NCBI RefSeq assembly: GCF_040216675.1
Contig: NZ_JAVJOR010000005.1
DNA: 64,000 nt
From: Hoeflea sp.
GTDB lineage: Bacteria; Pseudomonadota; Alphaproteobacteria; Rhizobiales; Rhizobiaceae
Reading direction: 5' to 3' (one strand)
Part shown: piece after piece, positions 1 through 64,000 of the stretch
How positions within the stretch are numbered: position 1 is the first letter of the stretch
How the letters are laid out: each line of letters starts with the position of its first letter
Position numbers and translations under genes: made by a program
The notes under the pieces: generated by a model
What the model was told of the DNA's origin: nothing
Database searches by the model: none
Seen by the model: only the letters and a program-made list of their open reading frames with translations

Positions 1-168
1 AGAAATTTTGGTTCCCTTTCATGGGGTGCTCCACAGAATGTGGAGAGCTCTCCGGGTTGAGGCCTATGGACTGTCTAGACCTCGAAAACCTGCCCGATCA
101 CAGGCATGCAGCGAGAGGGTAGAAAGGGGGTAATTCCAATAACGCTCTGATAAGTCTATTTATTTTTC

Positions 169-1125
169 TCAAGCGACAAGGTCGAGCGCTTGGATTTCAA
201 GCGCAACGAGTTCGGCGTCATCTACGTTTCCAACTGCCCGAAGTTGCTCCAAATGGAATTCCAGAGCCTTACGCAGAGCTACCTCGGCATTTGGAACGCC
301 TTCAAGTCTCAACTCTCGCAGTCTTTGCACAGTGGGTCCGGAGACCGAGACCGATTTGTCGTTCTGACCATGCTCGGCAAAAGACACCGAAAGAACCATC
401 AAGGCGTTGATGTATGTGAACCGCAAGTCTGAGTGCTCATTGGCGACTTCTAGGACAGCCACCGCTTCTAAGGCAGCGTCTACCGCCTTTGCAGCTTGGG
501 AGAGTTCACCCCAGCAGTGTGAGATGAGCAACCAGCTCTCAGCAAGCTCTGCCGTCATTTCACGCTTTCCCTGCCAATCAGAAGACTTATAGAGACGAAC
601 GGCCTCGCAGCCGAACTTATAGGCGTCTTGTAGACCGCCAACTTCAAAGCTCGCTTCACCGAACAACAGATGCGCTTTTGCAAGTGACGGCTTGTGAAGT
701 TCCGGCTGCGCTCGATACAACGCTTCAAGGATGGGCAGTGCTTCGTGAGCCGCACTTTTCGCGAGCTCAAAATCTCTGGCGCTTCTGGCCAGTGTTGAGA
801 GATTGATGAGTGCGGTCCCAAAGTCTTTGCCATGCGCGCGGCCATCATCCGCATAGAGCTTCCGGCGCATCGACACAGTTCTTTGCATGTTCGACAGCGC
901 CTCTTGCGTCTCACCGCTCACAGCCTGCGCTTTGCCCAAATTGTGCAGTGCGCGTGCGAGATCAGACTCAACCACTGCCACGCTCCTTTTTCTGTATCTC
1001 TTCAAGAATGGCGACCGCCTCGGCGGCCAATTGAATAGCCTCTTCAGTTTGCCCCTTTGCCATCCTGAGATCAGCAGCGTTCGACAAGGAAATCGCGAGC
1101 CCACGATGCTCTTCGTCCGTTGCAC
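169..1125 (-). pseudogene. C-terminal TPR-repeat portion of the upstream STAND-TPR gene, in a different frame (probable frameshift fragment)
   Basis: TPR-like repeats (DLARALHNLG, FGTALINLS, LAKAHLLFG) start only after ~aa 50, next to where ORF 968-3217 stops; the first ~50 aa look like off-frame sequence. Confidence 0.6.
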
Positions 1126-3217
1126 TTTCGGCGATACGCCGCCGCAGTTTCAGCGCTTCCCGGCTCACTTTATCAGCTTGCAGTGTTTGACCAGCCCCGC
1201 TGAGACAGTTCGCATAATTGCCAAGGGAAATAGCCAACGCGCGTTTGTCTGCGTTTTTTGACCAAGGCCAAAAAGCACGTCTGCGTCGCAAGGCTATACA
1301 ACGCTCGTAGGTATCGAGTGCTTCCTCGTATCGCCCGACATTGTGAAGATTGGTTGCCAGATTGTGCAGCAGCCTCGCTTGCTCTCTGGCAGTTTCGGCT
1401 TGCTCGACAAGCGCAGATATAAGCTTGATCGCAAATGGTGCAGACAGGCTTGTGTGTTCACGGTAGGCAGCATCTTGAAAGGCTTCTACGCCCCCATGGT
1501 CTGCGTCGAGCATCCCCAGCATAAGTTGGTCCAATGCCTGACGATAACGCTCCCCATGAATTGAAACATCGAATAACAATCGGCCCACAACCGCGCCGAC
1601 ATCCGCACCATGCGGGCTCATGACGAAAACCAACCATTCGGGCAGACGAGAAATCTTGGCGTTCATCAGGGTGAGCGCCAGAAACGTGACCGCAATCCGG
1701 TCGGGGGAGAGCTTCTCCAAGACGCCGTCTTGTGTATTATCCTCGGCAATCCACCACGGTGTTTTGGCAAGAGCATCAATGAGCGCCTGACCCTGAAGGT
1801 CGAGAGGCAACCCATTGTCGCGGAGTATTTCTATATCTGACTGGTTCAGACCCTCTTGTGAAAATGTGGCCAACGCCAAAAGCCGCTCAAGGCCGAATTC
1901 TCCAAGACCGACGTTCTTTGAGTAAGCGCGAACCCGATCAATCTCGATTTCTGCCAGCGCTTCCAGAATTTCAGGGCCGTTCAGACCGAAAGCATCATTC
2001 GGCATCAAGAAGGCATGGACAGCAGCAGCAGTCGCAAAAAGCGGGAGACGATGCTTCTCGTCCAACTCTAGCCACTTCCACGCATGATCTGACAACTGAA
2101 TTTTCGTGTCAGTGATCTCAACGAGTTTTTTGAAAGCTTGGCTTACAAGAGCATGGGCGTCTTCGACAACCAGCGCGCTTGTTGCATTGGCTGACTGAAC
2201 CGAAAATCGATGCCCCAACGTTGTCGATGCATGCCTCCAGTGCGTTTCATCCAAGCGAGACAGCAACAATATGCGGACACTGACATGGGCCTGTGATCTG
2301 TCGCGCAGGCCGTCAATCAGGGCCTGCACAAACCCCATGCGTTCTTCAGGGTAGTCGATGATGAGCAACACGCCGTCCATTGGCGTGAAGAAAGTGGTGA
2401 CCCCATCGCAATCTTTGCCCAAAAATCCAGCGTTCCACTTTTGGCCTTGCTCGTTCAACCGAGAAACAAGCTCAGAGGCAAGACGCGTCTTTCCAGAACC
2501 GCCAACCCCGCTGAGCAGCCGCATTGAAAGCTCCCCCGGCGAGGCTTTCGCCCACTCGGTCAGAGCTCCCATGTCCGCATTGCGGCCTATCAAGTCGGTC
2601 AGAGCATATCGCCAAGACAGCGCCTTTGCGGGGCTAGGTTGCCCCGCATCGAGAATGGAGCCCAACGGATCGGAGAGTGTCGCTAGGTTTGCTGCCTCTT
2701 CATTACAGCTGAACAGCAACGGACCGATATTGAAGTCACGCTCGTCACGAACCAGAGGGGTGTATTCGTCGCGCGTGAGGTTGAAACGGACATGGAAAGG
2801 TTGGCCAAAAACGGCTTTGTCAATCTGGGCGGCAAATGGCAAGCGCGTATCGTCCCGATGAAACCAATAGTAGATTGCAATTGTGAAATCCCAATCGCCC
2901 CTACCATCGCCTTTTCGAAGCTGTTTATATCTTTCGAGAGACCTTCCAACCGGGTCTTCCTCTCCTTCTCTCTGCCTTGTCCTTGGATTCAGACCGGTCT
3001 CCAGCGCGACCAAAACGAAGATGCGGTGAACCTTTTCAGCCTCTCCTTTGATTTCGGGGCCTTCAGGATGTCTAAAGCTGTTACGATTCTTGTAGTTTTG
3101 AACTTGCTTATAGATTGCCGCGAAGAGAGTCCGACGATTCTCAGTTTCATGCGGTGTATTCTTGTCGTCGATATGCTCTACAAGTGTAGCAAACTCTTGG
3201 AAACCCAGACGAAGCAC
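968..3217 (-). CDS. STAND-like P-loop NTPase with C-terminal TPR repeats and an unassigned ~200-aa N-terminal domain
   Basis: Walker A GVGGSGKT, Walker B LLIIDYPE, downstream LLLLSR, TPRs (ARLLHNLA, LAISLGNYA, LAISLSNAA). Confidence 0.7.
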   Translation of the reverse strand: MLRLGFQEFATLVEHIDDKNTPHETENRRTLFAAIYKQVQNYKNRNSFRHPEGPEIKGEAEKVHRIFVLVALETGLNPRTRQREGEEDPVGRSLERYKQLRKGDGRGDWDFTIAIYYWFHRDDTRLPFAAQIDKAVFGQPFHVRFNLTRDEYTPLVRDERDFNIGPLLFSCNEEAANLATLSDPLGSILDAGQPSPAKALSWRYALTDLIGRNADMGALTEWAKASPGELSMRLLSGVGGSGKTRLASELVSRLNEQGQKWNAGFLGKDCDGVTTFFTPMDGVLLIIDYPEERMGFVQALIDGLRDRSQAHVSVRILLLSRLDETHWRHASTTLGHRFSVQSANATSALVVEDAHALVSQAFKKLVEITDTKIQLSDHAWKWLELDEKHRLPLFATAAAVHAFLMPNDAFGLNGPEILEALAEIEIDRVRAYSKNVGLGEFGLERLLALATFSQEGLNQSDIEILRDNGLPLDLQGQALIDALAKTPWWIAEDNTQDGVLEKLSPDRIAVTFLALTLMNAKISRLPEWLVFVMSPHGADVGAVVGRLLFDVSIHGERYRQALDQLMLGMLDADHGGVEAFQDAAYREHTSLSAPFAIKLISALVEQAETAREQARLLHNLATNLHNVGRYEEALDTYERCIALRRRRAFWPWSKNADKRALAISLGNYANCLSGAGQTLQADKVSREALKLRRRIAESATDEEHRGLAISLSNAADLRMAKGQTEEAIQLAAEAVAILEEIQKKERGSG

Positions 3218-3266
3218 ACATTAGCCTCACAGCTAGCAAAATACCGATATTTCGATGATAGCAGTT

Positions 3267-3851
3267 TCAATCTGGAGGCGGAATGCCTAACTCTTCGTAG
3301 GCATCCAAGTCTGGCTTTCCGTGTCTATGGTACTCTACGTGATAGACCTCTCCGGTCTGTGCATCCCGGTGAATGACGGCAGGACCTTTCTCCCGGTGAA
3401 GATTGTCTTCGAACCAATATTCTTCCCTCACCACAACGCCGGTTTGCGGGTCTATCACTAACCAGGCCGGTCGATCCCCATCGCGATGCATTCGCTCATT
3501 TGCATCCCAAATCTGCAGCGTTACGGCTCCAGACTCTGCATTACGAGCAATGGTCGAAGGGGCCTCTGGGTCGCCATTGGCTCCATCTTTCCACTCTTCG
3601 TAGGTGACGACGCCAGATTCGGGGTCGATTGACATTGTTGCTAAGCCATCTTCCCGGTAACTGATTGAGTCATCCTTGTAATACGTTAGCCCAATCAGCT
3701 CGCCGCTCTCTACACTAAACTCCTGCACCGCCGGCCCACCGACGCGATGTAGTTGTCCACCCTCATTGAACCATCTTTCGGCAATGATATTCCCGGTTTT
3801 TGAATCGCGCTCGATCTCAACTTGATATTTCTCTTTATTCGTGAATTCCAT
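3267..3851 (-). CDS. MORN/YwqK-like beta-hairpin repeat protein
   Basis: Repeated units LHRVGGPAV, SYREDGLAT, MHRDGDRPA, LHREKGPAV, each followed by GxVxxEEW/Y. Confidence 0.6.
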   Translation of the reverse strand: MEFTNKEKYQVEIERDSKTGNIIAERWFNEGGQLHRVGGPAVQEFSVESGELIGLTYYKDDSISYREDGLATMSIDPESGVVTYEEWKDGANGDPEAPSTIARNAESGAVTLQIWDANERMHRDGDRPAWLVIDPQTGVVVREEYWFEDNLHREKGPAVIHRDAQTGEVYHVEYHRHGKPDLDAYEELGIPPPD

Positions 3852-3965
3852 ATACGATTAACATAGTAAAACATGTTTAAAAATTAGTTAAATTGACGAT
3901 TTAATCAAATTTGTATTTCAGTATAAATTTCTGTAAAATAGTATAAGTAAATTGTATGAGGGTGT

Positions 3966-4715
3966 ATGCGCAGCTATCTTGCTGATTTTAATGACAGATC
4001 ACGCGATCTATCCGCTGAGCGTCAAGCCATTGAGCTTGATGGTCTGAACGCTGCGCGCTCTGGTTTCGACAATGGCCGCAATGCGGGGCAACTGGCTGCC
4101 CTTGGCTCGGATGCCCTTCCGATCAACAAGCGCGACAAAGATGCGGGCAGCGATGCGTTGGACATCATTCTGACCACAATCGCCTATGAAGAATTGCTCT
4201 CGCGCACCTATGGGCGCTTGGGCGAAGCAGAAGCCGCCGTTGAAGACTTGATCACGCTGGCGACCGAACGCTTTGAAGCAGAACAAACCCGACTTGACGA
4301 TCTGGAGGCGCAGGCTGCGCAATTGCCGGATGGAACGCGGGTGGCTCGCGCAGAAGACGGTCATATCTATGCCATCGAAAGTGGGCGCAGGATCGCGGAC
4401 GAAGATGCCGCGACGATCATCTGGCGCGGTAACGAGCCGGACCTTGAAACCATCCAAGCCCAACAGGATCGAACCGATGCCGCTCTTGATGTTTTGGATC
4501 GCGCCCGCACAAACGAAATTCGCTTAGGCGATATTCGCGAAGAACTGTCCGATCAGCCGAGCCGCGAGCGCGTGCACGAGTTGGAAGACGAAATCAACGG
4601 CATTCAACGTGAAACACAGATCGCGCTTGATCAAATTGACGGGTATAGTGTTTCGCAAACCAATGAAGCTGTTCGACCGGAGGCTACCGCAGCTGCAGCA
4701 ATCCCGGAGATCTAG
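3966..4715 (+). CDS. Hypothetical acidic coiled-coil protein
   Basis: 249-aa ORF, GAGGG Shine-Dalgarno-like sequence before ATG, helical heptad-rich sequence. Confidence 0.65.
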   Translation: MRSYLADFNDRSRDLSAERQAIELDGLNAARSGFDNGRNAGQLAALGSDALPINKRDKDAGSDALDIILTTIAYEELLSRTYGRLGEAEAAVEDLITLATERFEAEQTRLDDLEAQAAQLPDGTRVARAEDGHIYAIESGRRIADEDAATIIWRGNEPDLETIQAQQDRTDAALDVLDRARTNEIRLGDIREELSDQPSRERVHELEDEINGIQRETQIALDQIDGYSVSQTNEAVRPEATAAAAIPEI

Positions 4716-4721
4716 TAGCAG

Positions 4722-5078
4722 TCATTCCGCGCGCGAAAACTTCCCACAAGCCTTCTCGACGACCGCGAGAATGATCGCTTCCGGCAAATAATTCGGGAAT
4801 TTCCGCATCGTCTCCAAAGCTTCGTTGTGTCTCAGACGCCTGTTTTCTTCCCTTCCGAGATACCACGTGTCGATACATCTCGCGATCTCGGGCTGGGTTT
4901 GCGCGGCAATAACCCCAATCATCACAATCCCGTTGCCGATGTAGGCATTTTGAGCCGAAGCATCCCATGACAAGAATTCTGCCATTTGCTTTGAGGGTTC
5001 AGGCTGGCTTTGTGCATACCCTTGTGTGGCAGAAAACGCGATCAGGCTTGCCAGCGCTAGTGTCTTTACTTGTAACAT
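4722..5078 (-). CDS. Small exported protein with signal peptide and a Cys pair (Rap1a-like size and pattern, tentative)
   Basis: N-terminus MLQVKTLALASLIAFSATQGYAQ; Cys in ARCIDTW and EKACG. Confidence 0.55.
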   Translation of the reverse strand: MLQVKTLALASLIAFSATQGYAQSQPEPSKQMAEFLSWDASAQNAYIGNGIVMIGVIAAQTQPEIARCIDTWYLGREENRRLRHNEALETMRKFPNYLPEAIILAVVEKACGKFSRAE

Positions 5079-5198
5079 TGTCGATCAATTCTGTTACAAG
5101 AAAGGCAAAATCCGATGGATACATCAAAAACCGCATGTTCTGACTCATTTCCGCCCTTTTGGCGGTCTGAAATCAGCATTCACCGCTTAAAACACGCC

Positions 5199-5224
5199 GT
5201 CACGAAAAGGATCGTTATTGCGAC
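5199..5224. promoter_or_regulatory. Possible resolvase binding (res-like) site
   Basis: Imperfect inverted repeat gtcacgaaaagg-at-cgttattgcgac, 30 bp upstream of the resolvase gene. Confidence 0.35.
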
Positions 5225-5254
5225 CACCAAACGGGATCGATTTGGAGGGCGGCG

Positions 5255-5833
5255 ATGTTGATCAACCCATTGGAAGGCCGGACAGGGCGCATCTATGGCT
5301 ATGCGCGCGTGTCCACGAAAGACCAGCGCCTTCGCGCCCAACGGGATGCGCTCAAAGCCATAGGCGTAGACAAGATTTTCGAAGACAAAGCGAGCGGGGC
5401 AAAGGCCAGCCGCAAGGGGCTGGATCAGATGATTTCCGTTCTGAAACCCGGCGATACGGTAATCACCTTTCGGCTCGACCGCATGGGCCGCAGCGTTTTG
5501 AACCTCGCGGAGTTACTCCGGCACTTTGAGCAGCACGGTATCGGCTTTGTGTCTCTGACGGAAGGCATTGATACCAGCACGCCAAGCGGCAAGCTGGTGT
5601 TCAACATTCTGGCCGCGATTGCCGAGATGCAGCGCGAGGTGATCGCGGAGAACACACGCAGCGGTCTTCAGGCCGCGCGCAAGGCCGGAAAACGTCTTGG
5701 CCGCCCGCCCGCAATGACAGATCAGCAGATCATCGAAGCCAAGCGGATGATTAAAGGCAATCGCTATTCCAGAGCGCAAATTGCCAGCCGTTTCGGTGTT
5801 TCCCGGATGACCCTGTATCGGTCTGTGGCTTGA
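5255..5833 (+). CDS. Small serine recombinase (resolvase/invertase family) with C-terminal HTH
   Basis: IYGYARVSTKDQ catalytic motif, RLDRMGRS, ENTRSGL, GKRLGRP, HTH IASRFGVSRMTLYR. Confidence 0.95.
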   Translation: MLINPLEGRTGRIYGYARVSTKDQRLRAQRDALKAIGVDKIFEDKASGAKASRKGLDQMISVLKPGDTVITFRLDRMGRSVLNLAELLRHFEQHGIGFVSLTEGIDTSTPSGKLVFNILAAIAEMQREVIAENTRSGLQAARKAGKRLGRPPAMTDQQIIEAKRMIKGNRYSRAQIASRFGVSRMTLYRSVA

Positions 5834-5842
5834 ACAGGAAAT

Positions 5843-5879
5843 GGGCGACCTTGCACGCTGACTAGCGGCAAGATCGCCC
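5843..5879. terminator. GC-rich hairpin between convergent genes
   Basis: gggcgaccttgc ... gcaagatcgccc (11/12 pairs) with inner cgct/agcg stem; no U-tract. Confidence 0.4.
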
Positions 5880-5885
5880 GCGTTA

Positions 5886-6341
5886 TCACTTGAGCATATG
5901 AACTTTCGGCAGGAGGCCTTCGGGCAGATGACATGTTGGATCGAAGGCTACGATTTCAGCGATGATTGCCCTAAAAGCGTCGGATTCAATGAGGCTGGTT
6001 TCTGGCGGCTCGCCGTAAACCTCGCAATACGCTTCATAGACATTGAAGATTGACCGCATGGCTTCGAGACGTTCGCCGACATTATGCCGCCCAAACATTT
6101 TCGGTAGAGGATAGTCTTCCGTGGCTGATTCAAAAAAGTGCTCTGCCAATCGCCATAAAACTGGAAAATGCTTGTCCCGGTACCGGGTACGGTAGTTCGG
6201 GTGCATTAGGTAGGCGACATGTTTGTCCAGCTCTGAGGTCCAATAGGTGTAGAGCAGACCTTGCGATAGGCTTTTTGCCCTTTTTTCAAATGTATATTGA
6301 TGGATGAGTGGGCGTAGCCAAGTAGGTATTTTTATCCGCAT
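5886..6341 (-). CDS. Hypothetical protein
   Basis: 151-aa ORF, GAGGAG upstream, no recognisable motif. Confidence 0.55.
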   Translation of the reverse strand: MRIKIPTWLRPLIHQYTFEKRAKSLSQGLLYTYWTSELDKHVAYLMHPNYRTRYRDKHFPVLWRLAEHFFESATEDYPLPKMFGRHNVGERLEAMRSIFNVYEAYCEVYGEPPETSLIESDAFRAIIAEIVAFDPTCHLPEGLLPKVHMLK

Positions 6342-6959
6342 TTCGCGCTCCTCTGTGAGATGAGCTGAGAAGTTTCAGCCAAGACAGAGAACGCGTTTGA
6401 TGATGTGGTGTTGGGCGGTCTTATGGGCAGAACTTTGGGTTGTTTTGGGTTTGGTCAGATTGGGGTCAGTGAGCCGGGTCAGTTAGGTGTCATCGGTGAT
6501 ACAGATACAGCCTGTTGTGCATTTCTAACGAAGGCAAGATGTGTGCTGTCATACAGCACATCTTGTACTCCGATCATTGCATGACCTCCGGCAAGGGAGA
6601 CGCTGCGCTCTCCCGTTGCATCCCTCTTGCTTTATGCCATCCTTCGGCATCGAGCCTATGTACGCCATTTGAACTGCGAGAATTGTATCGCAGCATTTCT
6701 GCACCATCCGTCTCCCACGGCCTATCGACATCACGCCATCATTCATTCATGTGTTAATCACCGCCCGTTTTGTTGCTCAGGTATCCCGATATGAGAAACG
6801 GAGCGTTGCTTTAGCGCTCCGCATCAATGGCCCACTAGGTGGATTTGTTTGAACGATGTGCGCAAACACTTGCGGAATATAGTGCGAACTTACGCTTGAC
6901 CCGTGGCACACCCTCATCCATAGTGGGGTTAACAACACCCATAAATGGGGCAGGGTAAC

Positions 6960-7424
6960 ATGCATTACACACCGGGACAGCTTCGAGACACAGTTGGCCT
7001 TTCCAAAGAGGCTTTTCGCCACTGGAAGCGTGTTGTTCCTGCATTCGCAAACGGACGGGGACACGCACCAAGCTTTTCACCCGGGGATGTTCTCGCGTCC
7101 TCAGTTTTGAGGCGGCTCACTGATACGGTAGGTGTGCGGATCGGGCATCTTTCGACAGTCGCTCCTGCCATTTTCGAAATCTGTAATGATTCGGCATTGG
7201 ATGAACTGAGAGGCAAAAGCCTCGTGATTGATCTGGAAAAGCGCTCATGCGTTTTGGTCGACGATCCAACTCTTTCTGCGGGCGAGCTTTTCGTCGTGTG
7301 CGCGCTCACTCCGTTGATCGAAACGCTCAAGTTCGATCTTCTCAATTCACCCGTCGCAAATGACGCCAAAGGGGGGCGTTCAGTTCACAAAGGCGATCAT
7401 GTGCAGAAAGTAGGCGGACAATGA
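6960..7424 (+). CDS. MerR-like HTH DNA-binding protein
   Basis: MHYTPGQLRDTVGLSKEAFRHWKR resembles a MerR/excisionase winged HTH; stop overlaps the next start (ATGA). Confidence 0.6.
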   Translation: MHYTPGQLRDTVGLSKEAFRHWKRVVPAFANGRGHAPSFSPGDVLASSVLRRLTDTVGVRIGHLSTVAPAIFEICNDSALDELRGKSLVIDLEKRSCVLVDDPTLSAGELFVVCALTPLIETLKFDLLNSPVANDAKGGRSVHKGDHVQKVGGQ

Positions 7425-10400
7425 CGGTTGCCCAGTCGCGCCCGCTCGATAATACATGGAAAGCACGCCTTGATCTGGTGGGGCGCAGCGCACCTGAATT
7501 GTACGAGAGTGTCGATGCTGTTCGCAACAGTCCACACGCGGGGGCTATTAGAGCCACGCTCGAAGGACTTGGCGCATCGGCTGTGTTTTGTGTTCAGGGT
7601 GTCCCGACTATCGTCATTCTAAGCCTTGACGAATATGAACGAGACACGGTCGTCAGTCTTCATGCCGCTCTTTGGAATCAGGGCTTGGCCAGCTTGTTAC
7701 TGGTCATGGCCGATGACTTCGTACGAGCCTTTTCACTTTCTCGAACGCCTTATTCAAACCCCGGAGAGGAATTTGAGCGCCGTTGCCTTATCGATACTCT
7801 GAACGCAACGGTTGATGCGCTCGCTCTAAAGAACATTATCTACGGAGCTGAATCCGGGCGCTTCTGGGAAGAACACGCGGAATACTTTAATCCAAAGGAA
7901 CGCGTCGATCAGGTTTTGCTCGAAAACCTAACCAGCTCTCACGATCTGCTTTGCGAAGGAAACCTGTCGTCCGACGCGGCTCAAGCTTTGCTCATCCAAA
8001 CGATGTTTATTGCCTATCTTGAGGATCGGCAGATAATCCGTGGTGACTATTTCAAAGCGGCATCAGAAAATCAGAGCGGACACTTTTCTACTCTTCTGCA
8101 ATCGGGTAGCGTTGCGGCGCTCAATAATCTCTTTGCGTCTCTAAGAGACGATTTTAATGGCGATCTGTTTGTCGCTCCATGTTCATTCGAACCTAACGCA
8201 AGGCCACCACGCATAGATCGCAGCCACTTGAGTGTGCTGGCGCGCTTTCGTACCGGACAAGAGGAAATGAACGCGGGGCAGCTCCGTTTTTGGGGTTACA
8301 ATTTCAAACATATTCCCATCGAATTGATCAGCGCGGTCTATGACCGTTTTCTTGGAGAACGCGAGGCTGAGCGGCGCAAACATGGGGCATACTACACGCC
8401 GATGTTCCTCGCAGATACCGTTGTATCGCAGGTTTGGGATGCCTTGCCGCCCACCATCAAAGGAAAAGGTGATTTCCTCGATCCGGCCTGCGGGTCAGGC
8501 GTTTTTCTTGTTCGCTCGTTTCAACGCCTGTGTGAGCATTGGCGGGAAAAACACGATGCCCGAACCATCCGCTGGGATAGCCTCAAGAATATCCTGTTGC
8601 GACTTCATGGCTGGGACTTAAATGGCGGTGCGGTACGTGTCGCCGTTTTCTCACTGTATATCGCCTTACTGGAACAGGTCAGCCCGCCAGACATACGCTT
8701 GTTGATCAAGCGCGGAAAAGTCCTGCCTGAGCTTTGGGGGCACACGCTCAAATGTCAGGACTTTTTTACTGTCGATCCTGAGGGCGCTCCTGTTGACGTT
8801 GTGATTGGCAATCCGCCTTGGACAAGCCGTCGAGGTCCGAACCGCTCTTCCACACGATGGTGTGCGGAACATCGCCTTCCAATGCCAGGGAAAGAAGATG
8901 CATGGGCTTTCACTTGGAAATCCATCCGTCATCTGCGTCCTGACGGAGTGATCGCTTTTCTGTTGCCGGCAATGGGTTTCTTGCACAACCACGCAGACAC
9001 ATCCGTTGATGCCCGTAACAAGCTCATATCGACAACGCGCATCAAGCGTATCGTGAACTTTGCTGATTTGAGGTTTCAGCTCTTTGACGGCGCTATCAGA
9101 CCTGCGGCCCTCGTAATTTTTGGGAAGGCCGATGTGGAGCACTCTGCCTATAGGTTTGAGTACTGGGCGCCGAAAGCAGATCTGAACTTAAAAGTGAAGC
9201 GCCTGATTACGCTCAGCAACGCAGACAAGAGCTTTATCACGTCAAGGAGTGCTCTCGACGATCCCCTTGTTTTTAAACGTCGCCTTTGGATTAGCGAGCC
9301 GGATGCAAAACTATTTAATTATCTGTCCAATCTACCCAAACTCGGGAGTTTGATCGAAGAATATGGAACGGCAAAACGAGCTGGACAGTTACCCGCCGAT
9401 ACTTGGCTAATTGGACAGGGATTCAAGCCAGCAAACGTTGAACGTCTAACCGACCCGAACTATGATTATGAACACAGTGACTTGGTGGCGCAAACACCAT
9501 ATGTCGCTATCGGCGACTTCAAGGTGCTTGCACTGGCGAGCGGCGGCCTCAAACCGTGGCGAAATGGGGACGTGCATCGCAAGGGCTTTCAAGAAGGCTT
9601 CCAAGGACCACGCATATTGGTGCCCCGTGGTGTGAGTATGGCCCAGATGCGTTTGCGGGCGTCTTATGTAGAAGACGCGATAACGTTCCAAGATATTCTT
9701 CAAGCAATTGTTCTGCCTAGGGGTCAAGAGCATCGAGGAAAACTTCTGGCAGCGCTACTGAACAGCAAGGTGGCAATTTGGTACGCCTTTCATGGCACGG
9801 CGTCTTTTGGCTCAGACCGGCCGGAGGTAAAACAGGCTGAGTTGATGCGGCTACCTTTCCCGCAGCCTGAAGATTTACCTGAACCAGATCGTGCACGCAA
9901 AGGCGCGAAGGAACTGGTTTCTATCATCGATGAGGCGCTGGCCTCTGCACAGGACGGCTTTACGCTTCAAAGCGATGACTCTGGCATCCTTAGCAAAGTC
10001 GATGAACATGCATATGATTATTTCTGCTTGTCACCGGACGAAATTACCCTCGTTGAGGATGCTGTCGAATATATCCTTCCATCAGTCCAACCCCATCGGG
10101 GCAGCTTTCCCGAAATCTGGAAAACAACAACTGAAAGAGAGAGAGGGCTGTATGCTCAGGCACTAGTCCGAGCACTTGATGATTGGTTCGACCGGGATCA
10201 AGTCGTCAATGTTCGCCTTGAGGCGCATAACAGCGACCTCGCAATCCTAAGACTCAAACTCAGCCCGAAGAATAAGGAAGCCCCGTACACTGAACGTGGC
10301 GATCCTGCTGTGCGCGATTTGCTGGCCGAGCTTTTTTCGAACATGCATCAACCACTGCCCGGAAACTTCCAACTTATGCCGGACTTCAGAATCTTTCAGG

Positions 10401-10534
10401 GTAGTGATCTCTATCTCGTCAAACCTATGCAACGACGCTTTTGGTTGCGTTCATCAGCGCTTGCGGATGCCTACAGCGTTGCTCTTGACCTTCAAGACTA
10501 TGCAGGTCCGACTAAAAAACAGGGCGTTGGCTAA
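7421..10534 (+). CDS. N6-adenine DNA methyltransferase, gamma class (Eco57I/Type IIG-like architecture with long C-terminal TRD)
   Basis: GAYYTP, motif I LDPACGSGVFL, motif IV VIGNPPW, IPIELISAVYDRFL, 1037 aa. Confidence 0.9.
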   Translation: MTVAQSRPLDNTWKARLDLVGRSAPELYESVDAVRNSPHAGAIRATLEGLGASAVFCVQGVPTIVILSLDEYERDTVVSLHAALWNQGLASLLLVMADDFVRAFSLSRTPYSNPGEEFERRCLIDTLNATVDALALKNIIYGAESGRFWEEHAEYFNPKERVDQVLLENLTSSHDLLCEGNLSSDAAQALLIQTMFIAYLEDRQIIRGDYFKAASENQSGHFSTLLQSGSVAALNNLFASLRDDFNGDLFVAPCSFEPNARPPRIDRSHLSVLARFRTGQEEMNAGQLRFWGYNFKHIPIELISAVYDRFLGEREAERRKHGAYYTPMFLADTVVSQVWDALPPTIKGKGDFLDPACGSGVFLVRSFQRLCEHWREKHDARTIRWDSLKNILLRLHGWDLNGGAVRVAVFSLYIALLEQVSPPDIRLLIKRGKVLPELWGHTLKCQDFFTVDPEGAPVDVVIGNPPWTSRRGPNRSSTRWCAEHRLPMPGKEDAWAFTWKSIRHLRPDGVIAFLLPAMGFLHNHADTSVDARNKLISTTRIKRIVNFADLRFQLFDGAIRPAALVIFGKADVEHSAYRFEYWAPKADLNLKVKRLITLSNADKSFITSRSALDDPLVFKRRLWISEPDAKLFNYLSNLPKLGSLIEEYGTAKRAGQLPADTWLIGQGFKPANVERLTDPNYDYEHSDLVAQTPYVAIGDFKVLALASGGLKPWRNGDVHRKGFQEGFQGPRILVPRGVSMAQMRLRASYVEDAITFQDILQAIVLPRGQEHRGKLLAALLNSKVAIWYAFHGTASFGSDRPEVKQAELMRLPFPQPEDLPEPDRARKGAKELVSIIDEALASAQDGFTLQSDDSGILSKVDEHAYDYFCLSPDEITLVEDAVEYILPSVQPHRGSFPEIWKTTTERERGLYAQALVRALDDWFDRDQVVNVRLEAHNSDLAILRLKLSPKNKEAPYTERGDPAVRDLLAELFSNMHQPLPGNFQLMPDFRIFQGSDLYLVKPMQRRFWLRSSALADAYSVALDLQDYAGPTKKQGVG

Positions 10535-11232
10535 TGATGGTGGGCGACCCCAGTTATTGGGCAAATCACTTCAAATCTATTGATGACCGGCTGCTCGCCC
10601 GAATAATTGCGCTTTGGCCACACTGTCTCTCAGTGCTCCCCGAAAGCCCTGAGGAAGATGAAATCACGCTTAATCTCAGAAGCTTGTTGACCAAGGATGC
10701 GGAAGCGCGCCTCATTTTCTACTATCTAGAATACCAATTCGAACCGGAGGGATTTACGCCCGATGGGCTGGCGTTCAGCAAGGGACAAATTGATCTGGCC
10801 GTGTTGCTGGATCAAGGCTGTACGCGGTATTTGGCCTATGAGTGTAAACGCTTGAACGTTTCCTACAGCGGAGCTAGGCAATCGTTGGCGACACCGTACG
10901 TGAATGAGGGGGTTAAGCGCTTTGTGACTGAACAATATGCCGAAGGTTTGCCGGTTGGCTGTATGCTTGGCTATGTACTCGACGGCGATTTGAGCTTTGC
11001 GCAAGGACGGGTGCATGCGGCCATCACCGCGAACAAGGATGCGGTTGCTCTGACGAACGGGCCGGACAGCGCATCACCAATTGCCTGTGTAGAGCGGTTC
11101 ACGACCGATCATACTCGACCCACAAGTGGAAAAATGATCCACGTGCGTCACTCTCTCTTGCCTTTCCCTAGAAAGGCCACATCAAAGACGCCGCTTACAG
11201 ATCCGGGGGATGATGACAGTCCCTCACACTGA
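10534..11232 (+). CDS. Putative PD-(D/E)xK endonuclease
   Basis: GQIDLAV ... YLAYECKRL fits a D...ExK active site; TAATG overlap with the MTase stop. Confidence 0.6.
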   Translation: MMVGDPSYWANHFKSIDDRLLARIIALWPHCLSVLPESPEEDEITLNLRSLLTKDAEARLIFYYLEYQFEPEGFTPDGLAFSKGQIDLAVLLDQGCTRYLAYECKRLNVSYSGARQSLATPYVNEGVKRFVTEQYAEGLPVGCMLGYVLDGDLSFAQGRVHAAITANKDAVALTNGPDSASPIACVERFTTDHTRPTSGKMIHVRHSLLPFPRKATSKTPLTDPGDDDSPSH

Positions 11233-12862
11233 ACTGCTAGATGACTACAGTCCGCTAAGCTCACAAGGCCTTTTCAAGGCGACCCTGAAGGGGCGGGGAC
11301 TATACAACACTTTTCAGTTCGTTTTGCGGCTTTCCCCGGTTGTGCATCGTAAGCTGGCATCAATGCCGGATGGCATCGTAACTTCCGATGCTATTGATCT
11401 TGAAGGTGTTGAAGCCTTTTCGACCTATCTGCATGAAACAATCCATTGGTGGCAGCATGTAGGCTCCACTTATGGCCTGATGATGAGCATGACTTATCCG
11501 GCGCAAGCACACGCCAACTATGACCATTTGAAAAACCTACTATCCCAAGTCGGCTTCAAAAAATCCGTTCGAAATATTGCGGAAAGCATGCCGGGTGGAG
11601 GCTTTGGTACGCCTAGTGGGCTTGCCAGCATCATCATCAACAATCACTTCGACATGGATTCATATCGAGGTCTGACTGTCAGCCCTCTGTCTGCGGAAAA
11701 GATTGTCCAGAGTCCCCTCTTCGAAAACCTTGGACACTCGTATCATATCGCTCACGGCAACATCATTTCGTTGCTGTCATCGGTTTCAGACACCGAATTT
11801 AAAACCATCCCACACCCCAAGGCTTGGGGCGAGGCGTTTCGCGAGCTGCGAGAGACTAAAGAAGAGGGCTATTACTACGGATCACCCATAACACTCTATC
11901 CAATCGGTGCTTATGAAATTTTTGAAGGCCAAGCGCGAATGGCGCAACTTCAGTACCTTCATTTTGCAACCGGTGAATTGTTGGGAATGGAAGCAGCAGA
12001 GGAAGGAAGGATGTTCGACGGTGTATACGGAAAGGCTTTCTCTGCGTTTCTTGACCTCACCGAATTGGAAAGACCGTCTTCCCTCGACCATCCAACAATC
12101 GCTCTGTTTCTTCTCGTTTGCGACATTGCCATCAACCCCGGCTCAGGTTTTCCCTTCCCGTTGGTGCACTTTAAAACCTTCATTCACGACGCTGACCCCG
12201 GCGCACGATTCGTTAGTCTGTCAAGATTGGCGCGCCTAAAGTGCCCCGAAGTTCTCGACAAAATCCATGACTACTCGCGTCAAGAATATGAGGAAGTCAG
12301 CCAAAAGCTATGTGACGCGCTCATCGAAGAGCCGCCATTAAGGGTCGCACAAGAGTTTGTTCGGTGGAGCGAGACACCTGAGTTCCAGCCTCTAATGTCT
12401 GAACATCAAGCATTTCGATATTCAAAGGCAAACGTCGTTGTGCGTGTTCTTTTCTCACACTTTCTCAGCTTCATGCTTGATAAAATGAAAAACCCGGAGG
12501 TCTTTTGCTGGCCGGGCGCTTGGATGGCGGGCAAGAGAGTTTCAAATATAGCCGCAGAACTGTTTGATCGTCACGGGGCATTGTTTGTTGACAAGGAAGA
12601 CGACGACGGAATTTATCCTAGGCTAGTTTCAGGCCGAACAGAGAGAGATGTGCAGGAGGTATTTGACGACTTTTACGCGAACAACGTACTTTTCGACCTT
12701 ACGCACCAGTGGATTACAGAGCCCGGACCGTTTCGGTTTGATTATCGATGGCTCACTCAACAGGGAACCAATCAAGAGATACAGGATTTTGCCGAACAAT
12801 GCTTTCAATCCGTTTATGGCGTTCGACCAAGTGCAGTCGATTTAATTAAGTCAAATCTATAG
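11210..12862 (+). CDS. Hypothetical protein with HExxH zinc-metallopeptidase-like motif
   Basis: YLHETIHWWQH plus distal IFEGQA; 550 aa; start overlaps the previous gene. Confidence 0.6.
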   Translation: MMTVPHTELLDDYSPLSSQGLFKATLKGRGLYNTFQFVLRLSPVVHRKLASMPDGIVTSDAIDLEGVEAFSTYLHETIHWWQHVGSTYGLMMSMTYPAQAHANYDHLKNLLSQVGFKKSVRNIAESMPGGGFGTPSGLASIIINNHFDMDSYRGLTVSPLSAEKIVQSPLFENLGHSYHIAHGNIISLLSSVSDTEFKTIPHPKAWGEAFRELRETKEEGYYYGSPITLYPIGAYEIFEGQARMAQLQYLHFATGELLGMEAAEEGRMFDGVYGKAFSAFLDLTELERPSSLDHPTIALFLLVCDIAINPGSGFPFPLVHFKTFIHDADPGARFVSLSRLARLKCPEVLDKIHDYSRQEYEEVSQKLCDALIEEPPLRVAQEFVRWSETPEFQPLMSEHQAFRYSKANVVVRVLFSHFLSFMLDKMKNPEVFCWPGAWMAGKRVSNIAAELFDRHGALFVDKEDDDGIYPRLVSGRTERDVQEVFDDFYANNVLFDLTHQWITEPGPFRFDYRWLTQQGTNQEIQDFAEQCFQSVYGVRPSAVDLIKSNL

Positions 12863-13025
12863 ATCTCACATGGGCCCAATCGGGGGAACGGGAGGTCATG
12901 AACCGAGCCTCTGGTCCCGCCATTGGGCTTCCAACGCATGTGCCTGCATAGAGATGTTGAGCTTCTCTCTCTTTTTGCGTGACATATCACGCTTATAGAA
13001 CCTGATTTTCAAGCTTACATCAAAT

Positions 13026-13114
13026 CCGGGGACGCGTTGGCTGTCGGTCAATCATCTTGCCGCCGCTGTCCTTCGGCCTGCGGTCTCCCGAGAAGATGAT
13101 TGACCGATCCCCGG
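13026..13114. promoter_or_regulatory. Long hairpin upstream of ardA (candidate ssDNA promoter / leading-region structure)
   Basis: Perfect 15-bp inverted repeat tcggtcaatcatctt (13044-13058) / aagatgattgaccga (13093-13107), plus outer ccgggga (13026-13032) / tccccgg (13108-13114). Confidence 0.5.
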
Positions 13115-13295
13115 CCTTTGATCGAGCCGTCCTGTTTGTGTCGCCACTGCTTCGCAGTTGGCGGCTTTTTTTGTTTTCGCTGCGCTCATAGGAATCGGAC
13201 GCTCGCCGCTTGGCAGAGGTTCATGCGCGGGGGAGTTTTTCCTTTCTGATTGGCTTCGCCGCGTTTGGATCAACACCAAACCGAGCGAGGACACA

Positions 13296-13805
13296 ATGAA
13301 CATCACACTGAACGCACAGCCCTATGACATGACTGCGGGTGGCTTCTATTTCCGGTCAATCGAGGAATTCCTTCGGGGCTTTCAACGCAACCACAATGAC
13401 CAAGGCGATCCGATCGAAGAGTACGAAATCCAGTTTATCGATGGAGAGGGCATTGATTGCGAACTGGCAAGGGCTTGGGGGCTGCATCAAGGGAATTTCG
13501 CAGCCTTTCTAGAGAAGGTCGAGGAGTGGAGCGACGACCAGAAGACTCGTTACATCATCGCCGTTGGTGAATGCGGCTTCGATCACGCAGACGTCTGTGA
13601 TGACCCTTATGGAGTCGACATCGACATGTACGAGATGGAGAGCATGCGCGAACTGGCTGAGCAATTTGTCGATGAAGGGCTGTTTGGTGACATCCCTGAC
13701 TATCTCGCAAACTACATCGATTACGAGTCCATCGCCCGAGATTTGGCATTCGACTACACGGAGACCATAATCAACGGCCAGAGCGTGATTTACCGCTGTG
13801 CTTGA
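13296..13805 (+). CDS. ardA: ArdA-family antirestriction protein
   Basis: Highly acidic 169-aa protein; LNAQPYDMTAGGFYF start, EEYEIQFIDG, LANYIDYESIARDL end; GAGGA RBS before ATG 13296. Confidence 0.8.
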   Translation: MNITLNAQPYDMTAGGFYFRSIEEFLRGFQRNHNDQGDPIEEYEIQFIDGEGIDCELARAWGLHQGNFAAFLEKVEEWSDDQKTRYIIAVGECGFDHADVCDDPYGVDIDMYEMESMRELAEQFVDEGLFGDIPDYLANYIDYESIARDLAFDYTETIINGQSVIYRCA

Positions 13806-14067
13806 AGAGGGGTGCAGCGTTATCTCATTGAATTGTCTTGACTATTCTCAAAATAGCGAACAATATAGGAACAAATACCTAGAAGTGCGCCCGCATTTTG
13901 GTGTCTTGGTAGATCCGCGTTTCGCCGCGAATAATCCCAAAGCCAGAATGACGGGCGTTTTTTATGCCATTGCCTTTGAACTCAAGATCAAGGCGTGGTT
14001 TCCCGCTCATCTTGATTGCACGCCTGTGCAGCTTTCCAGCGCGAGACCGCGCCGGAAAGAATTTGCT

Positions 14068-14346
14068 ATGACACATGACCCTGATGCGCAGCCTGCCATT
14101 TTGGATTGCGAGGAGTATCGCCGCTACATCGCGCCGCTCGGTTTGAGCCGCAAGCAGGAGGACGACCTCTTGCACGACCTGTGGGCAATCACGGAAACGC
14201 TGGTCGATCAATGTTTCACATCCCCGACTTATCCGCAGCAATTCGCCATCGCTGCGCATGCCTTTCGTGCGCTTGATGACGCCGTTGCGCTAAAATCGCA
14301 AGAGCAACACGAGAACGAAGCCACAAGACATAAGGAGGAGCTATGA
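14068..14346 (+). CDS. Small hypothetical protein translationally coupled to the serine recombinase (candidate directionality factor)
   Basis: 92 aa from ATG 14068; stop overlaps the recombinase ATG (14343-14346 ATGA). Confidence 0.55.
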   Translation: MTHDPDAQPAILDCEEYRRYIAPLGLSRKQEDDLLHDLWAITETLVDQCFTSPTYPQQFAIAAHAFRALDDAVALKSQEQHENEATRHKEEL

Positions 14347-15869
14347 GCATTGCCGTCATTTACACGCGCGTATCGAGCAAGGCGCAATTGAAGAAGGGCG
14401 ATGGTCTGGCCTCTCAGGAGCAGCGTTGCCGCGAATTTGCTGCCTATTAAGGCCACGAAGTGGTTGAGGTGTTTCGCGATGAAGGCGTATCCGGCGGTAT
14501 TGTGGATCGCCCTGCGATCAAGGCCATGCTCGCATGGCTGCGCAAGAACCGAAACCAAGAGCCTGTCGTTCTGATCGATGACATTTCTCGCATTGCCAGA
14601 GGCATCGAGGCGCATTGGAAATTGCGCACCGCTATCGGTTCCGTTGGAGCAAAGCTTGAAAGCCCATCCATCGAGTTTGGCGATGACAGTGACAGCCAGC
14701 TTGTTGAGAACATGCTTGCATCAGTCTCGCAGCACCAACGCCAGAAGAATGCAGAGCAAGTCGAAAACCGTATGAAGGCACGTCTGTTGAACGGATATTA
14801 TCCGTTCTGGGTGCCGACAGGCTATCGCTATGAGCGTGTCAAAGGCCATAGCGGCAAATTCATCGTCCGCAACGAACCCGAAGCATCTCTTTTACAGGAA
14901 GCGCTGGAAGGCTTTGCCTCTGGACGCTTTCAGACGCAGGCCGATGTAAAGCGCTTTCTTGAGCCGCATCCGATTTTCTCACGCGATAAGAAGGGTGAGA
15001 TTCATCCGCAGCGCATTGCCAACCTACTCACCAACAAAATCTATGCGGGTTATTTAGAATACAAGCCTTGGAATGTGCCGCTGACCAAAGGCAAGCACGA
15101 GGCTTTGATTCCGTGGGAGACGTTTCAGCGTATTCAGGCGCGTTTAAATGAAGGCGCTGTCATTCGCTCAAGGCCGGACATAGAGAGCGATTTCCCGCTC
15201 AAAGGCTTTGTGACTTGCGGATGTTGCGATAGGCCTCTGACAGCCTACTACGCCAAAGGCCGCAACAAGCACTATCCGTATTATGAGTGCTTCAACAAGG
15301 AGTGCGACGAACGCCGCAAATCCATCCGTAAGGACGTGATTGAAGGGGAGTTTGAAACCCTGATTCAATCCATGCGCCCCCATGCAAGCCTCATGTCTAC
15401 GGTCTCAGCGATGTTCCGTACGATCTGGAATGCGCGCATGTCCGGCTTCGAAGCCAAGCGTATCGAGCAGAAGCGCGCCTTGAAGGGCATTGCGGCGAAA
15501 ATCAGCAATGTCACAGACCGTCTGATCGAAACGACAAGCACGAGCGCAATCAAAGCCTATGAGGCTAAGCTTGAGCAACTTGAAGCAGAGCGCGTCATGA
15601 TTTCTGAAAATCTGGCGCAAAAGCCTGATTTGAAGCAAGACTTCGATGCAGGTTTTCGAACCGCGATGAATTTTCTCGCAAACCCTTGGAAACTATGGAT
15701 TTCTGACAACCCTGAGCACCGCAAGACCCTGATCAAACTGGTATTTGCAGCCCCGTTGCCGTACCGCCGGAATCAGGGGTTTCGAACCGCCAAAACCACC
15801 AGTCCGTTCAAGGTGTTAGCGGATATTTCAGGGGGTGAAAAAGAAATGGCGGAGAGGAAGTCCGCTTAA
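14343..15869 (+). pseudogene. Large serine recombinase (integrase) interrupted by an in-frame TAA at 14448-14450
   Basis: MSIAVIYTRVSS catalytic motif from 14343, same frame as ORF 14460-15869 (DDISRIAR, recombinase domain, Zn ribbon CGCC..YYECFNKEC, coiled coil); codon 36 is TAA. Confidence 0.85.
15844..15860 (+). repeat. att core duplicate (distal end of island 2), aaatggcggagaggaag
   Basis: Identical to 48182-48198, which overlaps the tRNA-Ser 3' end. Confidence 0.92.
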
Positions 15870-15989
15870 ATAAGGTCTCAATCGATTTCAATCTGTCGCT
15901 ATCCATTTCATTTATGAAAATAAAAACAAACAAATAACTCTTTCTCTCATCGCACGCCGTCGCATTCAGTCTTATTTTATATCTTTCCA

Positions 15990-16013
15990 GATGTGGGGCT
16001 GGATGTGGGGCTG
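15990..16013 (+). repeat. Tandem 12-bp repeat (gatgtggggctg)x2, probable integrase arm-type sites
   Basis: 22 bp (15991-16012) identical to 48110-48131, same orientation; lies between the att core and the int start. Confidence 0.75.
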
Positions 16014-16073
16014 GATTATAAGGGCAGGCATGCTAACATCATTGTGCCCTAGCCCAGAAATCGAGCTTCAGCC

Positions 16074-17273
16074 ATGCTCACCGATGCCGCCGCACGGAAA
16101 CTTGAACCCGGATCCAAACCTCGGAGCGACGGAATGGTGCAGGGGCTGCAGCTCATCCCGTCGAAGACCAAGGGGCGTGGAAAATGGAACCTGCGGTTCG
16201 TATCGCCGGTCACCGGCAAACGTCGTGACATGGGATTGGGGACATATCCGGATATCGGCATCGCGGCGGCGCGACGAGCAGCTCTTGAAGCTCGCGATCT
16301 GATTGCATCAGGAGGCGATCCGCTTGAAGCGAAACGAGCCGCCGAACTAGAAAGGCGACTTGAGACGACCAGGCCGAGCTTCGAGCAGGCCGGGCGAAAG
16401 GTGTTTGAAGAGATTAGTCCCGGTTTCAAGAACACCAAGCATATCCGGCAATGGATCGGCACGCTGGAAACCTATGTGTTTCCCAAGATTGGGCGTCTAC
16501 CTGTCAACGAGCTACGGGCATCGGACTTCGCCGATGTCCTGAGACCAATCTGGCTCAGTAAGCCCGAGACAGCATCAAGAGTGCGCCAGCGGTGCGATAC
16601 CGTGATGAACTGGTGCGCTGCACAGGATTACGTGATCGCAAGTCCTGTGCAGAATGTTGATCGGCTTCTGCCGAAGCAGAAGGGCAAGCGCGAACGGGTC
16701 CAGCATCATCCAGCCGTTCCATGGAGAGATATCCCGTCTTTCACCGAACGTGTCCTGCGCACCGGCAGGCCGACCATGAGCAAGCTGGCTCTGGAGTTTC
16801 TCATTCTCACGGCCGCCCGATCCGGCGAAGTTCGGCACATGGAACAGTCTGAGATCGACTGGGAGGCCAAAATCTGGACCGTCCCCAAGGAGCGAATGAA
16901 AGCAGGTGTCATCCATCGCGTACCGCTTTCGCCGCGTGCGATGGAGATCCTCAGGCTCAGACAGCAGGAAGAGGCTTTCTCGTCTTTCGTCTTTCCATCG
17001 CGGAACGGAAAGCCACTCACTGACATGGCACTCACCAAGGCGCTACGTGACGCCAAAGTCAAAAGTGACACACCTGGTCGCATCGCGACTGCTCACGGTT
17101 TCCGTTCATCCTTCCGTGACTGGGCCTCGGAGAATGGCTATACCCGGGATGTCGCGGAGCGAGCCCTAGCGCACACCATCGCAAGCGCAACCGAGGCCGC
17201 TTACCACCGGACGGACCTTCTCGATCAACGGCGGAAGATGATGGACAATTGGGCGGATCACTCGGCCATATGA
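16074..17273 (+). CDS. P4-like tyrosine integrase with N-terminal arm-binding domain
   Basis: N-terminal GKRRDMGLGTYP; catalytic ARSGEV, HGFR, LAH, AYHR. Confidence 0.95.
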   Translation: MLTDAAARKLEPGSKPRSDGMVQGLQLIPSKTKGRGKWNLRFVSPVTGKRRDMGLGTYPDIGIAAARRAALEARDLIASGGDPLEAKRAAELERRLETTRPSFEQAGRKVFEEISPGFKNTKHIRQWIGTLETYVFPKIGRLPVNELRASDFADVLRPIWLSKPETASRVRQRCDTVMNWCAAQDYVIASPVQNVDRLLPKQKGKRERVQHHPAVPWRDIPSFTERVLRTGRPTMSKLALEFLILTAARSGEVRHMEQSEIDWEAKIWTVPKERMKAGVIHRVPLSPRAMEILRLRQQEEAFSSFVFPSRNGKPLTDMALTKALRDAKVKSDTPGRIATAHGFRSSFRDWASENGYTRDVAERALAHTIASATEAAYHRTDLLDQRRKMMDNWADHSAI

Positions 17274-17641
17274 CATTACCGTTGTGCAGTACGTATACAC
17301 CCGGCCGCCCATCTTCGCATTAGCCGCCCACTAACCCAAAGTTCCAAAGTCAGAAACGAACTCCGAGTTGGATGAAAATCTGGGAACAAGGTCATTCGTC
17401 AGACGATGGTGATAGTCGGGACAAGGTTAAAGAAAATGGCCTGCGGCTGCCGCCAGTTTTGGAGTGTCGGCGTGTCAACAACAGGCGTTCATTTCTGTTA
17501 GCTGCCCGCATGCGTGTAAGCGACTAATGGTTGCCTAGCGCGATCATTGCAACAAAAGCCGACTTCACTTGTTTACAATATATGATTGCAAAGACTATGC
17601 TAATGCAACAGCGGACTGCTGGCAAAGCTAAGGGGGTTGCC

Positions 17642-19018
17642 ATGATCAATCGCAGCGCATGCATCACCGGCCTTTTTGCTGTCTTTTGGAGCACCAATGC
17701 GCTCGCGGCCTGCCCGGAACCGCCGAGCAATGATTTCGCCGATGCGGCAACGACGCTTTTCAACTGCTCAAGCTCCCGCCCGCTGATTGGCGGCGAAGGT
17801 GAGCCCAAGTTCCAGGTTCATTACGATTTTCCGCAGCAGCTTCCCGATACAAGCACTCTTCCGTGGCTGGCGATCGACCCGTTTGATGATCCCGGCGGAT
17901 ATATGCTGTCGATTTTGCATTACGCCACCAGGGTGAACGCGCGTCCCGATATCGACTGGCGCATACAGGACAATACCGAAGAATCCTGGTGCGATGCGCC
18001 GTGGTTTCAGGATTTGCGCGAGCCCTTGCACGGAATGACAAGCGAGCGGTGGTCCCGTCCCAAGGAACTGCATGCCCTGCAAACTGATTGGGAGCGGAAC
18101 TGGGCGGTCGGTATCTATAACGATGTTGCTTGCTATGGTGTCGGACAGATTTGGGATGATCCGACCTTCCCCAAAACCAAGGATTTCGCCTTTGCCGATG
18201 GCGCGCTTGGCGTCAAAATGCTTTTCACAACCGCAAGCCCCTCCGAGGTTCCGTTCCTGACCGGATCGAAGGAATGGCAGGTCGCCGCCAATGATGACGG
18301 CAGCATCATCACCATGCGCATGTTGCAGCTCGATATATCGGTCAAGGACAAGCGCTCCCCGAACGGCTGGTTTTTCGGGACGTTCATGTATGATGCAACG
18401 CAACCCGGCGATAATCCCTATGAGCGTTTGGTGCCGGTGGGACTGATATGGGGCAGCGATCCTGACCTCACCATGAGCGCATATCTTTCCAAAGCGGCGG
18501 TCCCTGAGGAGAGCTGGGTCAATCCAAAGGTGGCGGAGCGCTTTTACTCGCTGCCGCGCCATAATCTGGGTTTGAACGGGCGTGCCAACGGTCCCGTTGA
18601 TAACCCGCTCTCGGCTTGCATTACCTGCCACCAGCAAGCGCTGGATTGGGGACGTGCCGTGCTGCCGAATACACCGGCTGCAGCCGAGGCGGCCCAGCTT
18701 CTCCCCAACGTGCCGTCCGACCCTTTCGATGAAGAGGCAGCCAAGGCGTATTTTATCAATATCGGCAGCGATTCTCCTGTGCCGGGCGCGCAATCCCTCG
18801 ATTACACGCTGCAACTTGCCAAGGGGATGGCGGCGTTTCGGACATGGGTGATCAAGAATTACCCTGATCACGCGGCAAGCACCACCGACATTCCACCCTA
18901 TCCGTTCAAGGAGGATGCGCCGGAGAAGATGGTGCAATCATTGTCCGTGACCGCCGGTGGACATCGGTTCGATCAGGAGCAAACCGATCCAAGCAGTCAG
19001 GGCATGTTCAGCCGGTAG
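17642..19018 (+). CDS. Exported hypothetical protein with a single CxxCH heme c motif
   Basis: Signal peptide MINRSACITGLFAVFWSTNALAA after an AAGGGGG RBS; SACITCHQQ; KDKRSPNGWFFGTF segment. Confidence 0.6.
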   Translation: MINRSACITGLFAVFWSTNALAACPEPPSNDFADAATTLFNCSSSRPLIGGEGEPKFQVHYDFPQQLPDTSTLPWLAIDPFDDPGGYMLSILHYATRVNARPDIDWRIQDNTEESWCDAPWFQDLREPLHGMTSERWSRPKELHALQTDWERNWAVGIYNDVACYGVGQIWDDPTFPKTKDFAFADGALGVKMLFTTASPSEVPFLTGSKEWQVAANDDGSIITMRMLQLDISVKDKRSPNGWFFGTFMYDATQPGDNPYERLVPVGLIWGSDPDLTMSAYLSKAAVPEESWVNPKVAERFYSLPRHNLGLNGRANGPVDNPLSACITCHQQALDWGRAVLPNTPAAAEAAQLLPNVPSDPFDEEAAKAYFINIGSDSPVPGAQSLDYTLQLAKGMAAFRTWVIKNYPDHAASTTDIPPYPFKEDAPEKMVQSLSVTAGGHRFDQEQTDPSSQGMFSR

Positions 19019-19060
19019 TCCGATGCGGCTGACGCTTGATGGCAATCCCATTGCCGGAGC

Positions 19061-20674
19061 ATGGCGAATGGCATGATCACGCTCAAGGCGCGCGGCAACT
19101 TCCGTCTGACCGGCGATGGGGGCGAAGATATCACGCCCTCAAGCATGAAGGCGCGCGGGGTGATCGCTTTGCTGGCCCTTGCGCCCGATCATCTCCGCCG
19201 CCGGGCATGGCTGCAAGACAAGCTGTGGAGTGAATCCGATCACAAGCACGGTGCGGACAGCCTTCGCCAAACACTGACGCTTGTTCGCCGCGCGCTCGGC
19301 ATGCAAGCACATGCCTTGCAAACGAACCGCCGGACCGTCTCGTTGGATTCGGCATGCTTCCGCGTTGATTATCAGGTGCCGAGTGCCGTCGCGGGGAGCG
19401 ATACTGACGGCGAACTATTTGCTAATCTCGACGTTCCCGATCCGGAGTTTGAAAGCTGGATTCGGGATATGCGATCCGAGTTCACACAACGACCGGATCA
19501 AGCGGGGCGTCCTACCAATCCTGTGTTTCACTCCGATGAACCAGCGATTGTTTTTTACGCCCACTCGGACGCCGCCCCTGACGACGAGCTGATACAGACC
19601 GCGATTTCCCTGGCGACGGCATCTCTTCTGGATATCGCCGATTTTACGATCTTCCATGACCGGGGACTGGCGGGGAAGAACGACAGCGCGACACTTCCGT
19701 CACACGGCGTACATGTGTCGGTTTCCGTCATGCCCCATATCGCGCCACCTGAATTGCGTGTCGCTGTTTGCAATCTGCAAACCGGACGCGTGCTCTCACA
19801 GTCGCACTTTCCTCTGAACAGGCGAGAATTCGGATTCGATACGGCCGATATTTACCGGGCGAGCGTCGGTCTTGTTGAGGTGATCCTTACCACACTCAAA
19901 TCATGGCAGGGGGATTTGCAGATCAAGGAGTGCTCCGCCTTGCTGGTCAATCGAGCGCGGCATTTGCTGTTTCGCTTTGACAAGCCAAGTCTGGCGACGG
20001 CGGATCGCTATCTGCTGCGTGCCTATCAGTTTGAAGCAAAGCCGCAATATCTGGCTTGGCGGGCTCTGGTGCGCAGCATGGCCGAGTTCCAACACCGCAC
20101 GACCGGATTTCTTGGTGATCCCGTCGATAGCGGGACACTCGTGCAAGAAGCCATCGCCGAAGCGCCCGATAGCGCAATTGCACTCGGGATGGGCGCGCAT
20201 ATCGAATATCTCTCGGGCGGGTCGCAACGGAGTGCGATGCTGCTGGCACAGCGCGCGGTCGATCGCGATCCGCTCAACGGTGTCAATCACGCCATCTTAT
20301 CGAATTTGCAGCTGGTACTTGGCGAACGGCAAGACAGTTACCGCTCCGCGCTCACCGCTCTCGATCTGGTCGGCAACGGCTCCCAACGCGCCTTTGTCGA
20401 GTTTTTCTGCTGCATGGCGGCGTCCTCTCTCGGCAATTATAACGCCGCCATCGATCATGCCGAAGCAGCTTTGGTTCTACGCCCGTTCTTTCCTGCGCCG
20501 TTGCGCTATCTCATCGCGCTTTATACGCATGAAGGACGGTGGAATGATATGGAGCGCGTGCTGGTCCGGCTTCGCATGCTGGAGCCTGATTTTGAACCGT
20601 CGAGGCTCCTTGACCAGGACTATCCCGTCATCACCCTGCGACGCCTCCCTTTGATCGGTGCGATCAGGGATTAA
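19061..20674 (+). CDS. SARP/OmpR-type winged-helix transcriptional regulator with C-terminal TPRs
   Basis: KARGVIALLALA..RRAWLQDKLWS..SLRQTLTLVRRALG, FESWIRD, TPR-like C-terminus. Confidence 0.75.
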   Translation: MANGMITLKARGNFRLTGDGGEDITPSSMKARGVIALLALAPDHLRRRAWLQDKLWSESDHKHGADSLRQTLTLVRRALGMQAHALQTNRRTVSLDSACFRVDYQVPSAVAGSDTDGELFANLDVPDPEFESWIRDMRSEFTQRPDQAGRPTNPVFHSDEPAIVFYAHSDAAPDDELIQTAISLATASLLDIADFTIFHDRGLAGKNDSATLPSHGVHVSVSVMPHIAPPELRVAVCNLQTGRVLSQSHFPLNRREFGFDTADIYRASVGLVEVILTTLKSWQGDLQIKECSALLVNRARHLLFRFDKPSLATADRYLLRAYQFEAKPQYLAWRALVRSMAEFQHRTTGFLGDPVDSGTLVQEAIAEAPDSAIALGMGAHIEYLSGGSQRSAMLLAQRAVDRDPLNGVNHAILSNLQLVLGERQDSYRSALTALDLVGNGSQRAFVEFFCCMAASSLGNYNAAIDHAEAALVLRPFFPAPLRYLIALYTHEGRWNDMERVLVRLRMLEPDFEPSRLLDQDYPVITLRRLPLIGAIRD

Positions 20675-20787
20675 AGAGAAGCCCGTCGATCCTGCAATCA
20701 CGATACAATCACGACCCTTTGCTCTTTGTTGGCGCGTTAGGCACAGACGAACCATGTCAGCGGCAAGCTGGCAGCAAGGGGGTTTCC

Positions 20788-20973
20788 ATGACCAAAGACT
20801 GCGAAATGATCCTGAGCCACCTGCGGAAAGCGCAAAGTCTGGTCCGCGATAGCGATGGAATGTTGGAGTATTTGATCGCAATGGCGATTGAAGAGGCTGA
20901 ATCCTCAGCCGATCTCGACTACGTGCAAGAGGCGATGACAACAAGAGATTCGGAAAGCGCTTCGAAACACTGA
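20788..20973 (+). CDS. Small hypothetical protein (61 aa)
   Basis: AAGGGGG RBS, LEYLIAMAIEEA helical motif; leader resembles that of 17642. Confidence 0.5.
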   Translation: MTKDCEMILSHLRKAQSLVRDSDGMLEYLIAMAIEEAESSADLDYVQEAMTTRDSESASKH

Positions 20974-21747
20974 TCGGATCGCGCCGGGAAAGCCTGATTT
21001 GGACCTAGCATTATTGGTGTGCATCGACAATCGGTTTGGTTGTAAATCAACCCAAGGTCATTATTGTGGGAAGATCGCACAACCTTTCTACAGCGAGCTG
21101 TAGCCGCCATGTCTCACATATCACCAGTGCTCAATAGCCTAATAAAGTCGCGCGTTCGGCGGGAATTCGAACGCAGAACTCCCACTTCGGACACACTGAA
21201 ACTCGTTCGGGAATTATTCCGCTACGACGAACAGCAAACGCTCTCGCTTTTCAAAAAGACTGCGGCGGATCGTCGTTGGAAGGATCGAAGCAAGCATTGA
21301 TCTGGATGGTTTCGATCGCGGCTTTGTGAGTGAGCGCGGCGGCGTCGTTCCTTGTTAAAAAATACATGAAGAGCGACACGCATTAGATCGAACGTAATGG
21401 TGAAGGGAGAACATGCAAATCGCATTGGCGGAAGCAAAGACGACTATGAAGTGTCTATCAGCGCTCATCGAAAAGTATGAGCGACTGGTAAGGTGCGGCT
21501 CCAACGCGGCGTTGTACATGGAGTGCCACCGATCAAAAAAGGAGTGGCGAGTTAACAGAAGTTCAACTCCCATCCCGAGAAATGCAATTCCGCTACTTTT
21601 CCAAGTCCAACCATGCCAAGTGAGCGCCGGCGCTACGCCGAACCCCCCTGAGTGACACCATCAGATTGAGGCAATATCGAAAAGCGTTAATGACCCAAGT
21701 GAGCGCACGCCACTAATGCTGCTTTCAGGACTGTCGAGCTTGTTTCT

Positions 21748-22012
21748 GAATGGCCGATGTGGGTCGTAAGCCGCTATCGGCAGATACGCATTCAACTGCA
21801 GCTATTTCGGATCAGTTTTGGAAGCGGACGGAAGCTGCAGGCCGCGCAACGGAAACGTGTCTGCTTTGCGCCCCCATACTGGTCGTACGCCGCCATAGAA
21901 TGCAGTCCTGAAAGTGGTCGTCCGCTGCGGCGCGCGTAAAAGTCCGCCAAACGGAACGAAAAGGCCGTTCATGCTAACGAGATGAAGGTGCACAGGTGCG
22001 CATATTCCGACA
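21748..22012 (+). repeat. Cluster A of degenerate intergenic repeat units
   Basis: Units aatggccgatgtgggtcgtaagccg (21749) and gtgtctgctttgcgcccccatactggtcgt (21857); 21857-21917 is collinear with 26054-26114. Confidence 0.65.
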
Positions 22013-22192
22013 CCCGGAGCCCTCGTTTAAGCTTACTCAAGAGGTCAAACGCATCACTCAGCCTATATCCGATAGACCACTCACCGAGAGCACTGAGATA
22101 GTATTGCATAAATAGAGAAGATTCGACTCTGAAACTGATGTAATTAGTGTATGATCACTATCACCGATATTGATAAAAATCCGGAGTTGATC

Positions 22193-25100
22193 ATGCAACA
22201 ACTCTTACAAATTTTCCTCGGCGCCTCCGCGTTGTTCCTGCTTTTCAAATTCTCCCTTGTCCCGCGCTCAAAGAGACGTACCGAAAGCGCGACGTCCTTG
22301 GGGAAGCGCCCAGGTGCGATTGCCCTCCACGCAGCCCTCGGAACATTTGCCAACCTCGTTTTCTGGTTTGCGGTCTCGGCCGGGGCTACTCTGGGCGGTC
22401 TCGCTTTACTGGATCGGATCACCCCCCTGAATCTGTCAGAGGCTGAACAGGCGCTTAGTCAGGTCCGGGACTGGTCAGGCTGGCTGAACGCGGTAACGGG
22501 CTCGCTTGGCTTGTTCGGCGCGGGCGCTGCTGCGCTTGGGCTTCTTTGGTACAGTCACCGGCGCACGAGACGCATCGTCGAAGAAGAGATCGCACGCGAT
22601 ATGTCCGCTGCCATTGCAGAGTTGGAAACCTTAGCGACGAACGGCGAACTGCCGGAGGCGTCACCGACTGAGACCATGCTCCTGATCGAGGCCGAGTTCG
22701 ATAAGGTCCAGGCCGAGCTCGAAAAGACACAGAAAGATGGCGCCCCGGATACGCGCATCGCTGAAATTGCCAAGGAGGCGCAGAACCTTGCAGATCTGTA
22801 CACTCAGGTCGATATCCTCTCCCGTGCCGAAAAAAAAGTGCAGGAGAAGATTGCCGAGCGCGCGGACGGGATGCCACAACGGCGTGGCGTCGGCACGTTT
22901 TTTGTGTCGAACGGGTTCCATGACACATTATCCGGTGTCGGCAAGGTTTTGGCGGCACTTTGCGTGCTCGCGATCATTCCGGCCTCGCTGGTACTGACCG
23001 GGCCGCTGGCGCTCGACAGTCTGGATACTAAGCGCATCGCACTGGAGGAGGATGCCCGGGACTTTGAGTTTGTCGTTGCGCGAGAGGAGATTAATCAGGC
23101 GTGGGCTTCCGCGGTAGCGCCACAAGACGATACAGCGGAGGACACTGAGCCCACCGAAGAAGATTTACAGATTTCAGCTGAGCTGGCGCAAGTCTTCGAA
23201 GCCAATAGTGTTCCAAGCTCCGTCATCCGGATTACAGGTCGTACGGTCCCGCGAACCGCGGTCCGGGTATTCCAGCGCGAGCAGGCGCGCCAAGCAATCC
23301 TGTTGCGGGCAGCCGCCAGGTCGCCTTTAGTTTCGACCGCGCTGGGCGGATCTGCGCCGACCAATCCGCTCGCACAGAATACGGATGAGTTGCTTGGCCG
23401 GCTGTCCCGTCCAGATCTCGGTCCACAGACCAGTATCGGGCGCCAAGTGCAGGCAGATGCATTGGAATTGGCGCGGCGTAACCCCGGCCAATGGACCGAG
23501 ATCCGCAGGCGGTTCTCGGCATACCGGGCTTCGTTTGGTGTTGCGGCTCCCCCGCAGCGATTACAGGCGATCGTGGTCAACCAAGCGATTGGAAACATAG
23601 CCGGGAACGTAGGCACTTCTGGAGGGTTCTGGTCCGAGCAAGCGCGGAGCTTCGGCGCGAACGTCTCTGCCGAGGCCGCCGAGGCCTATACTCAGGCGGC
23701 CTCCCGTGCGTTTTTGACGGATTTCGCCCGGACAGGCGAATTGCCGGGGTCAGCGGTCCGGGCTGCTTCCAGCGCGGTAAGCGCACTACCCTCTAGTGAT
23801 GTGGCAGCCCTGCGCCGCGTTGCTGAGCTGCCCCCCAGCGCCGATGACCTAACGCGCCGGCTGACAGCGAACAGACCGACCTTGACAGCACAATCACTTA
23901 ATATTTCGGACGAAATGGCGGTACGCGCGGTCAACCGGGCTTCGGCTTCAGTGGGGCGGGGTATGGACGCCGCAGGTTCACTGGTCGAGTTCGCCGACCT
24001 TTTCCCCGGGCACGAGGGTCAAGAAATGGAAACCAAACGCGCCCGCGCTGCCCGCAAGGTCGGGCTCGACGGGGCTCCCCCATCGCGGGTGCGCGCGACG
24101 AGCGCCCAACTTCGCGAGTCCCGCGTCGCTTCGCGCCGGGCCGCTTCGTTCGTGCGCTTGCGTGGATTCTCGCGGATAGGTGGGGTGCTGATCGGCCGCG
24201 AGGCGGAAGAAGGCCCACCCTTGCGCGTGGACCATTTCGATTGGACCGTCGAGGGACGGACGTTCAACTATGAACTGGCAGTCGAGGGCGGCCCGATACA
24301 GAAGTTTGGTCCCTACGACGCCGCGATTGCCCATCTCGCTCTAGCCTATGCAGCAGATGGCCGGCCAACGACGGTCACAATGGTCACGGCACCTCCAGTG
24401 CCCGAGCTGCGAATCCTGATCCATCCCGCTTTAGTTGATACGGGCCTTGGTTGCCGCGCCCGTCGGCTGGACCAGTTCGCGGACGAAGCCGCGGCGCGGG
24501 TTGAAGTCCTTTCCCGGGTGCGTGCGATAGAAACACTTAGTGCCGAGGGGGAGGTCGCACTCTATAACTTGACGCAGGACCTGCAACTCCTGGCCATCGG
24601 ATCCAGCCCCGTCGGTCAGCAGGCTCTGGAGAGCTACGGCATCTCGGAATTTGTTGACCACGCGCGGCAGAGACTCGGATCCTTTCGGCAAGGAGATGCC
24701 GCCCAGTTCAGGCTGAGCGACAAAGCTACCCCGTTGGTGATCGCGGACAAACCTGCCTTTTTCCATAGCGGGACGGTCGAGCTAATGGAGCAATGTACAG
24801 ACGCCGACAAACTGGACGCCTATAGTGCCTGCATTCAGGAGAGGGCGACTGCCAAAGCGGGCGAGATCGTTCGCAGTGGGGCGCATTGGTTTGCGCCTCC
24901 TGTGGAGTATCAGATCTGGTCAGGCGTCCGTGAACGCGAATTCCAGGCAGATGCTGGGCTCGACTTTCTATCGGGCCGTAGCGAAAGTGCTCTCGGTCCG
25001 CTGCGGTTCATGGTCCAACTAGCGATCTCCAGCCCCGCCCATTACGCTGACATGTCACGTGAGTGGTATGAAGAGGACAATGAGGCGCGCGATAGCTTCA

Positions 25101-25648
25101 CGGACCCGGACCCTTGGGAGTTCCCCGAAACGGGTGTGATAACCGGCCACGAGATCATTGGGATTCTGGATAACTCGGAAGAGCATGCGGATATCTATGG
25201 GGACATGGTTTCATTCACGCGGCTGCAAAGGATGTTCCGGATGGCTTTGGACGGAGCTATGTCGGAGTCCTTCCCTGTCGATGAACTCCCCGCAATCGCT
25301 GATGCGACGTTCTCGGCTGTGAACTCCGAGGCGCCGACAAAACGTTGGAACACCTTTGGCGGAGGACACATCGAAGCTAGCCTACGCGACTTGCTCTCCG
25401 GAGTACCAAAAACACCCGCTGTCCAGGCCTGCCTCTCGCTTGCCCAGCGCGATGATGCGGCGGAGATCCCGGATGACGAATGGAACGCAATTTGTGCACC
25501 ATCGGCTCTGAATGCAAGCCTGACTCCTGATGATGCGAAGCGTAGCAACTATATTGCAGATCTGCGGGCCCTGCGGCGGGAGTTAGACCTCCAGCGGGAT
25601 GACCGTCTCGAAAAGGTCTACAGCGCGTCTGGCTGCCCAAAACCTTGA
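22193..25648 (+). CDS. Large orphan membrane-anchored protein (~1151 aa)
   Basis: Long ORF (track start 22151; GGAG RBS favours ATG 22193); about four N-terminal hydrophobic helices, coiled coil, large soluble region; no recognisable catalytic motif. Confidence 0.7.
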   Translation: MQQLLQIFLGASALFLLFKFSLVPRSKRRTESATSLGKRPGAIALHAALGTFANLVFWFAVSAGATLGGLALLDRITPLNLSEAEQALSQVRDWSGWLNAVTGSLGLFGAGAAALGLLWYSHRRTRRIVEEEIARDMSAAIAELETLATNGELPEASPTETMLLIEAEFDKVQAELEKTQKDGAPDTRIAEIAKEAQNLADLYTQVDILSRAEKKVQEKIAERADGMPQRRGVGTFFVSNGFHDTLSGVGKVLAALCVLAIIPASLVLTGPLALDSLDTKRIALEEDARDFEFVVAREEINQAWASAVAPQDDTAEDTEPTEEDLQISAELAQVFEANSVPSSVIRITGRTVPRTAVRVFQREQARQAILLRAAARSPLVSTALGGSAPTNPLAQNTDELLGRLSRPDLGPQTSIGRQVQADALELARRNPGQWTEIRRRFSAYRASFGVAAPPQRLQAIVVNQAIGNIAGNVGTSGGFWSEQARSFGANVSAEAAEAYTQAASRAFLTDFARTGELPGSAVRAASSAVSALPSSDVAALRRVAELPPSADDLTRRLTANRPTLTAQSLNISDEMAVRAVNRASASVGRGMDAAGSLVEFADLFPGHEGQEMETKRARAARKVGLDGAPPSRVRATSAQLRESRVASRRAASFVRLRGFSRIGGVLIGREAEEGPPLRVDHFDWTVEGRTFNYELAVEGGPIQKFGPYDAAIAHLALAYAADGRPTTVTMVTAPPVPELRILIHPALVDTGLGCRARRLDQFADEAAARVEVLSRVRAIETLSAEGEVALYNLTQDLQLLAIGSSPVGQQALESYGISEFVDHARQRLGSFRQGDAAQFRLSDKATPLVIADKPAFFHSGTVELMEQCTDADKLDAYSACIQERATAKAGEIVRSGAHWFAPPVEYQIWSGVREREFQADAGLDFLSGRSESALGPLRFMVQLAISSPAHYADMSREWYEEDNEARDSFTDPDPWEFPETGVITGHEIIGILDNSEEHADIYGDMVSFTRLQRMFRMALDGAMSESFPVDELPAIADATFSAVNSEAPTKRWNTFGGGHIEASLRDLLSGVPKTPAVQACLSLAQRDDAAEIPDDEWNAICAPSALNASLTPDDAKRSNYIADLRALRRELDLQRDDRLEKVYSASGCPKP

Positions 25649-26053
25649 TCATACACGTCGCCTCGACTGGCGGTGCAAGTGTATCAGCGCGAGCGCGCAC
25701 GATCTAATGAAAATATTGAAAGTCGAGGGTATCTATCCGCTTGCACTCAAGGCTAGAGATAATGCTGCTAAGAAGCCCCGGCTTTCATCCAAAAATACTA
25801 TGTCAAGCGGCTGCGTACATCGCTTGGACACTCAGCCAACTTCAGTACAAGGATCGGCACGCCCGGGCGTTGGCAAAATATGCTATATGAATCCCCTAAA
25901 TCAATCCGTCGTAGAGGAAGAACGTCGTCGCATGGTTGACTTGTCTAAGCGGGAAGCCATCCAAATGAGGATGATCTCGTTGAATGCACGTATTGGAAAC
26001 TAATTGGCGCAGCGAAGCCGGCGAAACGGCCGGATTCGCACATCGCTAATGGA

Positions 26054-26118
26054 GTGTCCGCTAAGCGCCCCCAAGTCGGGCGTTGAGCGGTCTGACGTCG
26101 CATCCTAAAAGTGGACAC
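26054..26118 (+). repeat. Cluster B repeat with imperfect terminal inverted repeat
   Basis: gtgtccgct (26054-26062) ... agtggacac (26110-26118); collinear with 21857-21917. Confidence 0.7.
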
Positions 26119-26254
26119 TGCTAATGAAGGCGCAAAAGGTCAATGTTTCGGAAAGTTAAAAGGTTCGGCGTGCGGGTTGATCTTGTAAAAAGGACGGGAA
26201 GCGAACATCGGGCGATATGACGGTCGTCAAACCGCGGGGCAGGTTTTTCAGAGT

Positions 26255-27352
26255 TCAATCGTCGCGGTGTCGGCCAGCGTTTCCTTCACAGAATTCACAA
26301 CCTACTAGGTAGCTGTGATCAGGAACGCCCCCAATCTGGCCCTCGTTGCAGAATTCGCAGACCTCCATGAGGTCAGACGATTCTAGACATTGGACGCAAA
26401 CGTAGAGGTCATTGTGTTCCACGCCAGCGTGGTACCCAAGGCATTGCGGACAGTTTATTTCGATTAGATCGAAATAGTTGTCGTATGTCGACGCTTCCCC
26501 TGTGTCTAAGGCTTCACGCAAAAAGTCTTCATCGACCGGAGTTTCGCAGTGGGGGCATTCGCTGGGCGGGCCTTCATAGGAATTGCATTTGATCTCTCCG
26601 CCGCAGGCGCCGTCTAAGCAATTAAAGGCTATCTCCGATCCGCTGTACGAGCAAACCACGCACGATCCTTGAGAGATGGCTCCATTAGGCGCAGCCAGCC
26701 GGACAGAGTCGAACTTGCAGCTTGGGCAGGAGGTGGTACGGTCGCCCTCGTCACGGTGCTTTTGCAGAACGTCGGCCTTGGAGTTGAACTTGGCCTCTAG
26801 GAATGCGCGATGGCGATCCATTTGGCGACCGACGATCTGAATCTCACGCTTGAACCCGTCAAATTCCTGCCAACTTTCGAGTAGCACTCTCAGCGACAGC
26901 CAGCCTGCGCACTGTTCCGCAACTATTTGGGCTGCGGCCTGAGGATCGTCCGCCCGGTCGTCCGAATGAACAAAGTGGACCATCTTGTTGCGGTGCTGGG
27001 CAATCTTTAAAAAAACGTCTCGCGAGTGCTGAGGAACGGAAATTCCCGCTATCTTGCGCAATCTTTCGAGTGTCTGCTCCGGAGTGACCGTCTTCGCATC
27101 TCCTCTGAAGAACGCGGCCTTGTCAGCCTGGTCGGGCTTGTCTAACAGGAGAGACCAGTGTTCTCTCATTAGACGAGCCTTCAAAAACAGTTCGATGGCA
27201 ATGGCGAAGTGAACCGTCGAAAACTTCGCTGATTGTGTGTGCTCCGCAATCGCTTTCTCAACGAACTCAAACGCACTCGTAGCGAGAGATTTGAATAGCT
27301 CATCCTCGGACAGCACCTGAGCTTGCCCCTTGCTTGCTGCTGCCATGGTCAT
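26255..27352 (-). CDS. HEPN-domain protein with multiple C-terminal CxxC zinc ribbons
   Basis: HFAIAIELFLKARL helix and RNKMVH (Rx4H) motif; CPSC, CVVC, CPHC, CPQC, CVQC, CEFC x2. Confidence 0.7.
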   Translation of the reverse strand: MTMAAASKGQAQVLSEDELFKSLATSAFEFVEKAIAEHTQSAKFSTVHFAIAIELFLKARLMREHWSLLLDKPDQADKAAFFRGDAKTVTPEQTLERLRKIAGISVPQHSRDVFLKIAQHRNKMVHFVHSDDRADDPQAAAQIVAEQCAGWLSLRVLLESWQEFDGFKREIQIVGRQMDRHRAFLEAKFNSKADVLQKHRDEGDRTTSCPSCKFDSVRLAAPNGAISQGSCVVCSYSGSEIAFNCLDGACGGEIKCNSYEGPPSECPHCETPVDEDFLREALDTGEASTYDNYFDLIEINCPQCLGYHAGVEHNDLYVCVQCLESSDLMEVCEFCNEGQIGGVPDHSYLVGCEFCEGNAGRHRDD

Positions 27353-27768
27353 TGTCCCACTTCGTTATCACTACCGCCGACTAGCGCCTCGTAGGTGGCC
27401 AAGTATCTCGCCTCCCAGTTCGAGCCCCATACCGATAATGTCGCTTCGTGCTGGTCTTCCCCTTTTAAAGCGTCGTGCCACGGCGACGCCGCAGCAATAA
27501 ATACCGGATGATTAAAGTCGTCGAACTGATCAGCCGTTATGTCAATGATAACTTCACCGTCCGAAAGCCAGACATGGGAAGCATCACCATGTCGACCGCA
27601 GATGTAACGGTACGTGCCGAACCCATTTTCTGCGAGATGATGCGCAAGAAGAATAGAAGCATCACCGCATGCACCACTGGGAAAGTTCTGAAGCGACAAC
27701 CCATCGTCACAGCGGTTCTTTTCGAGCCTTGCTCGGAATTCTGCCACGATTGTTTCTAGCTTAGCCAT
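27349..27768 (-). CDS. Small protein with putative Cys-His-Asp triad (transglutaminase/papain-like)
   Basis: FPSGACGDASILL, SHVWL, IIDITADQF; start moved to MAKLE (27768) because the upstream part of the ORF crosses repeat cluster C; stop overlaps the HEPN start. Confidence 0.55.
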   Translation of the reverse strand: MAKLETIVAEFRARLEKNRCDDGLSLQNFPSGACGDASILLAHHLAENGFGTYRYICGRHGDASHVWLSDGEVIIDITADQFDDFNHPVFIAAASPWHDALKGEDQHEATLSVWGSNWEARYLATYEALVGGSDNEVGQ

Positions 27769-27901
27769 GATAGGGATAACGAATGATCGACTTGCTCTTT
27801 GGGAGCAAGAGAAACCTTCTTGTGGGGAGTAGCCTAAATACCAAATCAGGCGTTCAAGGACGACTTTGCGCTCGAAGCTGCCGTATTTTTCTTGAGGTGC
27901 A

Positions 27902-27931
27902 AAGGTCGGCTTTGGGTCCGAAGCGCCAGCT
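27902..27931 (+). repeat. Cluster C degenerate repeat unit
   Basis: aaggtcggctttgggtccgaagcg, 16/25 identical to the unit at 21749 (shared TGGGTC..AAGC core). Confidence 0.45.
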
Positions 27932-28008
27932 TCCAAAACCTGACCGGACGCCTTGGCGGAGCCCATTAGGGAAATCGGTGTGTGCTTGACCCATAAGCGT
28001 TGGTGCCT

Positions 28009-30012
28009 TTACGCCCGCCACACCACGCTCTGTTCGACAATATCGCCGATGCTCCAGTGCCGCGCGCGCAGCAGCGCAAGCTCTTCGTCTGTAAAGGCGT
28101 CGCTGCGAATAGCGAGGCATAGCAAGTGCGATGGGCGTGTTACCGCGACGTAGTGCTGTTTTAGGCTCTTGCGCAATTCGGGCTTGTTGGCCGTCAGCCC
28201 TGACTCCGCGCCCGTCAGCCAACACTTGATCCGCTTAATATGCGATCCATTGAAATGGGTGTCGAAGACGAGCGTTGCGAGATGTGTCTCGCCTTTGACC
28301 GAATGGATCGAGCCGACCTTGATCCGAACCGCTGGCTCCGCAACAGGATAAGAAAAGACGTTGTCCGTCCTCGCGATGGCACCGTCGACAATGCGCTCGT
28401 CTTCCCACGCCAGGAATTCGTCGGCGCTTTCGGCGTGTACACCAGCACACAAAACGGTTGCGATGTCGGTGATCGGCTTCTTCCACGTCTGCCATGCTGC
28501 GGGGCCGGTTGGCAGTTCGCCTTCAGCCAGCTTCCAGCATAGGGCATGGAAGCGCCGGCCCGTCGCCGGATCATGTTCGAGAAGGCGGACAAGCTGGCGA
28601 TAACGGTTGGCGAAATTCGGATGCCGGACGGCGGGATTGAGCACCGTCGACAGACTCAGCAGCGCGTCGGCGGCTTTCTGGACGATCGGTCGAAGATCGC
28701 CGTTTGCACTGGCCTCAAAAATACCGCGCCTGAGACAGCCGATGAGCGTGGCGGGCCGTCCCTCGATACGGGCGAGCTGGTGATCATAGCCGGACCAGTA
28801 GTGAGCTACGCAATTTGGCGCGTCGGGTCGGCTGGTGTCACGATGGATCGCTCCCACCGCCGCAAATACCCCTGTCGCGCGCTCCGCCGGACTGAACCTC
28901 GCTGTTAGAAGTTTGGCAAATGCTGGGAGCACCGACATTGGCTGACGGGTGTCGAACAGCAGGATCGCAGCCTGCTTGCCGTGCTCCTCTGGGGGATGCT
29001 GGCGCAGGCCGATCAGCCCTGGCGGCGTCAGCGCCAGCGGATCGGCCAGTGTCGCGATCTGACTGCCGAAGCGGTGGCTGTTAGCCACTGGGATCGCAAT
29101 CGTAGGGTCCGGGAAAAGGTCGCTGTTCGCGCCGCTCAGGTCAGTTTCAGACGCACGGCCATAGATCGCCTGGTTCATGTCGCCGAACCGCTGGCGGACC
29201 ACCGGCTCATCTCCTTCGATGAACAGGCGGCGGAGCAGCTGGGACTGAATTTCACTATTGTCCTGGACCTCGTCGAGGAACAGCATCGGAAAACGCTTTC
29301 GAACAGCGCCCCTCAGATCAGGGTTTTGATCGAGCGCCTGTCCGGCCCAAATCATCATGTCGTCGTGACAGAAGAACCCTTCCTCGGTCGTCGTTCGGCA
29401 TGCGGCTATGAACGCTTGGTACGTTGGTGTCTGCTTGCCGAGCGTGCCATTGCCCCAGCGAATGGCGCCAAGATCATATCCGGCGTCCTGGATACGCAGG
29501 AGATCTTCACCACGTTTGTTCTCTTTCACCCTGGAGCGCTGAGCTTGCGTCAACTTGTGCAATCGTCGGCGAAGACAGATGTCGTCGTCGATCGCGACGA
29601 ACTCGATTCCTTGCGATCGGAGCCAAGGCAACGCGACGAACTGGTTCACAAACCCATGGATCGTACCGATAAAGTGCGGGTAAGAGAGGATAGAGCGTCC
29701 CGTCGGGTTGGTGCCGAGGCGGTTCTCGATCTCAAGCCGCGCAACATTGGTATGCGACAGGACACAGATACCTGCGCTCGGAGACGTCCAGCGCTTCGCC
29801 AGTATCGCGAGCTTTGCAATAAGCAGTGTTGTCTTGCCGCTGCCTGGGCAGGCATCGACGTCGATCGACGCGTTCGAGCGAAGCACGTCGAGCCGCGCGT
29901 CATTGTCGTCCGGCCCGTGAAATGCCTGGACCGGCAAACCGAGGCTCGCGCAGGCGGCACCGATCTCCTCGTCGGTGACAGGCTGACCTAGAAGCTGGGC
30001 GATGCCACTCAC
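28009..30012 (-). CDS. gajB: UvrD-like helicase, Gabija GajB
   Basis: ACPGSGKT, LFLDEVQD, FGDMNQAIY, SHRF, SIHSVKGETH; ATGA overlap with the upstream OLD nuclease. Confidence 0.8.
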   Translation of the reverse strand: MSGIAQLLGQPVTDEEIGAACASLGLPVQAFHGPDDNDARLDVLRSNASIDVDACPGSGKTTLLIAKLAILAKRWTSPSAGICVLSHTNVARLEIENRLGTNPTGRSILSYPHFIGTIHGFVNQFVALPWLRSQGIEFVAIDDDICLRRRLHKLTQAQRSRVKENKRGEDLLRIQDAGYDLGAIRWGNGTLGKQTPTYQAFIAACRTTTEEGFFCHDDMMIWAGQALDQNPDLRGAVRKRFPMLFLDEVQDNSEIQSQLLRRLFIEGDEPVVRQRFGDMNQAIYGRASETDLSGANSDLFPDPTIAIPVANSHRFGSQIATLADPLALTPPGLIGLRQHPPEEHGKQAAILLFDTRQPMSVLPAFAKLLTARFSPAERATGVFAAVGAIHRDTSRPDAPNCVAHYWSGYDHQLARIEGRPATLIGCLRRGIFEASANGDLRPIVQKAADALLSLSTVLNPAVRHPNFANRYRQLVRLLEHDPATGRRFHALCWKLAEGELPTGPAAWQTWKKPITDIATVLCAGVHAESADEFLAWEDERIVDGAIARTDNVFSYPVAEPAVRIKVGSIHSVKGETHLATLVFDTHFNGSHIKRIKCWLTGAESGLTANKPELRKSLKQHYVAVTRPSHLLCLAIRSDAFTDEELALLRARHWSIGDIVEQSVVWRA

Positions 30013-31982
30013 GCGAGCCCTTCCCCAGCATTGCGCGTCGCGTAATCTATCGTGTCGACGACATAAGGCGGCAGCGCCGCCCGGAGCTCATCTGCGGAAA
30101 GACGCCCGCGTGCCGACGCGCGATCCAGAAGCGCCGCCAGATATTGGGCGGCGATCGCCTTTGAGGCGCCGCCTCGGAACTTGGCATAGACCGATGTGCT
30201 GCGCCGCTCCGGGTCTAGGCCAGCAATGTCCCGGAAGCTTCGCATGGAGGATCGTACGACATCTGCAATGGTCGCTCGCCCGGCGTGGATGCGGGCATCG
30301 GCTGCCGCAAGGTCAGCTGCGATCCAGACCTCGCGGGCAAGCCCAAAATGCGCAAGATCATATTCGAGCGTCCATTCATCCGCGACGAAGGTGCGGACCG
30401 ACTGCCCCGTTGCGCGCGCCTCGATCGAAGCGCGCAAGGTAACGAGACCGTCCGCGTCGAAATCATCCTTCTTCCGCCATTTCCTATTGTTTTTCGCGGG
30501 GACCGAGCCATCAGCTGCCTTGAGTCCAAGCATGGCCGGTGCGCAGTCGGGCATCACGTCCATGTCAGTCATACAAGCGACCGGAATATTGAGTAGCGCC
30601 TTCTCAGCCTCCGCGCGCCGTTGGAAGATGCGGCCGTAACGACCGAGTCCCGTGCCGCCGGCATTGACGACTGACACGCCGTGACGCGCCAGATCACGGC
30701 CAATCAGCCGGGCGAGAGTCGGCAGCAAAATGTTTTCCGCGTCATCCTCGACGATAATGACCCCGCGGGCGAAGAAAAGGTTTGCCCTGGTTGCATCGAG
30801 GAACCGCTCGAGAAATGCGTAGTCCGCCGGGTCAAGCAAGGTATGCTCCGGACCCATCGGAAACGCACGGCCTCCACGTACGAGGACGAGGTTTTCAAGC
30901 TTGAGTGACGAGGCGAGCGACGGGCTGTGCGTTGTCATAACGACCTGTAGCCCGTGCTCGGCGCCCTGATCCACGGCCGCCTTCTGTTTCAGGAAATCGA
31001 CCAGCAGGTGTTGTCGCTGAGGATGGAGGTGAGCCTCGGGCTCTTCGATAAGGAGCGCGGGAAACCCATCGCGCTCCTGGCTCAAGAGCAGCAGCTCGGA
31101 GGCCATGAAGAGTAGGTTGTTCGAACCGAGCCCACGTCCCGGCGGCGGGTCCGCGACACCATCGTCGCGCAGATCGAGCTCGAGCTTCTCAAGCAGCTGC
31201 CGCAGCCGGGCGGCTTTGTCGCCGCGCGCGCCGCTGACGGAGATCGTACCTTTGAGGGCGTCGCCTTCGAACGAAAGCTTTGCGAGATAGTCGTCGTTGA
31301 GGCGTGTGCGCGCGCCACCGATCCCGGGCTGCCGCTCGAGCAATTCATTGGCGAAGTCGCCGATGCCCAGGACACTCAAGGTCGCGGGATCGTCCGGAAA
31401 TGCGGCCGGGTCGAAATCGACGCCGCCGGTCGCGATCTCCTCGGTTTGCTGGAGGATCTGCGCAAGGCGCGAGCCCCGTCCTGCGGAAAGCGCCTGATCG
31501 GCATCGCGCAACGGACGGAGATAGGTCGTACAGAGCAGCGCCCGTGCCGCGGCCTCAAGCGCCGGCCCTGTGCCTGACGCGCCGGAACGGCATTCAACGT
31601 TTGTGAATCGTCGCGAAGGCCCGCGAGACCCCGCCGTCGCCTGCCAGTGAAGGAACAGGTATGCCTTACCGTCGAGATATGTGAGGTGTTCAAGGAACGC
31701 GCCACAGTCGCCTGGGCTCAGCGCATCGAACCGGAGCAGGATACGGATTTCGTTTCGGGTCCCGCTTCCATCCGCAGGCTGATGAAAATCAGCTTCTGCA
31801 ACCCGGAAATACTCCTGCCCGCGCGTCCCAAGCACAAGCCGAATGGCGTCAATGATCGCGGTTTTACCCGAATCATTTTCACCGACAAGAGCGGCGATCC
31901 CTGCCGGCAAGGACAGGCGAAACCCGGCGTCGCCTTCGCCAAACGTTCGGAAATTCTCGATTCTGATTTCAGCCAGTCGCAC
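30009..31982 (-). CDS. gajA: OLD-family ABC-ATPase/TOPRIM nuclease, Gabija GajA
   Basis: GENDSGKT, LLIEEPEAHLHP, TTHSP, TOPRIM IIVEDDAE and TDMD; directly upstream of a UvrD helicase. Confidence 0.8.
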   Translation of the reverse strand: MRLAEIRIENFRTFGEGDAGFRLSLPAGIAALVGENDSGKTAIIDAIRLVLGTRGQEYFRVAEADFHQPADGSGTRNEIRILLRFDALSPGDCGAFLEHLTYLDGKAYLFLHWQATAGSRGPSRRFTNVECRSGASGTGPALEAAARALLCTTYLRPLRDADQALSAGRGSRLAQILQQTEEIATGGVDFDPAAFPDDPATLSVLGIGDFANELLERQPGIGGARTRLNDDYLAKLSFEGDALKGTISVSGARGDKAARLRQLLEKLELDLRDDGVADPPPGRGLGSNNLLFMASELLLLSQERDGFPALLIEEPEAHLHPQRQHLLVDFLKQKAAVDQGAEHGLQVVMTTHSPSLASSLKLENLVLVRGGRAFPMGPEHTLLDPADYAFLERFLDATRANLFFARGVIIVEDDAENILLPTLARLIGRDLARHGVSVVNAGGTGLGRYGRIFQRRAEAEKALLNIPVACMTDMDVMPDCAPAMLGLKAADGSVPAKNNRKWRKKDDFDADGLVTLRASIEARATGQSVRTFVADEWTLEYDLAHFGLAREVWIAADLAAADARIHAGRATIADVVRSSMRSFRDIAGLDPERRSTSVYAKFRGGASKAIAAQYLAALLDRASARGRLSADELRAALPPYVVDTIDYATRNAGEGLA

Positions 31983-32175
31983 GTATCCCTCCGGGAGCGC
32001 TCACCGGCGTGATATCGCTCGAATCTACCATAGCGCGATTTTGGTGGCAGTGCATCCTCGGAGGCCAGCTGTCTTCAGCGAGATTCATCCGCTTTGTCGA
32101 GAGAAGCTCTGGAACGAGAGCGGGTCGCGACCCAGATGCCCCGGATACTCGAAGGCACGGATTCGGCGGATGAAC

Positions 32176-32270
32176 GAAGGGCGGCTTTAGCGGGATTGGC
32201 AACCAAAGCTGCCAGTCCCCTCCCGGCCCCAAACAAGCCGGACGGGAATGCGCCCCCATTCCGGTCGTAC
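32176..32270 (+). repeat. Cluster D of degenerate repeat units
   Basis: 32206-32231 matches 45275-45300 at 25/26; 32250-32270 matches 21868-21888 at 19/21. Confidence 0.75.
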
Positions 32271-32485
32271 AGCACTTACGGTGTCTATCCCAAAAGTCGC
32301 CATTCGCTTTGTTACTGCATGCAAAAAGTCTCAAGCGGGCCAAGAATGGTCATGATTTGCTCGCGCTACGGCATCCGCCTTGTTATTCATCCACAGCGCT
32401 TCACGCACTTCGCGACGCCTCCTTCTAGAGCAGCACTCCATTCCGACGTTCCACCCGTGGCTGTCGAACTGGACATGGCGGCCGA

Positions 32486-34474
32486 TCAATATGGCAGCGG
32501 GTGCATGGTCCCATCCGGCAGCATGACCGGCAGCCGCAGGTTCCTGATGCACGAGGTGTCCAGTTCAGCTTCCGGGTCCTCTATGAACGCCGCAGTGATG
32601 TCCTTGGCGCACTGGCTGTAGCGGATCGTGCCATGTCCGGACTCGGGCACCAGAACCACTTGAGCGTTGCTGTAGTTCTGAACCGCCAGCTCTCCCCAGA
32701 CCCCGGCGGTCTGGGTGTCGAGCTCGCCGTTCATCGACAGGACGGGCCGGTCGCTCGATCCGACGGTGGTCCAGTTCTCGCGCGGATGCTTTTCGAACAG
32801 GGGACAGTTCGTATCGAAAGGCGCGACCATCTCGACTAACGCCTCCTGCATCAGCGGGCCCCACGAGCCCTCTTCCTTCATCAGTGCGGCAAATTTCTCG
32901 CTCGAGTTCCAGCCGTCTGCATAATCCTCCTGGCAGGCGTAGAGGTAGAGCTGGAGATCGCCTTCCACGTCCTTCACCGTGCCTTCGTTGTCCTCCCGGA
33001 TCAGAGCAAAGACGCGGGCGACCTCCGTCGGGGAGAGTTGCCGGGCCAGGCCCGACAGATCAGCGGCGGAGTCCGGATCCATGTGGGTTTCGATCAGCTT
33101 GATCAGCAATGGCGCAGAGGGCTCCTTGAACCGCAGGTCGAGGTAGTCGCGACCGACCGCGAGCCGCGCGGATGGATCCGGGATGGCGCGGATCGCGGCG
33201 GCCAGTCGGTCATCGAATATCCCGGCCAGGTCGGCGCTGCGGGCATCTTCGTCGAGGTCGCCTTCCAGCAACGCTGCCGCGCGGGCGACCGTCTCTTCAG
33301 CGATCTTCATGTGGGCGGCGGCAGAGAGCATCGCCTCGACCTGGGCCATCTCGGCCTCGCTCAGTTTCGCGGCCTGGGCAGCGGCGCGAGCGGCCTCGGC
33401 GCTCGAGGACGCAGGCTTGGGCGGAAGCGCGCCCGACCGGAGCTGGTCCATCAGCGTGGTGTCGCCCTTTTCCAGCTGGGTGACCATCAGGGGGATATAG
33501 GGCGTCGCGGCGTTGTATTTGCCTGTGACATTCACGCGATCGTCGATCACCTCGAGCAGGGCATTCACGCCGATCTCTCCGTTCGGGCCGTCGATCGGGT
33601 TCGCGCCAAGCTTTTCGAACACTTCGAAAGTACGGGCGACGATATCGGGATAGGCCGCAGCACAGACCGGGTCGCGTTCGCAGGGCGCGAGGCTCAACTG
33701 GATCGGCGCCGAATGCGACTGCCAGAACATCGAGTACAGCGGCAGCCAGGGCGGCGCGTTGCCGTCGATCACCGCCGACCGGATGCCCGGCGGGTTCTGA
33801 CGCAGGATCTCCATCGTCAGCTTGGTGCCATAGGAGACGCCGTAGATATTGTAGCTGTCATATCCAAGCGCCAACATCACGGAGGGGACATCCATCGCGT
33901 TCTGCTCGGTGTTGATGAGCGAATAGTCGATACCCTTGGCCTCAAGCTCGTCAAGGCAGCTCTTGACGAACTCCTTCTCGAGGTTCGGAACATCGATCCC
34001 CTTGATGCGGGAGTCGATCACCGGCCCCAATTGTGCGCCCAAAGACGAATAGCAATCCATCTCGGGGGCGCTTGAATCCACGCCGCGCTCGTCAATGGCA
34101 ATGACATCGCGCCGTCCGCGAAGATGCTCGAAATAGCTGATCGTCTTGGCGACATTGCGGACCGTGCCGCTGCCCGGGCCGCCATGCAGGTAGATCACCG
34201 GGTCGGCGGCGGGCGTCAGCGAATGCGCCTTGTAGAGGTTGAATGCGATGTTGATCTTGGGGCCTTCCGGTGCGCGGTGGTCGAACGGCACCTCGACGGT
34301 GCCGCAAATAACAGTCTTGCCGTCGATCTCGGTGGGCGCGGTCGGGCGCGCGCAGGGAGCGATTGTGACCGGGTAGGCCGGGTCCGCGCCACCGGCTTTC
34401 AATGTGGAGAAAGCTTCGGGGTCGGGTTCTGCGATCAAAGCGGCGATAAGGGTAAAGATTTGCTCAGGCGTCAT
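32486..34474 (-). CDS. TAP-like (tripeptidyl aminopeptidase family) alpha/beta hydrolase, paralog 2
   Basis: YLHGGPG, DERGV, GVSYGT nucleophile elbow, ELDTQT, ESGHG; large helical insertion. Confidence 0.8.
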   Translation of the reverse strand: MTPEQIFTLIAALIAEPDPEAFSTLKAGGADPAYPVTIAPCARPTAPTEIDGKTVICGTVEVPFDHRAPEGPKINIAFNLYKAHSLTPAADPVIYLHGGPGSGTVRNVAKTISYFEHLRGRRDVIAIDERGVDSSAPEMDCYSSLGAQLGPVIDSRIKGIDVPNLEKEFVKSCLDELEAKGIDYSLINTEQNAMDVPSVMLALGYDSYNIYGVSYGTKLTMEILRQNPPGIRSAVIDGNAPPWLPLYSMFWQSHSAPIQLSLAPCERDPVCAAAYPDIVARTFEVFEKLGANPIDGPNGEIGVNALLEVIDDRVNVTGKYNAATPYIPLMVTQLEKGDTTLMDQLRSGALPPKPASSSAEAARAAAQAAKLSEAEMAQVEAMLSAAAHMKIAEETVARAAALLEGDLDEDARSADLAGIFDDRLAAAIRAIPDPSARLAVGRDYLDLRFKEPSAPLLIKLIETHMDPDSAADLSGLARQLSPTEVARVFALIREDNEGTVKDVEGDLQLYLYACQEDYADGWNSSEKFAALMKEEGSWGPLMQEALVEMVAPFDTNCPLFEKHPRENWTTVGSSDRPVLSMNGELDTQTAGVWGELAVQNYSNAQVVLVPESGHGTIRYSQCAKDITAAFIEDPEAELDTSCIRNLRLPVMLPDGTMHPLPY

Positions 34475-34495
34475 GGTTGGCTCCTTGCGGTCTGG

Positions 34496-36424
34496 TCACT
34501 GCGCCTTTGGCGGAATGTAGAATGCGGGTTTCAGTCCGGCGGCGCATGCCGCGTTCACCAGCACGGACGGATCTTCGATGAAGCCTTCGGCCACGTCCTT
34601 TGCGCATTGCGAGAACTGGATGACCGCGTGGCCTGCCTCGGGGAAGAGAACGGCCTGTCCGTTCGACAGAGTTCGCACGACCTTCTCTGCGGCGTCCGGA
34701 TCGGTTTGCGTGTCCTTGGTGCCCGACATCGCCAGCACCGGGATGTCACTGACCACCGGATCGTGGAAGCCCGCGCGCGGGTGTTTTTCGAAAAGGTCGC
34801 AGAAGCCGTACAGAGGCAGGGTCGACTTGCTCACGCCCGCGTCGAGGGCCGGGAAACGGTACTTGGCCGCCACAGCGGCGTAGCCCGCGCGCGTGTTGAA
34901 GGGAAAGTCCTCCTGACATGCAATAATGCCGAGCGTGAACATCATCCGCGACCGGGCGGTCAGGTTGGCCGCATCCGTCCGCGCCCGCTCGTAGAAAGCA
35001 TCGACATCTTCGTCCGACATCGCGGCGACTAGGCCAAGAAGGTGAGGTTTCTCTATGTCCGGCACATGGGTTTCGATCAATGTCTCGATGGCTGCGCGGT
35101 CGGGCGTCTGACCGATGAACATCGCGTAGTCCCGCAGCAATGCCAACAGGGTGTCCGCGTCCATGGTCCTGGCGACCCCGGACAGGGCGTCGTCCAGCAG
35201 CGCCTCGGTATTCAGCGCGCCAGACGAAGCCAGGTTGTCCGACAGGGTCGACAATAGCTTGGCGACCGCCGCTTCGGCGCTGCGCATTTGATCGATCTCC
35301 ATCAGGGCGATCTCCGCGATCGTCCTGTCGAGATCACCGAGGCCCGCACCGTATCGGGCGAGAACCGCGCCGGTGGTGGGAATGAAATTGAACCCGCCGG
35401 CCATCAGCTTTTCCAGCGTCGCCGTTTTCCCAGCAGCAAGTTCCGTGAAGACTTGCGGCAGGTAAGCGGTAAAGGGCATGGCGCGGCCATTGCTTGCATC
35501 GAGGATTTGCATAAGCACTTCCTGGTCTATGGCTTCACCCGCAAGCGTCAGCTTTGGCTCCTCTGCCAACCGGCGGCCTGCCGCGTGCACCGTCTCTTCG
35601 AGATCCGGATAGGCAGCAGCGCAGGCCTTGTCTGCCATGCAGTAATCCACCACCCAGCCCAACGCCTGATCGGGTGAAACGCCATTGGCATCGTAGGCCG
35701 GGCTGTCGACACGGCTGATGCTGTCGATAACAAGGCTTCTCAGGCCTTCAGGTGCGCTACGAAGGAGTTCCTGCCCCAGTTTGGTGCCATAGGAGATCCC
35801 AAAGGCGTTGTAGCCGGGATAGCCGAGCGCATCCATGATCGCGCGCACATCCCGGGCGCTCTGCGTCGTGTTGTAGAGAGACAGGTCGATACCGGAGGCA
35901 ACTGTTTCCGCCAGGCATTTGGCCAGCGGATCGTCCGGACCGAACAGCGTCTCCTGGTTGGCCTCGGCGAACTGCTGGAAATCCGCAGCCACCTCATTGT
36001 AGCAGGCAATTGTGCGATCCGAGATGCCTGCGCCGCGCTGGTCGAACAAGACCACGTCCCGACGGTCACGCAGGAATTCAAAGAGGGTCGCGTTCATCGG
36101 GATCTTCTGCACCGTAAATCCGCCGGGACCTCCGTGCAGATAGATGACCGGATCCGGTGCCGGCGCGGTCGAGTGTGACTTCAGCACCGCAAAAGCGAGC
36201 GGGATCGTCGTGCCGCCTGTGGCATTGTGATCCTCCGGCACGTCCACCCGTCCGCAGATCACTGTTTTGCCCTCGACCTCCAGCGGGCCAAGCGGACGCG
36301 GGCAGGCCTCAACCGTGACCGGATAGCGGTCATCGTGTCCACCCTCCTTCAGCTTGTCGAAAGCCGGTTCCGTCGCTGCCGTGAGCAGAGCAATGAGAAC
36401 TGGAAGGATCTGGTCTGGCGACAT
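34496..36424 (-). CDS. TAP-like alpha/beta hydrolase, paralog 1
   Basis: YLHGGPG, DQRGAG, GISYGT, TKDTQT, EAGHA. Confidence 0.8.
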   Translation of the reverse strand: MSPDQILPVLIALLTAATEPAFDKLKEGGHDDRYPVTVEACPRPLGPLEVEGKTVICGRVDVPEDHNATGGTTIPLAFAVLKSHSTAPAPDPVIYLHGGPGGFTVQKIPMNATLFEFLRDRRDVVLFDQRGAGISDRTIACYNEVAADFQQFAEANQETLFGPDDPLAKCLAETVASGIDLSLYNTTQSARDVRAIMDALGYPGYNAFGISYGTKLGQELLRSAPEGLRSLVIDSISRVDSPAYDANGVSPDQALGWVVDYCMADKACAAAYPDLEETVHAAGRRLAEEPKLTLAGEAIDQEVLMQILDASNGRAMPFTAYLPQVFTELAAGKTATLEKLMAGGFNFIPTTGAVLARYGAGLGDLDRTIAEIALMEIDQMRSAEAAVAKLLSTLSDNLASSGALNTEALLDDALSGVARTMDADTLLALLRDYAMFIGQTPDRAAIETLIETHVPDIEKPHLLGLVAAMSDEDVDAFYERARTDAANLTARSRMMFTLGIIACQEDFPFNTRAGYAAVAAKYRFPALDAGVSKSTLPLYGFCDLFEKHPRAGFHDPVVSDIPVLAMSGTKDTQTDPDAAEKVVRTLSNGQAVLFPEAGHAVIQFSQCAKDVAEGFIEDPSVLVNAACAAGLKPAFYIPPKAQ

Positions 36425-36554
36425 TGTTCGGCTCCATCAAGACTGCGCTGTTTTTGGCCAGCTGACCGGTGCCGTCGCGAAAAGACGACACCGGGGTCTG
36501 CTGGAAAGAGGCCACCTGCGCCATCTCGGACGAGGTGGACCGATTTCGAAGCGG

Positions 36555-37418
36555 TCAGAAAATGACGTACCCGCCTGTTCCATTCGTGAGCATCATTGTC
36601 AGTGTACTTCCATTTCCACTGCGGTTCCTGGCAAGCACCGCCGTGCCATGCGCTCCATTGACGCAATGGACCGTCGTGCTCTCGCTCCCAACCACACCCG
36701 GTGCATGCCGGAACAGGCCGGTGCAGGTCAGTCCGCCGCCGTTGATGGCCAAGGCATAAGCGCCTTCCCTGTGACCGAAAATCTGACCATTCAGCGAGCC
36801 ACCTCCGTACACCATTCCCGAACCCGAAATGCTGATGTTGCCGGCAGAGGCCGAAACGCTGTGATTTGCACCGGGGCTGTTCTCACGCAGATAGCTCTCC
36901 ACGGCATCGTGGGCCCTGGAACGTTGCGAGCGCGAGCAGGAACTGCCTGCGTTGATGGCCCTCCCGATCGGGTTGAACAGCACCGTGCAGCCACTCGCAA
37001 ACCGGACTTCCATCTCCCCGGTGTTTCGGGCGTGCAATTCCGGGATGTCGGGTCGGCCTGCTATTGTGCCGTGGGTGGGCGCGCCGCTCTCACGCAGGAA
37101 CCGGCCCGCTGCCCATCCCGATATCTGCCCGTTCGGCGTCTCGAGATGACACCACCTCGCATTGCCCGAGCCGCGACATCCGAGGTTTCTGAAGACGGCC
37201 CCGTTGGGCGCGCGAGCCACCACCGGGTTTGAGGTGCTCGGGCCCGAACGGACGTTTAGCGTATCATTCGAGGCCACGCCGGTGACCTGCCAGTAGTCGG
37301 GTCCCATCTGGGCGCTGGCGCTGCCGGGCAGGAGTGTCAGCCCCGCAGTCAGCGCGAGGGCGACACCTGCGACTGCTGATCTAAGACGCGGCGTAACGGA
37401 ATAGGTGCGAAACATCAT
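36555..37418 (-). CDS. Exported SH3b-domain protein
   Basis: Signal peptide ending ASA-Q; VTGVASNDTLNVRSGPSTSNPVV..NLGC..WC SH3 motif; two further Cys-containing domains. Confidence 0.8.
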   Translation of the reverse strand: MMFRTYSVTPRLRSAVAGVALALTAGLTLLPGSASAQMGPDYWQVTGVASNDTLNVRSGPSTSNPVVARAPNGAVFRNLGCRGSGNARWCHLETPNGQISGWAAGRFLRESGAPTHGTIAGRPDIPELHARNTGEMEVRFASGCTVLFNPIGRAINAGSSCSRSQRSRAHDAVESYLRENSPGANHSVSASAGNISISGSGMVYGGGSLNGQIFGHREGAYALAINGGGLTCTGLFRHAPGVVGSESTTVHCVNGAHGTAVLARNRSGNGSTLTMMLTNGTGGYVIF

Positions 37419-37466
37419 TGTCTTACCTCCACAAGATCTAGATTGGGCGACGAAGCCGTCGCGGCG

Positions 37467-38066
37467 TCATCGAGCCTGGCATGCGTGTTCTTCACCATAG
37501 GCATCGCTGACGCTGATGACGCCGTCGCCCATCACCAAACCGCCGGCGCTTCGCAGGTAGTAGGTTCCAGGAGCGTCGGGCGCGAGTTGTGCGCCGATAT
37601 AGACGCTGTCACCTTCCTCGACACGTACCCCGGGCAGAGCAGTCGGAAAGGTCTCCACGGTGAGCGCGCGCGGGCCGCAAATCAGCTCGACGATTTCCGA
37701 TGGCGGTTCAAGCATGAACTCTGCAACCAGTTCCGCCTCGCGGCGCAGGTATTCGGTTTCGACGCAGGCTCTCAGTTCGGGCTCTTTCCAGCACTCGTCC
37801 CGGCCGGATATCCAACCGCGCTGCATGGCGCGAAGGGTCTTGGTGGTTGCCTCTGCGTCGACATCCAGGCCTTCGGCGACGCTGACGGCTGCAGCGAAGC
37901 GGTCGGCCAGACGCCGGTCGAGCGCGGCCAGTTCGGGCTCGTCGCAGATCAGTTTTTCGGCGGAACTCTCGGCCTTGGCGCAGTCAAAGGTGGGGCCGTC
38001 CTGAGCCTGAGCGGCGGCGGGACACATGACCAGACAGGCAAGAATTGAAATGGTTCTCAGTGTCAT
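37467..38066 (-). CDS. LprI/DUF1311 lysozyme-inhibitor-like exported protein
   Basis: Signal peptide; PTFDCAKAESSAEKLIC..LAALD..QRGWI..RDEC..C pattern; start MTLRT after a GGAG RBS. Confidence 0.75.
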   Translation of the reverse strand: MTLRTISILACLVMCPAAAQAQDGPTFDCAKAESSAEKLICDEPELAALDRRLADRFAAAVSVAEGLDVDAEATTKTLRAMQRGWISGRDECWKEPELRACVETEYLRREAELVAEFMLEPPSEIVELICGPRALTVETFPTALPGVRVEEGDSVYIGAQLAPDAPGTYYLRSAGGLVMGDGVISVSDAYGEEHACQAR

Positions 38067-38089
38067 GGAGTTATCTCCTAAGTTTGGGT

Positions 38090-38863
38090 TCATGCAGCAT
38101 CCATCCCGGCACCCGCGGCCAGGGCAAAGATCGCCCAATCGTTCAGGATATGCGTACCCGTGGAGGCCCAGATGTTGCGCGTGATGATGAAGGGCATCAG
38201 CAGGATGATCCGGACAGGCACAAGTCCGATAAACGCCTGCGCCACGTTCCACTGGTAGGTCGGCAAGTGAATTGCCGCAAAGGGAATGGCGGCGACCAGC
38301 GCGGCAAGACAGACTGCCAGCTTGCGCGACACGAAACGGTCCAGCAGCGTCAGAACAGCCAGAAATGGAAGGATGGTGAAGATCTCTTCACCGAGCAACT
38401 GCACGGCACTCCAGGCGAAGATCAGAACAGTTTCCGGGGCCGAGGCCGAAGCAACCATGTCGCCGATCGGATTGCTCACAGTATGGAAATATTTGACCAA
38501 CAGGTTTCCCACGGTGATCGTCACGACAGCGTTCAAGACGAAAAATGCGATCATCAAGCCAAAGTCGCGCGCCGTTGGTGTTCGGAAGAGAGCCAGCGGA
38601 GCCCTTGACCCCGCAACGATTGCCAGTGCGCCCAGCGGGATCAAAACCAACAGAAACGGCGGGATGAATCCTGCCAATCCGCTGTGAAGCCGCAACTGTG
38701 TCGAGGTGAAGACCCAGTAGGCAGCGGCGACAGCAACAAGGACGATTATCCAACCGACCGGGCTGAGGCCGACCGGTACGCCACGGTAGTAAGGAAAATC
38801 AGTATTGGCCCGCTCGAAAAAGAATAATTCGGCACTGCGGGCCTTGTTGTCGTTCTGTGGCAT
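38090..38863 (-). CDS. CPBP/CAAX (Abi-family) intramembrane metalloprotease
   Basis: GEEIF, FAAIH, THILND motifs; multiple TM segments. Confidence 0.85.
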   Translation of the reverse strand: MPQNDNKARSAELFFFERANTDFPYYRGVPVGLSPVGWIIVLVAVAAAYWVFTSTQLRLHSGLAGFIPPFLLVLIPLGALAIVAGSRAPLALFRTPTARDFGLMIAFFVLNAVVTITVGNLLVKYFHTVSNPIGDMVASASAPETVLIFAWSAVQLLGEEIFTILPFLAVLTLLDRFVSRKLAVCLAALVAAIPFAAIHLPTYQWNVAQAFIGLVPVRIILLMPFIITRNIWASTGTHILNDWAIFALAAGAGMDAA

Positions 38864-38968
38864 GCCTGCGACCTCGATGGTTCTGGAAGCAACCCGAATG
38901 CTCCGGGCTCGTTTTTACAACAAGTATGGCCGGCACGATCCGAGACTATCCAGCATCCTGGATGCGGG

Positions 38969-39952
38969 CTATCCGTTCTGCGTTGGCGCTATCCGGATTG
39001 CGGACGAGGCCCTGCGTGCGCGGGCAAGCGTTGCTGATGGGGGCTCCCCGTAAGTTGACCGGTAAGTCGTTGCAAAACGACCCAGGTGCGAAAAGCCGCA
39101 GCCCAGCGCGACGCTGGTAACCGACGCTGTGCCACCCGATAGCAGTTGTGCTCGCGCATTTTCCAGCCGGTGCGCGGTGAGGCGCTCCCACGGTGTCTGC
39201 CCCAAGGTCATCCGGAACGCGTCCTGCAACTGGCGGACTGAGACGCCAACGGCTCTGGCAATGATGGGTACAGTTAGCGGTTCGCTCGAATGGGCATTCA
39301 TGTAATCGATCGCGCTTCCGACAAGCCCATGCTGTGAACTTCGCATCGGCAGGGTGTCGGTAGCTACCGCAAAAAGGCACCGGATATGTTCAAGCACCAG
39401 GGCCGCAAAAAGATCGGATGCCGGCCTATGGACCAGGGTCGGCGCAGAAGACTTGAGGTCAGCAAAGAGATAATCCATCAGCCCGCGAACGCCTGCCAAG
39501 GCCGTCGAGGCTATGGGAACGACAGGGCTCTCGCCAAGCTTGGGAAGAACCCCCTTTGTTTGATGTTTCTTCAGGGAGATTTTGGCCAGATTGGCCCTGA
39601 AGTCGCGGTGTGCGAGCCTGTCCACACGTGTCCATCTTTCAGATGGGCCGAGCGCGAGAGCGGTTCCTTCACCGATAACCTGCTCCCGGCGATCCATGCG
39701 CACCCTGGCAACGCCCCTGGTTGGCAGCATGACAGTTAGAAAAGCATCGTCGGCCAGGTCGATTTCATGGCCTGAGGAGACCACGCTCAAGAGACTGACG
39801 CCAATCACCGGAAACTGCGCGGATGCTACACGCAAGCAGCGGTTTCTGTCCCGCGTCATGTTGAACTGATCGGGTGCGCTGAACAGCAATGATCTGTAAT
39901 CGGAGCTGCGGCTCTCGTTTTCATCCCAGTGCTTTGAAGCGTAGTTCAGCAT
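38969..39952 (-). CDS. AraC-family transcriptional regulator
   Basis: C-terminal IARAVGVSVRQLQDAFR..VALGCGFSHLGRFATTYRSTYGEPPS; start moved to MLNYA. Confidence 0.9.
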   Translation of the reverse strand: MLNYASKHWDENESRSSDYRSLLFSAPDQFNMTRDRNRCLRVASAQFPVIGVSLLSVVSSGHEIDLADDAFLTVMLPTRGVARVRMDRREQVIGEGTALALGPSERWTRVDRLAHRDFRANLAKISLKKHQTKGVLPKLGESPVVPIASTALAGVRGLMDYLFADLKSSAPTLVHRPASDLFAALVLEHIRCLFAVATDTLPMRSSQHGLVGSAIDYMNAHSSEPLTVPIIARAVGVSVRQLQDAFRMTLGQTPWERLTAHRLENARAQLLSGGTASVTSVALGCGFSHLGRFATTYRSTYGEPPSATLARARRASSAIRIAPTQNG

Positions 39953-40271
39953 GGTCGCGCCGCCAGATTCTGCTTTCTCTAATTTAACGATAACAGAGAC
40001 AGCAGATTTGTTGTAGCTGCTCCGACAGCGAGATTGATGCTGATGTTTCAATCCTGCCGGTACTTGTCCGCAGATCGTCAGACTGGAACCGCTTTGACAG
40101 TCGGCAGATAAAATGAACGCAAATTGCCGGTGCCTTGTTTTCGAAGTGAAGTATCGGGTCAAAGCGGTGTGCAGACGGCCAACATTCAGGCTCCGCTTGC
40201 TATGAAACCTTTTGTGCGATCAAAAAGCGCTGTCGGAGGAGCATCGATCATTCATGGGTGGCGGCTTGAAC

Positions 40272-40604
40272 ATGGCAAGAATACTGGGCGCGATCACCGC
40301 CATTGCGGCGTGGACCAGCTTCGCCATAGCGTTGCTTATTTCCGGCAGCGGTGTCTGGACTATGAAAAGCCCGACCATGATCGTCAGCTCTTTGGTTGGT
40401 GCTGTTTTTCTCCTTGTTGGTCTGGTACTGCACAAGATAGGCCATGCCTATCGACCCCTTTACCTGGAACTCGACGGCTCTCCTGAAGTAATGCGCCTGG
40501 GGCGATGGCTTTACATTGGATGCGCCATCCTCCTTTTCGCACTCGTGTTCATCCTCCTTGGCGTCTTGTTCCGCCTGTCGGAGGGGTACGCGGTTTTCGG
40601 ATAG
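40272..40604 (+). CDS. Small three-TM membrane protein
   Basis: Three hydrophobic segments; start uncertain (40254 or 40272). Confidence 0.5.
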   Translation: MARILGAITAIAAWTSFAIALLISGSGVWTMKSPTMIVSSLVGAVFLLVGLVLHKIGHAYRPLYLELDGSPEVMRLGRWLYIGCAILLFALVFILLGVLFRLSEGYAVFG

Positions 40605-40686
40605 CACTGTTCAGGGTGACCGTTGCGACTTGCCTTCGAACTCCTTCGCAATCCGACAAACAGCAGCAATCGTCCTATGCGCTCCC

Positions 40687-41685
40687 TTATGAATTCCGCA
40701 TGATCACGAAATCAGTCGAAGAGCGGGTTTCTGGATGGGCGGGAAGATCGGTCAGCATCATGGTCGCGCCCGGATGCAGGTTGCGGGCAATCTGGCCGTA
40801 GACATCCGGCGGGATCACCAGCCGTGCCGTCACTGCGATTTCGCGCTGCACATCCACCGCCGCCTCATCGCCGGTTCCAAGGCCGATCGCTATCCAGTCA
40901 TAGACATGGGTTGCCGGATTCATCCCCTTGAGCAGGTATACGTGCGTGCCAAGCGGCAGACGCCGGTGCTCTATGCCGATACCGGCACTGATAAATTCCT
41001 TGCCGTTCTTGAGCGCGATCAACCGGCGGTCGGCGCTGCTGACGATTATGGCAAAGGCTTCGTCCCGTTCACCATCCTTGTCCCGAGGCAGGTTCTTGCC
41101 GGCAACGTTGCCCGTCATGGTTTCCACCGCCTGAAGGTCTGAGTTGGCCAGCACCAGCCCGGCATGACTGAGACTGCCGATTCCCGAGCGTGAATTGGTG
41201 ACGATGACCGGGGTGCCGTTGTGGGTCACACCGAAGAGCAGATCGGCAAAGGCTTTGGGAAGATGCACGCAGCCATGGGAACTGGGATAGCCCGGCAGCC
41301 CTCCGGCATGCAACGCGCAGCCGCCGAAGAAGAACTGACTGTCGGGCATGGCTGCGTTGTTGTAGGCTTTGGAATGATGCAGTTTTTCCTTTCGAAGCAC
41401 TGAAAACACGCCGGTCGGTGTCTCATAGCCCTTTCGCCCCGTCGACACCGTCGACACCCCGATTCGGATGCCGTTTCGGTAGACAAAGGCAAGCTGGTCA
41501 GCCAGCGACACCAGCACCGCCACCGGGCCGCCCGGTGCCCGCTCCGGATACCAGGACCACTCCCCTGGCTTGAGATCTGTGACGGGCTTCTCGGTTTGTG
41601 CGGAGCTGCCGCCATTGGCAGCGATGAGTGCTGCCACACCGCCGGTGGCAAGAAAGCCTCTGCGGGTTATCTTTCCCTTTTTCAT
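40687..41685 (-). CDS. Tat-exported L,D-transpeptidase (YkuD family)
   Basis: Twin-arginine TRRGFL; HAGGLPGYPSSHGCVHL catalytic motif; GGAG RBS before MKKGK. Confidence 0.9.
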   Translation of the reverse strand: MKKGKITRRGFLATGGVAALIAANGGSSAQTEKPVTDLKPGEWSWYPERAPGGPVAVLVSLADQLAFVYRNGIRIGVSTVSTGRKGYETPTGVFSVLRKEKLHHSKAYNNAAMPDSQFFFGGCALHAGGLPGYPSSHGCVHLPKAFADLLFGVTHNGTPVIVTNSRSGIGSLSHAGLVLANSDLQAVETMTGNVAGKNLPRDKDGERDEAFAIIVSSADRRLIALKNGKEFISAGIGIEHRRLPLGTHVYLLKGMNPATHVYDWIAIGLGTGDEAAVDVQREIAVTARLVIPPDVYGQIARNLHPGATMMLTDLPAHPETRSSTDFVIMRNS

Positions 41686-42068
41686 GCTCCTGCGCTCCTG
41701 TCCTTTAAAGTGACCGGCCCCCACCACGCCACTTCGAACGGCCTAGCCTGCCCACAGAATAATACTCATTTCCAGCTCAGAGCGAACCCTCGTTACTCAG
41801 AGATGTGATCGCCGTTGTGCTTCTGTCAGAATAGCAGATGTGGCTCCATCGTGCACGTTGCGGCCCGTTGATGGGCAACCGGTGTGCTATCCGGCCCCTG
41901 TTTGGCCACGCCGTGATCGAGCACACGGTCAGCAGTTTGAATTCGGCCTGTCTCTCATCCATACTCAGTTTCACAAAGGCCTCTCGAAGAAGCTGCCAGG
42001 ACGTGTTTTGAACGATTTGGCTGTCTCCCGCAGGGCTAGGCCACGAGTGGAGCGGGGAACCGTGTGCA

Positions 42069-44510
42069 ATGGAATCTGAGACGGGGAACCGAGCAAAATC
42101 ATGGGTTTCAGCGGCACTGATGATCCTGGCGTTGATGCTGCCTTTGCTCGCCGGTGCACCCACCGAAAGCCTTGCTCAAGAGAGCCCGGAAACAGACAGC
42201 AATTTGGAAGTCGTCGATCCTGCTGATCAATGGAACGAGACTGCGGCACGTGCACTGGAGGCTCTGCGCAGCGGGAAAGCCTCCAGCTCCGCCTTTGAAG
42301 TGTTGCGGCAGAAACTGGCTGACGAGCGTGACCAGGCCTTGGCTATTGCCGAAAGCGGCAGCATTTTATCCAAATCGGTTCAGGCACAGATTGACGCGCT
42401 CGGTGCTGCACCGGACGGTGACGGCAGCGAACGCGCGGACATCGCTGCCCGCCGTGCCGAGCTCAATGCATCCCTTGCGGTTGCCGATGCACCTGTAATT
42501 GCGGCCCGGGAGGCCTTTAACCGCGCAAATGTTCTGATCAGCGAAATTGATAGCGTCATCAGGGCGCGTGAGAGCGTCGAGCTTACCACTCTGCTGCCCA
42601 CGCCGATCAACCCATTTAACTGGGCCGGCGCCTTTGCTGAAATGCAGGACTATTTGGGACGCGTGCTGGTCGAATTCGAAAAAAGCATTGCCAACCCGTC
42701 CAAGGCAACCCCTCTCAAAATCCGCCTGATCGCTGCCGGTCTCCTGCTGGTGCTGTCACTTGCGGTGGTGTTCATCATCCTGCCCGTCACTCTCCGCTCG
42801 ATGAATGCCAGGGCCAGACGTGTCGACGCCAAGACAACACATTCAGGTTGGGGATTGCTGGCGGTGCTTGCGCGGCTGGTGCTTGCTTCGCTGGCAGGCA
42901 TCCTCGCCTATTCGGCCTTCAGCACACTGGACATTTCCTCCACCGCCGCGCGCTCACTGATCCGGGTGGTGCCGGCCATCGGGGCATTTCTGGTCGTCAG
43001 CTACTGGCTTGGCTACGTCATCTTTGCTCCGGATGCGCCCGAGCGCCGGCTTATGAAACTGCCGGATCATCAGGCCCGTACGGGCTTCTGGATCGTCATG
43101 GGCGTCGGATTGGTTCTCGTCGTCGAACTCGCCATTGAAGCATCGGAGAAGGACATGACCTTTCTTCCGGGCACTCATGCCGTGGCCAGTGTGTTTGCGC
43201 TGCTGCCAGGTGCGTTCCTGCTGTGGGTATTCGGCTCGATGGCACAACGTTCCACCAAGGCGCAGACTGAGAGCGACAGCATCGAGGACCCAAGCTACAC
43301 AGCAGCGCTGGTGCAGTTGCTGGCGCGGACACTGCAGGTGTTGGCCATAGCCATTGTGGTGCTGACGCTCTCCGGCTTTACCGCGCTGGCGCGGTTCGTG
43401 CTTTCGGGCTGTGCGCTGTCGCTGGGCGTCATCGGCATTCTGCTGGCCACCGACAAACTGATTGTTTCCGCGCTGGGACTGGCCGCGGGCGTATCCGGAC
43501 GGGAACATGACGAAACTCGCCAGAGTTTCCTGTCCATTGCCATCGGTCTGACGATGAGCATCGCCGCGTTGCCGGTGATCGCACTCATCTGGGGTGCCCG
43601 TCCGGCCGACATTTCCGAGTTTTGGCGTTTGATGACCGAAGGAGTGGTTGTCGGCGGAACCCGATTGTCAGCCACCGTCGTGCTTGTCTTCGCCTTCACA
43701 CTTCTTGCCGGACTGGTGGCGTCGCGCTGGCTGCAACGGTTCCTCGGATCCGCGGTGTTGCCGCGCACCCATCTCGACAGCGGCGCGCAATCCGCATTGC
43801 GGACCGGGATTGGCTATCTCGGAGCCACTGTGTCGTTGATGCTGGCCGTTGGCTTTGCCGGTATCGATCTGTCCAGCCTTGCCATCGTCTTCGGCGCGCT
43901 CTCCGTCGGGCTCGGCTTCGGCCTTCAGGCCGTCGTCTCGAACTTCATCTGCGGCATCATTTTGCTGATAGAACGTCCTTTCAAGGAAGGCGACTGGATC
44001 GAGGTTTCAGGCTACAGCGGCATCGTCCGCAAGATCTCTGTACGCTTTACCCGCCTGGAAACCTTCGATCGCGACGATGTCATCGTGCCCAATACGGATC
44101 TGATCACCGGAACGGTAAAGAACATGACACTGAGCACGATCACCGGGCGCGTGATCGTCCCTGTCGGCATCGCCTATGGAAGCGACATAGAGAAGGCGGA
44201 AAGTATATTCGTCGACATCATGTCGGCACATCCGGATGTCCTGCGAGAACCGGCGCCTGCCGTCTTGTTCAGGGGGTTGGGCGACAGCGCTCTCGATTTC
44301 GAGCTTCGCTGCTTCATTTCCAATGTCGGGCTGGGGCTGACTGTCCGGTCCGATCTGCTCGCCGGCGTCTACCGGGAACTGGACAAAGCCGGCATCGAGA
44401 TACCATTCCCGCAGCGCGATCTGCACATCAGGACATCCTCTGGTCCAACGGATCTGTCAGCGCAGAATCCCTCTGAAGCGGAGCCGACAACCTCTCCGCA
44501 ACCAGGGTGA
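42069..44510 (+). CDS. Large MscS-family mechanosensitive channel with periplasmic coiled-coil (DUF3772-like)
   Basis: GALSVGLGFGLQAVVSNFICG, LIERPFKEGDWI, IEIPFPQRDLHI. Confidence 0.9.
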   Translation: MESETGNRAKSWVSAALMILALMLPLLAGAPTESLAQESPETDSNLEVVDPADQWNETAARALEALRSGKASSSAFEVLRQKLADERDQALAIAESGSILSKSVQAQIDALGAAPDGDGSERADIAARRAELNASLAVADAPVIAAREAFNRANVLISEIDSVIRARESVELTTLLPTPINPFNWAGAFAEMQDYLGRVLVEFEKSIANPSKATPLKIRLIAAGLLLVLSLAVVFIILPVTLRSMNARARRVDAKTTHSGWGLLAVLARLVLASLAGILAYSAFSTLDISSTAARSLIRVVPAIGAFLVVSYWLGYVIFAPDAPERRLMKLPDHQARTGFWIVMGVGLVLVVELAIEASEKDMTFLPGTHAVASVFALLPGAFLLWVFGSMAQRSTKAQTESDSIEDPSYTAALVQLLARTLQVLAIAIVVLTLSGFTALARFVLSGCALSLGVIGILLATDKLIVSALGLAAGVSGREHDETRQSFLSIAIGLTMSIAALPVIALIWGARPADISEFWRLMTEGVVVGGTRLSATVVLVFAFTLLAGLVASRWLQRFLGSAVLPRTHLDSGAQSALRTGIGYLGATVSLMLAVGFAGIDLSSLAIVFGALSVGLGFGLQAVVSNFICGIILLIERPFKEGDWIEVSGYSGIVRKISVRFTRLETFDRDDVIVPNTDLITGTVKNMTLSTITGRVIVPVGIAYGSDIEKAESIFVDIMSAHPDVLREPAPAVLFRGLGDSALDFELRCFISNVGLGLTVRSDLLAGVYRELDKAGIEIPFPQRDLHIRTSSGPTDLSAQNPSEAEPTTSPQPG

Positions 44511-44578
44511 TTTCGTGCTCAACTCATCCCCATCAGGCCGGACCAATGGACGTGCTCAGGTGGCGCGGTGGCCCTTGA

Positions 44579-45100
44579 TTGTTTCTGCTGATTGCCGGTC
44601 TCCTGGCGCTTCACTTGGCGATTGCCACGAACGCGAGCCTCTTGAGGCGGCGTGCCGCAATCGCAATTGCCTGTCTGGCGGCATTGCCTCTCACATTAGG
44701 GCCAGTCGTTCCGATTGCCCATTTCATTCTTGAGGCCATACGCAGGCCACTTCTTTGGAGTGCGCAGACTTTCGCCGCTCTGCTTGTGCTTGCACTCGTG
44801 TCGCATCTGGCCATTGCAATGGAAGACGGGTACCAGTTGGTATCTTGGGTTCCCTTCTTTGGTAACCAGTTTAATCAAACCTTATTGCTGAAATCGCCAA
44901 TCTGGCTGTCAGACGATGAGCTAGGCCAGCCAACGCCAGGGCTGTGGGACGAACCAACCCATATCGGGAATTGGTTGGCAGCAGCAGCGGAGTGCGTCCT
45001 TCTCGCCTTTTCAGCATGGTCCATCCAGGAATTGATTGTGGTTTATTGCGGCTATCCGGTTCTCAATGCGGCCTTGGCACACGCGACGCTCAGCCGATAG
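44579..45100 (+). CDS. Hypothetical membrane protein
   Basis: Several hydrophobic segments; start uncertain. Confidence 0.45.
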   Translation: MFLLIAGLLALHLAIATNASLLRRRAAIAIACLAALPLTLGPVVPIAHFILEAIRRPLLWSAQTFAALLVLALVSHLAIAMEDGYQLVSWVPFFGNQFNQTLLLKSPIWLSDDELGQPTPGLWDEPTHIGNWLAAAAECVLLAFSAWSIQELIVVYCGYPVLNAALAHATLSR

Positions 45101-45203
45101 TGTTTCTGTTGCCAGACCGCTGCACTCTATGGGGTACCCGACCTCGGACTAAACAACATCTGAAACTTCGGACATCCGCGAACCTTTGCCGCAAAGAGAA
45201 TGG

Positions 45204-45310
45204 AAGTCTGCAATCGGCCTGACGCGACGTCGACAGTCAAAGGCGAATGTCTGTTTAACCGGCTTCGTTCCCACAAGCTGCCAGTCCGCTCCCGGCCCCA
45301 TTCCAGACGT
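45204..45310 (+). repeat. Cluster E of degenerate repeat units, just downstream of the second tyrosine recombinase
   Basis: aagctgccagtccgctcccggcccca (45275-45300) followed by ttccagacgt; matches cluster D. Confidence 0.75.
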
Positions 45311-45366
45311 TAAGTAAGATCAGCTTTAGCTGGCCGCACGTGCCCTAAGGGGATCATTCCTGCCCT

Positions 45367-46989
45367 TCACCTGACCGAATTCCGCTCATAGATACCCTTA
45401 GCCCGCTCATAATCGGGATCAGCTGAATTAATCTCTCTGCGCTCGAAAGCCAGGTAGAGCTCGAGCTCGCTGCGGTTAGAGAGTGCCCGCCGGCAAACCT
45501 CATCCAAGGCCTCCTCGCGATCACTGTCTTGCATTAAGGCATAGTGCTTGTGGGTCGTCTCGGTCGGCGTGTGACCGAGATTGAGCTTAAGAGCGACTTC
45601 TTCGAAGCCCTCCATTTTCCCTCGTTTGGACAGAAACGGATGCAAGACCTTTCGGAAGCCATGTGACGATATCCCTTCCTCCGAGATGCCGGCAGCCTGG
45701 GCGGCATCCTTGATGACCCGCTGGATCGGAGCATCTGATCTCCAGCATTCAGGTGGTTCGGTTTCTGCCGAACGGTAGCCGAGGCCAATCGCGTTCGGTT
45801 GCATGTATCGATCCGGGAGAAAAAACGGCGCATCCGCGACAAATCCATTCTCCTCGCGCCACCTGGCCCAGTCCCTGATCGCATCGAGAAGCCCGGAGCC
45901 AAGATCAAGGCAGTAGGTCCGGATGTGCTTGCTGAACTTGGTTCTCACCTCACGCGGATCCTGATTGATCCATCTGGTGTGCATGTTCACATGCTTGCCG
46001 CGGAGTGTGATCAGGGCGCTCACGCGCATGCCTGTGGTGATGAACATGGCGATAATGGCACGGTTCCGAAGTTCGATTGGGTTCGACTTGGGCATGGCCG
46101 AGAAGATACATAGCGCCTGGTCAAAGGTAAGTCGTGTCTCTTTGACACTGCTCGATTCTGCTGACCGCTCCTTGTGGGAGAGTCTGAAGTACCCGGGGAA
46201 GTCGGGATCCATAACGATCCCCGGCCGACGCTGAAACCATGTGAAGAACGTACCGCAGCGATCAAGAGTGTGTCCGAGAGTTGACCAGCTTAGCCCCATG
46301 TCACCTTCCAGTGCGCGTCTTCTGCGCAGCTCCTCCTTGAAGTTGCGGGCATCCGCGATCCTGGTCTGCTCGAACGGCTTGTGACCAAGGAAAGCGGTCA
46401 TCCGGGCAAGAGCACGCAGGTGCTCATCAACCGTTCTCGGGTCGAATTCCCGGTTGCTTTCAAGGAAGACACGGTAGTCGTAAAGCCACCGAAGATTGCC
46501 GTTGTGGGTTTCAGGCGGAATCGAAGCCCCGTTTCTCCATGTTTCCCCAGAGACACCATCATCACTTTCGTCGGATGAGTGTCCGGGGATGTTGAGGGCA
46601 GAGGCAAAGATTTCGGGCACTTCGTCAGGTGGTATGTCAGCTTGTAGCATGTTGTGGCAATCCGTGCACATGCCTGTCACCGAGAGGCAGTCGGTGTCAG
46701 CCACAGAAGTTTTGATGGTACCGGTGATCACAGGCTTGAAGCCCAGGCAGACAGGACAGTGAATGCGGCCATCCTTATGTGGGCGGCCATCGGGCCAGCG
46801 GATCCCAGTGATGAACCGGCGCACCTTGTATCCCGCAAAGAGCTGCGGCCGTTTGTTGTCAACCGGCTCCAGCCCGGCACGTATCCAGTTCAGGACCGTG
46901 CTGTCGCTTACACTGTACATCTCCTTGAGATCGTCACGGGAATAGACCCAGTGCCTGCGTGCTTTGGTGGGATCGTATTTGCGCGGCAT
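45367..46989 (-). CDS. Tyrosine recombinase with N-terminal excisionase-like HTH and Cys4 zinc-binding domain
   Basis: HTH YSRDDLKEMYSVSDSTVLNWIRAGL; CPVC..CTDC; catalytic TGMRVSAL, SHGFRK, LGH, HYA. Confidence 0.8.
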   Translation of the reverse strand: MPRKYDPTKARRHWVYSRDDLKEMYSVSDSTVLNWIRAGLEPVDNKRPQLFAGYKVRRFITGIRWPDGRPHKDGRIHCPVCLGFKPVITGTIKTSVADTDCLSVTGMCTDCHNMLQADIPPDEVPEIFASALNIPGHSSDESDDGVSGETWRNGASIPPETHNGNLRWLYDYRVFLESNREFDPRTVDEHLRALARMTAFLGHKPFEQTRIADARNFKEELRRRRALEGDMGLSWSTLGHTLDRCGTFFTWFQRRPGIVMDPDFPGYFRLSHKERSAESSSVKETRLTFDQALCIFSAMPKSNPIELRNRAIIAMFITTGMRVSALITLRGKHVNMHTRWINQDPREVRTKFSKHIRTYCLDLGSGLLDAIRDWARWREENGFVADAPFFLPDRYMQPNAIGLGYRSAETEPPECWRSDAPIQRVIKDAAQAAGISEEGISSHGFRKVLHPFLSKRGKMEGFEEVALKLNLGHTPTETTHKHYALMQDSDREEALDEVCRRALSNRSELELYLAFERREINSADPDYERAKGIYERNSVR

Positions 46990-46991
46990 GA

Positions 46992-47546
46992 TCAGCGACC
47001 ATTGGGCCTTCGCGCCTTGCAGACATCAACATAGCAATCGATCTCCGCCGGATCCCAGCGCGTTGAACCGCCAATCTTGATCGGCTGCGGGAAATCCGGA
47101 TCGTTGTTCTTCAGTCGCCATACGGCAGTGACGCTGGTGTTTAGCCGAACGGCGACGTCACCGACGCACATAAGCGGCCTAGGAATGACTGGGGCTGTTG
47201 GCTTCTGATGGTTATCTGCTGTTGAAGGTGTGGCTTCAACGGGCTCTAGGTCCGCATCAACTTGCTGGCGTTGAATTTCAGGCGACAAGGGTCCTGTTCT
47301 TGTAGGCTCTTTCTTCTGGCCGGGACCCGTCGGCGGATTGGACCGCGAGGACTGGGGGTGCTCAATAGGCCGTGGCGACCTGCCAGTCTCACGGGCCTGG
47401 CTCGCTTCCGCGTATGGGTTAGTGTGATTTTCTTCGGCATGCGGGACGGTCGGGGAGGAGCTTTCATGGAAAGTCAAATCATCAGGTGTTCTGGCATTGC
47501 ATTCACATGACGTTTCGCCACTGTGCCTATGGGAAGGCTTTCTCAT
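46992..47546 (-). CDS. AlpA-family regulator/excisionase with long N-terminal extension
   Basis: C-terminal LMCVGDVAVRLNTSVTAVWRL..FPQPIKIGGSTRW. Confidence 0.75.
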   Translation of the reverse strand: MRKPSHRHSGETSCECNARTPDDLTFHESSSPTVPHAEENHTNPYAEASQARETGRSPRPIEHPQSSRSNPPTGPGQKKEPTRTGPLSPEIQRQQVDADLEPVEATPSTADNHQKPTAPVIPRPLMCVGDVAVRLNTSVTAVWRLKNNDPDFPQPIKIGGSTRWDPAEIDCYVDVCKARRPNGR

Positions 47547-47965
47547 GTGCTTCGCCCCAGGCCGGCTTCATAAACCAGCAGCTCGGCAAGCACCCAACGT
47601 GTGGCGCCACTGCCTAGCTTCACTGGTTTCGGAAAAGCAGGGTTTTCATGAGTCCACCGCCAAATGGTGGATGGCGAAACTGCGTATCGCGCAGCTACCT
47701 GTTTGACGGTCAGGAAAGGACCGGAAGCTCCGCCAAAGGAACCATTTCCAGGTTCCGGCATCGATGTTGACGATCTGCTGCCTCGCCTTGATGCGGAGCC
47801 ATTGCCAAACGACGAAGCATCAGAGTTTTGCCGAGCGAGCGTAGGAGAAGCAACTGCTTGCGAGATCCGATCTACGTCATTTCGCGCAGATGTATCTGCC
47901 GAAGGCAGCTTCGCAGCATAGAAAAGATCAGTTTGTTTGGATTCGGGCGCATTCCGACGTGACAT
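47543..47965 (-). CDS. AlpA-family regulator/excisionase
   Basis: FLTVKQVAARYAVSPSTIWRW..FPKPVKLGSGATRW; stop overlaps the next start. Confidence 0.8.
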   Translation of the reverse strand: MSRRNAPESKQTDLFYAAKLPSADTSARNDVDRISQAVASPTLARQNSDASSFGNGSASRRGSRSSTSMPEPGNGSFGGASGPFLTVKQVAARYAVSPSTIWRWTHENPAFPKPVKLGSGATRWVLAELLVYEAGLGRST

Positions 47966-48109
47966 GACCAGCCACCCCCAATTTGAGGATAAGAACTAGC
48001 AACGTCATGCGCTGGGCAATCTATCTCCCGATTCGGTGCGATTGATCAAGTGCTGTCGTATTCGGTCTCAATTGATCCGATCCGGCGGTTGAGGCGCAAT
48101 CAGATGTGA

Positions 48110-48131
48110 ATGTGGGGCTGGATGTGGGGCT
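48110..48131 (+). repeat. Arm-type repeat atgtggggctggatgtggggct
   Basis: Identical to 15991-16012; 50 bp from the att core. Confidence 0.75.
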
Positions 48132-48181
48132 AGAAATTTGCGTAAATAAAAGTCTTATTACTTCCAGACAGTTATCCATAA

Positions 48182-48198
48182 AAATGGCGGAGAGGAAG
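48182..48198 (+). repeat. att core at the tRNA-Ser 3' end
   Basis: aaatggcggagaggaag, identical to 15844-15860. Confidence 0.92.
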
Positions 48199-48274
48199 GG
48201 ATTCGAACCCTCGATACCGTTCCCGGTATACTCCCTTAGCAGGGGAGCGCCTTCGACCACTCGGCCACCTCTCC
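48185..48274 (-). tRNA. tRNA-Ser(GCT), CCA encoded
   Basis: GGAGAGGTGGCCGAGTGGTCGAAGG..CTCCC-CT-GCT-AA-GGGAG..long variable arm..GGTTCGAATCCC..CTCTCCGCCA. Confidence 0.97.
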
Positions 48275-49173
48275 GTTGCCCGTCTGTTACCGCAGCGGGG
48301 CAACGTAATCAACCGCAATTCCGCCACCCTGTCATCTCGCTTTCCAACTGTGGATTTGCTCTGAGGCTGATCGCCCTGAGAAGCGCACCGCGGGCATACG
48401 GTGCCTTGATCTGCAGTTCCCGGGCGCGCCGGAATGAAGAGTGGCGTCCGACCCAGCTGACGGGCTTCCACATCGGTGAGCAGAGAGCCCATTTCGGCTC
48501 CCGGGCATTTACACATTTCAAGACCATGAGCGGCAGAATGGTGTGGTGCCGGATGGATCAGCGCCTGCGATGCCTTTCCAGATGCGATCTGAATGAAAGG
48601 AGTGGGCTGAACCTCAAGGAAAGGCATATTCGCTGCCCCAACTTGGGATCTGCACGGTTCAGCAACAGAGGCTCCAGAAAGACATGGCTATCCGACAGGT
48701 GGCCCGTCCGGACTTCCGCCCGGTGCTTTCCGAATTGCCACCTCATTCCAGTGAACTGTTGAATGCCCGAATCCCAAATGGGCCCGGCGCAAGTGTGTTC
48801 GGTCTCGAATCGAATCGAATGCGGGGCGCGCAAGACTTTGACTCCCCGGGGCGGCGAGAGGCGGAATCACCGGTCGCACGCTCCAATCGCGTCGCTTTCC
48901 CGGCCGAAAACGCTGCCAAAGCCTAATGAAAGGTAAACAAATCATGGGCCGGTCGGTGATTTCGTGTCATTTGTGCAACAGGCTAAAGGGAAGGCATGGG
49001 GTGAATGTCCGAACCCGGTTGATCGGCGTTGCACCGCAGCGGCTGGCGAGTATGTTCGATCTCGAAGCGAGGCGGGCATCCGCCTGTCTTCTTCCATCGT
49101 GGGGATGGGGCAGGGAACGCTGTCCTTCAGCAACAACCCAGACCCTTTATTACTTTTGACTGGAGGTCAGAAA

Positions 49174-50403
49174 ATGAACATCAAGAGCCTTCTCCTCGGC
49201 TCCGCAGCGGCTCTCGTCGCTGTATCCGGCGCACGTGCCGCCGACGCCATCATCGCAGCAGAGCCTGAGCCCGTTGAATACGTTCGCGTTTGCGACGCTT
49301 TCGGCGTTGGCTTCTTCTACATCCCGGGCACCGAAACCTGCCTGCGCATCGGCGGTTACGTCCGTTACGACATCAGCGGTGGCGATCTGCTCGACGTCAA
49401 CTCGGCAACCGGCGACGAAACCTACAACAAGCGCGCTCGCGCTTCGTTCCAGGTCTCGACCGCTTCGGAAACCGAAATGGGCACCCTGCGCACCTTCGTC
49501 GAAACCCGCTGGCAGTACGACACCAACGGTCTGACCAATGCATTGGGCGTTGCAGGCAATCCGTCTCGCGTCGGTACCGCGAATGGTTACCAGAACGACG
49601 GTGAGTTCTCGATCAACTTCGCATGGATCCAGCTCGGTGGTCTCCGCGTCGGTAAGGACGAATCCTACTTCACAACCTTCACCGGTTACGGCGGGTCGGT
49701 CATCAACGATACGCTCGCTGGAGGCTACGGTCCGTTCGACACCAACCTGATCAGCTACACCTACAACGGTGGCGCTTTCCGGGCCGGTATCGCGTTCGAA
49801 CAGGGTGACGACAGCACCAACTTCGCCATGGCATCAACGGCTGTCCCGGCGGTTGTTCTGACTGCTGCTCAGACCAACTTTACGAGCGGCTGGGGCATTG
49901 ACGACTACATGCCGCATGTCGTTATCGGTGCCGGCTACAATGCAGGCATGATCGACCTGAGCGCAGTTGTCGCTTTCGACACACGTGACGACTTTGTTCT
50001 TCCTCCTGTTGGTCTTCAGGTTCGTGGCGGCTGGACCGGTAAGCTCCGTGCCGACGTGACCATCAACGATCAGGCTTCGATCTTTGCGATGCTGATGTAC
50101 GGTGAGAACTCCTCGGCTTACACCAGCTGGGCAAACGGTGCTGCAACCGACGAGACTTTCTCGGTCATCGCCGGTGGTTCGTACCAGGCAACCGACAAGG
50201 TCAAGTTCAACACCCAGATCCAGTGGGTTGAAGCCAACACCAACACCGGTGGCCCTGCTTCCGATGAATGGAGCGTTGTCGGTAACATGAACTACACTGT
50301 GGTTCCCGGCCTCGTGGTCACCCCGGAACTGGCATGGTATGACAACGGCGTCGCTGGTGGCGATGAGTTCGGCGCAACGCTCCGCGTTCAGCGCTCGTTC
50401 TAA
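49174..50403 (+). CDS. Rhizobial/Brucella Omp2-type porin (RopA/Omp2b family)
   Basis: MNIKSLLLGSAAAL signal, EPVEYVRVCD..GFFYIPGTETCLRIGGYVR, C-terminal QRSF. Confidence 0.95.
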   Translation: MNIKSLLLGSAAALVAVSGARAADAIIAAEPEPVEYVRVCDAFGVGFFYIPGTETCLRIGGYVRYDISGGDLLDVNSATGDETYNKRARASFQVSTASETEMGTLRTFVETRWQYDTNGLTNALGVAGNPSRVGTANGYQNDGEFSINFAWIQLGGLRVGKDESYFTTFTGYGGSVINDTLAGGYGPFDTNLISYTYNGGAFRAGIAFEQGDDSTNFAMASTAVPAVVLTAAQTNFTSGWGIDDYMPHVVIGAGYNAGMIDLSAVVAFDTRDDFVLPPVGLQVRGGWTGKLRADVTINDQASIFAMLMYGENSSAYTSWANGAATDETFSVIAGGSYQATDKVKFNTQIQWVEANTNTGGPASDEWSVVGNMNYTVVPGLVVTPELAWYDNGVAGGDEFGATLRVQRSF

Positions 50404-50428
50404 TCAAACCTCGGTTTGATCTGATCAG

Positions 50429-50458
50429 AACCCGGCAGCTTCGGCTGCCGGGTTTTTT
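50429..50458 (+). terminator. Rho-independent terminator
   Basis: aacccggcagc-ttcg-gctgccgggtt followed by a T-run; a second small hairpin atcaaacc/ggtttgat at 50403-50420. Confidence 0.9.
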
Positions 50459-50658
50459 GAATGTCCAAACCCGTGATCGCACGGTGCGCCGCTTGAAGCC
50501 CCCATCTGCACATGGGATGCTGTAGACAAGAGCGATTGATAATTCGGCTGGTTCCTTCACAGACCAATAGAGGAACTCCGCGCCTACGGACCTTTGGCCT
50601 TGGCCATTGGTCAACCGCGATGCTAGGCTTCGGGTCCCGAAAGCTTCGCGGAGAACGC

Positions 50659-52425
50659 ATGCGCAACTGGAAATCCTGGATCTGGCCCGGCGTCGCCACG
50701 GTGGCCTGTCTCACCGCGCTGGCGGTTTGGTTGCATCTCGACCCGGTCGAGACCGATCTGAAAGAGCGGGCGACTTCGGCGCTCGCGACGGATCATGCCT
50801 GGGCCGGCGTTGCGCTTGACGGGCGGGATCTGACCCTTCAAGGGCTTGCTCCCTCAGCGGAGAACCGGGCGGAAGCCCTCGCAATTGCGCAACAAACCTA
50901 TGGCGTGCGCACCGTCATTGACGAAACCGGGCTGCTGCCGGAGCAGTCGCCCTACCTCCTTTCCCTCGATAAAACCGAAAACGGGCTGGTGCTGAACGGC
51001 TTTGCTCCGGACATGGCAACGAGGGCGCGGCTGATCACCTTGTTGAGCGAAACCCTGCCGGGAATCGCGTTGCTCGATCAGTTGAAACTGGCGCGTGGCG
51101 CACCCGATGAATTCACGGCTCTCGTGGAGTACGGGTCGTCCGTGTTTTCCCGGTTGTCGACCGGCCTCATGGAATTGAACGGGCCTGCCATTCGCATAAA
51201 GGGGCAGGCGCTCAATCCGGCGGATCACGAGATCGCACTGCAGCTCCTGTCGGCATCACCGCCGGGGGACGGCCGCGTCGAAAGCCTCGAGATTTCGCCT
51301 GCGCCGGCCAACGGGGATTACACATGGTCTGCCGAAGTAGATGACGCACATTTGACGCTGCGCGGATACATTCCCGATCCTTCCATGCGGAGCGCCCTGA
51401 TTGACGCAGCAACGGCAAGCCGTCCCGACCTCGAAGTCGTAGACAAGATGCGTTTCGCATCGGGAGTTCCCGATGGTGTCGATTGGCTTGCTGCCTCGCG
51501 GGACGCCATCGCGCTGGTCTCCTTGATGGAGGACGGGCGGGTGTCGATTCGCAATGACAGGATCGATATCTCCGGTGATAGCAGCGATGCCGAGGCCTTC
51601 CGCGCATTCCAGGCAAGGCTCGATCAAGGGCTTTCCGGGGGCGTGAAGCTTGGCACCACGGATATCGGGGTTGCCCGGGTTTCACCATTCGTCTGGACGG
51701 CCACCCTGGATCCGGATCGGCTGCTGCTTGAGGGTTTTGTTCCCAGTGAAGCAGTCGCCGACGACCTGGTTGGGTCGGCCAGGCTGAAATTTGGATCGCT
51801 TCGGATCGACAACCGGATGACGGTAGCGGGTGGAGCACCGGAAGGCTTTTCGGCGGCTGCAGATGCAGTCTTGCAGGGCCTCAGCCGACTTGACGGTGGG
51901 GTCGCGACACTCAGTGACATGGAATCGACCCTCACGGGGAACGCGTTCAGTGCGGCCGCGTCAGGGGAAATAGCCGATCAACTCGGTACGGCCCTGCCGG
52001 AGGCCTTTTCCTTGCGCGAGACGATCGGCCAATTGCCACTGCCATCCGAAAATCTGAACGGGACGGAATGCCAAGACCAGATCGATCGCATCGCATCGCA
52101 AAACTCGGTGCTGTTTGACACGGGCGAAGCCCGCATTCAGTATCATTCATGGGGTTTTCTCGATCGCATCGCCTTCCTTGCACGTAAATGTCCGGGCGTG
52201 CGGCTGGAAATTTCAGGCCATACCGATGCGGATGGCGAGACGGATGCCAATCTTGCTCTGTCCGAAAGACGGGCGGAAGCGGTGATGGCTTACATGGTGG
52301 ATGCCGGTGTCGCGCGCAGCCGACTGGTGTCGGTCGGGTACGGCGAGTCGAATCCCGTTGCAGACAACGAAACCGAAGCCGGGAAGGCCGCAAACAGGCG
52401 GATCGAGTTCCGGATTGTTGAATGA
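50659..52425 (+). CDS. BON-repeat plus OmpA C-terminal peptidoglycan-binding protein
   Basis: N-terminal anchor, repeated LTLxG BON-like units, EISGHTDADG..NLALSERRAEAV..GYGE..NRRIEF. Confidence 0.9.
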   Translation: MRNWKSWIWPGVATVACLTALAVWLHLDPVETDLKERATSALATDHAWAGVALDGRDLTLQGLAPSAENRAEALAIAQQTYGVRTVIDETGLLPEQSPYLLSLDKTENGLVLNGFAPDMATRARLITLLSETLPGIALLDQLKLARGAPDEFTALVEYGSSVFSRLSTGLMELNGPAIRIKGQALNPADHEIALQLLSASPPGDGRVESLEISPAPANGDYTWSAEVDDAHLTLRGYIPDPSMRSALIDAATASRPDLEVVDKMRFASGVPDGVDWLAASRDAIALVSLMEDGRVSIRNDRIDISGDSSDAEAFRAFQARLDQGLSGGVKLGTTDIGVARVSPFVWTATLDPDRLLLEGFVPSEAVADDLVGSARLKFGSLRIDNRMTVAGGAPEGFSAAADAVLQGLSRLDGGVATLSDMESTLTGNAFSAAASGEIADQLGTALPEAFSLRETIGQLPLPSENLNGTECQDQIDRIASQNSVLFDTGEARIQYHSWGFLDRIAFLARKCPGVRLEISGHTDADGETDANLALSERRAEAVMAYMVDAGVARSRLVSVGYGESNPVADNETEAGKAANRRIEFRIVE

Positions 52426-52456
52426 CAAAGGGGGCCGTGCCCCACAGGAGGTGACG

Positions 52457-52555
52457 ATGTTCTACGTGTTCTCGCATATGTGGTTCTGGATCCTGTGTGC
52501 ATTCATTGTGGGCGGGGTCGTGGGTTGGAAGACCTGCGGCGGCAAACGCGCATGA
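52457..52555 (+). CDS. 32-aa single-TM small protein
   Basis: AGGAGG RBS; MFYVFSHMWFWILCAFIVGGVVGWKT resembles the N-terminus of the next gene. Confidence 0.6.
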   Translation: MFYVFSHMWFWILCAFIVGGVVGWKTCGGKRA

Positions 52556-52587
52556 CCGGGCTCAGGACCTGACGAGGAGAGGGAGAC

Positions 52588-53412
52588 ATGATCATGTTGG
52601 TGTTGCAGACCCTGTTTTTCATGGCGATCGCCTTTGTGGCCGGTTGTTTTTTCGGATGCTGGCTGAAGCGGAGAGTTGACAGCGGCACGGTGGAGCACTC
52701 GGCGGCCAGCTCGATGTCTCCTGATGCCAAATCCGGCGGCACCAGCGGGGCGCCGGACTCATCCCCGGCGCCGGGACCTTCAAGCTCGGCGCCCGCCGAA
52801 CCAACCGGCTCCGCGTCCGCCACCCAGCCGGATGCCGCGCCGCCGGTCGCGGCTGCGGCAACCGCCCCGGTCGCCAAGGCGCAGGACAGCGCCCAGTCGG
52901 AACCGGCGGCTCCGAAAGAGCCGAAACCCAAGGCCAAGGCTGCAAAACCAAAATCGACGGCAAAGGAAGCGTCTGCGGGGACGACTTCCCAAAAGGCATC
53001 CCCCGCAAAGAAGGCAACAACAAAGGCGGCGACCCCGAAATCCGCAACGTCAAGCAAGGCCAAACCGGCCGCTGCCAAGGCAAGGTCCGGATCCGGCAAA
53101 AAGCCGGCTGCTGCCGCCGGTCCTGACAATCTGAAGAAGATCAAGGGCGTCGGCCCTCAACTTGAGGCCAAGCTCAATGCCATCGGTGTGACCAATTTCG
53201 CCCAGATTGCAAAGTGGACCAAGAAACAACAGGCCGACTTCAGCGAGCAACTGTCATTTCCGGGCCGTATCGAGCGCGACGATTGGGTGGCCCAGGCGAA
53301 GGTGCTCGCCAAGGGCGAAGACACCGAATTCTCAAAGCGCGTGGCCAAGGGGGACGTTGCCAGCTCGAAAGGCTCAGTCGGCGGCGGCGCAGGCGGCAAA
53401 TCCGGGAACTGA
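52588..53412 (+). CDS. Membrane-anchored protein with Ala/Pro/Lys linker and C-terminal helix-hairpin-helix domain
   Basis: DNLKKIKGVGPQLEAKLNAIGV..QIAKWT..GRIERDDWVAQAK. Confidence 0.8.
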   Translation: MIMLVLQTLFFMAIAFVAGCFFGCWLKRRVDSGTVEHSAASSMSPDAKSGGTSGAPDSSPAPGPSSSAPAEPTGSASATQPDAAPPVAAAATAPVAKAQDSAQSEPAAPKEPKPKAKAAKPKSTAKEASAGTTSQKASPAKKATTKAATPKSATSSKAKPAAAKARSGSGKKPAAAAGPDNLKKIKGVGPQLEAKLNAIGVTNFAQIAKWTKKQQADFSEQLSFPGRIERDDWVAQAKVLAKGEDTEFSKRVAKGDVASSKGSVGGGAGGKSGN

Positions 53413-53567
53413 TATTGCTGCCCGTGCATCCAACACGAGCGCATAGGATGCCGTAACACCTTGACTGGTTGAGCGTCGGGCGAGTTCGACGGGATCCGGT
53501 CGCGCTAGGCAATGGATGGGGGCGCTTTGCGCCGGCAATTTCATTGCCGGGACTATGTCCGGTAACG

Positions 53568-54494
53568 TCAGTGCCTGCGGGTCTTGTCCACAGAGGCGAA
53601 GAACCGGGTGAGGATTTCGGGAATTCCGGACAGGTGCAGGATCGGTGCATGTCCGTGCCCCTCGATCGTGTGGGTCTCGAGATGTGGCACGCGCGCCTTC
53701 ATTTCATCGAGCGTTTGAGCCGACAGCAGGGTTGAGTGCTCGCCGCGCAAGGCCAGCAAGGGCATCGCGCCCAGTCCTTCGAATTGCGGCCAGAGCGTTG
53801 GCAGGGGCGTGTTCAGATCAAGCCCCTTGAGTCCCTCAAGCAACGCCGGATCGTAGTCCGGGGTCAGCTTGCCGTTGCGCTCCACGTAGACGGAACGGGC
53901 AAAATCGGCCCAGTCCGCATCGCTCAGCGCGGGAAAGCTCTTCCCGTGCGCGTCCGCGAGCACCTTGGCGGCCTGTGACCAGTCCGCGGGTTTGGGCGTT
54001 CTGGAAAGATAGGCCTTGATCTGCGCAAGTCCTGCGCCCTCGATCACCGGTCCGATGTCATTGAGGACACCCGCTGCCATTACGCCGGGCCTTGTGGCGG
54101 CGAGCACATGCATGATCAGACCGCCACGCGAGGTGCCGATAAAGATCGCATGTTCGAGCCCCAGTGCCGCCATTCCGTTGAGAATGTCCTCGGCTTCGGT
54201 CGTGATCGTGTAATGAGCCGGCTCCTTGTCCCATGCCGATTGCCCACGGCCGCGGTAATCGAAACTCACCACCCGACGTGGCGCCTTGGGATGGCGCGAG
54301 ACAATCATTGCGAGATCGTGGAAATCCCTTGTGTTGCGGGTCAGGCCGGGAAGGCAGACGACCGGCAAGCGCCCCCGGGTCAGCGGATCGTGGCGCCCAT
54401 AGTCCGCCGCATGAAGCCTCAACCCGTCCCTTGCGGAATAGAACACATCCTCATGGGTGACGGGGGCGAGGGTCTCGATATCCTGATTGGTCAT
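53568..54494 (-). CDS. Alpha/beta hydrolase
   Basis: LPGLTRN, DYRGRG, GTSRGG, GHGHAP; start moved to MTNQD. Confidence 0.85.
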   Translation of the reverse strand: MTNQDIETLAPVTHEDVFYSARDGLRLHAADYGRHDPLTRGRLPVVCLPGLTRNTRDFHDLAMIVSRHPKAPRRVVSFDYRGRGQSAWDKEPAHYTITTEAEDILNGMAALGLEHAIFIGTSRGGLIMHVLAATRPGVMAAGVLNDIGPVIEGAGLAQIKAYLSRTPKPADWSQAAKVLADAHGKSFPALSDADWADFARSVYVERNGKLTPDYDPALLEGLKGLDLNTPLPTLWPQFEGLGAMPLLALRGEHSTLLSAQTLDEMKARVPHLETHTIEGHGHAPILHLSGIPEILTRFFASVDKTRRH

Positions 54495-54625
54495 GAATAC
54501 TGCTGTTCTCCGTGCGGATTGGCTTTGACCGCTATAGCGCATTTTCCGGTTCAAGCCACTTCCGGGATGCGAGGTTCGACAAGCACGGCGGACCGGCCCG
54601 GCCGCACCAACACGAATTGTCGTTT

Positions 54626-56683
54626 TCAGCGCCGCCCGAAACGCAGATCGTTTTCGATGCTTGCGGTCTGGCCCAGGCGCGCCTTGTAAACCTGATAGTT
54701 CTCCAGAATGCGCTGAACATAATGCCGTGTCTCGGTGAACGGTATCATCTCGATCCAATCGATCACCTCATCGAGAGGCTTGCCGCGAGGATCGCCGAAA
54801 CGCTCGATCCACTCGGAGACCCTGCGTGGTCCGGCATTGTAGGCGACGAAGGTCAGAATGTAGGAGCCGCCGAAGTCGCTGATCTGTTCGCCGAGGAAAT
54901 GGGCGCCAAGGGTGGCGTTGTAACCGGCGTCCGCGGTCAGCCGGGCTTTGGAATAGGGCAGGCCGTGACGGGCGGCAACGCCCTTGGCTGTGCCGGGTAG
55001 CAATTGCAGCAGTCCACGGGCATTGGCGGGCGAGACTGCGGCCTTGTTGAACGCGCTTTCCTGTCGCGCGATCGAATAGGCAAGGGCCTTGCCGGCGCCC
55101 GATATGTTGGCGCTTGGCGGCACAGCGCCGAGCGGGTAGGCCAGCGCTGCGACTTCGAGCCCGCGGTTCCAGGCGATCTTTCCGACCTGCAGCGAAATCT
55201 GATGGTCCCCGCGTCGTTCCGCCATCGCCGCGAGGATCGCGAGCTCACCAGGGCTTTCGAGCTGACCCGCGAGCGCCCGGTAGAGGCTGTCGGCGCGCCA
55301 TTGGTGGCCTGCGCTCTCCAGCTTGTGAATGGCCACGACGGCTTCGCGGGATGCAAAGCGCGCGCGTTCGGCATCACTTGGAGAGGGGTAGGCAATGGTC
55401 AGGGACTTGCGGTCGAGTTTGGCTGCGGCGAGTTGGCCGTAGAATGTCGTCGGATAATCTGCCGCCCTTTCGAAATGGGTTTTCGCGTCTCCGCCGCCTG
55501 CCTCTGCGGCACGGCCGAGCCAGTAGTGCGCGCGGGCGGTCGAGATGTGGCCATCCACCACTTTCAGGATATTGGCAAAATGCCGGGATGCGGTTTGCGG
55601 GTCGTTCAGCCCGCGCAACGCATACCAGCCGGCGTGAAACTCGGCCTCTGCATAGTCTGCGGGGCTTTGCGCCAGGTGCGCGGCGGCGAGATCATAGGCT
55701 TCCCTGAACTCGCCTTTTTCATAAAGACCACGGCTGACAACGCGCGCTTCGATCCACCATTCATCGGGATCAACCAGGACGGCTTTGTCGCGCGGCATTT
55801 TCGCGAGCAGCTTTGCGGCTTCTCGATCGCGCTCGAGCTCGCGCAAATGCCTAATCCTGATGAAGAGATAGGCGGGATCGTCGTGCCAGGAAGCGTGCAC
55901 CCGGGATATCGCATCGGCAGCCCGGGCTGGGTTGCGGATCACCGCGCTCCAGGCACGGTAGAGGGATTGTGCCTCGGCGAGTCTGGCGAGCGGCTCGGCT
56001 TCGCTCAGGTGGTCGCGGTAAAGCAGCATCTCCATGCGCCGAAGATGGTCGGCCTTGGTCAGGATCCCAGCGAATTCGTCGAGGAAAACGGCGGTTTCCT
56101 CCCGGTCCATGCGCTCCGTCCGCCAAGTCTTTGCCGCCAGCGAGGCGGCCCGGTCGGTCTGACCGGTCGAAAGCAGCGCGCGAACCAGCAGTATCGCTCC
56201 CTTGACGGTTTCCGGCGCGGCGTCGCCAAAGGTCTGGAGAACCTTTTCGTCGGACGGGTTTTCCGAAAACAGCGCACGTTCAGCCAGTGCGCTCAGCGAC
56301 CCGAGCCCCGGCCAGCCTTCGAGTTCGGCCGCCGCAGACCTGATTTCCTCCGAGGGCACGCCTTCAAGGCCCGACAAGGCGATGGACCAGGTGAGGATAT
56401 GGCGATCGATCGTCGACCGCGTCATGGAATCGCGGATGGCCCGCGCCCGGTCCGGATCCCGGTCATTGAGCGCATCAAGTCCCGAAACCAGTTTTGCGCT
56501 CGCGGGTATGGATGAAGCCGGTGTTTCGGATCGGGCACCTGCCTGCGGAGCCGGATCCGAAAGCTGGGGCTTCGGGACGGGAACCGGGATCTTGCCCTGG
56601 GGAAGAGGGGCTGCCGCTGCGGATCCTGTGCTGGCGATGAGAACGCAAAGCATGGCTGCGGCAAATGGGATGTGTGGCTTCAT
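54626..56683 (-). CDS. Soluble lytic murein transglycosylase (Slt70-like)
   Basis: IARQESAF, ARGLLQLLPGTA, AYNAGP, IPFTETRHYV. Confidence 0.95.
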   Translation of the reverse strand: MKPHIPFAAAMLCVLIASTGSAAAAPLPQGKIPVPVPKPQLSDPAPQAGARSETPASSIPASAKLVSGLDALNDRDPDRARAIRDSMTRSTIDRHILTWSIALSGLEGVPSEEIRSAAAELEGWPGLGSLSALAERALFSENPSDEKVLQTFGDAAPETVKGAILLVRALLSTGQTDRAASLAAKTWRTERMDREETAVFLDEFAGILTKADHLRRMEMLLYRDHLSEAEPLARLAEAQSLYRAWSAVIRNPARAADAISRVHASWHDDPAYLFIRIRHLRELERDREAAKLLAKMPRDKAVLVDPDEWWIEARVVSRGLYEKGEFREAYDLAAAHLAQSPADYAEAEFHAGWYALRGLNDPQTASRHFANILKVVDGHISTARAHYWLGRAAEAGGGDAKTHFERAADYPTTFYGQLAAAKLDRKSLTIAYPSPSDAERARFASREAVVAIHKLESAGHQWRADSLYRALAGQLESPGELAILAAMAERRGDHQISLQVGKIAWNRGLEVAALAYPLGAVPPSANISGAGKALAYSIARQESAFNKAAVSPANARGLLQLLPGTAKGVAARHGLPYSKARLTADAGYNATLGAHFLGEQISDFGGSYILTFVAYNAGPRRVSEWIERFGDPRGKPLDEVIDWIEMIPFTETRHYVQRILENYQVYKARLGQTASIENDLRFGRR

Positions 56684-56970
56684 CTTGGTCGGTCCAAATT
56701 GCGTGTCCCTGATTTGGGGTAAGAGGCGGCCTCCCCGATGGCCGCGCCAGAGGCAAATCTATCACGAACTGTAAATCCGAGCATTCAGGCATAATGGGGG
56801 CAAATTGCCAAGAATGATGCCGCGTGTTGCCCAGGCGGCGAAGGGAAGCGCCAAAAGCGCCGGGCTTTCACCGGTAAGGCTTTTCCAGTGCGTTGATTTC
56901 CTGTATCGCCTCCCATGACAGATTGGCGACAGAATTGCCGCCTTGCGACCATAGAGTTTTGGAGACCAGA

Positions 56971-57852
56971 ATGTTCAAGGGTTCCATGCCGGCCCTCATA
57001 ACCCCTTTCACCGATGACGGCGCGGTGGATGAAGATGCCTTTGCGCGCCATGTCGAGCGGATGATCAAGGCCGGGAGCCATGGTCTCGTGCCGGTCGGAA
57101 CGACGGGCGAGTCTCCGACGCTGACGCATGACGAACACAAGCGCGTTGTCGAATTGTGCATCAAGGTCGCCGACGGCCGGGTTCCGGTGATTGCGGGCGC
57201 CGGATCCAACAACACTGCCGAAGCGATCGAACTTGCGGTCCATGCCGAGATGGCAGGCGCAGATGCGGTGCTCGTGGTAACGCCCTATTACAACAAGCCC
57301 ACGCAGAAGGGGCTCTACGCCCATTTTGCGGCGGTGGCCGAAGCGATCAAGCTACCGATCATCATCTACAATATTCCGCCGCGCTCGGTCATCGACATGA
57401 CGGTACAGACCATGGCGGCGCTTCACAAGGATTTCCCGAACATCATCGGCGTCAAGGACGCGACCGCAAACCTGGCGCGCGTACCGGAACAGCGCATGGC
57501 CTGCGGCGCCGATTTCGTGCAGATCTCGGGAGAGGATCCCACGGCACTTGGTTTCAACGCCCATGGCGGTGTGGGCTGCATTTCTGTTACGGCCAATGTC
57601 GCGCCGCGGCACTGCGCCGAGTTCCAGGAGGCGACACTGCGTGGCGACTACGCCGAGGCGCTGAAGATGCTCGACAGGCTGATGCCGCTGCACAAGGCCA
57701 TCTTCACGGAACCGGGCGTGGCCGGAACGAAGTACTGCCTCGGCAAGTTGGGCCTCATCCGCAATGTGGTACGTTCCCCGTTGACGCAAGTCGATGCGGC
57801 GACTGCGGCCCTGCTTGACGCGGCGCTCGACCATGCGGGTGTAACGGACTGA
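56971..57852 (+). CDS. dapA: 4-hydroxy-tetrahydrodipicolinate synthase
   Basis: GTTGES, PYYNKP, YNIPPRS, GVKDAT. Confidence 0.97.
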
Positions 57853-57854
57853 TC

Positions 57855-58334
57855 ATGAACGCAGCAAAGGCAAAAAAGCCCGATCGCAACATAGTGGCGG
57901 AGAACCGAAAGGCCCGCTTCAACTATGAGATCACGGACACCCTGGAAGCCGGGCTCGTGCTGACCGGGACCGAGGTGAAGTCCCTGCGCCAGGGCAAGGC
58001 CAACATCGCTGAATCCTACGCCAATGAAGAGGGCGGGGAAATGTGGCTGATCAACTCGCATGTCCCGGAATACCTTCAGGCCAACCGGTTCAATCATGAG
58101 CCCCGGCGCCGTCGCAAGATCCTGCTCAAGGCTCGCGAAATCTCGCGATTGGCGCAGGCGGTCCAGCGCGACGGCATGACGCTCGTTCCGCTCAAGGTCT
58201 ATTTCAATGACAAGGGGTTGGCCAAGCTGGAACTCGCCCTGGCGCGCGGCAAGAAGCTGCACGACAAGCGCGAGACCCAGAAGCAGCGCGACTGGAACCG
58301 TCAGAAGACGAGATTGTTGCGCGAGCGGGGTTAG
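57855..58334 (+). CDS. smpB: SsrA-binding protein
   Basis: [38 protein letters not shown]. Confidence 0.97.
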
Positions 58335-58368
58335 TGGGCGCGCGGGAAGCCAAACTCCCCCTTTTGCT

Positions 58369-59010
58369 TCAATCCGGCAAAAACGCCCTAACGTTATCGA
58401 AAAGCGCGGCGAACATCTCCGGCGTCAACCGCCCGGTATTGATGTTGTAGCGCGAGCAGTGATAGCTCGAAAATATCCGCACATTGCCGATGTCTGTTGT
58501 TTGATGATGCGCGAATGGATGCGCTGCCGGTCGGCCATCGAGCGCGCGCACCGTGCTCTCGTGAGCAATCTTGCCAAGGCTGACGACCGCGCGGAGCTTC
58601 GGCATCGCTGCGATGCTTGACTGAAGAAAGACGCGGCAGGTGTTGATTTCAGCAGCGACCGGTCTGTTCCCCGGCGGCACACACCGGACTGCATTGGTGA
58701 TTGCGGTGCGTTTGAGCTGCAGGTCCTTACCGGTGGCAAATCCCTTGGCCAACAGAACGGTGAAGAGAAGGTCGCCGGATGCATCTCCGGTGAAAGGCCG
58801 GCCCGTGCGGTTGGCTCCGCGCAGACCGGGCGCCAGTCCGACGACGAGGAGCTCGACGCTCTCCGGGCCTTCTGGCGGGTACCAGGTTTTTACCGGGCCG
58901 TTGTGCCATTCCGGGTAAAGCTGTCTTGTCTCGGCAATGAAACGGTGCAGCCGTGGACAAAGGGCACAGTCGTCATCGGGCTCACTCGCAATTCGCCCCA
59001 TCGTCCGCAA
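58369..59010 (-). CDS. Uracil-DNA glycosylase family protein (Fe-S type)
   Basis: CALCPRL, GLAPGLRGANRTGRPF, VRCVPPGN, YHCSRYN. Confidence 0.9.
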   Translation of the reverse strand: MRTMGRIASEPDDDCALCPRLHRFIAETRQLYPEWHNGPVKTWYPPEGPESVELLVVGLAPGLRGANRTGRPFTGDASGDLLFTVLLAKGFATGKDLQLKRTAITNAVRCVPPGNRPVAAEINTCRVFLQSSIAAMPKLRAVVSLGKIAHESTVRALDGRPAAHPFAHHQTTDIGNVRIFSSYHCSRYNINTGRLTPEMFAALFDNVRAFLPD

Positions 59011-59028
59011 TACCGGTCGACCTGGTCT

Positions 59029-59619
59029 TCAGTCGTCGTCGTATTCGTCTTCGAAGTCATCCGCTGCTGGTGCGGCGCGTTGCGGACGCTCAGACGGGTC
59101 CCGACCGATCTCGGACTTAAGGCTCGTCAGGTCGAGGAAATAATCGGCTTGCCTGCGCAGGTCATCGGCGATCATCGGTGGCTGGGTCGAGAGCGATGAG
59201 ACCACCGTTACTTTGCGTCCCTTGCGCTGCAAGGCTTCCACCAGCGAGGTAAAGTCACCGTCGCCCGAGAATATGACGAGGTGATCCACCACTTCCGCCT
59301 GCTCCATGGCATCGATTGCGAGTTCGATGTCCATGTTGCCCTTCACCTTCCTGCGGCCCATGGAGTCGGTAAATTCCTTGGCGGGCTTGGTAACCACCTT
59401 GTAGCCATTGTAATCGAGCCAGTCGATCAAGGGGCGGATCGACGAATACTCCTGATCCTCGATCAATGCGGTATAGTAATAGGCACGAAGCAAATAGCCG
59501 CGCGACTGAAACGACTTGAGAAGCTTTCGGTAGTCGATATCAAAATTGAGGCCCTTTGATGCGGCATAAAGATTCGCCCCGTCAATAAAAAGGGCGATTT
59601 TCTCTCTTGGATCAAACAT
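59029..59619 (-). CDS. NYN/LabA-DUF88 domain protein
   Basis: FIDGANL, KGNMDIELAID, SGDGDF. Confidence 0.92.
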   Translation of the reverse strand: MFDPREKIALFIDGANLYAASKGLNFDIDYRKLLKSFQSRGYLLRAYYYTALIEDQEYSSIRPLIDWLDYNGYKVVTKPAKEFTDSMGRRKVKGNMDIELAIDAMEQAEVVDHLVIFSGDGDFTSLVEALQRKGRKVTVVSSLSTQPPMIADDLRRQADYFLDLTSLKSEIGRDPSERPQRAAPAADDFEDEYDDD

Positions 59620-59979
59620 AACAAAATTCCCTTCGGCAATTATCTGCCTGATTTCAAGCTTTCCCGGCGGTCAGAATTATTCTGCAGTTGCGTGGTGGTA
59701 ATGCACCGTTGTTGCAGAATGTCGTTGATTGGGGGCAGCCCGTCGAATCAATACGTCATACATTAGATGCACCTGTTGCTCTTCCCTCCTTTTTTCAAGG
59801 GGGCAATTCGGCAGGGGTGGCAATTTTCTGTGAGGCATGATATTGGCACTGTTCACCTTATAGGGTCAGGTTTCGATCCGCGCCATTCGGGCGGCGGGAC
59901 CAAATGACTTGAAATCGCCGCATAATGTGTTTATCCGGCGGACAAGTTCTCCCCATTCGCAGTTTGCAAAGGACAGGCA

Positions 59980-60381
59980 ATGGCTCGCGTCACAGTCGAA
60001 GATTGCATCGACAAAGTTGAAAACCGTTTTGAACTGGTCCTGCTCGCCAGCCACCGTGCCCGGCAGATCTCGCAGGGTGGCAGCATCACCATCGCGCGTG
60101 ACAATGACAAGAACCCCGTCGTTGCTTTGCGCGAAATCGCCGATCAGACCCTGTCGCCCGGTGATCTGAAGGAAGATCTCATTCATTCGCTGCAGAAGCA
60201 TGTTGAAGTGGATGAGCCCGAGCCCGATCCGGAGAAGTTCATCCAGTCCGGCGATGCTGCGGCGGAAGCTCAGGTCGAGGACGATCAGCCCGAGGGCGCT
60301 GCCTTCGGTTCGATGTCGGAGGAAGAGCTCCTGGCCGGTATCGAAGGGCTTGTGCCGCCTGAGAAAAGCGACGATTATTGA
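59980..60381 (+). CDS. rpoZ: RNA polymerase omega subunit
   Basis: [35 protein letters not shown]. Confidence 0.97.
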
Positions 60382-60514
60382 TCAGGGTATCCGGCCCGCC
60401 GCCAATTCTTGACGATTTCGGATGCGGCCGGATCTCAGCCGATAGACAAACGATGCGATAGAATGCGCCGGTCGTTCGATTCGGCGCATTTTACTGTTTT
60501 GGAGTGCTGCTTCC

Positions 60515-62755
60515 ATGATGCGTCAGTACGAGCTCGTCGAGCGCGTGCAGAAATACAAGCCGGACGTCAACGAGGCTCTTCTCAACAAGGCCTACGTCTA
60601 CGCGATGCAGAAGCATGGCAAGCAGACGCGCGCCAGTGGCGATCCCTACATATCCCATCCGCTCGAGGTGGCCGCCATTCTCACCGAGATGCGGCTTGAT
60701 GAGTCCACCATTGCTGTGGCTCTCCTGCATGACACCATCGAGGACACCACGGCCACCAGGGCAGAGATCGATGACCTGTTTGGCGAAGACATCGGACGTC
60801 TGGTCGAGGGACTGACCAAGATCAAGAAACTCGATCTGGTCACCAAGCGCGCCAAGCAGGCCGAAAACCTGCGCAAGCTCTTGCTGGCAATTTCCGACGA
60901 CGTCCGGGTTCTTCTGGTCAAGCTTGCCGACCGCCTTCACAACATGCGGACCCTTGAGCATGTTCCGCCGCACAAGCGCGCGCGGATCGCTGAAGAAACC
61001 ATGGATATCTATGCACCGCTGGCAGGCCGCATGGGCATGCAGGCGATGCGCGAGGAACTCGAGGAACTGGCGTTTCAGAACATCAACCGTGAGGCCTACG
61101 AGACCGTAACGCAGAAGCTGGCGGAGCTTTCCGAGCGCAACCGCAATCTCATTCACACCATCGAAATGGAGCTGTCCGCGCTGTTCGAACAGCAAGGCCT
61201 GTGTGCCACCGTCAAGGGACGGCAGAAGAAAGCCTATTCGGTCTTTCGAAAGATGCAGTCCAAATCGCTGTCGTTCGAGCAGCTCTCGGATGTCTTCGGC
61301 TTCCGCATCATTGTCGACACGGAGGCCGATTGCTACCGGGCGCTGGGCATCGTGCACATGCGCTGGTCGGTGGTTCCGGGGCGATTCAAGGACTACATAT
61401 CGACGCCCAAACAGAACGACTATCGTTCCATTCACACCACCATCGTGGGGCCGTCGCGGCAGCGTGTGGAACTGCAGATCCGGACCCGCCGGATGCAGGA
61501 CATCGCCGAACGCGGCGTTGCAGCGCATGCGCTTTACAAGGATGCAAGCCGCGACGGTGACGAAGAGCTGCTGTCAAAGGACTCGCGCGCCTATTCCTGG
61601 CTGCGCCAGACAATCGAGGCGCTTTCGGTCGGCGACAATCCCGAAGACTTTCTCGAACACACCAAGCTCGAACTGTTTCAGGATCAGGTGTTCTGCTTTA
61701 CGCCCAAGGGCCAGCTGATCGCGCTGCCACGCGGCGCGACGCCGATCGACTTTGCCTATGCGGTTCACACGGATATCGGCGACACCTGCGTGGGCGCGAA
61801 GATCAATGGCCGCATCATGCCTCTGGTAACCCGGCTCGCCAATGGCGACGAGGTCGAGATCCTGAGGTCGGGGGTTCAAGTCCCTCCTGCCGCATGGGAA
61901 GAAATCGTCGTCACCGGCAAGGCACGGGCGGCCATCCGCAGGGCCACGAAGGCTGCCGTGCGAAAACAGTACTCGGGCCTGGGGATGCGAATTCTCGAGC
62001 GCACCTTCAACCGCGCCGGCAAACCCCTGTCGCGGGAAACACTCAAGCCTGTTCTGCATCGTCTTGGGCACAAGGATGTGGAAGACGCGCTGGCGGCTGT
62101 CGGTCGGGGCGAACTGGGCTCCGAGGACGTGTTCCGGGCCGTCTGGCCCAATCATCAGGAAACCCGTGCTTCGGTTCGCAAGCCCGTTGATGACGGCTGG
62201 TTCAATCTGCGAAGCGCCGCGGGCCTGATCTTCAAGCTGCCCGGACTGAACAAGTCCCAGCGCGGGATCAAGTCCTCGATGCGGTCCGGCGCGGGCAATG
62301 AAACGGACGCCATGCCGATCCGCGGCATGGACGACAATTCGGTGGTGCGATTTGGTCCCGGCGGAGCGGTTCCGGGTGACCGGATCATCGGAATTCTCGA
62401 GCCCGGCGCGGGCATCACGATCTACCCGATCCAGTCGCCGGAGCTGACGAAATTCGATGACCAGCCCAGCCGCTGGATCGATATCCGCTGGGATATCGAT
62501 GAAAACAACAAGAACCGCTTCCCCGCCCGGATACTCGTCACCGCAATCAACGCACCGGGAACGCTGGCCGATGTGGCCCAGATTGTCGCGGCGAGCGAGA
62601 CCAACATCCAGAACCTTTCGATGGTCCGGGTTGCGGCGGATTTCACCGAGATGCTGGTCGACCTGCAGGTTTGGGATCTCAAGCACCTCAACCAGCTGAT
62701 TGCCCAGCTCAAGAGCCTCGATTCGGTTTCAACGGTTGAACGGATATACGAATAG
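60515..62755 (+). CDS. rsh: Bifunctional (p)ppGpp synthetase/hydrolase (RelA/SpoT homolog)
   Basis: HD domain LLHDTIED, KLADRLHNMRTL, GRFKDYI, TGS and ACT domains. Confidence 0.97.
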   Translation: MMRQYELVERVQKYKPDVNEALLNKAYVYAMQKHGKQTRASGDPYISHPLEVAAILTEMRLDESTIAVALLHDTIEDTTATRAEIDDLFGEDIGRLVEGLTKIKKLDLVTKRAKQAENLRKLLLAISDDVRVLLVKLADRLHNMRTLEHVPPHKRARIAEETMDIYAPLAGRMGMQAMREELEELAFQNINREAYETVTQKLAELSERNRNLIHTIEMELSALFEQQGLCATVKGRQKKAYSVFRKMQSKSLSFEQLSDVFGFRIIVDTEADCYRALGIVHMRWSVVPGRFKDYISTPKQNDYRSIHTTIVGPSRQRVELQIRTRRMQDIAERGVAAHALYKDASRDGDEELLSKDSRAYSWLRQTIEALSVGDNPEDFLEHTKLELFQDQVFCFTPKGQLIALPRGATPIDFAYAVHTDIGDTCVGAKINGRIMPLVTRLANGDEVEILRSGVQVPPAAWEEIVVTGKARAAIRRATKAAVRKQYSGLGMRILERTFNRAGKPLSRETLKPVLHRLGHKDVEDALAAVGRGELGSEDVFRAVWPNHQETRASVRKPVDDGWFNLRSAAGLIFKLPGLNKSQRGIKSSMRSGAGNETDAMPIRGMDDNSVVRFGPGGAVPGDRIIGILEPGAGITIYPIQSPELTKFDDQPSRWIDIRWDIDENNKNRFPARILVTAINAPGTLADVAQIVAASETNIQNLSMVRVAADFTEMLVDLQVWDLKHLNQLIAQLKSLDSVSTVERIYE

Positions 62756-62959
62756 GCTGACAAGGCCGGCCCGAAGTGATTGTATGGGTCTCGCCGGAGT
62801 CGGGTCCGGTTCGGATCTGTTGAAATCCTGCGTGCTTTTACCAGTTCTTCGGTGTTGGCCCATATACTCCGGTCCAGGGTGACCGGTGCCGAATGCGGCT
62901 TGCAAAAAAACTTCAGGCTGACTTAGGGCTGACACAAACAGAGCGATATACGATCCATC

Positions 62960-63571
62960 ATGCTGTTTCGCCGCCGCAGACCAGAGGGATTTTTTGACCG
63001 GATGCGCACCGCGCTCTGGCCAAGGCGTTCCTTTGGCAGATCGTTTCAGTATTTCGTCAAGCGGGTCTTGCGGCTGACCGCCACTCCACATGCCATTGCA
63101 GCGGGGGTCGCGGCGGGTGTTTTCGCGTCCTGGACACCGCTTCTTGGCTTCCATTTCGTGTTGGCCTTTGCCCTGGCTTACATTCTGGCGGGCAACATGG
63201 TGGCTGCGGCGCTCGGAACCGCGTTCGGAAATCCGATTTCCTTTCCCTTTATCTGGGCCTTGACGTTGAAGCTCGGCAATCTCCTTGTCGGAGTGCCTGC
63301 CGATGCAGGCCACAGGCATGTGGACCTGCAGTCACTGTTGAGGCATCTCGATCTCGGCCAGTTGTGGGAGCCTGTTGTCAAGCCGATGCTGATCGGCAGC
63401 CTTCCGCCCGGCCTTTTCAGCGCAATCGCGTTTTATGCCCTGACCTATTGGGGGGTGACCGCCTTCCAGACGCGGCGAAAGTCGAAACTGGCCGCGCGGG
63501 CCAGAGCGCGAATCCAGGAAATGACGGCCGCGCGCGCCAAGCGGCAGGCGGAGAAGGCTGAACGCGCGTGA
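62960..63571 (+). CDS. DUF2062 membrane protein
   Basis: [24 protein letters not shown]. Confidence 0.85.
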
Positions 63572-63969
63572 TCATCGGGATTGGCAGCGACCTGATCGAT
63601 ATACGGAGGATCGAGAAGACGCTCGATCGCCACGGCGACCGGTTCACGTTGCGCTGTTTCACCGAGGTCGAACAGGCCCGTTCGGACCGGCGGGCCAATC
63701 GCGCTGCATCCTATGCCAAGCGGTTTGCGGCCAAGGAAGCCTGCTCCAAGGCGCTCGGAACCGGGCTTTCCAAGGGCGTGTTCTGGCGTGACATGGGGGT
63801 GGTCAACCTGCCGGGCGGGAAACCGACCATGAACCTCACCGGCGGGGCCGCCGAGCGCCTCCGGCTGATGACGCCCGAGGGCATGGCGGCCGCCATTCAC
63901 CTGACGATTACCGATGACTATCCACTGGCGCAGGCTTTCGTGATCATTGAAGCCGTGGCCGACGGCTGA
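63568..63969 (+). CDS. acpS: Holo-[acyl-carrier-protein] synthase
   Basis: [34 protein letters not shown]. Confidence 0.97.
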
Positions 63970-64000
63970 ACCGGCTTCTGGTGGTCAGATCAACCCGGTC

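Follow-up and report, generated by a model that had tools for sequence, protein, structure and literature searches.

The window analysed here, 64,000 nt of DNA from a marine Hoeflea strain, contains a tRNA-Ser genomic island that spans about 15861-48181. The tRNA-Ser(GCT) gene (48185-48274, minus strand) was identified by ARAGORN and Rfam. A 17-bp direct repeat from its 3' end, AAATGGCGGAGAGGAAG, is located at 48182-48198 and again at 15844-15860, and the window holds no further copies. At the island end distal to the tRNA, a P4-like integrase is encoded (16074-17273, plus strand; Pfam Arm-DNA-bind_3, Phage_int_M, and Phage_integrase). Another repeat, ATGTGGGGCTGGATGTGGGGCT, is present in two copies (15991-16012 and 48110-48131).

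The cargo includes modules of 4-13 kb that are multi-gene, with genes on both strands. Module 1 (21868-26068) encodes a 1165-aa membrane protein (22151-25648, plus strand), for which our family search gave no match. Module 2 (26068-32231) carries a HEC-08/DUF3644 gene with its partner (26255-27966) and the Gabija genes gajB-gajA (28009-31982), all on the minus strand. PADLOC recovered GajA (1e-188), GajB (6e-167), and HEC-08 (6e-73), the latter corresponding to gene 26255-27352. Module 3 (M; 32248-45300) contains genes for two alpha/beta hydrolases, SH3, LprI-like, Rce1-like, AraC, YkuD, and MscS/DUF3772 proteins and a 173-aa membrane ORF. To the right of M, a 540-aa tyrosine recombinase is encoded on the minus strand (rec540; 45367-46989; Pfam Phage_integrase, 7.6e-11). 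It consists of a Cys-rich N-terminal extension, a SAM-like domain, and a catalytic domain, in which the His-x-x-Arg and Gly-His...Tyr motifs can be read by eye as HGFR and LGHT...KHY. The two small genes upstream of it (46992-47965, minus strand; analysed with Pfam) are found in the same order in all homologous loci. The product of 47543-47965 matches AlpA/HTH_17, and that of 46992-47546 has no Pfam match of its own, with counterparts of ~170-184 aa at homologous loci showing weak HTH_17/AlpA hits. The GajA, GajB, and recombinase genes had already been called in a preliminary description of this DNA and were confirmed here.

That description had also proposed a family of co-oriented repeats in five clusters, A to E, as module boundaries. 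We found that D (32175-32271) and E (45243-45313) are two copies of one ~72-nt element, and that a ~32-nt unit from it recurs in weak form at A (21855-21888) and B (26053-26086). A unit consists of a 5' half, a C-run (GCGCCCCCA or GGCCCCA), and a 3' half that is GGTCGTAC-like (TnCnGGTCGTWC). The 5' half is either GTGTCCGCT-like or a conserved 26-nt core, AAGCTGCCAGTCCGCTCCCGG, which is nearly invariant from genus to genus. Unit A (plus strand) reads GTGTCTGCTTT-GCGCCCCCA-TACTGGTCGTAC, with the C-run at 21868-21876, and is preceded by a degenerate core-like stretch, GGAAGCTGCAGGCCGCGCAACGG, at 21830-21852. Unit B (plus strand) reads GTGTCCGCTAA-GCGCCCCCA-AGTCGGGCGTTG, with the C-run at 26065-26073. 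Clear dyad symmetry between the halves was not found in either of these two units. Element D (plus strand; nhmmer E = 7e-13) represents a long form: a 5' arm and the core AAGCTGCCAGTCCCCTCCCGGCCCCA (32206-32231) come first, and the spacer AACAAGCCGGACGGGAAT separates them from a second site, GCGCCCCCA (32250-32258), to which the 3' half TTCCGGTCGTAC is attached. Element E (plus strand; nhmmer E = 1e-16) is the short, canonical form, with the core at 45275-45300 between the 5' arm GAATGTCTGTTT... and the 3' half TTCCAGACGTTAAG. Deleting the 27 nt between the two C-runs converts the long form into the short one. In several copies the C-run is bracketed by a small dyad, CCGG-N7-CCGG, an arrangement that may resemble a recombinase core whose overlap region is 7 bp long.

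The match between D and E had been noted before and is well supported (25/26 bases, or 29/30 with one gap; z = 14.6 against shuffles; BLAST E = 3e-7), as is that between A and D (20/22 bases, z = 6.3). The alleged collinearity of A and B over 61 bp did not stand, since their pairwise alignment is not significant (z = 2.5, below the shuffle maximum). We then scanned the window with a unit profile for which we used solely external copies that are not orthologous to those of the window. The five best hits, all on the plus strand, were E (45279-45311, 17.3 bits), the two sites of D (D2, 32245-32270, 16.1 bits; D1, 32210-32234, 7.1 bits), A (21860-21888, 9.1 bits), and B (26063-26085, 6.5 bits). 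With a top score of 10.2 bits in 30 shuffled windows, D and E are significant, and the membership of A and B is no more than suggestive by sequence. In the flanks (1-15800 and 48300-64000), no ranked hit exceeded 5.4 bits, which is below the shuffle maximum, and all family copies in the window lie on the plus strand within the tRNA-Ser island. Co-orientation extends to all seven adjacent copy pairs within about 15 kb in the window, AS60, L003, L009, and L040 (7/7; (1/2)^7 = ~0.008). Cluster C (27902-27931) was rejected both as a family member and as a boundary. It reaches only 2.3 bits, on the minus strand and inside the N-terminal part of ORF 27349-27966, and no pair including it aligned above chance in the shuffle test. 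Moreover, it lies inside the block 26068-32231, in which the HEC-08 pair and Gabija travel together and which is continuous in X23-X27 and X33.

Comparison with other Hoeflea genomes and metagenome contigs revealed shared blocks (21868-32232, 26068-32231, about 22300-26069, and 32248-45300; 91-99.9% identity), each of which adjoins unrelated DNA in the other genomes, and all breakpoints are located in the C-run of a unit. Homology ends at 21868 in A, at 26068 and 26069 in B, where the edges from both sides meet within 1-2 nt, at 32231/32232 and 32248-32257 in the first and second C-run of D, and at 45300-45312 in E. Identity across the C-run falls from 86-98% to 25-37%. All six junctions lie in this one submotif. 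Several boundaries are those of metagenome contigs, read as coordinates plus 30-nt loose ends, and alignments tend to carry on through the best-conserved stretch of a unit, so that the coincidence looks sharper than it is by a few bases. The earlier expectation that alleles would gain or lose DNA exactly at the repeats was therefore borne out at A, B, D, and E.

A contig of 19376 nt (X33) is 99.9% identical to 21868-32232, beginning exactly at 21868 in unit A and ending at the first C-run of D, with unlike flanks of 1469 nt on the left and 7581 nt on the other side. A contig of 8765 nt shared by X23-X27 matches 26068-32231 (98.6%) and carries 2578 nt of unlike DNA on its left. Its junction at B, where GATGACCGCTTCGCGC is joined to CCCCCAAGTCGG, is a full unit with a different 5' half, GATGACCGCTTCGCGC. 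In X36 and X38, which come from two other studies, module 1 runs to 26069 and is followed by another 3' half, TCTATTCGTTCG.... The 5' and 3' halves of units are thus reassorted between genomes. Module 1 is found in X33 and X34 (99.9%) and in X36 and X38 (about 95%), and it is absent from X23-X27, which hold module 2. The isolate Hoeflea sp. AS60 contains exactly 32248-45300 at 91.5% identity with other neighbours, in the order unit, M, long element, PDC-S06 defence candidate, element, and hence follows the same array logic as the window. At the right end of M, homology stops at 45300 in AS60 and L018, at 45306 in X25, and at 45312 in X5, with four different continuations; M occurs at about 92% in X5, X23, X25, and X28 without the recombinase. 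The units at A and B share about 9-13 nt at most, too short for an assembler misjoin at k = 31. Identity of this length is also too short for efficient RecA recombination.

The position of the breakpoints in the C-runs and the reassortment of the halves suggest that the units are exchange points for modules and a candidate new kind of module-exchange site. Modules reassorted with joins in the same few bases point to a module-swapping site that has not been described. Judged from sequence comparison, we give an even chance to the reading that at least three multi-gene modules make up the island cargo as a mosaic, with precise, site-directed exchange at the co-oriented short sites where they join. 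A module would then open with a 3' half and close with a 5' half, and modules could be gained, lost, or recombined between strains, most likely by site-directed recombination or by insertion of circular modules at specific sites, the crossover lying within the 5-9-bp C-run. Circular modules and empty sites were not seen. The Gabija defence system is among the modules carried in different strain combinations. We infer that the exchange is enzyme-driven. Candidates are the adjacent rec540, the P4-like integrase, a host recombinase acting in trans, and an HUH-type enzyme. Beyond the island, the element is a low-copy, intergenic feature of many Hyphomicrobiales genera, and neither a recurrent gene neighbour nor a recurrent recombinase family was found beside it across genomes. 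A factor acting in trans is favoured, since single elements are widespread without a recurrent neighbouring gene.

This wide distribution is also what would be expected of ordinary dispersed intergenic repeats (REP, MITE, or the rhizobial mosaic kind) that happen to lie between operons without any dedicated system. The breakpoints would then reflect fragile or recombinogenic repeats, homologous or microhomology-mediated, or alignments running into the conserved part. The family indeed occurs on plasmids and chromosomes in unrelated, partly metabolic contexts, and the seawater metagenome X23 has at least four more copies on other contigs of similar depth. At the consensus level, one end of the 72-nt element is complementary to the other (70.8% of cells paired versus 27-44% when slid), a feature also of MITEs or REPs, and the start of its 5' arm, GAATGTCCGCTT, may be akin to the GTCCGC...GCGGAC palindromes common in alphaproteobacteria. 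Furthermore, Hoeflea alexandrii carries M (32346-44704) without units on either side, its edges being 98 and about 600 nt off the units, so M also exists outside the unit system. But copy number is low, with three copies on a 123-kb Hoeflea plasmid, nothing above 5.4 bits in the window outside the island, and no match to E at 80% or greater likeness in a same-species isolate run (X1), and a conserved hairpin is absent. Nor would dispersed repeats readily account for two-sided breakpoints within 1-2 nt despite only about 9 nt of identity at A and B, or for six junctions in one submotif with clean reassortment of halves. We regard this explanation as possible but rather doubtful.

Element E ends 54 bp from the rec540 stop codon, just past it, which invites an integron-analogous model in which rec540 would be a recombinase dedicated to the cassettes and the resident element an attI-type acceptor. 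The closest homologue (83%, L012/L013) is accompanied by an element in the same position and orientation, an 80% homologue (L010) retains a remnant there, M looks inserted between the 3' half of that element and the Gabija module, and the catalytic motifs are readable. However, homologues at 56-65% (L011, L014-L017) show neither a downstream element nor units in their BREX/restriction-modification cargo, and no rec540 lies within 10 kb of the AS60 and L018 arrays, which adjoin a serine-recombinase element and a different P4-like integrase. The element is also far commoner than the 72 rec540 homologues. Each of these lies at an island edge next to core genes, accompanied by an HTH_17/AlpA-type gene and a ~180-aa ORF, and two directly adjoin tRNA-Ser genes, as would fit an island integrase. 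A AGCCCCACA motif 55-66 nt past the tRNA, in the window and L011 alike, also speaks against the model, and neither an IntI signature nor an IntI family hit was found for rec540. The position of the homologues at island edges weakens the argument that tRNA integration does not require this recombinase, and the predicted co-occurrence of units with its homologues failed, islands in other genera being devoid of unit arrays. We consider a dedicated role of rec540 unlikely. Of the proposal that the repeats are recombination sites or scars for module swapping, their part as exchange points is supported, and an integron-type system with rec540 as its enzyme is not.

On a further reading, the modules would be non-autonomous and transposon-like, and a unit would arise where two of them abut, from the right end of the first, a C-rich target that has been duplicated, and the left end of the second. 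A target-specific transposase (DDE or HUH) acting in trans would insert them side by side. This would predict the same pattern as site-specific recombination, with a 3' half at the start, a 5' half at the end, and a short common C-run, and strict co-orientation is consistent with rolling-circle or HUH systems. Yet no transposase gene was found in or beside the modules of the window, the module ends at A and B are not mutual inverted repeats, and single complete elements are kept across genera at sites without any module. We think this origin improbable.

Several known systems invite comparison. REP/BIME, RIME, Sm-repeats, and MITEs are likewise short, mosaic intergenic elements with minimal, short, and long forms, and they share with our element the spread over Hyphomicrobiales and a consensus-level terminal inverted repeat. 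The element differs from them, presumably so in the case of RIME and Sm-repeats, by its low copy number, the lack of a stable hairpin, and its near-invariant 26-nt core, for which a full-text search gave no match. CIME-type arrays and tycheposon-like islands also combine non-autonomous modules, direct repeats between them, a tRNA-linked island, and strain-specific subsets, but the separating repeats in the window are not copies of the island att (AAATGGCGGAGAGGAAG). As in pdif modules/IMEX, short sites bound modules without a recombinase inside, and a host enzyme in trans is plausible. However, pdif sites flank modules in inverted orientation, whereas the window units are directly oriented and without dif likeness (12-15/28 matches, which is background). 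Integrons (IntI, attI, attC) differ by their IntI-type integrase and attC sites: the window has no such integrase, and folding of the units revealed neither the attC-like hairpins suggested earlier nor covariation. Moreover, the modules of the window are 4-13 kb long and multi-gene, on both strands and presumably with their own promoters, and in many genomes single copies of the site are also found at a distance from any recombinase. In both systems, however, co-oriented short sites part mobile units, the array adjoins a tyrosine recombinase gene, the bulk of each site lies at the 3' end of a unit with the last ~13 nt belonging to the next, and defence genes are carried as cargo. The unit system is thus not an integron, but it is cassette-like in outcome.

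A 17-bp sequence from the 3' end of the tRNA-Ser(GCT) gene (48185-48274, minus strand), AAATGGCGGAGAGGAAG, occurs as a direct repeat at 15844-15860 and 48182-48198 and thereby delimits an island of ~32 kb (15861-48181) in the window, which has a G+C content of 57%. A P4-like integrase gene (16074-17273) is located at the island end far from the tRNA. At the tRNA-side end, the gene for a 540-aa tyrosine recombinase (rec540; 45367-46989, minus strand) is accompanied by two small genes, of which one matches AlpA/HTH_17 and the other has no Pfam hit of its own. ATGTGGGGCTGGATGTGGGGCT occurs close to both ends (15991-16012 and 48110-48131), and a tandem ATGTGGGGCT motif lies just inside each of them, positioned as arm-type integrase sites would be; one copy of its complement is found 66 nt past the tRNA-Ser gene of a locus carrying a rec540 homologue (L011). 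The left direct repeat is overlapped by the 3' end of a serine recombinase ORF (14460-15869), which probably lacks the N-terminal segment with the catalytic serine, since its alignment to a full-length relative starts only at about residue 49 of the latter. Further mobile or defence-type DNA is found left of the island (1-15800), with genes for an AAA/TPR protein (968-3217), a 1037-aa MmeI/Eco57I-type methyltransferase (7421-10534), and an ArdA-like antirestriction protein (13158-13805). Within the island, the protein encoded at 26255-27352, previously taken for a HEPN protein, is similar to DUF3644 and to HEC-08, a candidate system in PADLOC (E = 6e-73); no family hit was obtained for the 205-aa partner. 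The proteins encoded between clusters D and E group at ≥90% identity with proteins labelled as Hoeflea alexandrii, Hoeflea sp. AS60, and uncultured Hoeflea.

The preliminary description had proposed a family of co-oriented repeats in five intergenic clusters, A to E. In pairwise tests against shuffles, the pairs D/E (29/30, z = 14.6) and A/D (20/22, z = 6.3) were confirmed; A/B (z = 2.5) and all pairs including C were not. The divergence and gaps of its copies kept the family from being recovered by a repeat finder run over the whole window. When one genome per species was scanned, single copies of the D/E core were found in Hoeflea, Devosia, Xanthobacter, and Martelella. BLAST searches with the core matched 31 plasmids from Agrobacterium, Rhizobium, Mesorhizobium, Sinorhizobium, Martelella, Phyllobacterium, Beijerinckia, and Polymorphobacter, always in intergenic DNA and at one place per record, and A and B gave one weak plasmid match and none, respectively. 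The element was absent from the viral contigs scanned. A metagenome scan returned 35 stretches, 19 of which are family members in that their alignment goes past the core pattern itself (~11 distinct loci once duplicates are merged). The aligned copies define an element of ~72 nt, in which a 5' arm, (G)AATGTCYGCTT and ~20 further nt, is followed by the near-invariant core AAGCTGCCAGTCCGCTCCCGGCCCC and then by A-N3-4-GGTCGTTC. Its final ~32 nt make up a unit (GTCCGCT, 3-4 nt, G(C/S)CCCCA, 4 nt, GGTCGTWC) whose pattern also fits A (21855-21888), B (26053-26086), and the second part of D (whole element 32175-32271). We then scanned the window with a unit profile derived from outside copies only, none of them orthologous to those in the window. 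The five top matches were E (45243-45313), D2, A, D1, and B, in that order and all on the plus strand; E and D2 alone exceeded the best score of 30 shuffled windows. Cluster C (27902-27931) scored at noise level, and the part of the window outside the island gave only matches of ≤5.4 bits, under the shuffle maximum. The family is thus real, co-oriented and, in the window, confined to the island, as originally noticed. Cluster C does not belong to it, and on sequence alone the case for A and B is weak.

Pairs of co-oriented copies separated by 80 nt to 2.5 kb also occur at other loci (L009, 3969-4036 and 5337-5403; L040, 662-687 and 3213-3264; L003, 6344-6492). On a Sinorhizobium plasmid, such copies bracket one unknown gene; in a metagenome contig, they enclose the gene for an aspartyl-protease/PDZ protein and the larger part of a 192-aa ORF whose family is unknown. 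Immediately upstream of E, a stretch (45160-45233) containing GGAAGTCTGCAATCGGCC... is repeated in the metagenome X23, and its raised depth there (83-165 vs. ~39 beside it) suggests a second repeat unit in cluster E. An interpretation of D as the circle junction of the D-E block in its AS60 arrangement was dropped: D is simply a long-form copy, because the 52-nt 'long form' recurs at other X23/X27 loci with different flanks. A sigma-54 promoter on the reverse strand of D was likewise rejected on inspection, the spacing being one base off and the motif absent in E.

To compare the boundaries between strains, contigs from public sequencing runs were aligned on the window and related Hoeflea loci were fetched; for metagenome contigs, the evidence consists of coordinates and 30-nt loose ends. 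In both sources, pieces of the island were found in other combinations. A 19376-nt contig (X33/X34) corresponds to 21868-32232 with 14 differences and a 39-nt deletion, with 1469 nt of unlike DNA on one side and 7581 nt on the other. In A, 21868 corresponds to the G of GCGCCCCCA, and 32232 lies one base beyond the GGCCCCA of the D core. The 39 nt missing from the otherwise 99.9% identical X33 contig (25813-25851) are located downstream of the gene for a 1165-aa protein. In X23, X24, X26, and X27, an 8765-nt contig matches 26068-32231 at 98.6% with 2578 nt of unlike DNA on the left, and nothing in these runs matched 16335-25672. Its junction, GATGACCGCTTCGCGC/CCCCCAAGTCGG (the slash marks the breakpoint), is a complete unit in which the 5' half is a different one. 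The region of the 1165-aa gene is present at ~95% in X36 and X38, from two further studies, and ends at 26069 within the GCGCC/CCCA of B; beyond it follows TCTATTCGTTCG..., a different 3' half that is also found in another X23 copy.

The D-E block (32248-45300) is found at 91.5% identity in the isolate assembly of AS60. There, its D side adjoins a DUF3489-DUF2924-serine recombinase element and a distant P4-like integrase, while its E side is followed by a long-form element, the defence candidate PDC-S06, and another co-oriented element. Across the C-runs, the short C-rich submotifs between the 5' and 3' halves of the unit, identity between AS60 and the window drops from 86-98% to 25-37%. The right end of the block stops at 45300 (AS60, L018), 45306 (X25), or 45312 (X5) with four different continuations, and the recombinase region had zero depth in all runs of this comparison. 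Altogether six junctions lie within a C-run, with B and D approached from both sides and a sharp fall of identity across them, although alignment extension through the conserved C-run may move apparent breakpoints by a few bases. The expectation that island alleles differ by gain or loss at the repeats was therefore borne out at A, B (both sides), D (two adjacent sites), and E, where the halves of the units reassort.

The same end of the DUF3489-DUF2924-large serine recombinase element lies at opposite sides of the D-E block at two loci (L018, 4362-4460; L019, 1-177), adjoining the E side in one metagenome and the D side in AS60. Both joins are at a half-unit (...CGCT/ATGCGCCC...). Since the same end joins half-units at both sides of the block, this element may target the units. 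The PDC-S06 candidate of AS60, between its two co-oriented elements (L019, 13484-16096), is apparently broken up into two ORFs, one of 158 aa and one of 709 aa.

In Hoeflea alexandrii, the D-E block (32346-44704) occurs without units and with slightly different ends, so it exists outside the system, too. Circles and empty sites were not observed. Contigs of X1, X2, X16, and X17 did not match E (X1, an isolate run of the same species, contained nothing at ≥80% likeness to it), and the island stretch from 16.3 to 35 kb was absent from X1, X2, X6, and X16; X1 is the only one of these runs labelled as a single organism, the rest being metagenomes or other organisms. The units could be a passive repeat family that forms merely a fragile or recombinogenic seam, an explanation we consider unlikely but worth keeping in mind. 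The units at A and B have only ~9-13 identical bases in common, which makes an assembler misjoin at k = 31 impossible at A/B. RecA-type homologous recombination would be inefficient over ~9-13 nt of identity. With roughly even confidence, we read the units as crossover or insertion sites of a precise recombination that shuffles multi-gene modules, and its putative catalyst would probably act in trans.

The preliminary description had proposed rec540 as a candidate for this role, arguing that it is not needed for tRNA integration. We identified 72 homologues of rec540. All nine loci examined show a constant order of a short HTH_17/AlpA-type gene, an ORF of ~180 aa, and rec540, usually preceded by an ORF of ~250 aa; in L011, the HTH_17/AlpA-type gene is the ~180-aa ORF itself. 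This gene group is placed where core genes meet variable cargo (BREX, restriction-modification, PLD, AAA_15). Two of the nine loci directly adjoin tRNA-Ser genes with other anticodons, and in one of them the AGCCCCACA motif, which has two copies there in the window, lies 66 nt past the tRNA. The tRNA-Ser adjacency and the shared motif fit a function of rec540 as island integrase, and the argument that it is dispensable for integration is weakened. E lies 54 bp past the rec540 stop codon; an element is found at the same distance in the closest homologue (83% identity), and an 80% homologue retains a remnant, but this arrangement is limited to the three closest homologues: at 56-65% identity, there is neither an element downstream nor a unit in the cargo, contrary to the expected co-occurrence. 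Overall, rec540 is improbable as the cassette recombinase.

Among 109 ORFs counted at 20 independent loci, all within 3.5 kb of the element, every Pfam family was limited to at most two loci and no neighbour was recurrent; Phage_integrase was not among recurrent families. The sole integrase seen beside an element is a 223-aa protein from Xanthobacter (L004). At this locus of Xanthobacter sp. V2C-4, the element (4603-4673) lies 94 bp past the stop of this tyrosine recombinase, which is unrelated to rec540, with a HerA/DUF87 ATPase on the other side; this geometry mirrors that of E and rec540.

Searches of Rfam at gathering and permissive thresholds matched the tRNA only and gave no hit for the element. 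RNAalifold found just three invariant pairs and no conserved secondary structure. The ends of the element are complementary at the consensus level only (GAATGTCYG...CRGACRTTC; 70.8% of cells paired vs. 27-44% when slid), and covariation in this terminal pairing did not exceed that of shuffles. As single-stranded DNA, six canonical short elements folded no better than shuffles (z = -1.1 to +1.0), and neither long-form D (z = -1.5 and -0.5) nor the stretch with the A unit (+0.6) was significant; B alone reached z = -2.5. An attC-like substrate, an imperfect palindrome that forms a hairpin as single strand, as envisaged initially, is therefore unsupported.

A full-text search for the core sequence gave no result, and literature searches covering rhizobial mosaic elements and alphaproteobacterial integron-like systems yielded no match; no description of the element or of repeat-bounded modules of this type was found in these searches. 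We tentatively propose, with somewhat less than even confidence, that Hyphomicrobiales, most clearly Hoeflea, possess a previously undescribed, site-specific module-exchange system that uses a recombinase acting in trans, other than an integron integrase. Its site would comprise ~32 bp with the crossover in the C-run, often inside a 72-nt element with a near-invariant 26-nt core, and multi-gene modules, among them defence systems like Gabija, HEC-08, and PDC-S06, would be excised and inserted in co-oriented arrays. To our knowledge, the gain and loss of whole systems by defence islands is mostly unexplained beyond integrons, phage satellites, and transposons. The window offers a DNA site, short and searchable, where wild strains of this marine alphaproteobacterium have visibly exchanged Gabija and other modules. 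Should an enzyme act on the site, multi-gene modules would have a new cassette-type platform, accessory modules in Hyphomicrobiales genomes could be delimited with a practical marker, and a new recombination tool might be gained. If none does, a low-copy conserved intergenic element still marks the seams of island mosaics.

Integrons are defined by an IntI-type recombinase, whereas the top NCBIfam match of rec540, the XerA/'integron integrase' model, reached 56.8 bits against a cut-off of 220; rec540 reached none of the IntI models and has no sequence relative in the PDB. The cassettes of an integron array are short, lack promoters, usually contain a single gene, and share the orientation of attI next to intI; the modules of the island measure 4.2, 6.2, and 13 kb and have genes on both strands. 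The units also differ from the 28-bp dif-like site of pdif/Xer modules (XerC arm, 6-bp spacer, XerD arm): with the E. coli dif consensus as the only query, the A, B, D, and E regions matched at 12-15/28 positions (background mean 13, maximum 17). In CIME-type tandem att arrays, the internal repeats are the att site; here, the units are unrelated to the tRNA-Ser-derived 17-mer, which is confined to the two island ends. REP/RAYT-type repeats occur in tens to hundreds of copies per genome, with a stable palindromic hairpin and a RAYT gene; the element has three copies in a complete 123-kb Hoeflea plasmid and at least five in the AS60-like population of X23. Hallmarks of MITEs are terminal inverted repeats and a target-site duplication, and the element has a terminal inverted repeat at the consensus level. 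That the units are the abutting ends of transposon-like modules is, in our judgement, improbable. Exchange in a short overlap with reassortment of half-sites, as seen in the units, is what characterizes a generic site-specific recombination site. The Hoeflea system resembles integron cassettes and pdif modules in outcome, but differs from both in the features that define them.

Follow-up and report, generated by a model that had tools for sequence, protein, structure and literature searches.

A 26-bp direct repeat in a tRNA-Ser genomic island is the core of a junction element bounding multi-gene blocks

Two nearly identical 26-bp sequences, AAGCTGCCAGTCCCCTCCCGGCCCCA (nt 32206–32231) and AAGCTGCCAGTCCGCTCCCGGCCCCA (nt 45275–45300), both on the + strand, enclose about 13 kb of DNA in a 64,000-nt stretch (the window) from a Hoeflea-like marine bacterium, and raise the question of how this DNA came to lie between a Gabija defence system and a tyrosine recombinase gene. 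The initial annotation inferred that the enclosed DNA had entered there as a single unit. The repeat itself was confirmed at these positions, with 25 of 26 bases identical; none is expected by chance, 100 dinucleotide shuffles gave 0 matches, and the window holds no further copy at up to three mismatches. It is not a crossover scar duplicated by this single insertion. The two copies are the conserved cores of a 65–100-bp junction element. The Gabija block is bounded by the same element, and two further blocks by its short form.

The blocks adjoin an integrase gene and lie in a tRNA-Ser genomic island (Table 1). This island is 32.3 kb in length and is bounded by an exact 17-bp repeat of the tRNA-Ser(GCT) 3' end (0.02 expected by chance), with an arm-binding-domain integrase at one end, the organisation of a tRNA-integrated island. 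The 12-mer ATGTGGGGCTGG has 5 matches vs 0.28 expected. The second integrase, of 540 aa, gave only weak, sub-threshold Xer/XerA matches in NCBIfam (57 bits vs a cut-off of 220) and none to an integron-integrase model, and a search of a viral collection with this protein returned no match. Of the two HTH proteins encoded next to it, that of 140 aa has a Pfam Phage_AlpA domain and that of 184 aa an AlpA-like C-terminal motif recognised by inspection. Hoeflea sp. G2-23 has a truncated integrase, located in an IS-rich region, that added no information.

Table 1. Features of the tRNA-Ser island (positions in the window)
Feature	Position (nt)	Strand	Remarks
Distal tRNA-Ser 3'-end copy, CTTCCTCTCCGCCATTT	15844–15860	-	far island boundary
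Tandem 12-mers, ATGTGGGGCTGG x2	15991–16015	+	again at 48110–48134; arm-type-like, near both island ends
P4-type tyrosine integrase, 399 aa	16074–17273	+	Pfam Arm-DNA-bind_3, Phage_int_M, Phage_integrase; NCBIfam PRK09692
J0, short form	21855–21892	+	GTCTGCTTT / GCGCCCCCATACTGGTCGTAC; motif E = 5e-8
Block C1	21868–26067	+	1165-aa and 134-aa ORFs; in X11, absent from X1/X2
J1, short form	26053–26089	+	GTCCGCTAA / GCGCCCCCAAGTCGGGCGTT
Block C2	26068–27998	-	365-aa HEC-08-like candidate defence protein and 205-aa ORF
J2, degenerate, tentative	27975–28010	+	GTGTGTGCTTGACCCATAAGCG; weak resemblance to J0, by eye only
Gabija block	27999–32231	-	gajB 28009–30012, gajA 30009–31982; PADLOC and Pfam
J3, long form	32176–32274	+	left flank, core 32206–32231, spacer AACAAGCCGGACGGGAAT, then GCGCCCCCA-TTCCGGTCGTAC
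Envelope block	32249–45300		13,052 bp; Pfam, hydropathy, same ends in L032 and X1/X2/X4
TAP-like hydrolases (Abhydrolase_1 and TAP-like)	32486–34474 and 34496–36424		Pfam
SH3b (SH3_3)	36555–37418		Pfam
LprI-like	37467–38066		Pfam
CAAX/Rce1-like	38090–38863		Pfam
AraC, AraC-type HTH	38969–39952		Pfam
orf116, hydrophobic	40254–40604		hydropathy
YkuD	40687–41685		Pfam
MscS with DUF3772	42069–44510		Pfam
orf173, hydrophobic	44579–45100		hydropathy
J4, long form without spacer	45243–45311	+	left flank GAATGTCTGTTT..., core 45275–45300, right flank TTCCAGACGTT
540-aa tyrosine recombinase	45367–46989	-	Pfam Phage_integrase and SAM_4; stop 56 bp from J4
Two AlpA/excisionase-like HTH proteins, 184 aa and 140 aa	46992–47965	-	upstream of 540-aa integrase
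tRNA-Ser(GCT)	48185–48274	-	ARAGORN, Rfam; 3' end 48182–48198 is the proximal island boundary

The likeness between J3 and J4 exceeds 26 bp, as about 35 nt leftward and about 12 nt rightward also align once a 27-nt insertion is allowed after the left copy. A long-form junction opens with a left box (GTCTGYTT), separated by about 18 variable nt from the 26-bp core, and closes with a right flank (TTYCRGWCRTT), which may be preceded by a spacer and GCGCCCCCA; in the short form the left box leads directly into GCGCCCCCA and then the right flank. Four clear junctions at 21.86, 26.06, 32.2 and 45.3 kb, all in the same orientation, and a degenerate candidate at 27.98 kb divide the 21.9–45.3-kb part of the island into blocks of 1.9–13 kb, with 2–10 genes on both strands and, in one case, an AraC regulator. 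In some copies the left box and the right flank seem to be inverted with respect to each other. An attC-like fold built from them had no statistical support, and no supported dyad symmetry or fold of the junction was found, fold and duplex energies being no better than those of shuffles (z -1.9 to +1.6). Inspection of the junction sequences gave a sole palindrome, GACGGGAATG-CGCCCC-CATTCCGGTC in J3, and no AT-rich 11-6-11 dif-like site.

Other identities for the repeat were considered and rejected. As a tRNA 3' fragment it yields a T-arm/acceptor parse with no T-loop, and ARAGORN finds nothing. Nor is it a known RNA: its folds are no better than those of shuffles, and in Rfam only the tRNA scores above the gathering threshold, with nothing credible over the repeat at E values up to 10. 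It is also not a simple attL/attR pair of the 540-aa integrase, which lies outside the repeat pair and whose homologues at loci L004–L008 have no exact copy. An exact-pattern scan of 185,579 genomes recovered only two loci, in a Hoeflea MAG and a Devosia MAG, with unrelated gene contexts; the same search of metagenomes returned four contigs, which represent two distinct loci, and that of viral sequences no match. Further copies of the junction are found in other Hoeflea, Devosia, Rhizobium and Agrobacterium DNA.

The genes listed between the repeats by the initial annotation were borne out by Pfam domains and two hydrophobic ORFs, and the label 'envelope remodelling' is a functional reading that these domains alone suggest. 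None of the 10 ORFs encodes a recombinase (Pfam, inspection). Between 21.8 and 45.3 kb there is no transposase domain (Pfam), and no inverted terminal repeats were found, so that the block is not organised as a composite transposon or IS unit. Measured in 1-kb windows, its G+C content (0.55–0.65) overlaps with values from the core region to the right of the tRNA (mostly 0.56–0.64). The block is contiguous in independent assemblies of the same island and therefore appears to be single-copy. The part common to other genomes runs from nt 32249 to 45300/45306; its left end therefore lies 17–18 bp inside the left repeat copy.

Outside this island, five further sets of neighbours were seen around the block (H. 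alexandrii, L012, L022, L032 and the X metagenomes), none of which includes tRNA-Ser or the porin. L032 matches nt 32249–45306 at 98.8% over 13,058 bp, with the same ends and with unrelated genes on both sides, and its left junction is of the same short form as J0. The metagenomes X1, X2 and X4 carry the block in a third context at about 92% identity; the left break falls at 32248, and at the right end the core leads into the spacer found after the left core in the window, i.e. a permutation. In L022 (84% identity) an MscS-orf181-junction arrangement is kept, and homology stops exactly at 45300, where a serine-recombinase element begins. An occurrence with different boundaries and lacking the repeat had been named in advance as evidence against entry as a unit, and H. 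alexandrii provides one: the module is chromosomal, spans the equivalent of nt 32346–44704, and has neither repeat nor junction. This is read as a non-mobile or ancestral chromosomal version. As the block has no recombinase, is chromosomal without the repeat in H. alexandrii and appears single-copy here, it is taken to have entered the island as a unit.

To the left of the envelope block, adjacent GajA (E = 1e-188) and GajB (E = 6e-167) were identified by PADLOC, and the matching Pfam domains (ATPase and TOPRIM, and UvrD helicase, respectively) are those of a complete Gabija system. The 365-aa protein of block C2 matched HEC-08 (PADLOC, E = 6e-73), while block C1 had no match in Pfam, NCBIfam or PADLOC. 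On this side, relatives share 4.2, 6.2 or 10.4 kb with the window at 98–99.9% identity: X14 shares nt 27999–32221 (98%), X1/X2 share nt 26068–32231 (98.6%) and X11 shares nt 21868–32232 (99.9%). All run up to or into the left repeat, and each then continues into different DNA that is not the envelope block. The left breaks at 21868 and 26068 sit exactly on the short junctions J0 and J1, the X1/X2 flank at the latter reading GACCGCTTCGCGC, a hybrid short junction, and the break of X14 at 27999 falls at the tentative J2. At J3, relatives thus part from the window both at 32221–32232 and at 32248/32249, and at J4 at 45300 (L022) or 45306 (L032). A near-identity search of plasmids with the island and Gabija block matched only the tRNA, with no close copy, and a distant search found only about 66–68% coding similarity to the Gabija genes.

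Junction-like sequence is kept immediately 3' of three integrase lineages at 80–100% aa identity; in the homologues at L004–L007 it lies directly 3' of the gene, with different cargo beyond. The L008 homologues (65% identity) have no junction, and in the sequence examined neither att repeats around integrase homologues nor a second tRNA fragment in L008 were found. In X1/X2 the nearest integrase homologue (about 80% nt identity) lies on a separate contig, which extends beyond the stop codon of the gene for at least 2.7 kb. No integrase match at 90% or above is present in X11, though its Gabija blocks are 99.9% shared. A two-integrase element opened at a junction, which predicted such a copy in X11, was discarded, as the contig also does not run on into an L001-type locus. 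Away from any integrase, junctions occur on plasmids and in chromosomes. At L017 a short junction, 3–5 kb of DNA and a long junction follow one another in the same orientation, and weaker short-junction matches give the same layout at L036 (E = 6e-4) and L035 (E = 0.8, not significant alone). No circular form, excision joint or gajA-core-integrase allele was seen in assembled contigs, and the initially expected arrangement of gajA, one repeat copy and the same recombinase was not found among relatives. The original proposal is thus partly supported: the 13.05 kb act as a single discrete unit, with the same ends in L032 and X1/X2/X4, but the empty allele was not recovered.

The sequences show directly the repeat, blocks with fixed ends in several settings, junctions that all point the same way and breakpoints that fall on them. 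It is probable that discrete blocks are exchanged at these sites, and that the envelope block was inserted as a unit between Gabija and the integrase. The block opens with the right-hand part of the junction and closes with the left-hand part and core. Permuted ends of this kind may be the trace of a circular molecule that recombined its own junction with a resident junction of the island, and, being what circle recombination leaves, they point to insertion as one unit. The inserted cargo is chromosomal Hoeflea DNA without a recombinase. The crossover probably took place at the ...GGCCCCA end of the core or immediately beyond it; its exact position is ambiguous and could be within the 26-bp core or at CCCCATT (32254/45296). 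The predicted joint of the circular block is ...TTCCCAC-core-TTCCGGTCGTACAG, or a version with a AACAAGCC...GCGCCCCCA spacer. It is marginally more likely than not that a circle was involved and that recombination was site-specific and not homologous. The 540-aa integrase is the prime candidate for the acting enzyme, though at less than even odds; the enzyme would otherwise be an unlinked recombinase.

Homologous recombination would provide a different explanation, in which the junctions belong to a dispersed, REP- or RIME-like repeat of intergenic DNA that is present in low copy number, RecA-dependent exchange shuffles DNA between copies, and the envelope block arrived by one such crossover in the 26-bp core and its flanks. 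Junction copies are indeed present in intergenic regions that are unrelated and lack an integrase in the vicinity; at least six copies are spread over different X1/X2 contigs, and the near-identity of J3 and J4 over 26 bp, with similar flanks, is close to the RecA minimum. However, several exchanges (the left junctions of L032 and the X metagenomes, and J0/J1) share only about 10 bp (TGCGCCCCCA), which is too short for efficient RecA recombination, and the four clear junctions of the island are strictly co-oriented and end beside the integrase. The conservation of the core across genera, while the flanks vary, also suggests a protein-binding site, and we regard RecA-dependent shuffling as unlikely.

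Site-specific exchange might instead be carried out by a recombinase encoded elsewhere, as with XerCD and dif modules, the 540-aa integrase serving only its own element. Cassette-like junction pairs on plasmids and contigs with no homologue of this integrase within reach are in keeping with such an arrangement, as is X11, which keeps the blocks without a close integrase copy; but the junction-like sequence 3' of three integrase lineages, with variable cargo right after it, and the fact that the only array seen ends at the 540-aa integrase gene, make a remote enzyme unlikely. Lastly, the envelope block could be in its native chromosomal place, with mobile elements inserted on both sides and the repeat marking their ends. 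Its G+C content, overlapping that of the core region, and the chromosomal position of its genes in H. alexandrii would fit, yet it lies within the 17-bp tRNA-Ser repeat pair along with both integrases, and the five other neighbour sets without tRNA-Ser or the porin render a native position highly improbable.

Exchange of blocks at the junctions can be extended, tentatively and with considerable doubt, to a picture in which the 540-aa integrase and its adjoining junction work as an integron-like platform that captures large cassettes of several genes. Junction-bearing circles of 2–13 kb would be inserted beside the integrase and stockpiled in arrival order, the cargo comprising whole defence systems (Gabija) and ordinary chromosomal operons, and the array would travel with a tRNA-Ser island bearing its own second integrase. 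The movement of defence systems and operons between islands is largely unexplained, most 'cargo' having no visible mobility genes. Here the boundaries of the cargo can be read to the base, and Gabija, a candidate defence pair and a 13-kb envelope operon have the same junction ends but different neighbours in other bacteria. If a recombinase acts on the junctions, islands would have a simple, testable route for acquiring and swapping multi-gene modules, pieces of the host chromosome included, and the motif would offer a practical way to mark the limits of cargo in Rhizobiaceae genomes.

Several known systems resemble this arrangement. Accretion of CIMEs with ICEs or IMEs and their cis-mobilisation are known from ICESt1/3 of Streptococcus thermophilus (reviewed in PMC5704250). 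Like a CIME, the envelope block lacks integration genes, has recombination sites (here junction halves) at both ends and lies beside an integrase-bearing element; direct repeats of the site separate the modules, and capture or co-excision via outer sites would give this layout. CIMEs, however, are decayed elements whose sites are copies of the integrase att site at the 3' end of the target gene (PMC5704250), whereas here the junctions differ from the tRNA-Ser att site of the island itself, the block consists of ordinary chromosomal DNA, and the array comprises at least four blocks. The dif modules of Acinetobacter plasmids, with 28-bp XerC/XerD sites in alternating orientation (PMC6449649, PMC13141974), are likewise recombinase-less, bounded by short conserved sites and shuffled among replicons; the present junctions differ in being GC-rich, not dif-like, co-oriented and chromosomal, and no flanking 28-bp XerC-6 bp-XerD sites were found. 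Tycheposons, which remodel islands in marine bacteria (bioRxiv 10.1101/2020.12.28.424599), share with this locus the marine host, a tyrosine recombinase in an island linked to a tRNA, plug-in cassette cargo and successive insertions that push older ones inward. The repeats between their units are partial tRNA genes, while in the present island a tRNA fragment marks only the outer boundary and the inner junctions have a different sequence. Compared with integrons (PMC3053210, PMC2727003), the units are large (2–13 kb), multi-gene, of mixed orientation and equipped with their own regulators, rather than short, single-gene, mostly promoterless cassettes in one orientation, and the integrase, of 540 aa, is not of the IntI type and has its site 3' rather than 5' of the gene; the folds examined gave no hairpin signal. 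What is common to both is a tyrosine recombinase gene with an adjoining site, from which a co-oriented array of sites and units begins, each unit starting with the tail of a site and ending with the bulk of its own, and units that recur singly in other contexts.

The 26-bp direct repeat reported in the initial annotation is present at 32206-32231 and 45275-45300, both copies on the plus strand and with a single mismatch between them. No further copy was found in the window with up to three mismatches allowed, and shuffled sequence contained no such pair. The genes listed between the copies are borne out by Pfam, which places GajB/GajA to the left of the pair and, to the right, a 540-aa tyrosine recombinase preceded by two AlpA-like genes. 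None of the genes in the enclosed envelope block encodes a recombinase. Its two TAP-like hydrolase genes are paralogues (33800-33934 vs 35759-35893, 135 bp, ~69% identity).

When aligned, the repeat is seen to be part of a larger recurring junction element with three parts: a left box (GTCTGYTT) ~18 nt upstream, the 26-bp core, and a right flank (TTYCRGWCRTT). In the left window copy (J3), 27 extra nt, AACAAGCCGGACGGGAATGCGCCCCCA, separate core from right flank. Where this spacer joins the start of the envelope block there is a near-perfect palindrome (32242-32267, GACGGGAATG-CGCCCC-CATTCCGGTC), which is shaped like a core-type recombinase site and is missing from the other junctions. The junction matched no Rfam family, and its folds were no better than those of shuffles. 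By exact scan, the core occurs in only 2 of 185,579 reference genomes (one Hoeflea MAG, one Devosia MAG) and in four metagenome contigs, which amount to two loci; the neighbouring genes are unrelated in every case. More copies, full or partial, were seen on plasmids from Hoeflea, from a marine Rhizobium and from Agrobacterium pusense. In the Devosia MAG (L002, 6345-6570), a tandem pair of junctions with ~80 bp between them, accompanied by additional fragments, lies ~600 bp downstream from tRNA-Ser(GGA)-msrA, with no integrase there; elsewhere (L008) this type of locus is occupied by a 541-aa integrase element, and the tandem copies may represent a scar or a target that is still vacant.

The 3'-terminal 17 nt of tRNA-Ser(GCT), CTTCCTCTCCGCCATTT, are found again exactly at 15844-15860, and a P4-type integrase adjoins this distal copy; the 26-bp repeat pair therefore sits within a 32.3-kb tRNA-Ser island with two integrases. 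Tandem 12-mers (ATGTGGGGCTGG) lie close to both island ends. To the left is another low-G+C mobile region, 1-15843, with a serine recombinase, ArdA and a type IIG restriction enzyme, which is probably a tandem island with its far end beyond the window. The host is Hoeflea-like: its AraC shares 95% identity with the H. alexandrii protein, and a 12.4-kb stretch of DNA is 91% identical. Two Logan assemblies and one NCBI MAG contig match the window arrangement at 99.97-100% identity, and it is not an assembly artefact. These contigs cross the envelope block unbroken, which indicates that it is single copy here. Two independent Logan assemblies of the island stop at the same points, 16970 (inside the 399-aa integrase gene) and 48186-48214 (tRNA 3' end), which suggests that other strains or elements present in the samples share sequence there.

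Features of the window and segments shared with other loci
Feature or locus	Window coordinates	Strand or identity	Remark
TPR/STAND-like NTPase	968-3217		region 1-15843
Resolvase	5255-5833		region 1-15843
Type IIG restriction-methylase	7421-10534		region 1-15843
ArdA	13158-13805		region 1-15843
Large serine recombinase	14460-15869		3' end overlaps 17-bp tRNA fragment
P4-type integrase	16074-17273
tRNA-Ser(GCT)	48185-48274	minus
L032 (JGI contig)	32249-45306	98.8%
X1/X2/X4 (seawater metagenomes)	32248 to right core	~92%
L022/L023	41557-45300	84%	YkuD...MscS-orf181-junction
H. alexandrii (L011)	32346-44704	91%	other neighbours
L012/L013 (metagenome Hoeflea)	32346-40610	89.6%
X11	21868-32232	99.9%	14 substitutions, one 39-bp deletion
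X1/X2	26068-32231	98.6%
X14	27999-32221	98%

The proposal that the envelope block is a single unit holds up, as it is discrete and found in several contexts, e.g. L032. There it is preceded by unrelated genes and then ...CTTCTGCTT joined to TGCGCCCCCATTCC, and to its right TTTCAGTCATTCGAG comes after the core. In X1/X2/X4 the right core runs into AACAAGCCGGACCGGAATGCGCCCCC, the spacer that follows the left core in the window. Homology to L022/L023 stops exactly at 45300, beyond which lies a DUF3489-DUF2924-serine recombinase element. In L022 (10950-13484) this element, with a large serine recombinase, begins ~230 bp past the junction ending the MscS-orf181 cluster, a spot that draws a second kind of mobile element. 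The H. alexandrii copy of the block has no junction, and in L012/L013 a degenerate one lies ~110 nt past the homology break. The block starts with GCGCCCCCA plus right flank and finishes with left box plus core; its ends are the halves of one junction in permuted order.

The Gabija side is built in the same way: the segments shared with metagenome contigs X11, X1/X2 and X14 each run on after the core into different DNA. At the left, two of the breakpoints (21868 and 26068) coincide precisely with short junctions, GTCTGCTTT/GCGCCCCCATACTGGTCGTAC (J0, of the same form as the left junction of L032) and GTCCGCTAA/GCGCCCCCAAGTCGGGCGTT (J1), and the third (27999) with a weak look-alike (J2). All island junctions are on the plus strand, and the array reads leftwards: integrase, J4, envelope block, J3, Gabija, J2 (doubtful), HEC-08-like pair, J1, 1165-aa pair, J0. 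The 1165-aa ORF (22151-25648; no match in Pfam, NCBIfam or PADLOC) and a 134-aa ORF form their own junction-bounded block, in which the X11 deletion lies (25812-25852). The stretch 26255-27966 encodes a 365-aa protein matching PADLOC candidate HEC-08 (E = 6e-73) and its 205-aa partner, which has no assigned function; the two make up a separate 1.9-kb block. Locus L017 repeats the pattern of a short junction, then 3-5 kb, then a long junction in one orientation, as do, by weaker short-junction matches, L036 (helicase/ATPase pair) and L035 (E = 0.8, alone not significant).

Homologues of the 540-aa integrase with 80-83% aa identity (Rhizobium sp. NRK18 and metagenomes) keep the order orf249-HTH-orf184-integrase and have junction-like sequence right after the stop codon, followed by wholly different cargo. 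The 65% homologue beside tRNA-Ser(GGA) has no junction. Both successive proteins upstream of the integrase (46992-47965) have a C-terminal AlpA/excisionase-like HTH; in close homologues a 62-aa HTH_17 protein and a 249-aa ORF replace the 140-aa protein. In L004 (11586-11685) the final 22 nt of the integrase CDS recur at 82% identity 78 bp further downstream, directly ahead of the junction-like sequence, and a weaker form is seen in the window and L005. The gajA-core-integrase allele, which the initial annotation had proposed to look for, was not found in X1/X2 or X11: the contig with the X1/X2 integrase homologue (~80% nt identity) extends at least 2.7 kb beyond the stop, and X11 has no integrase copy at ≥90%.

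The blocks are discrete with fixed ends, in six out of nine distinct cases the breakpoint lies at a junction, and the junctions are co-oriented, the last one abutting the integrase gene. We infer that blocks travel as circles and recombine at the junctions, crossover probably occurring in or beside ...CCCCA, and that the neighbouring 540-aa integrase is the likeliest enzyme. For the envelope block, crossover may have been within the 26-bp core, the spacer having come in with the block, as X1/X2 suggest; alternatively it would have been in CCCCATT at 32254/45296, with the island's own junction already carrying the spacer. A serious rival to such site-specific exchange is homologous recombination between dispersed repeats, but several exchanges used just ~10 shared bases, which speaks against this rival.

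The boundaries of whole defence systems and of a chromosomal operon are defined to the base, in a form open to direct testing. The layout is like that of CIME accretion (PMC5704250), integron arrays (PMC3053210, PMC2727003), dif modules (PMC6449649) and tycheposon islands (10.1101/2020.12.28.424599), but the arrangement lacks defining features of each, and we class it among site-bounded cargo modules, as a new form.

Follow-up and report, generated by a model that had tools for sequence, protein, structure and literature searches.

The operon described here belongs to a 32.3-kb island in the genome of Hoeflea sp., within the 64,000-nucleotide stretch of DNA that was analysed (hereafter the window). 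The island is delimited by two copies of an att core, the one on the tRNA side (48182–48198) being a 17-bp direct repeat of 15844–15860 that came to light when the tRNA region was searched against the window with BLAST, and a 16-mer of this core occurs exactly twice in the whole genome; the site of integration is the 3′ end of a tRNA-Ser(GCT) gene (48185–48274, minus strand, located with ARAGORN). Three open reading frames follow on the minus strand: alpA1 (47543–47965, 140 aa), alpA2 (46992–47546, 184 aa) and rec (45367–46989, 540 aa). That these were coupled genes was already part of the original prediction, and so it proves, alpA1 and alpA2 sharing a 4-nt ATGA overlap (47543–47546) and alpA2 being separated from rec by 2 nt (46990–46991); because their features are kept across many genomes, chance open reading frames are excluded. 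A scan of 44400–48400 for promoters and terminators gave nothing better than shuffled sequence. A search of three relatives for an unoccupied tRNA-Ser(GCT) site yielded no clean attB, the DNA downstream of this tRNA in all three being unrelated to that of the present genome and lacking rec, int and alpA.

At the end of the island opposite rec lies a P4-like integrase (16074–17273, plus strand), in which Pfam recognises the Arm-DNA-bind_3, Phage_int_M and catalytic domains, and beside it a pair of tandem ATGTGGGGCTGG repeats of arm type (15991–16015), whose twin pair is found at 48110–48134. A second, paralogous island of the same genome (C10) also combines alpA1, ATGTGGGGCTGG repeats and a P4-like integrase, the integrase copy at its far end being 92% identical, the alpA1 copy 54% identical and the upstream DNA 71% identical. 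Genome-wide, ATGTGGGGCTGG has four close copies, which lie at either end of the islands C9 and C10, and one further match on C12 that contains three mismatches; the motif also appears after tRNA-Ser in L002, L007 and L014, whose integrases are 61–92% identical to that of the window. As far as these comparisons reach, the ATGTGGGGCTGG clusters at both island ends track the clade of the P4-like integrase and not rec, which corrects the idea that rec might act on all the repeat clusters. The product of alpA1 is an AlpA-family winged-helix protein (Pfam PF05930, 30 bits, cut-off 21), and alpA1-like genes stand between tRNA-Ser and the rec′-type genes in 7 of 11 loci. On this pattern of occurrence, alpA1 is a backbone gene of the tRNA-Ser/P4-integrase island and not part of the rec module, and its co-occurrence with the integrase and the arm repeats makes it likely that it serves that enzyme as excision factor or activator. 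The P4-like integrase would thus insert the island at the 3′ end of tRNA-Ser, with alpA1 as its AlpA/Xis-type partner and with the ATGTGGGGCTGG repeats flanking the att core as its arm-type sites. We consider it highly probable that the operon is a composite of a backbone alpA1 and a separate alpA2-rec, and that rec is not the tRNA integrase.

The third gene encodes a tyrosine recombinase, as is seen from Pfam, from an alignment of 25 homologues and from an AlphaFold model, which together uphold the description of rec as an excisionase-like helix-turn-helix joined to a cysteine motif and a complete catalytic set. Residues 1–130 form a winged helix of the Xis/MerR type and a four-cysteine zinc ribbon, followed by a core-binding domain (about 165–280) and a catalytic domain (about 285–490). 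The match to Phage_integrase (PF00589) reaches 42.5 bits (cut-off 27.1, E 7.6e-11), and weaker matches are to the SAM-like core-binding domain (E 3.9e-5) and HTH_17 (E 0.037). Among the homologues, which go down to 26% identity, C78, C81, C111, R322, K351, R446 and Y483 are invariant, while at least 90% of the sequences retain C108, H443 and H473, so that the R-K-H-R-H pentad and the tyrosine nucleophile of the superfamily are all present. The model (pLDDT 80) aligns to XerA, IntI, Cre and lambda Int 75–356 over some 330–350 columns, and in this alignment rec has both the core-binding and the catalytic domain. The nearest families are XerA, XerC and XerD, at 37–57 bits against equivalog cut-offs of 220–335, which places rec outside them, and it carries about 165 N-terminal residues more than the Xer-type recombinases; a sequence search of the PDB likewise returned XerA and XerD, at marginal level only. 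Neither of the integron-integrase models TIGR02249 and NF011946 matches rec at E ≤ 0.1, and since Arm-DNA-bind_3 and Phage_int_M are absent from it in Pfam, it is not P4-like (IntSXT-type) either. In a comparison scan, TcpM showed a weak match to TIGR02249.

Immediately upstream, alpA2 encodes a protein with an NPYAEASQA motif, a low-complexity linker and a C-terminal helix-turn-helix of the AlpA type. The window copy has no Pfam match, and it does match PHROG 66, annotated as "excisionase and transcriptional regulator"; its orthologue in L007 matches AlpA (PF05930) at 27.7 bits. The long N-terminal extensions attributed to both AlpA proteins are real, and that of alpA2, low in complexity as it is, nevertheless carries the conserved motif NPYAEASQA, which is seen in a 15-locus alignment. 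The distance from the end of alpA2 to the start of rec is 2 nt in every one of 15 loci.

The two genes also travel together. In islands integrated at tRNA-Leu there is DNA 80–84% identical to the window that ends at the rec stop codon, the integrases of these islands being unrelated to that of the window, and in G081, L072 and L073 the homology covers only the interval from 47415 to about 10 nt from the rec stop codon. In the tRNA-Leu islands (G081, G004) an 80%-identical rec lies at the tRNA-distal end, and in one tRNA-Leu island, where this identity holds for amino acids and nucleotides alike, the integrase is only 28% identical. Several of the loci compared are phylogenetically related and therefore do not count as independent cases. 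Because islands with unrelated integrases share alpA2-rec, rec is not the island's integrase, and because an almost unchanged rec can sit beside an integrase of 28% identity, the target of the two enzymes must differ. Judged on these identities, alpA2 and rec make up a portable pair of their own, apart from the P4-like integrase. In other words, the expectation of a second recombination module with another target is sustained, with the correction that the module consists of alpA2-rec only and not of the whole operon.

In the islands compared, rec always faces inward from the end opposite the integrase. The integrase and the rec operon occupy opposite ends in the window, C10, G081 and G004, and by gene position in G001–G003 and L011, in islands directed to four tRNA targets; rec-type or rec′-type genes stand directly downstream of tRNA-Ser not only in the window and C10 but in 10 or more further loci. 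Some 60–100 nt past the rec stop codon begins a variable, mostly anti-phage cargo, which in different islands includes a BREX-like DUF6079 protein with a methylase, Cas3, a reverse transcriptase, an HsdR-like protein and a DEAD/MZB helicase, no conserved gene being found downstream of rec across 14 loci. The homology between related islands ends from +57 to +143 nt past the rec stop, and in five of seven pairs from +74 to +97; L005 and L078, for example, share 97% identity as far as +95 and are unrelated past that point.

At this boundary between backbone and cargo, 50–92 nt past the rec stop, the window has a conserved site (45275–45317) carrying a 26-bp repeat that is common to 32206–32231. 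The second copy belongs to a bipartite junction (32206–32305) between a Gabija/HEC-08 block and a 13-kb envelope block, in which the 26-bp repeat is joined to one element of about 65 nt, and further elements of this kind, all in the same orientation, lie at 26050–26120 and 21853–21923. A similar site adjoins rec at +40 to +55 in L003/G004, L004 and L072, and in L072 and G004 the cargo is bracketed by co-oriented copies of the element, while in L005 and L078 some copies are inverted and fit a simple array poorly. The motif was partly defined from copies that were later counted, a circularity that the following two controls reduce and do not remove: a weight matrix built from the window copies only gave 5 matches in 323 kb of other loci against 1.35 expected, three of the five lying within 1.2 kb downstream of rec, and a hidden Markov model built from the three window elements had its five best non-training matches in 5.4 Mb all within rec-bearing islands. 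With a weight matrix derived from four copies internal to the window, the site next to rec was recovered in L004, weakly in L005, and in no other locus. Comparison of the rec flank with the rest of the locus gave nothing above chance in 12 other loci or in the C10 island, and the flanks of rec and of the integrase, set against each other in L011, G081 and C10, likewise showed nothing above chance. The cassette-like pattern of repeats is so far confined to a Hoeflea/Aliihoeflea-like clade, more distant islands being without such repeats, and the consensus fold of the element offers only a 4-bp hairpin with a single compensatory change, so that an attC-like structure is unsupported. The proposal that rec acts on repeats, once it is restricted to those other than ATGTGGGGCTGG, is supported by their position and by the fact that four or five related islands share them, and finds no support in more distant islands.

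A scheme can be put forward in which these features would form one system. The pair alpA2-rec would be a self-contained, portable site-specific recombination unit, in which the Xis-like winged helix and zinc ribbon of rec would provide a second DNA-binding surface and AlpA2, through translational coupling, an accessory protein that binds or bends DNA. As rec is encoded in the excision operon, its activity would coincide with induced excision of the island. Its target would be the site directly downstream of its own gene and not the tRNA att, an order of genes that recalls xis-int-attP of lambda, and by recombining that site with the elements of about 65 nt at the ends of the cargo blocks rec would capture, delete or exchange these blocks. 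The conserved site and the bracketing elements suggest such a capture or exchange by rec. Sharp boundaries between core and cargo are also known at hotspots without a dedicated recombinase, which counts against it. Taken as a whole, with alpA1 serving the integrase, alpA2-rec acting on the adjacent site and cargo exchange as the outcome, this explanation is a serious candidate that falls somewhat short of being probable.

Some known systems resemble this arrangement in part. In lambda, as in the AlpA/IntA modules of CP4-57-like islands, a winged-helix factor is encoded just upstream of a tyrosine recombinase and coupled to it, and in the lambda type the site follows the recombinase gene directly, as the candidate site does here; moreover, defence islands with AlpA at one end and the integrase at the other have the same layout (PMC12595487). 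Unlike these modules, rec is not the enzyme for the att site of the island, its N-terminal domain is not a canonical arm-binding domain, and a complete P4-like integrase, accompanied by an AlpA of its own, is already present in the island. With the integron (IntI, attI, attC) the likeness is that a tyrosine recombinase heads a run of co-oriented gene blocks, bounded by elements with conserved ends and a variable middle, and that the recombinase gene has a distinct site next to it; the differences are that rec matches no integron-integrase model, the blocks comprise several genes (4–13 kb) with their own promoters, the elements form no convincing hairpin, the pattern is found in one clade only, and rec is transcribed toward the array. 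That alpA2-rec, its adjacent site and the elements would amount to an integron-like platform within tRNA-integrated islands, in which whole anti-phage systems of several genes would be captured, stacked and swapped in the form of circular blocks without recourse to the island integrase, is a doubtful extension of the scheme. Blocks divided by repeated recombination sites next to a recombinase-bearing element are seen too in the CIME/ICE accretion of Streptococcus thermophilus and in the pdif (XerC/D) modules of Acinetobacter plasmids, with the difference that the present sites are neither island att sites nor dif-like and that the candidate recombinase is dedicated and encoded by the element.

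The main alternatives give rec another task. It could be a resolution system like Cre/loxP, TnpI/IRS or TnpS-TnpT/rst, which would resolve multimers or tandem arrays at the one adjacent site, the additional elements being scars of past exchanges between islands at that site. The simple Xer-like character of rec fits with this, as do an accessory protein and a single conserved adjacent site in most islands, and tandem island arrays do exist at these tRNA sites, as shown in the window by an adjacent island left of 15844 and by a duplicated integrase fragment in G004; however, no replication genes are recognised in the island, an N-terminal arm-type domain with an RDF-like partner is more typical of directional integrases, and active co-oriented sites within the cargo would delete it, so that we hold resolution to be unlikely. 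A role as initiator of transfer or replication is more unlikely still: rec would be a tyrosine-recombinase-like nickase, similar to the MOB_M relaxases MpsA/MpsB of SGI1, MobK and TcpM, with AlpA2 as an accessory of the relaxosome, and by nicking an oriT beside its gene it would let the excised, non-conjugative island ride the conjugation machinery of a helper. The island does have an integrase and no recognisable transfer genes, rec is co-transcribed with an excision factor and would hence be made when the circle forms, alpA2-rec is swapped among islands whatever their att specificity, and the conserved site adjoins the gene. The recombinase-like relaxase and small partner of SGI1 are a precedent (PMC6414798), and recombinase-like relaxases are reported near integrases in 96% of cases (bioRxiv 10.64898/2026.01.13.699239). 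The present island thus shares with the MpsA/MpsB, MobK and TcpM systems a second, non-integrase recombinase-like gene in an integrase-bearing non-conjugative element, a small DNA-binding partner and a nearby cis site. Nevertheless, MobK, TcpM and MpsA are described as having no core-binding domain (PMC8152469), whereas rec has one, in addition to its extra N-terminal domain, and so departs from the MOB_M relaxases on that point; its partner, the product of an upstream gene, resembles AlpA and not a core-binding domain; a profile comparison with TcpM (hhalign) gave a probability of only 0.2 and did not bring out a specific sequence relation to it; relatives of rec are almost absent from plasmids (4 weak matches in 72,556 records); and multiple oriT-like copies across the cargo would be unexpected.

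Two further readings carry much less weight. A purely regulatory rec, which would bind DNA to control island or defence genes without catalysis, could draw on its three DNA-binding modules and on an operon shared with two AlpA-type regulators, and is very improbable given that the catalytic residues remain invariant or nearly so in distant homologues. The idea that rec is an alternative or true tRNA integrase, the P4-like enzyme being redundant or derived from a neighbouring element, accords with the genes directly downstream of tRNA-Ser described above and is scarcely tenable: the arm repeats go with the P4-like integrase clade, rec is never at a permuted island boundary, and the tRNA-distal position of its 80%-identical counterpart in the tRNA-Leu islands largely refutes it, for which reason this candidate was rejected.

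The speed with which defence islands acquire and trade complete immune systems still calls for an explanation, and here a complete, dedicated recombinase with an accessory protein stands exactly at the junction between a fixed core and a variable defence cargo. The pair is widespread and uncharacterised, recurring in many alphaproteobacterial islands and moving between islands with different integrases. If rec does exchange cargo, it would represent a new mechanism for the modular turnover of defence systems and, with its site, a compact pair that might find use as a tool; should it turn out to be a resolvase or a nickase of relaxase type, the mobilisation or the stability of these islands without transfer genes would be accounted for. 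Under any of these readings, rec-type genes should not be annotated as the integrase of the island.

As for the N-terminal domain of rec, a Foldseek search with it alone returned partial matches to winged helices of the MerR, BldC and terminase types and to zinc ribbons, all at E > 0.1. The same domain also occurs by itself, as proteins of 150–180 aa encoded directly upstream of recombinases of about 370 aa, which are homologous to residues 150–510 of rec and are often preceded by a P4-like integrase and a xis gene.

The three genes that adjoin tRNA-Ser(GCT) (48185-48274, minus strand) are coupled on the minus strand, as the original prediction had it from the reading frames: alpA1 (47543-47965, 140 aa) and alpA2 (46992-47546, 184 aa) share an ATGA overlap, and rec (45367-46989, 540 aa) follows alpA2 after a 2-nt gap. 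The description of rec as an HTH-Zn module fused to a tyrosine recombinase with a complete catalytic set is also borne out, given that Phage_integrase is found above the Pfam cut-off (with weak matches to a SAM-like core-binding domain and HTH_17), and that in an alignment of 25 of the 72 homologues found, reaching down to 26% identity, C78, C81, C111, R322, K351, R446 and Y483 are invariant and C108, H443 and H473 nearly so. The top NCBIfam models were XerA, XerD and XerC, with scores far under their cut-offs. XerA, IntI, Cre, lambda Int 75-356 and Tn1549 Int can each be aligned with the AlphaFold model (pLDDT 80) over 330–350 columns; rec is therefore a complete recombinase, possessing both a core-binding and a catalytic domain. 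Modelled alone, the N-domain (pLDDT 83) gave only partial structural matches, each at E > 0.1: the opening ~50 residues resemble MerR/BldC/terminase-type winged helices and the remainder zinc ribbons. No earlier publication describing this recombinase family was found.

The 17 nt that end the tRNA (48182-48198) are repeated at 15844-15860, tandem ATGTGGGGCTGG pairs (the arm repeats) lie just inside either end, at 48110-48134 and 15991-16015, and the plus strand at 16074-17273 encodes a P4-like integrase composed of Arm-DNA-bind_3, Phage_int_M and catalytic domains; the island therefore extends from 15861 to 48181, with Gabija-like genes and an envelope block among its cargo. Once the island is excised as a circle, attP would lie between the rec operon and the integrase gene, with both transcribed away from it. 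Close copies of the arm repeat number four across the genome and mark both ends of this island as well as of a second one of about 45 kb at tRNA-Ser(CGA) (G000:C10:887056-932420, outside the window), where the repeats are identical at either end and are accompanied by an alpA1 54% identical, a rec paralogue (rec') 27% identical and, about 45 kb off, an integrase 92% identical. The repeat also follows tRNA-Ser in L007 and L014, from genomes whose integrases are 61–62% identical to that of the window, and is absent after tRNA-Ser in L015 (43%). This joint occurrence, and the way in which the repeat tracks the integrase clade, indicate that the arm repeats and alpA1 are parts of the P4-integrase system. 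As minor observations, the far-end att core of the second island has a single-base mismatch to the tRNA, and in a same-genus genome (L046, G185:C1) one ATGTGGGGCT unit stands beside the orthologous tRNA-Ser(GCT), some 70 nt from its 3′ end. There, rec, int and alpA are all missing within 15 kb, and the unit may be left over either from a lost island or from one whose genes are situated further off.

The alpA2-rec pair behaves otherwise. An alpA2 orthologue ends 2 nt ahead of rec in 15 of 15 loci; in it, a variable low-complexity linker connects the conserved NPYAEASQA motif to an AlpA-type HTH. The closest relatives of rec (80–86% aa identity; G081, L072-L076) belong to operons of the order c1-xis-alpA2-rec, whose xis matches TIGR01764 above cut-off. 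In G081, tRNA-Leu(CAG) and a 33-nt copy of the tRNA 3′ end delimit the island; an integrase 28% identical to that of the window adjoins the tRNA, and the opposite end holds the rec operon. The island of G004 is its mirror image, and by gene position the integrase and the rec operon likewise occupy opposite ends in G001, G002, G003 and L011. DNA homology of the window with G081, L072 and L073 is confined to a stretch that starts at 47415, in alpA2, and stops no more than ~10 nt from the end of the rec reading frame. Such limited homology, between islands with unlike integrases and att sites, shows that alpA2-rec has been exchanged between island backbones, and thus the proposal of a second recombination module with a target different from that of the P4-like integrase holds for alpA2-rec and fails for alpA1, which goes with the integrase.

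Several features of these islands may be added. The NPYAEASQA motif, which lies in an otherwise disordered AlpA2 N-extension (47415-47546; orthologues in L003-L016) and may serve protein interaction, is exactly where nucleotide homology to other islands starts. At the very edge of tRNA-Leu-type islands, c1 is a conserved protein of 250–316 aa, first in the operon (L003:8151-9101; L009:8334-9086; G081:C1:3706373-3707242), and has no match in Pfam, NCBIfam or PHROG. In G004 (C7:656288-656750 and 671907-672294), direct repeats of 275 and 79 nt copy the 5′ end of the tRNA-Leu integrase and its upstream arm, and a different P4-like integrase adjoins this integrase; the arrangement records tandem island accretion.

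Downstream of rec, no gene is conserved among 14 loci; elsewhere (L003, L009-L013) this position encodes a BREX-like DUF6079 protein with a methylase, Cas3, a 1313-aa reverse transcriptase, an HsdR-like protein or a 2032-aa DEAD/MZB helicase. In related islands, homology continues beyond the stop codon and breaks off at +57 to +143, L005 and L078 being 97% identical through +95 and unrelated after. In the window, this stretch contains a 26-bp repeat (45275-45300) with a second copy at 32206-32231, and a related motif recurs at 21.9, 26.1 and 32.2 kb, in a single orientation throughout, within ~65-nt elements of two conserved boxes and a variable middle; genome-wide, four of its seven matches fall within the island. 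When only the window copies were used to train a matrix, it gave 5 hits against 1.35 expected in 323 kb of other loci, three of them ≤1.2 kb after rec, and, for an HMM of three window elements run on 5.4 Mb, the top five hits outside the training set all fall in islands that carry rec (L078 twice, L005, L072, G004), figures to be read with the motif having been first defined in the window and the element-bearing loci being related to each other. The cargo of L072 and G004 is bracketed by two copies, the first immediately past rec and the second some 450–490 nt past the integrase gene 3′ end. Some copies are inverted, folding gave no convincing structure, and comparable repeats were not found in the second tRNA-Ser island, G081, L011 or ten other loci. 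The pattern fits site-specific capture or exchange of cargo, with the candidate site directly after the recombinase gene, as in lambda xis-int-attP. The suggestion that rec acts on the repeats does not stand for the arm-type ones, which go with the P4-integrase system, and survives for these junction elements, plausible rec sites in the window's clade only. That alpA2-rec forms an integron-like platform for defence cargo seems to us rather doubtful.

Other roles must be weighed against such cargo exchange. An integrase for the tRNA site was considered and rejected, since a pair shared by islands with different integrases and att sites cannot supply that enzyme. In an island without transfer genes it is attractive to regard rec as a relaxase in the manner of MpsA/MpsB, MobK or TcpM (PMC6414798, PMC8152469, bioRxiv 10.64898/2026.01.13.699239); however, these are described without the core-binding domain that rec possesses, no specific relation of rec to TcpM was found, and rec is nearly absent from plasmids. 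A resolvase is a possible role.

The profile of the rec N-domain retrieved 1167 representative clusters, the majority free-standing proteins of 140–180 aa, and a free-standing HTH-Zn gene is present in 27 of 401 sampled alphaproteobacterial genomes. In most of the loci compared (L052-L071) rec is split: an HTH-Zn gene for a protein of 150–180 aa immediately precedes one for a ~370-aa recombinase with homology to rec residues 150–510, often with a P4-like integrase and a xis/alpA gene upstream on the same strand. In 7 of 11 loci, genes of the rec' type (24–29% identical) are preceded by tRNA-Ser and an alpA1-like gene, and a Ruegeria megaplasmid presents AlpA, a regulator, a 535-aa recombinase and then restriction-modification genes. 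From these arrangements, the basic plan is xis/alpA, HTH-Zn module and recombinase, a regular companion of P4-like integrases, while alpA2 and the HTH-Zn/recombinase fusion are traits of particular clades. Split forms are often colinear with a P4-like integrase, a 200–330 aa gene of unknown nature and a xis gene (L052-L071), and at L067:1390-2438, adjoining tRNA-Phe, the HTH-Zn module is fused within one ORF to a P4-type arm-binding domain, with a recombinase gene directly after. In the window, a hydrophobic 173-aa ORF (44579-45100, plus strand), matching no Pfam or PHROGs family, lies between an MscK-like channel gene and the conserved stretch just past the rec stop codon.
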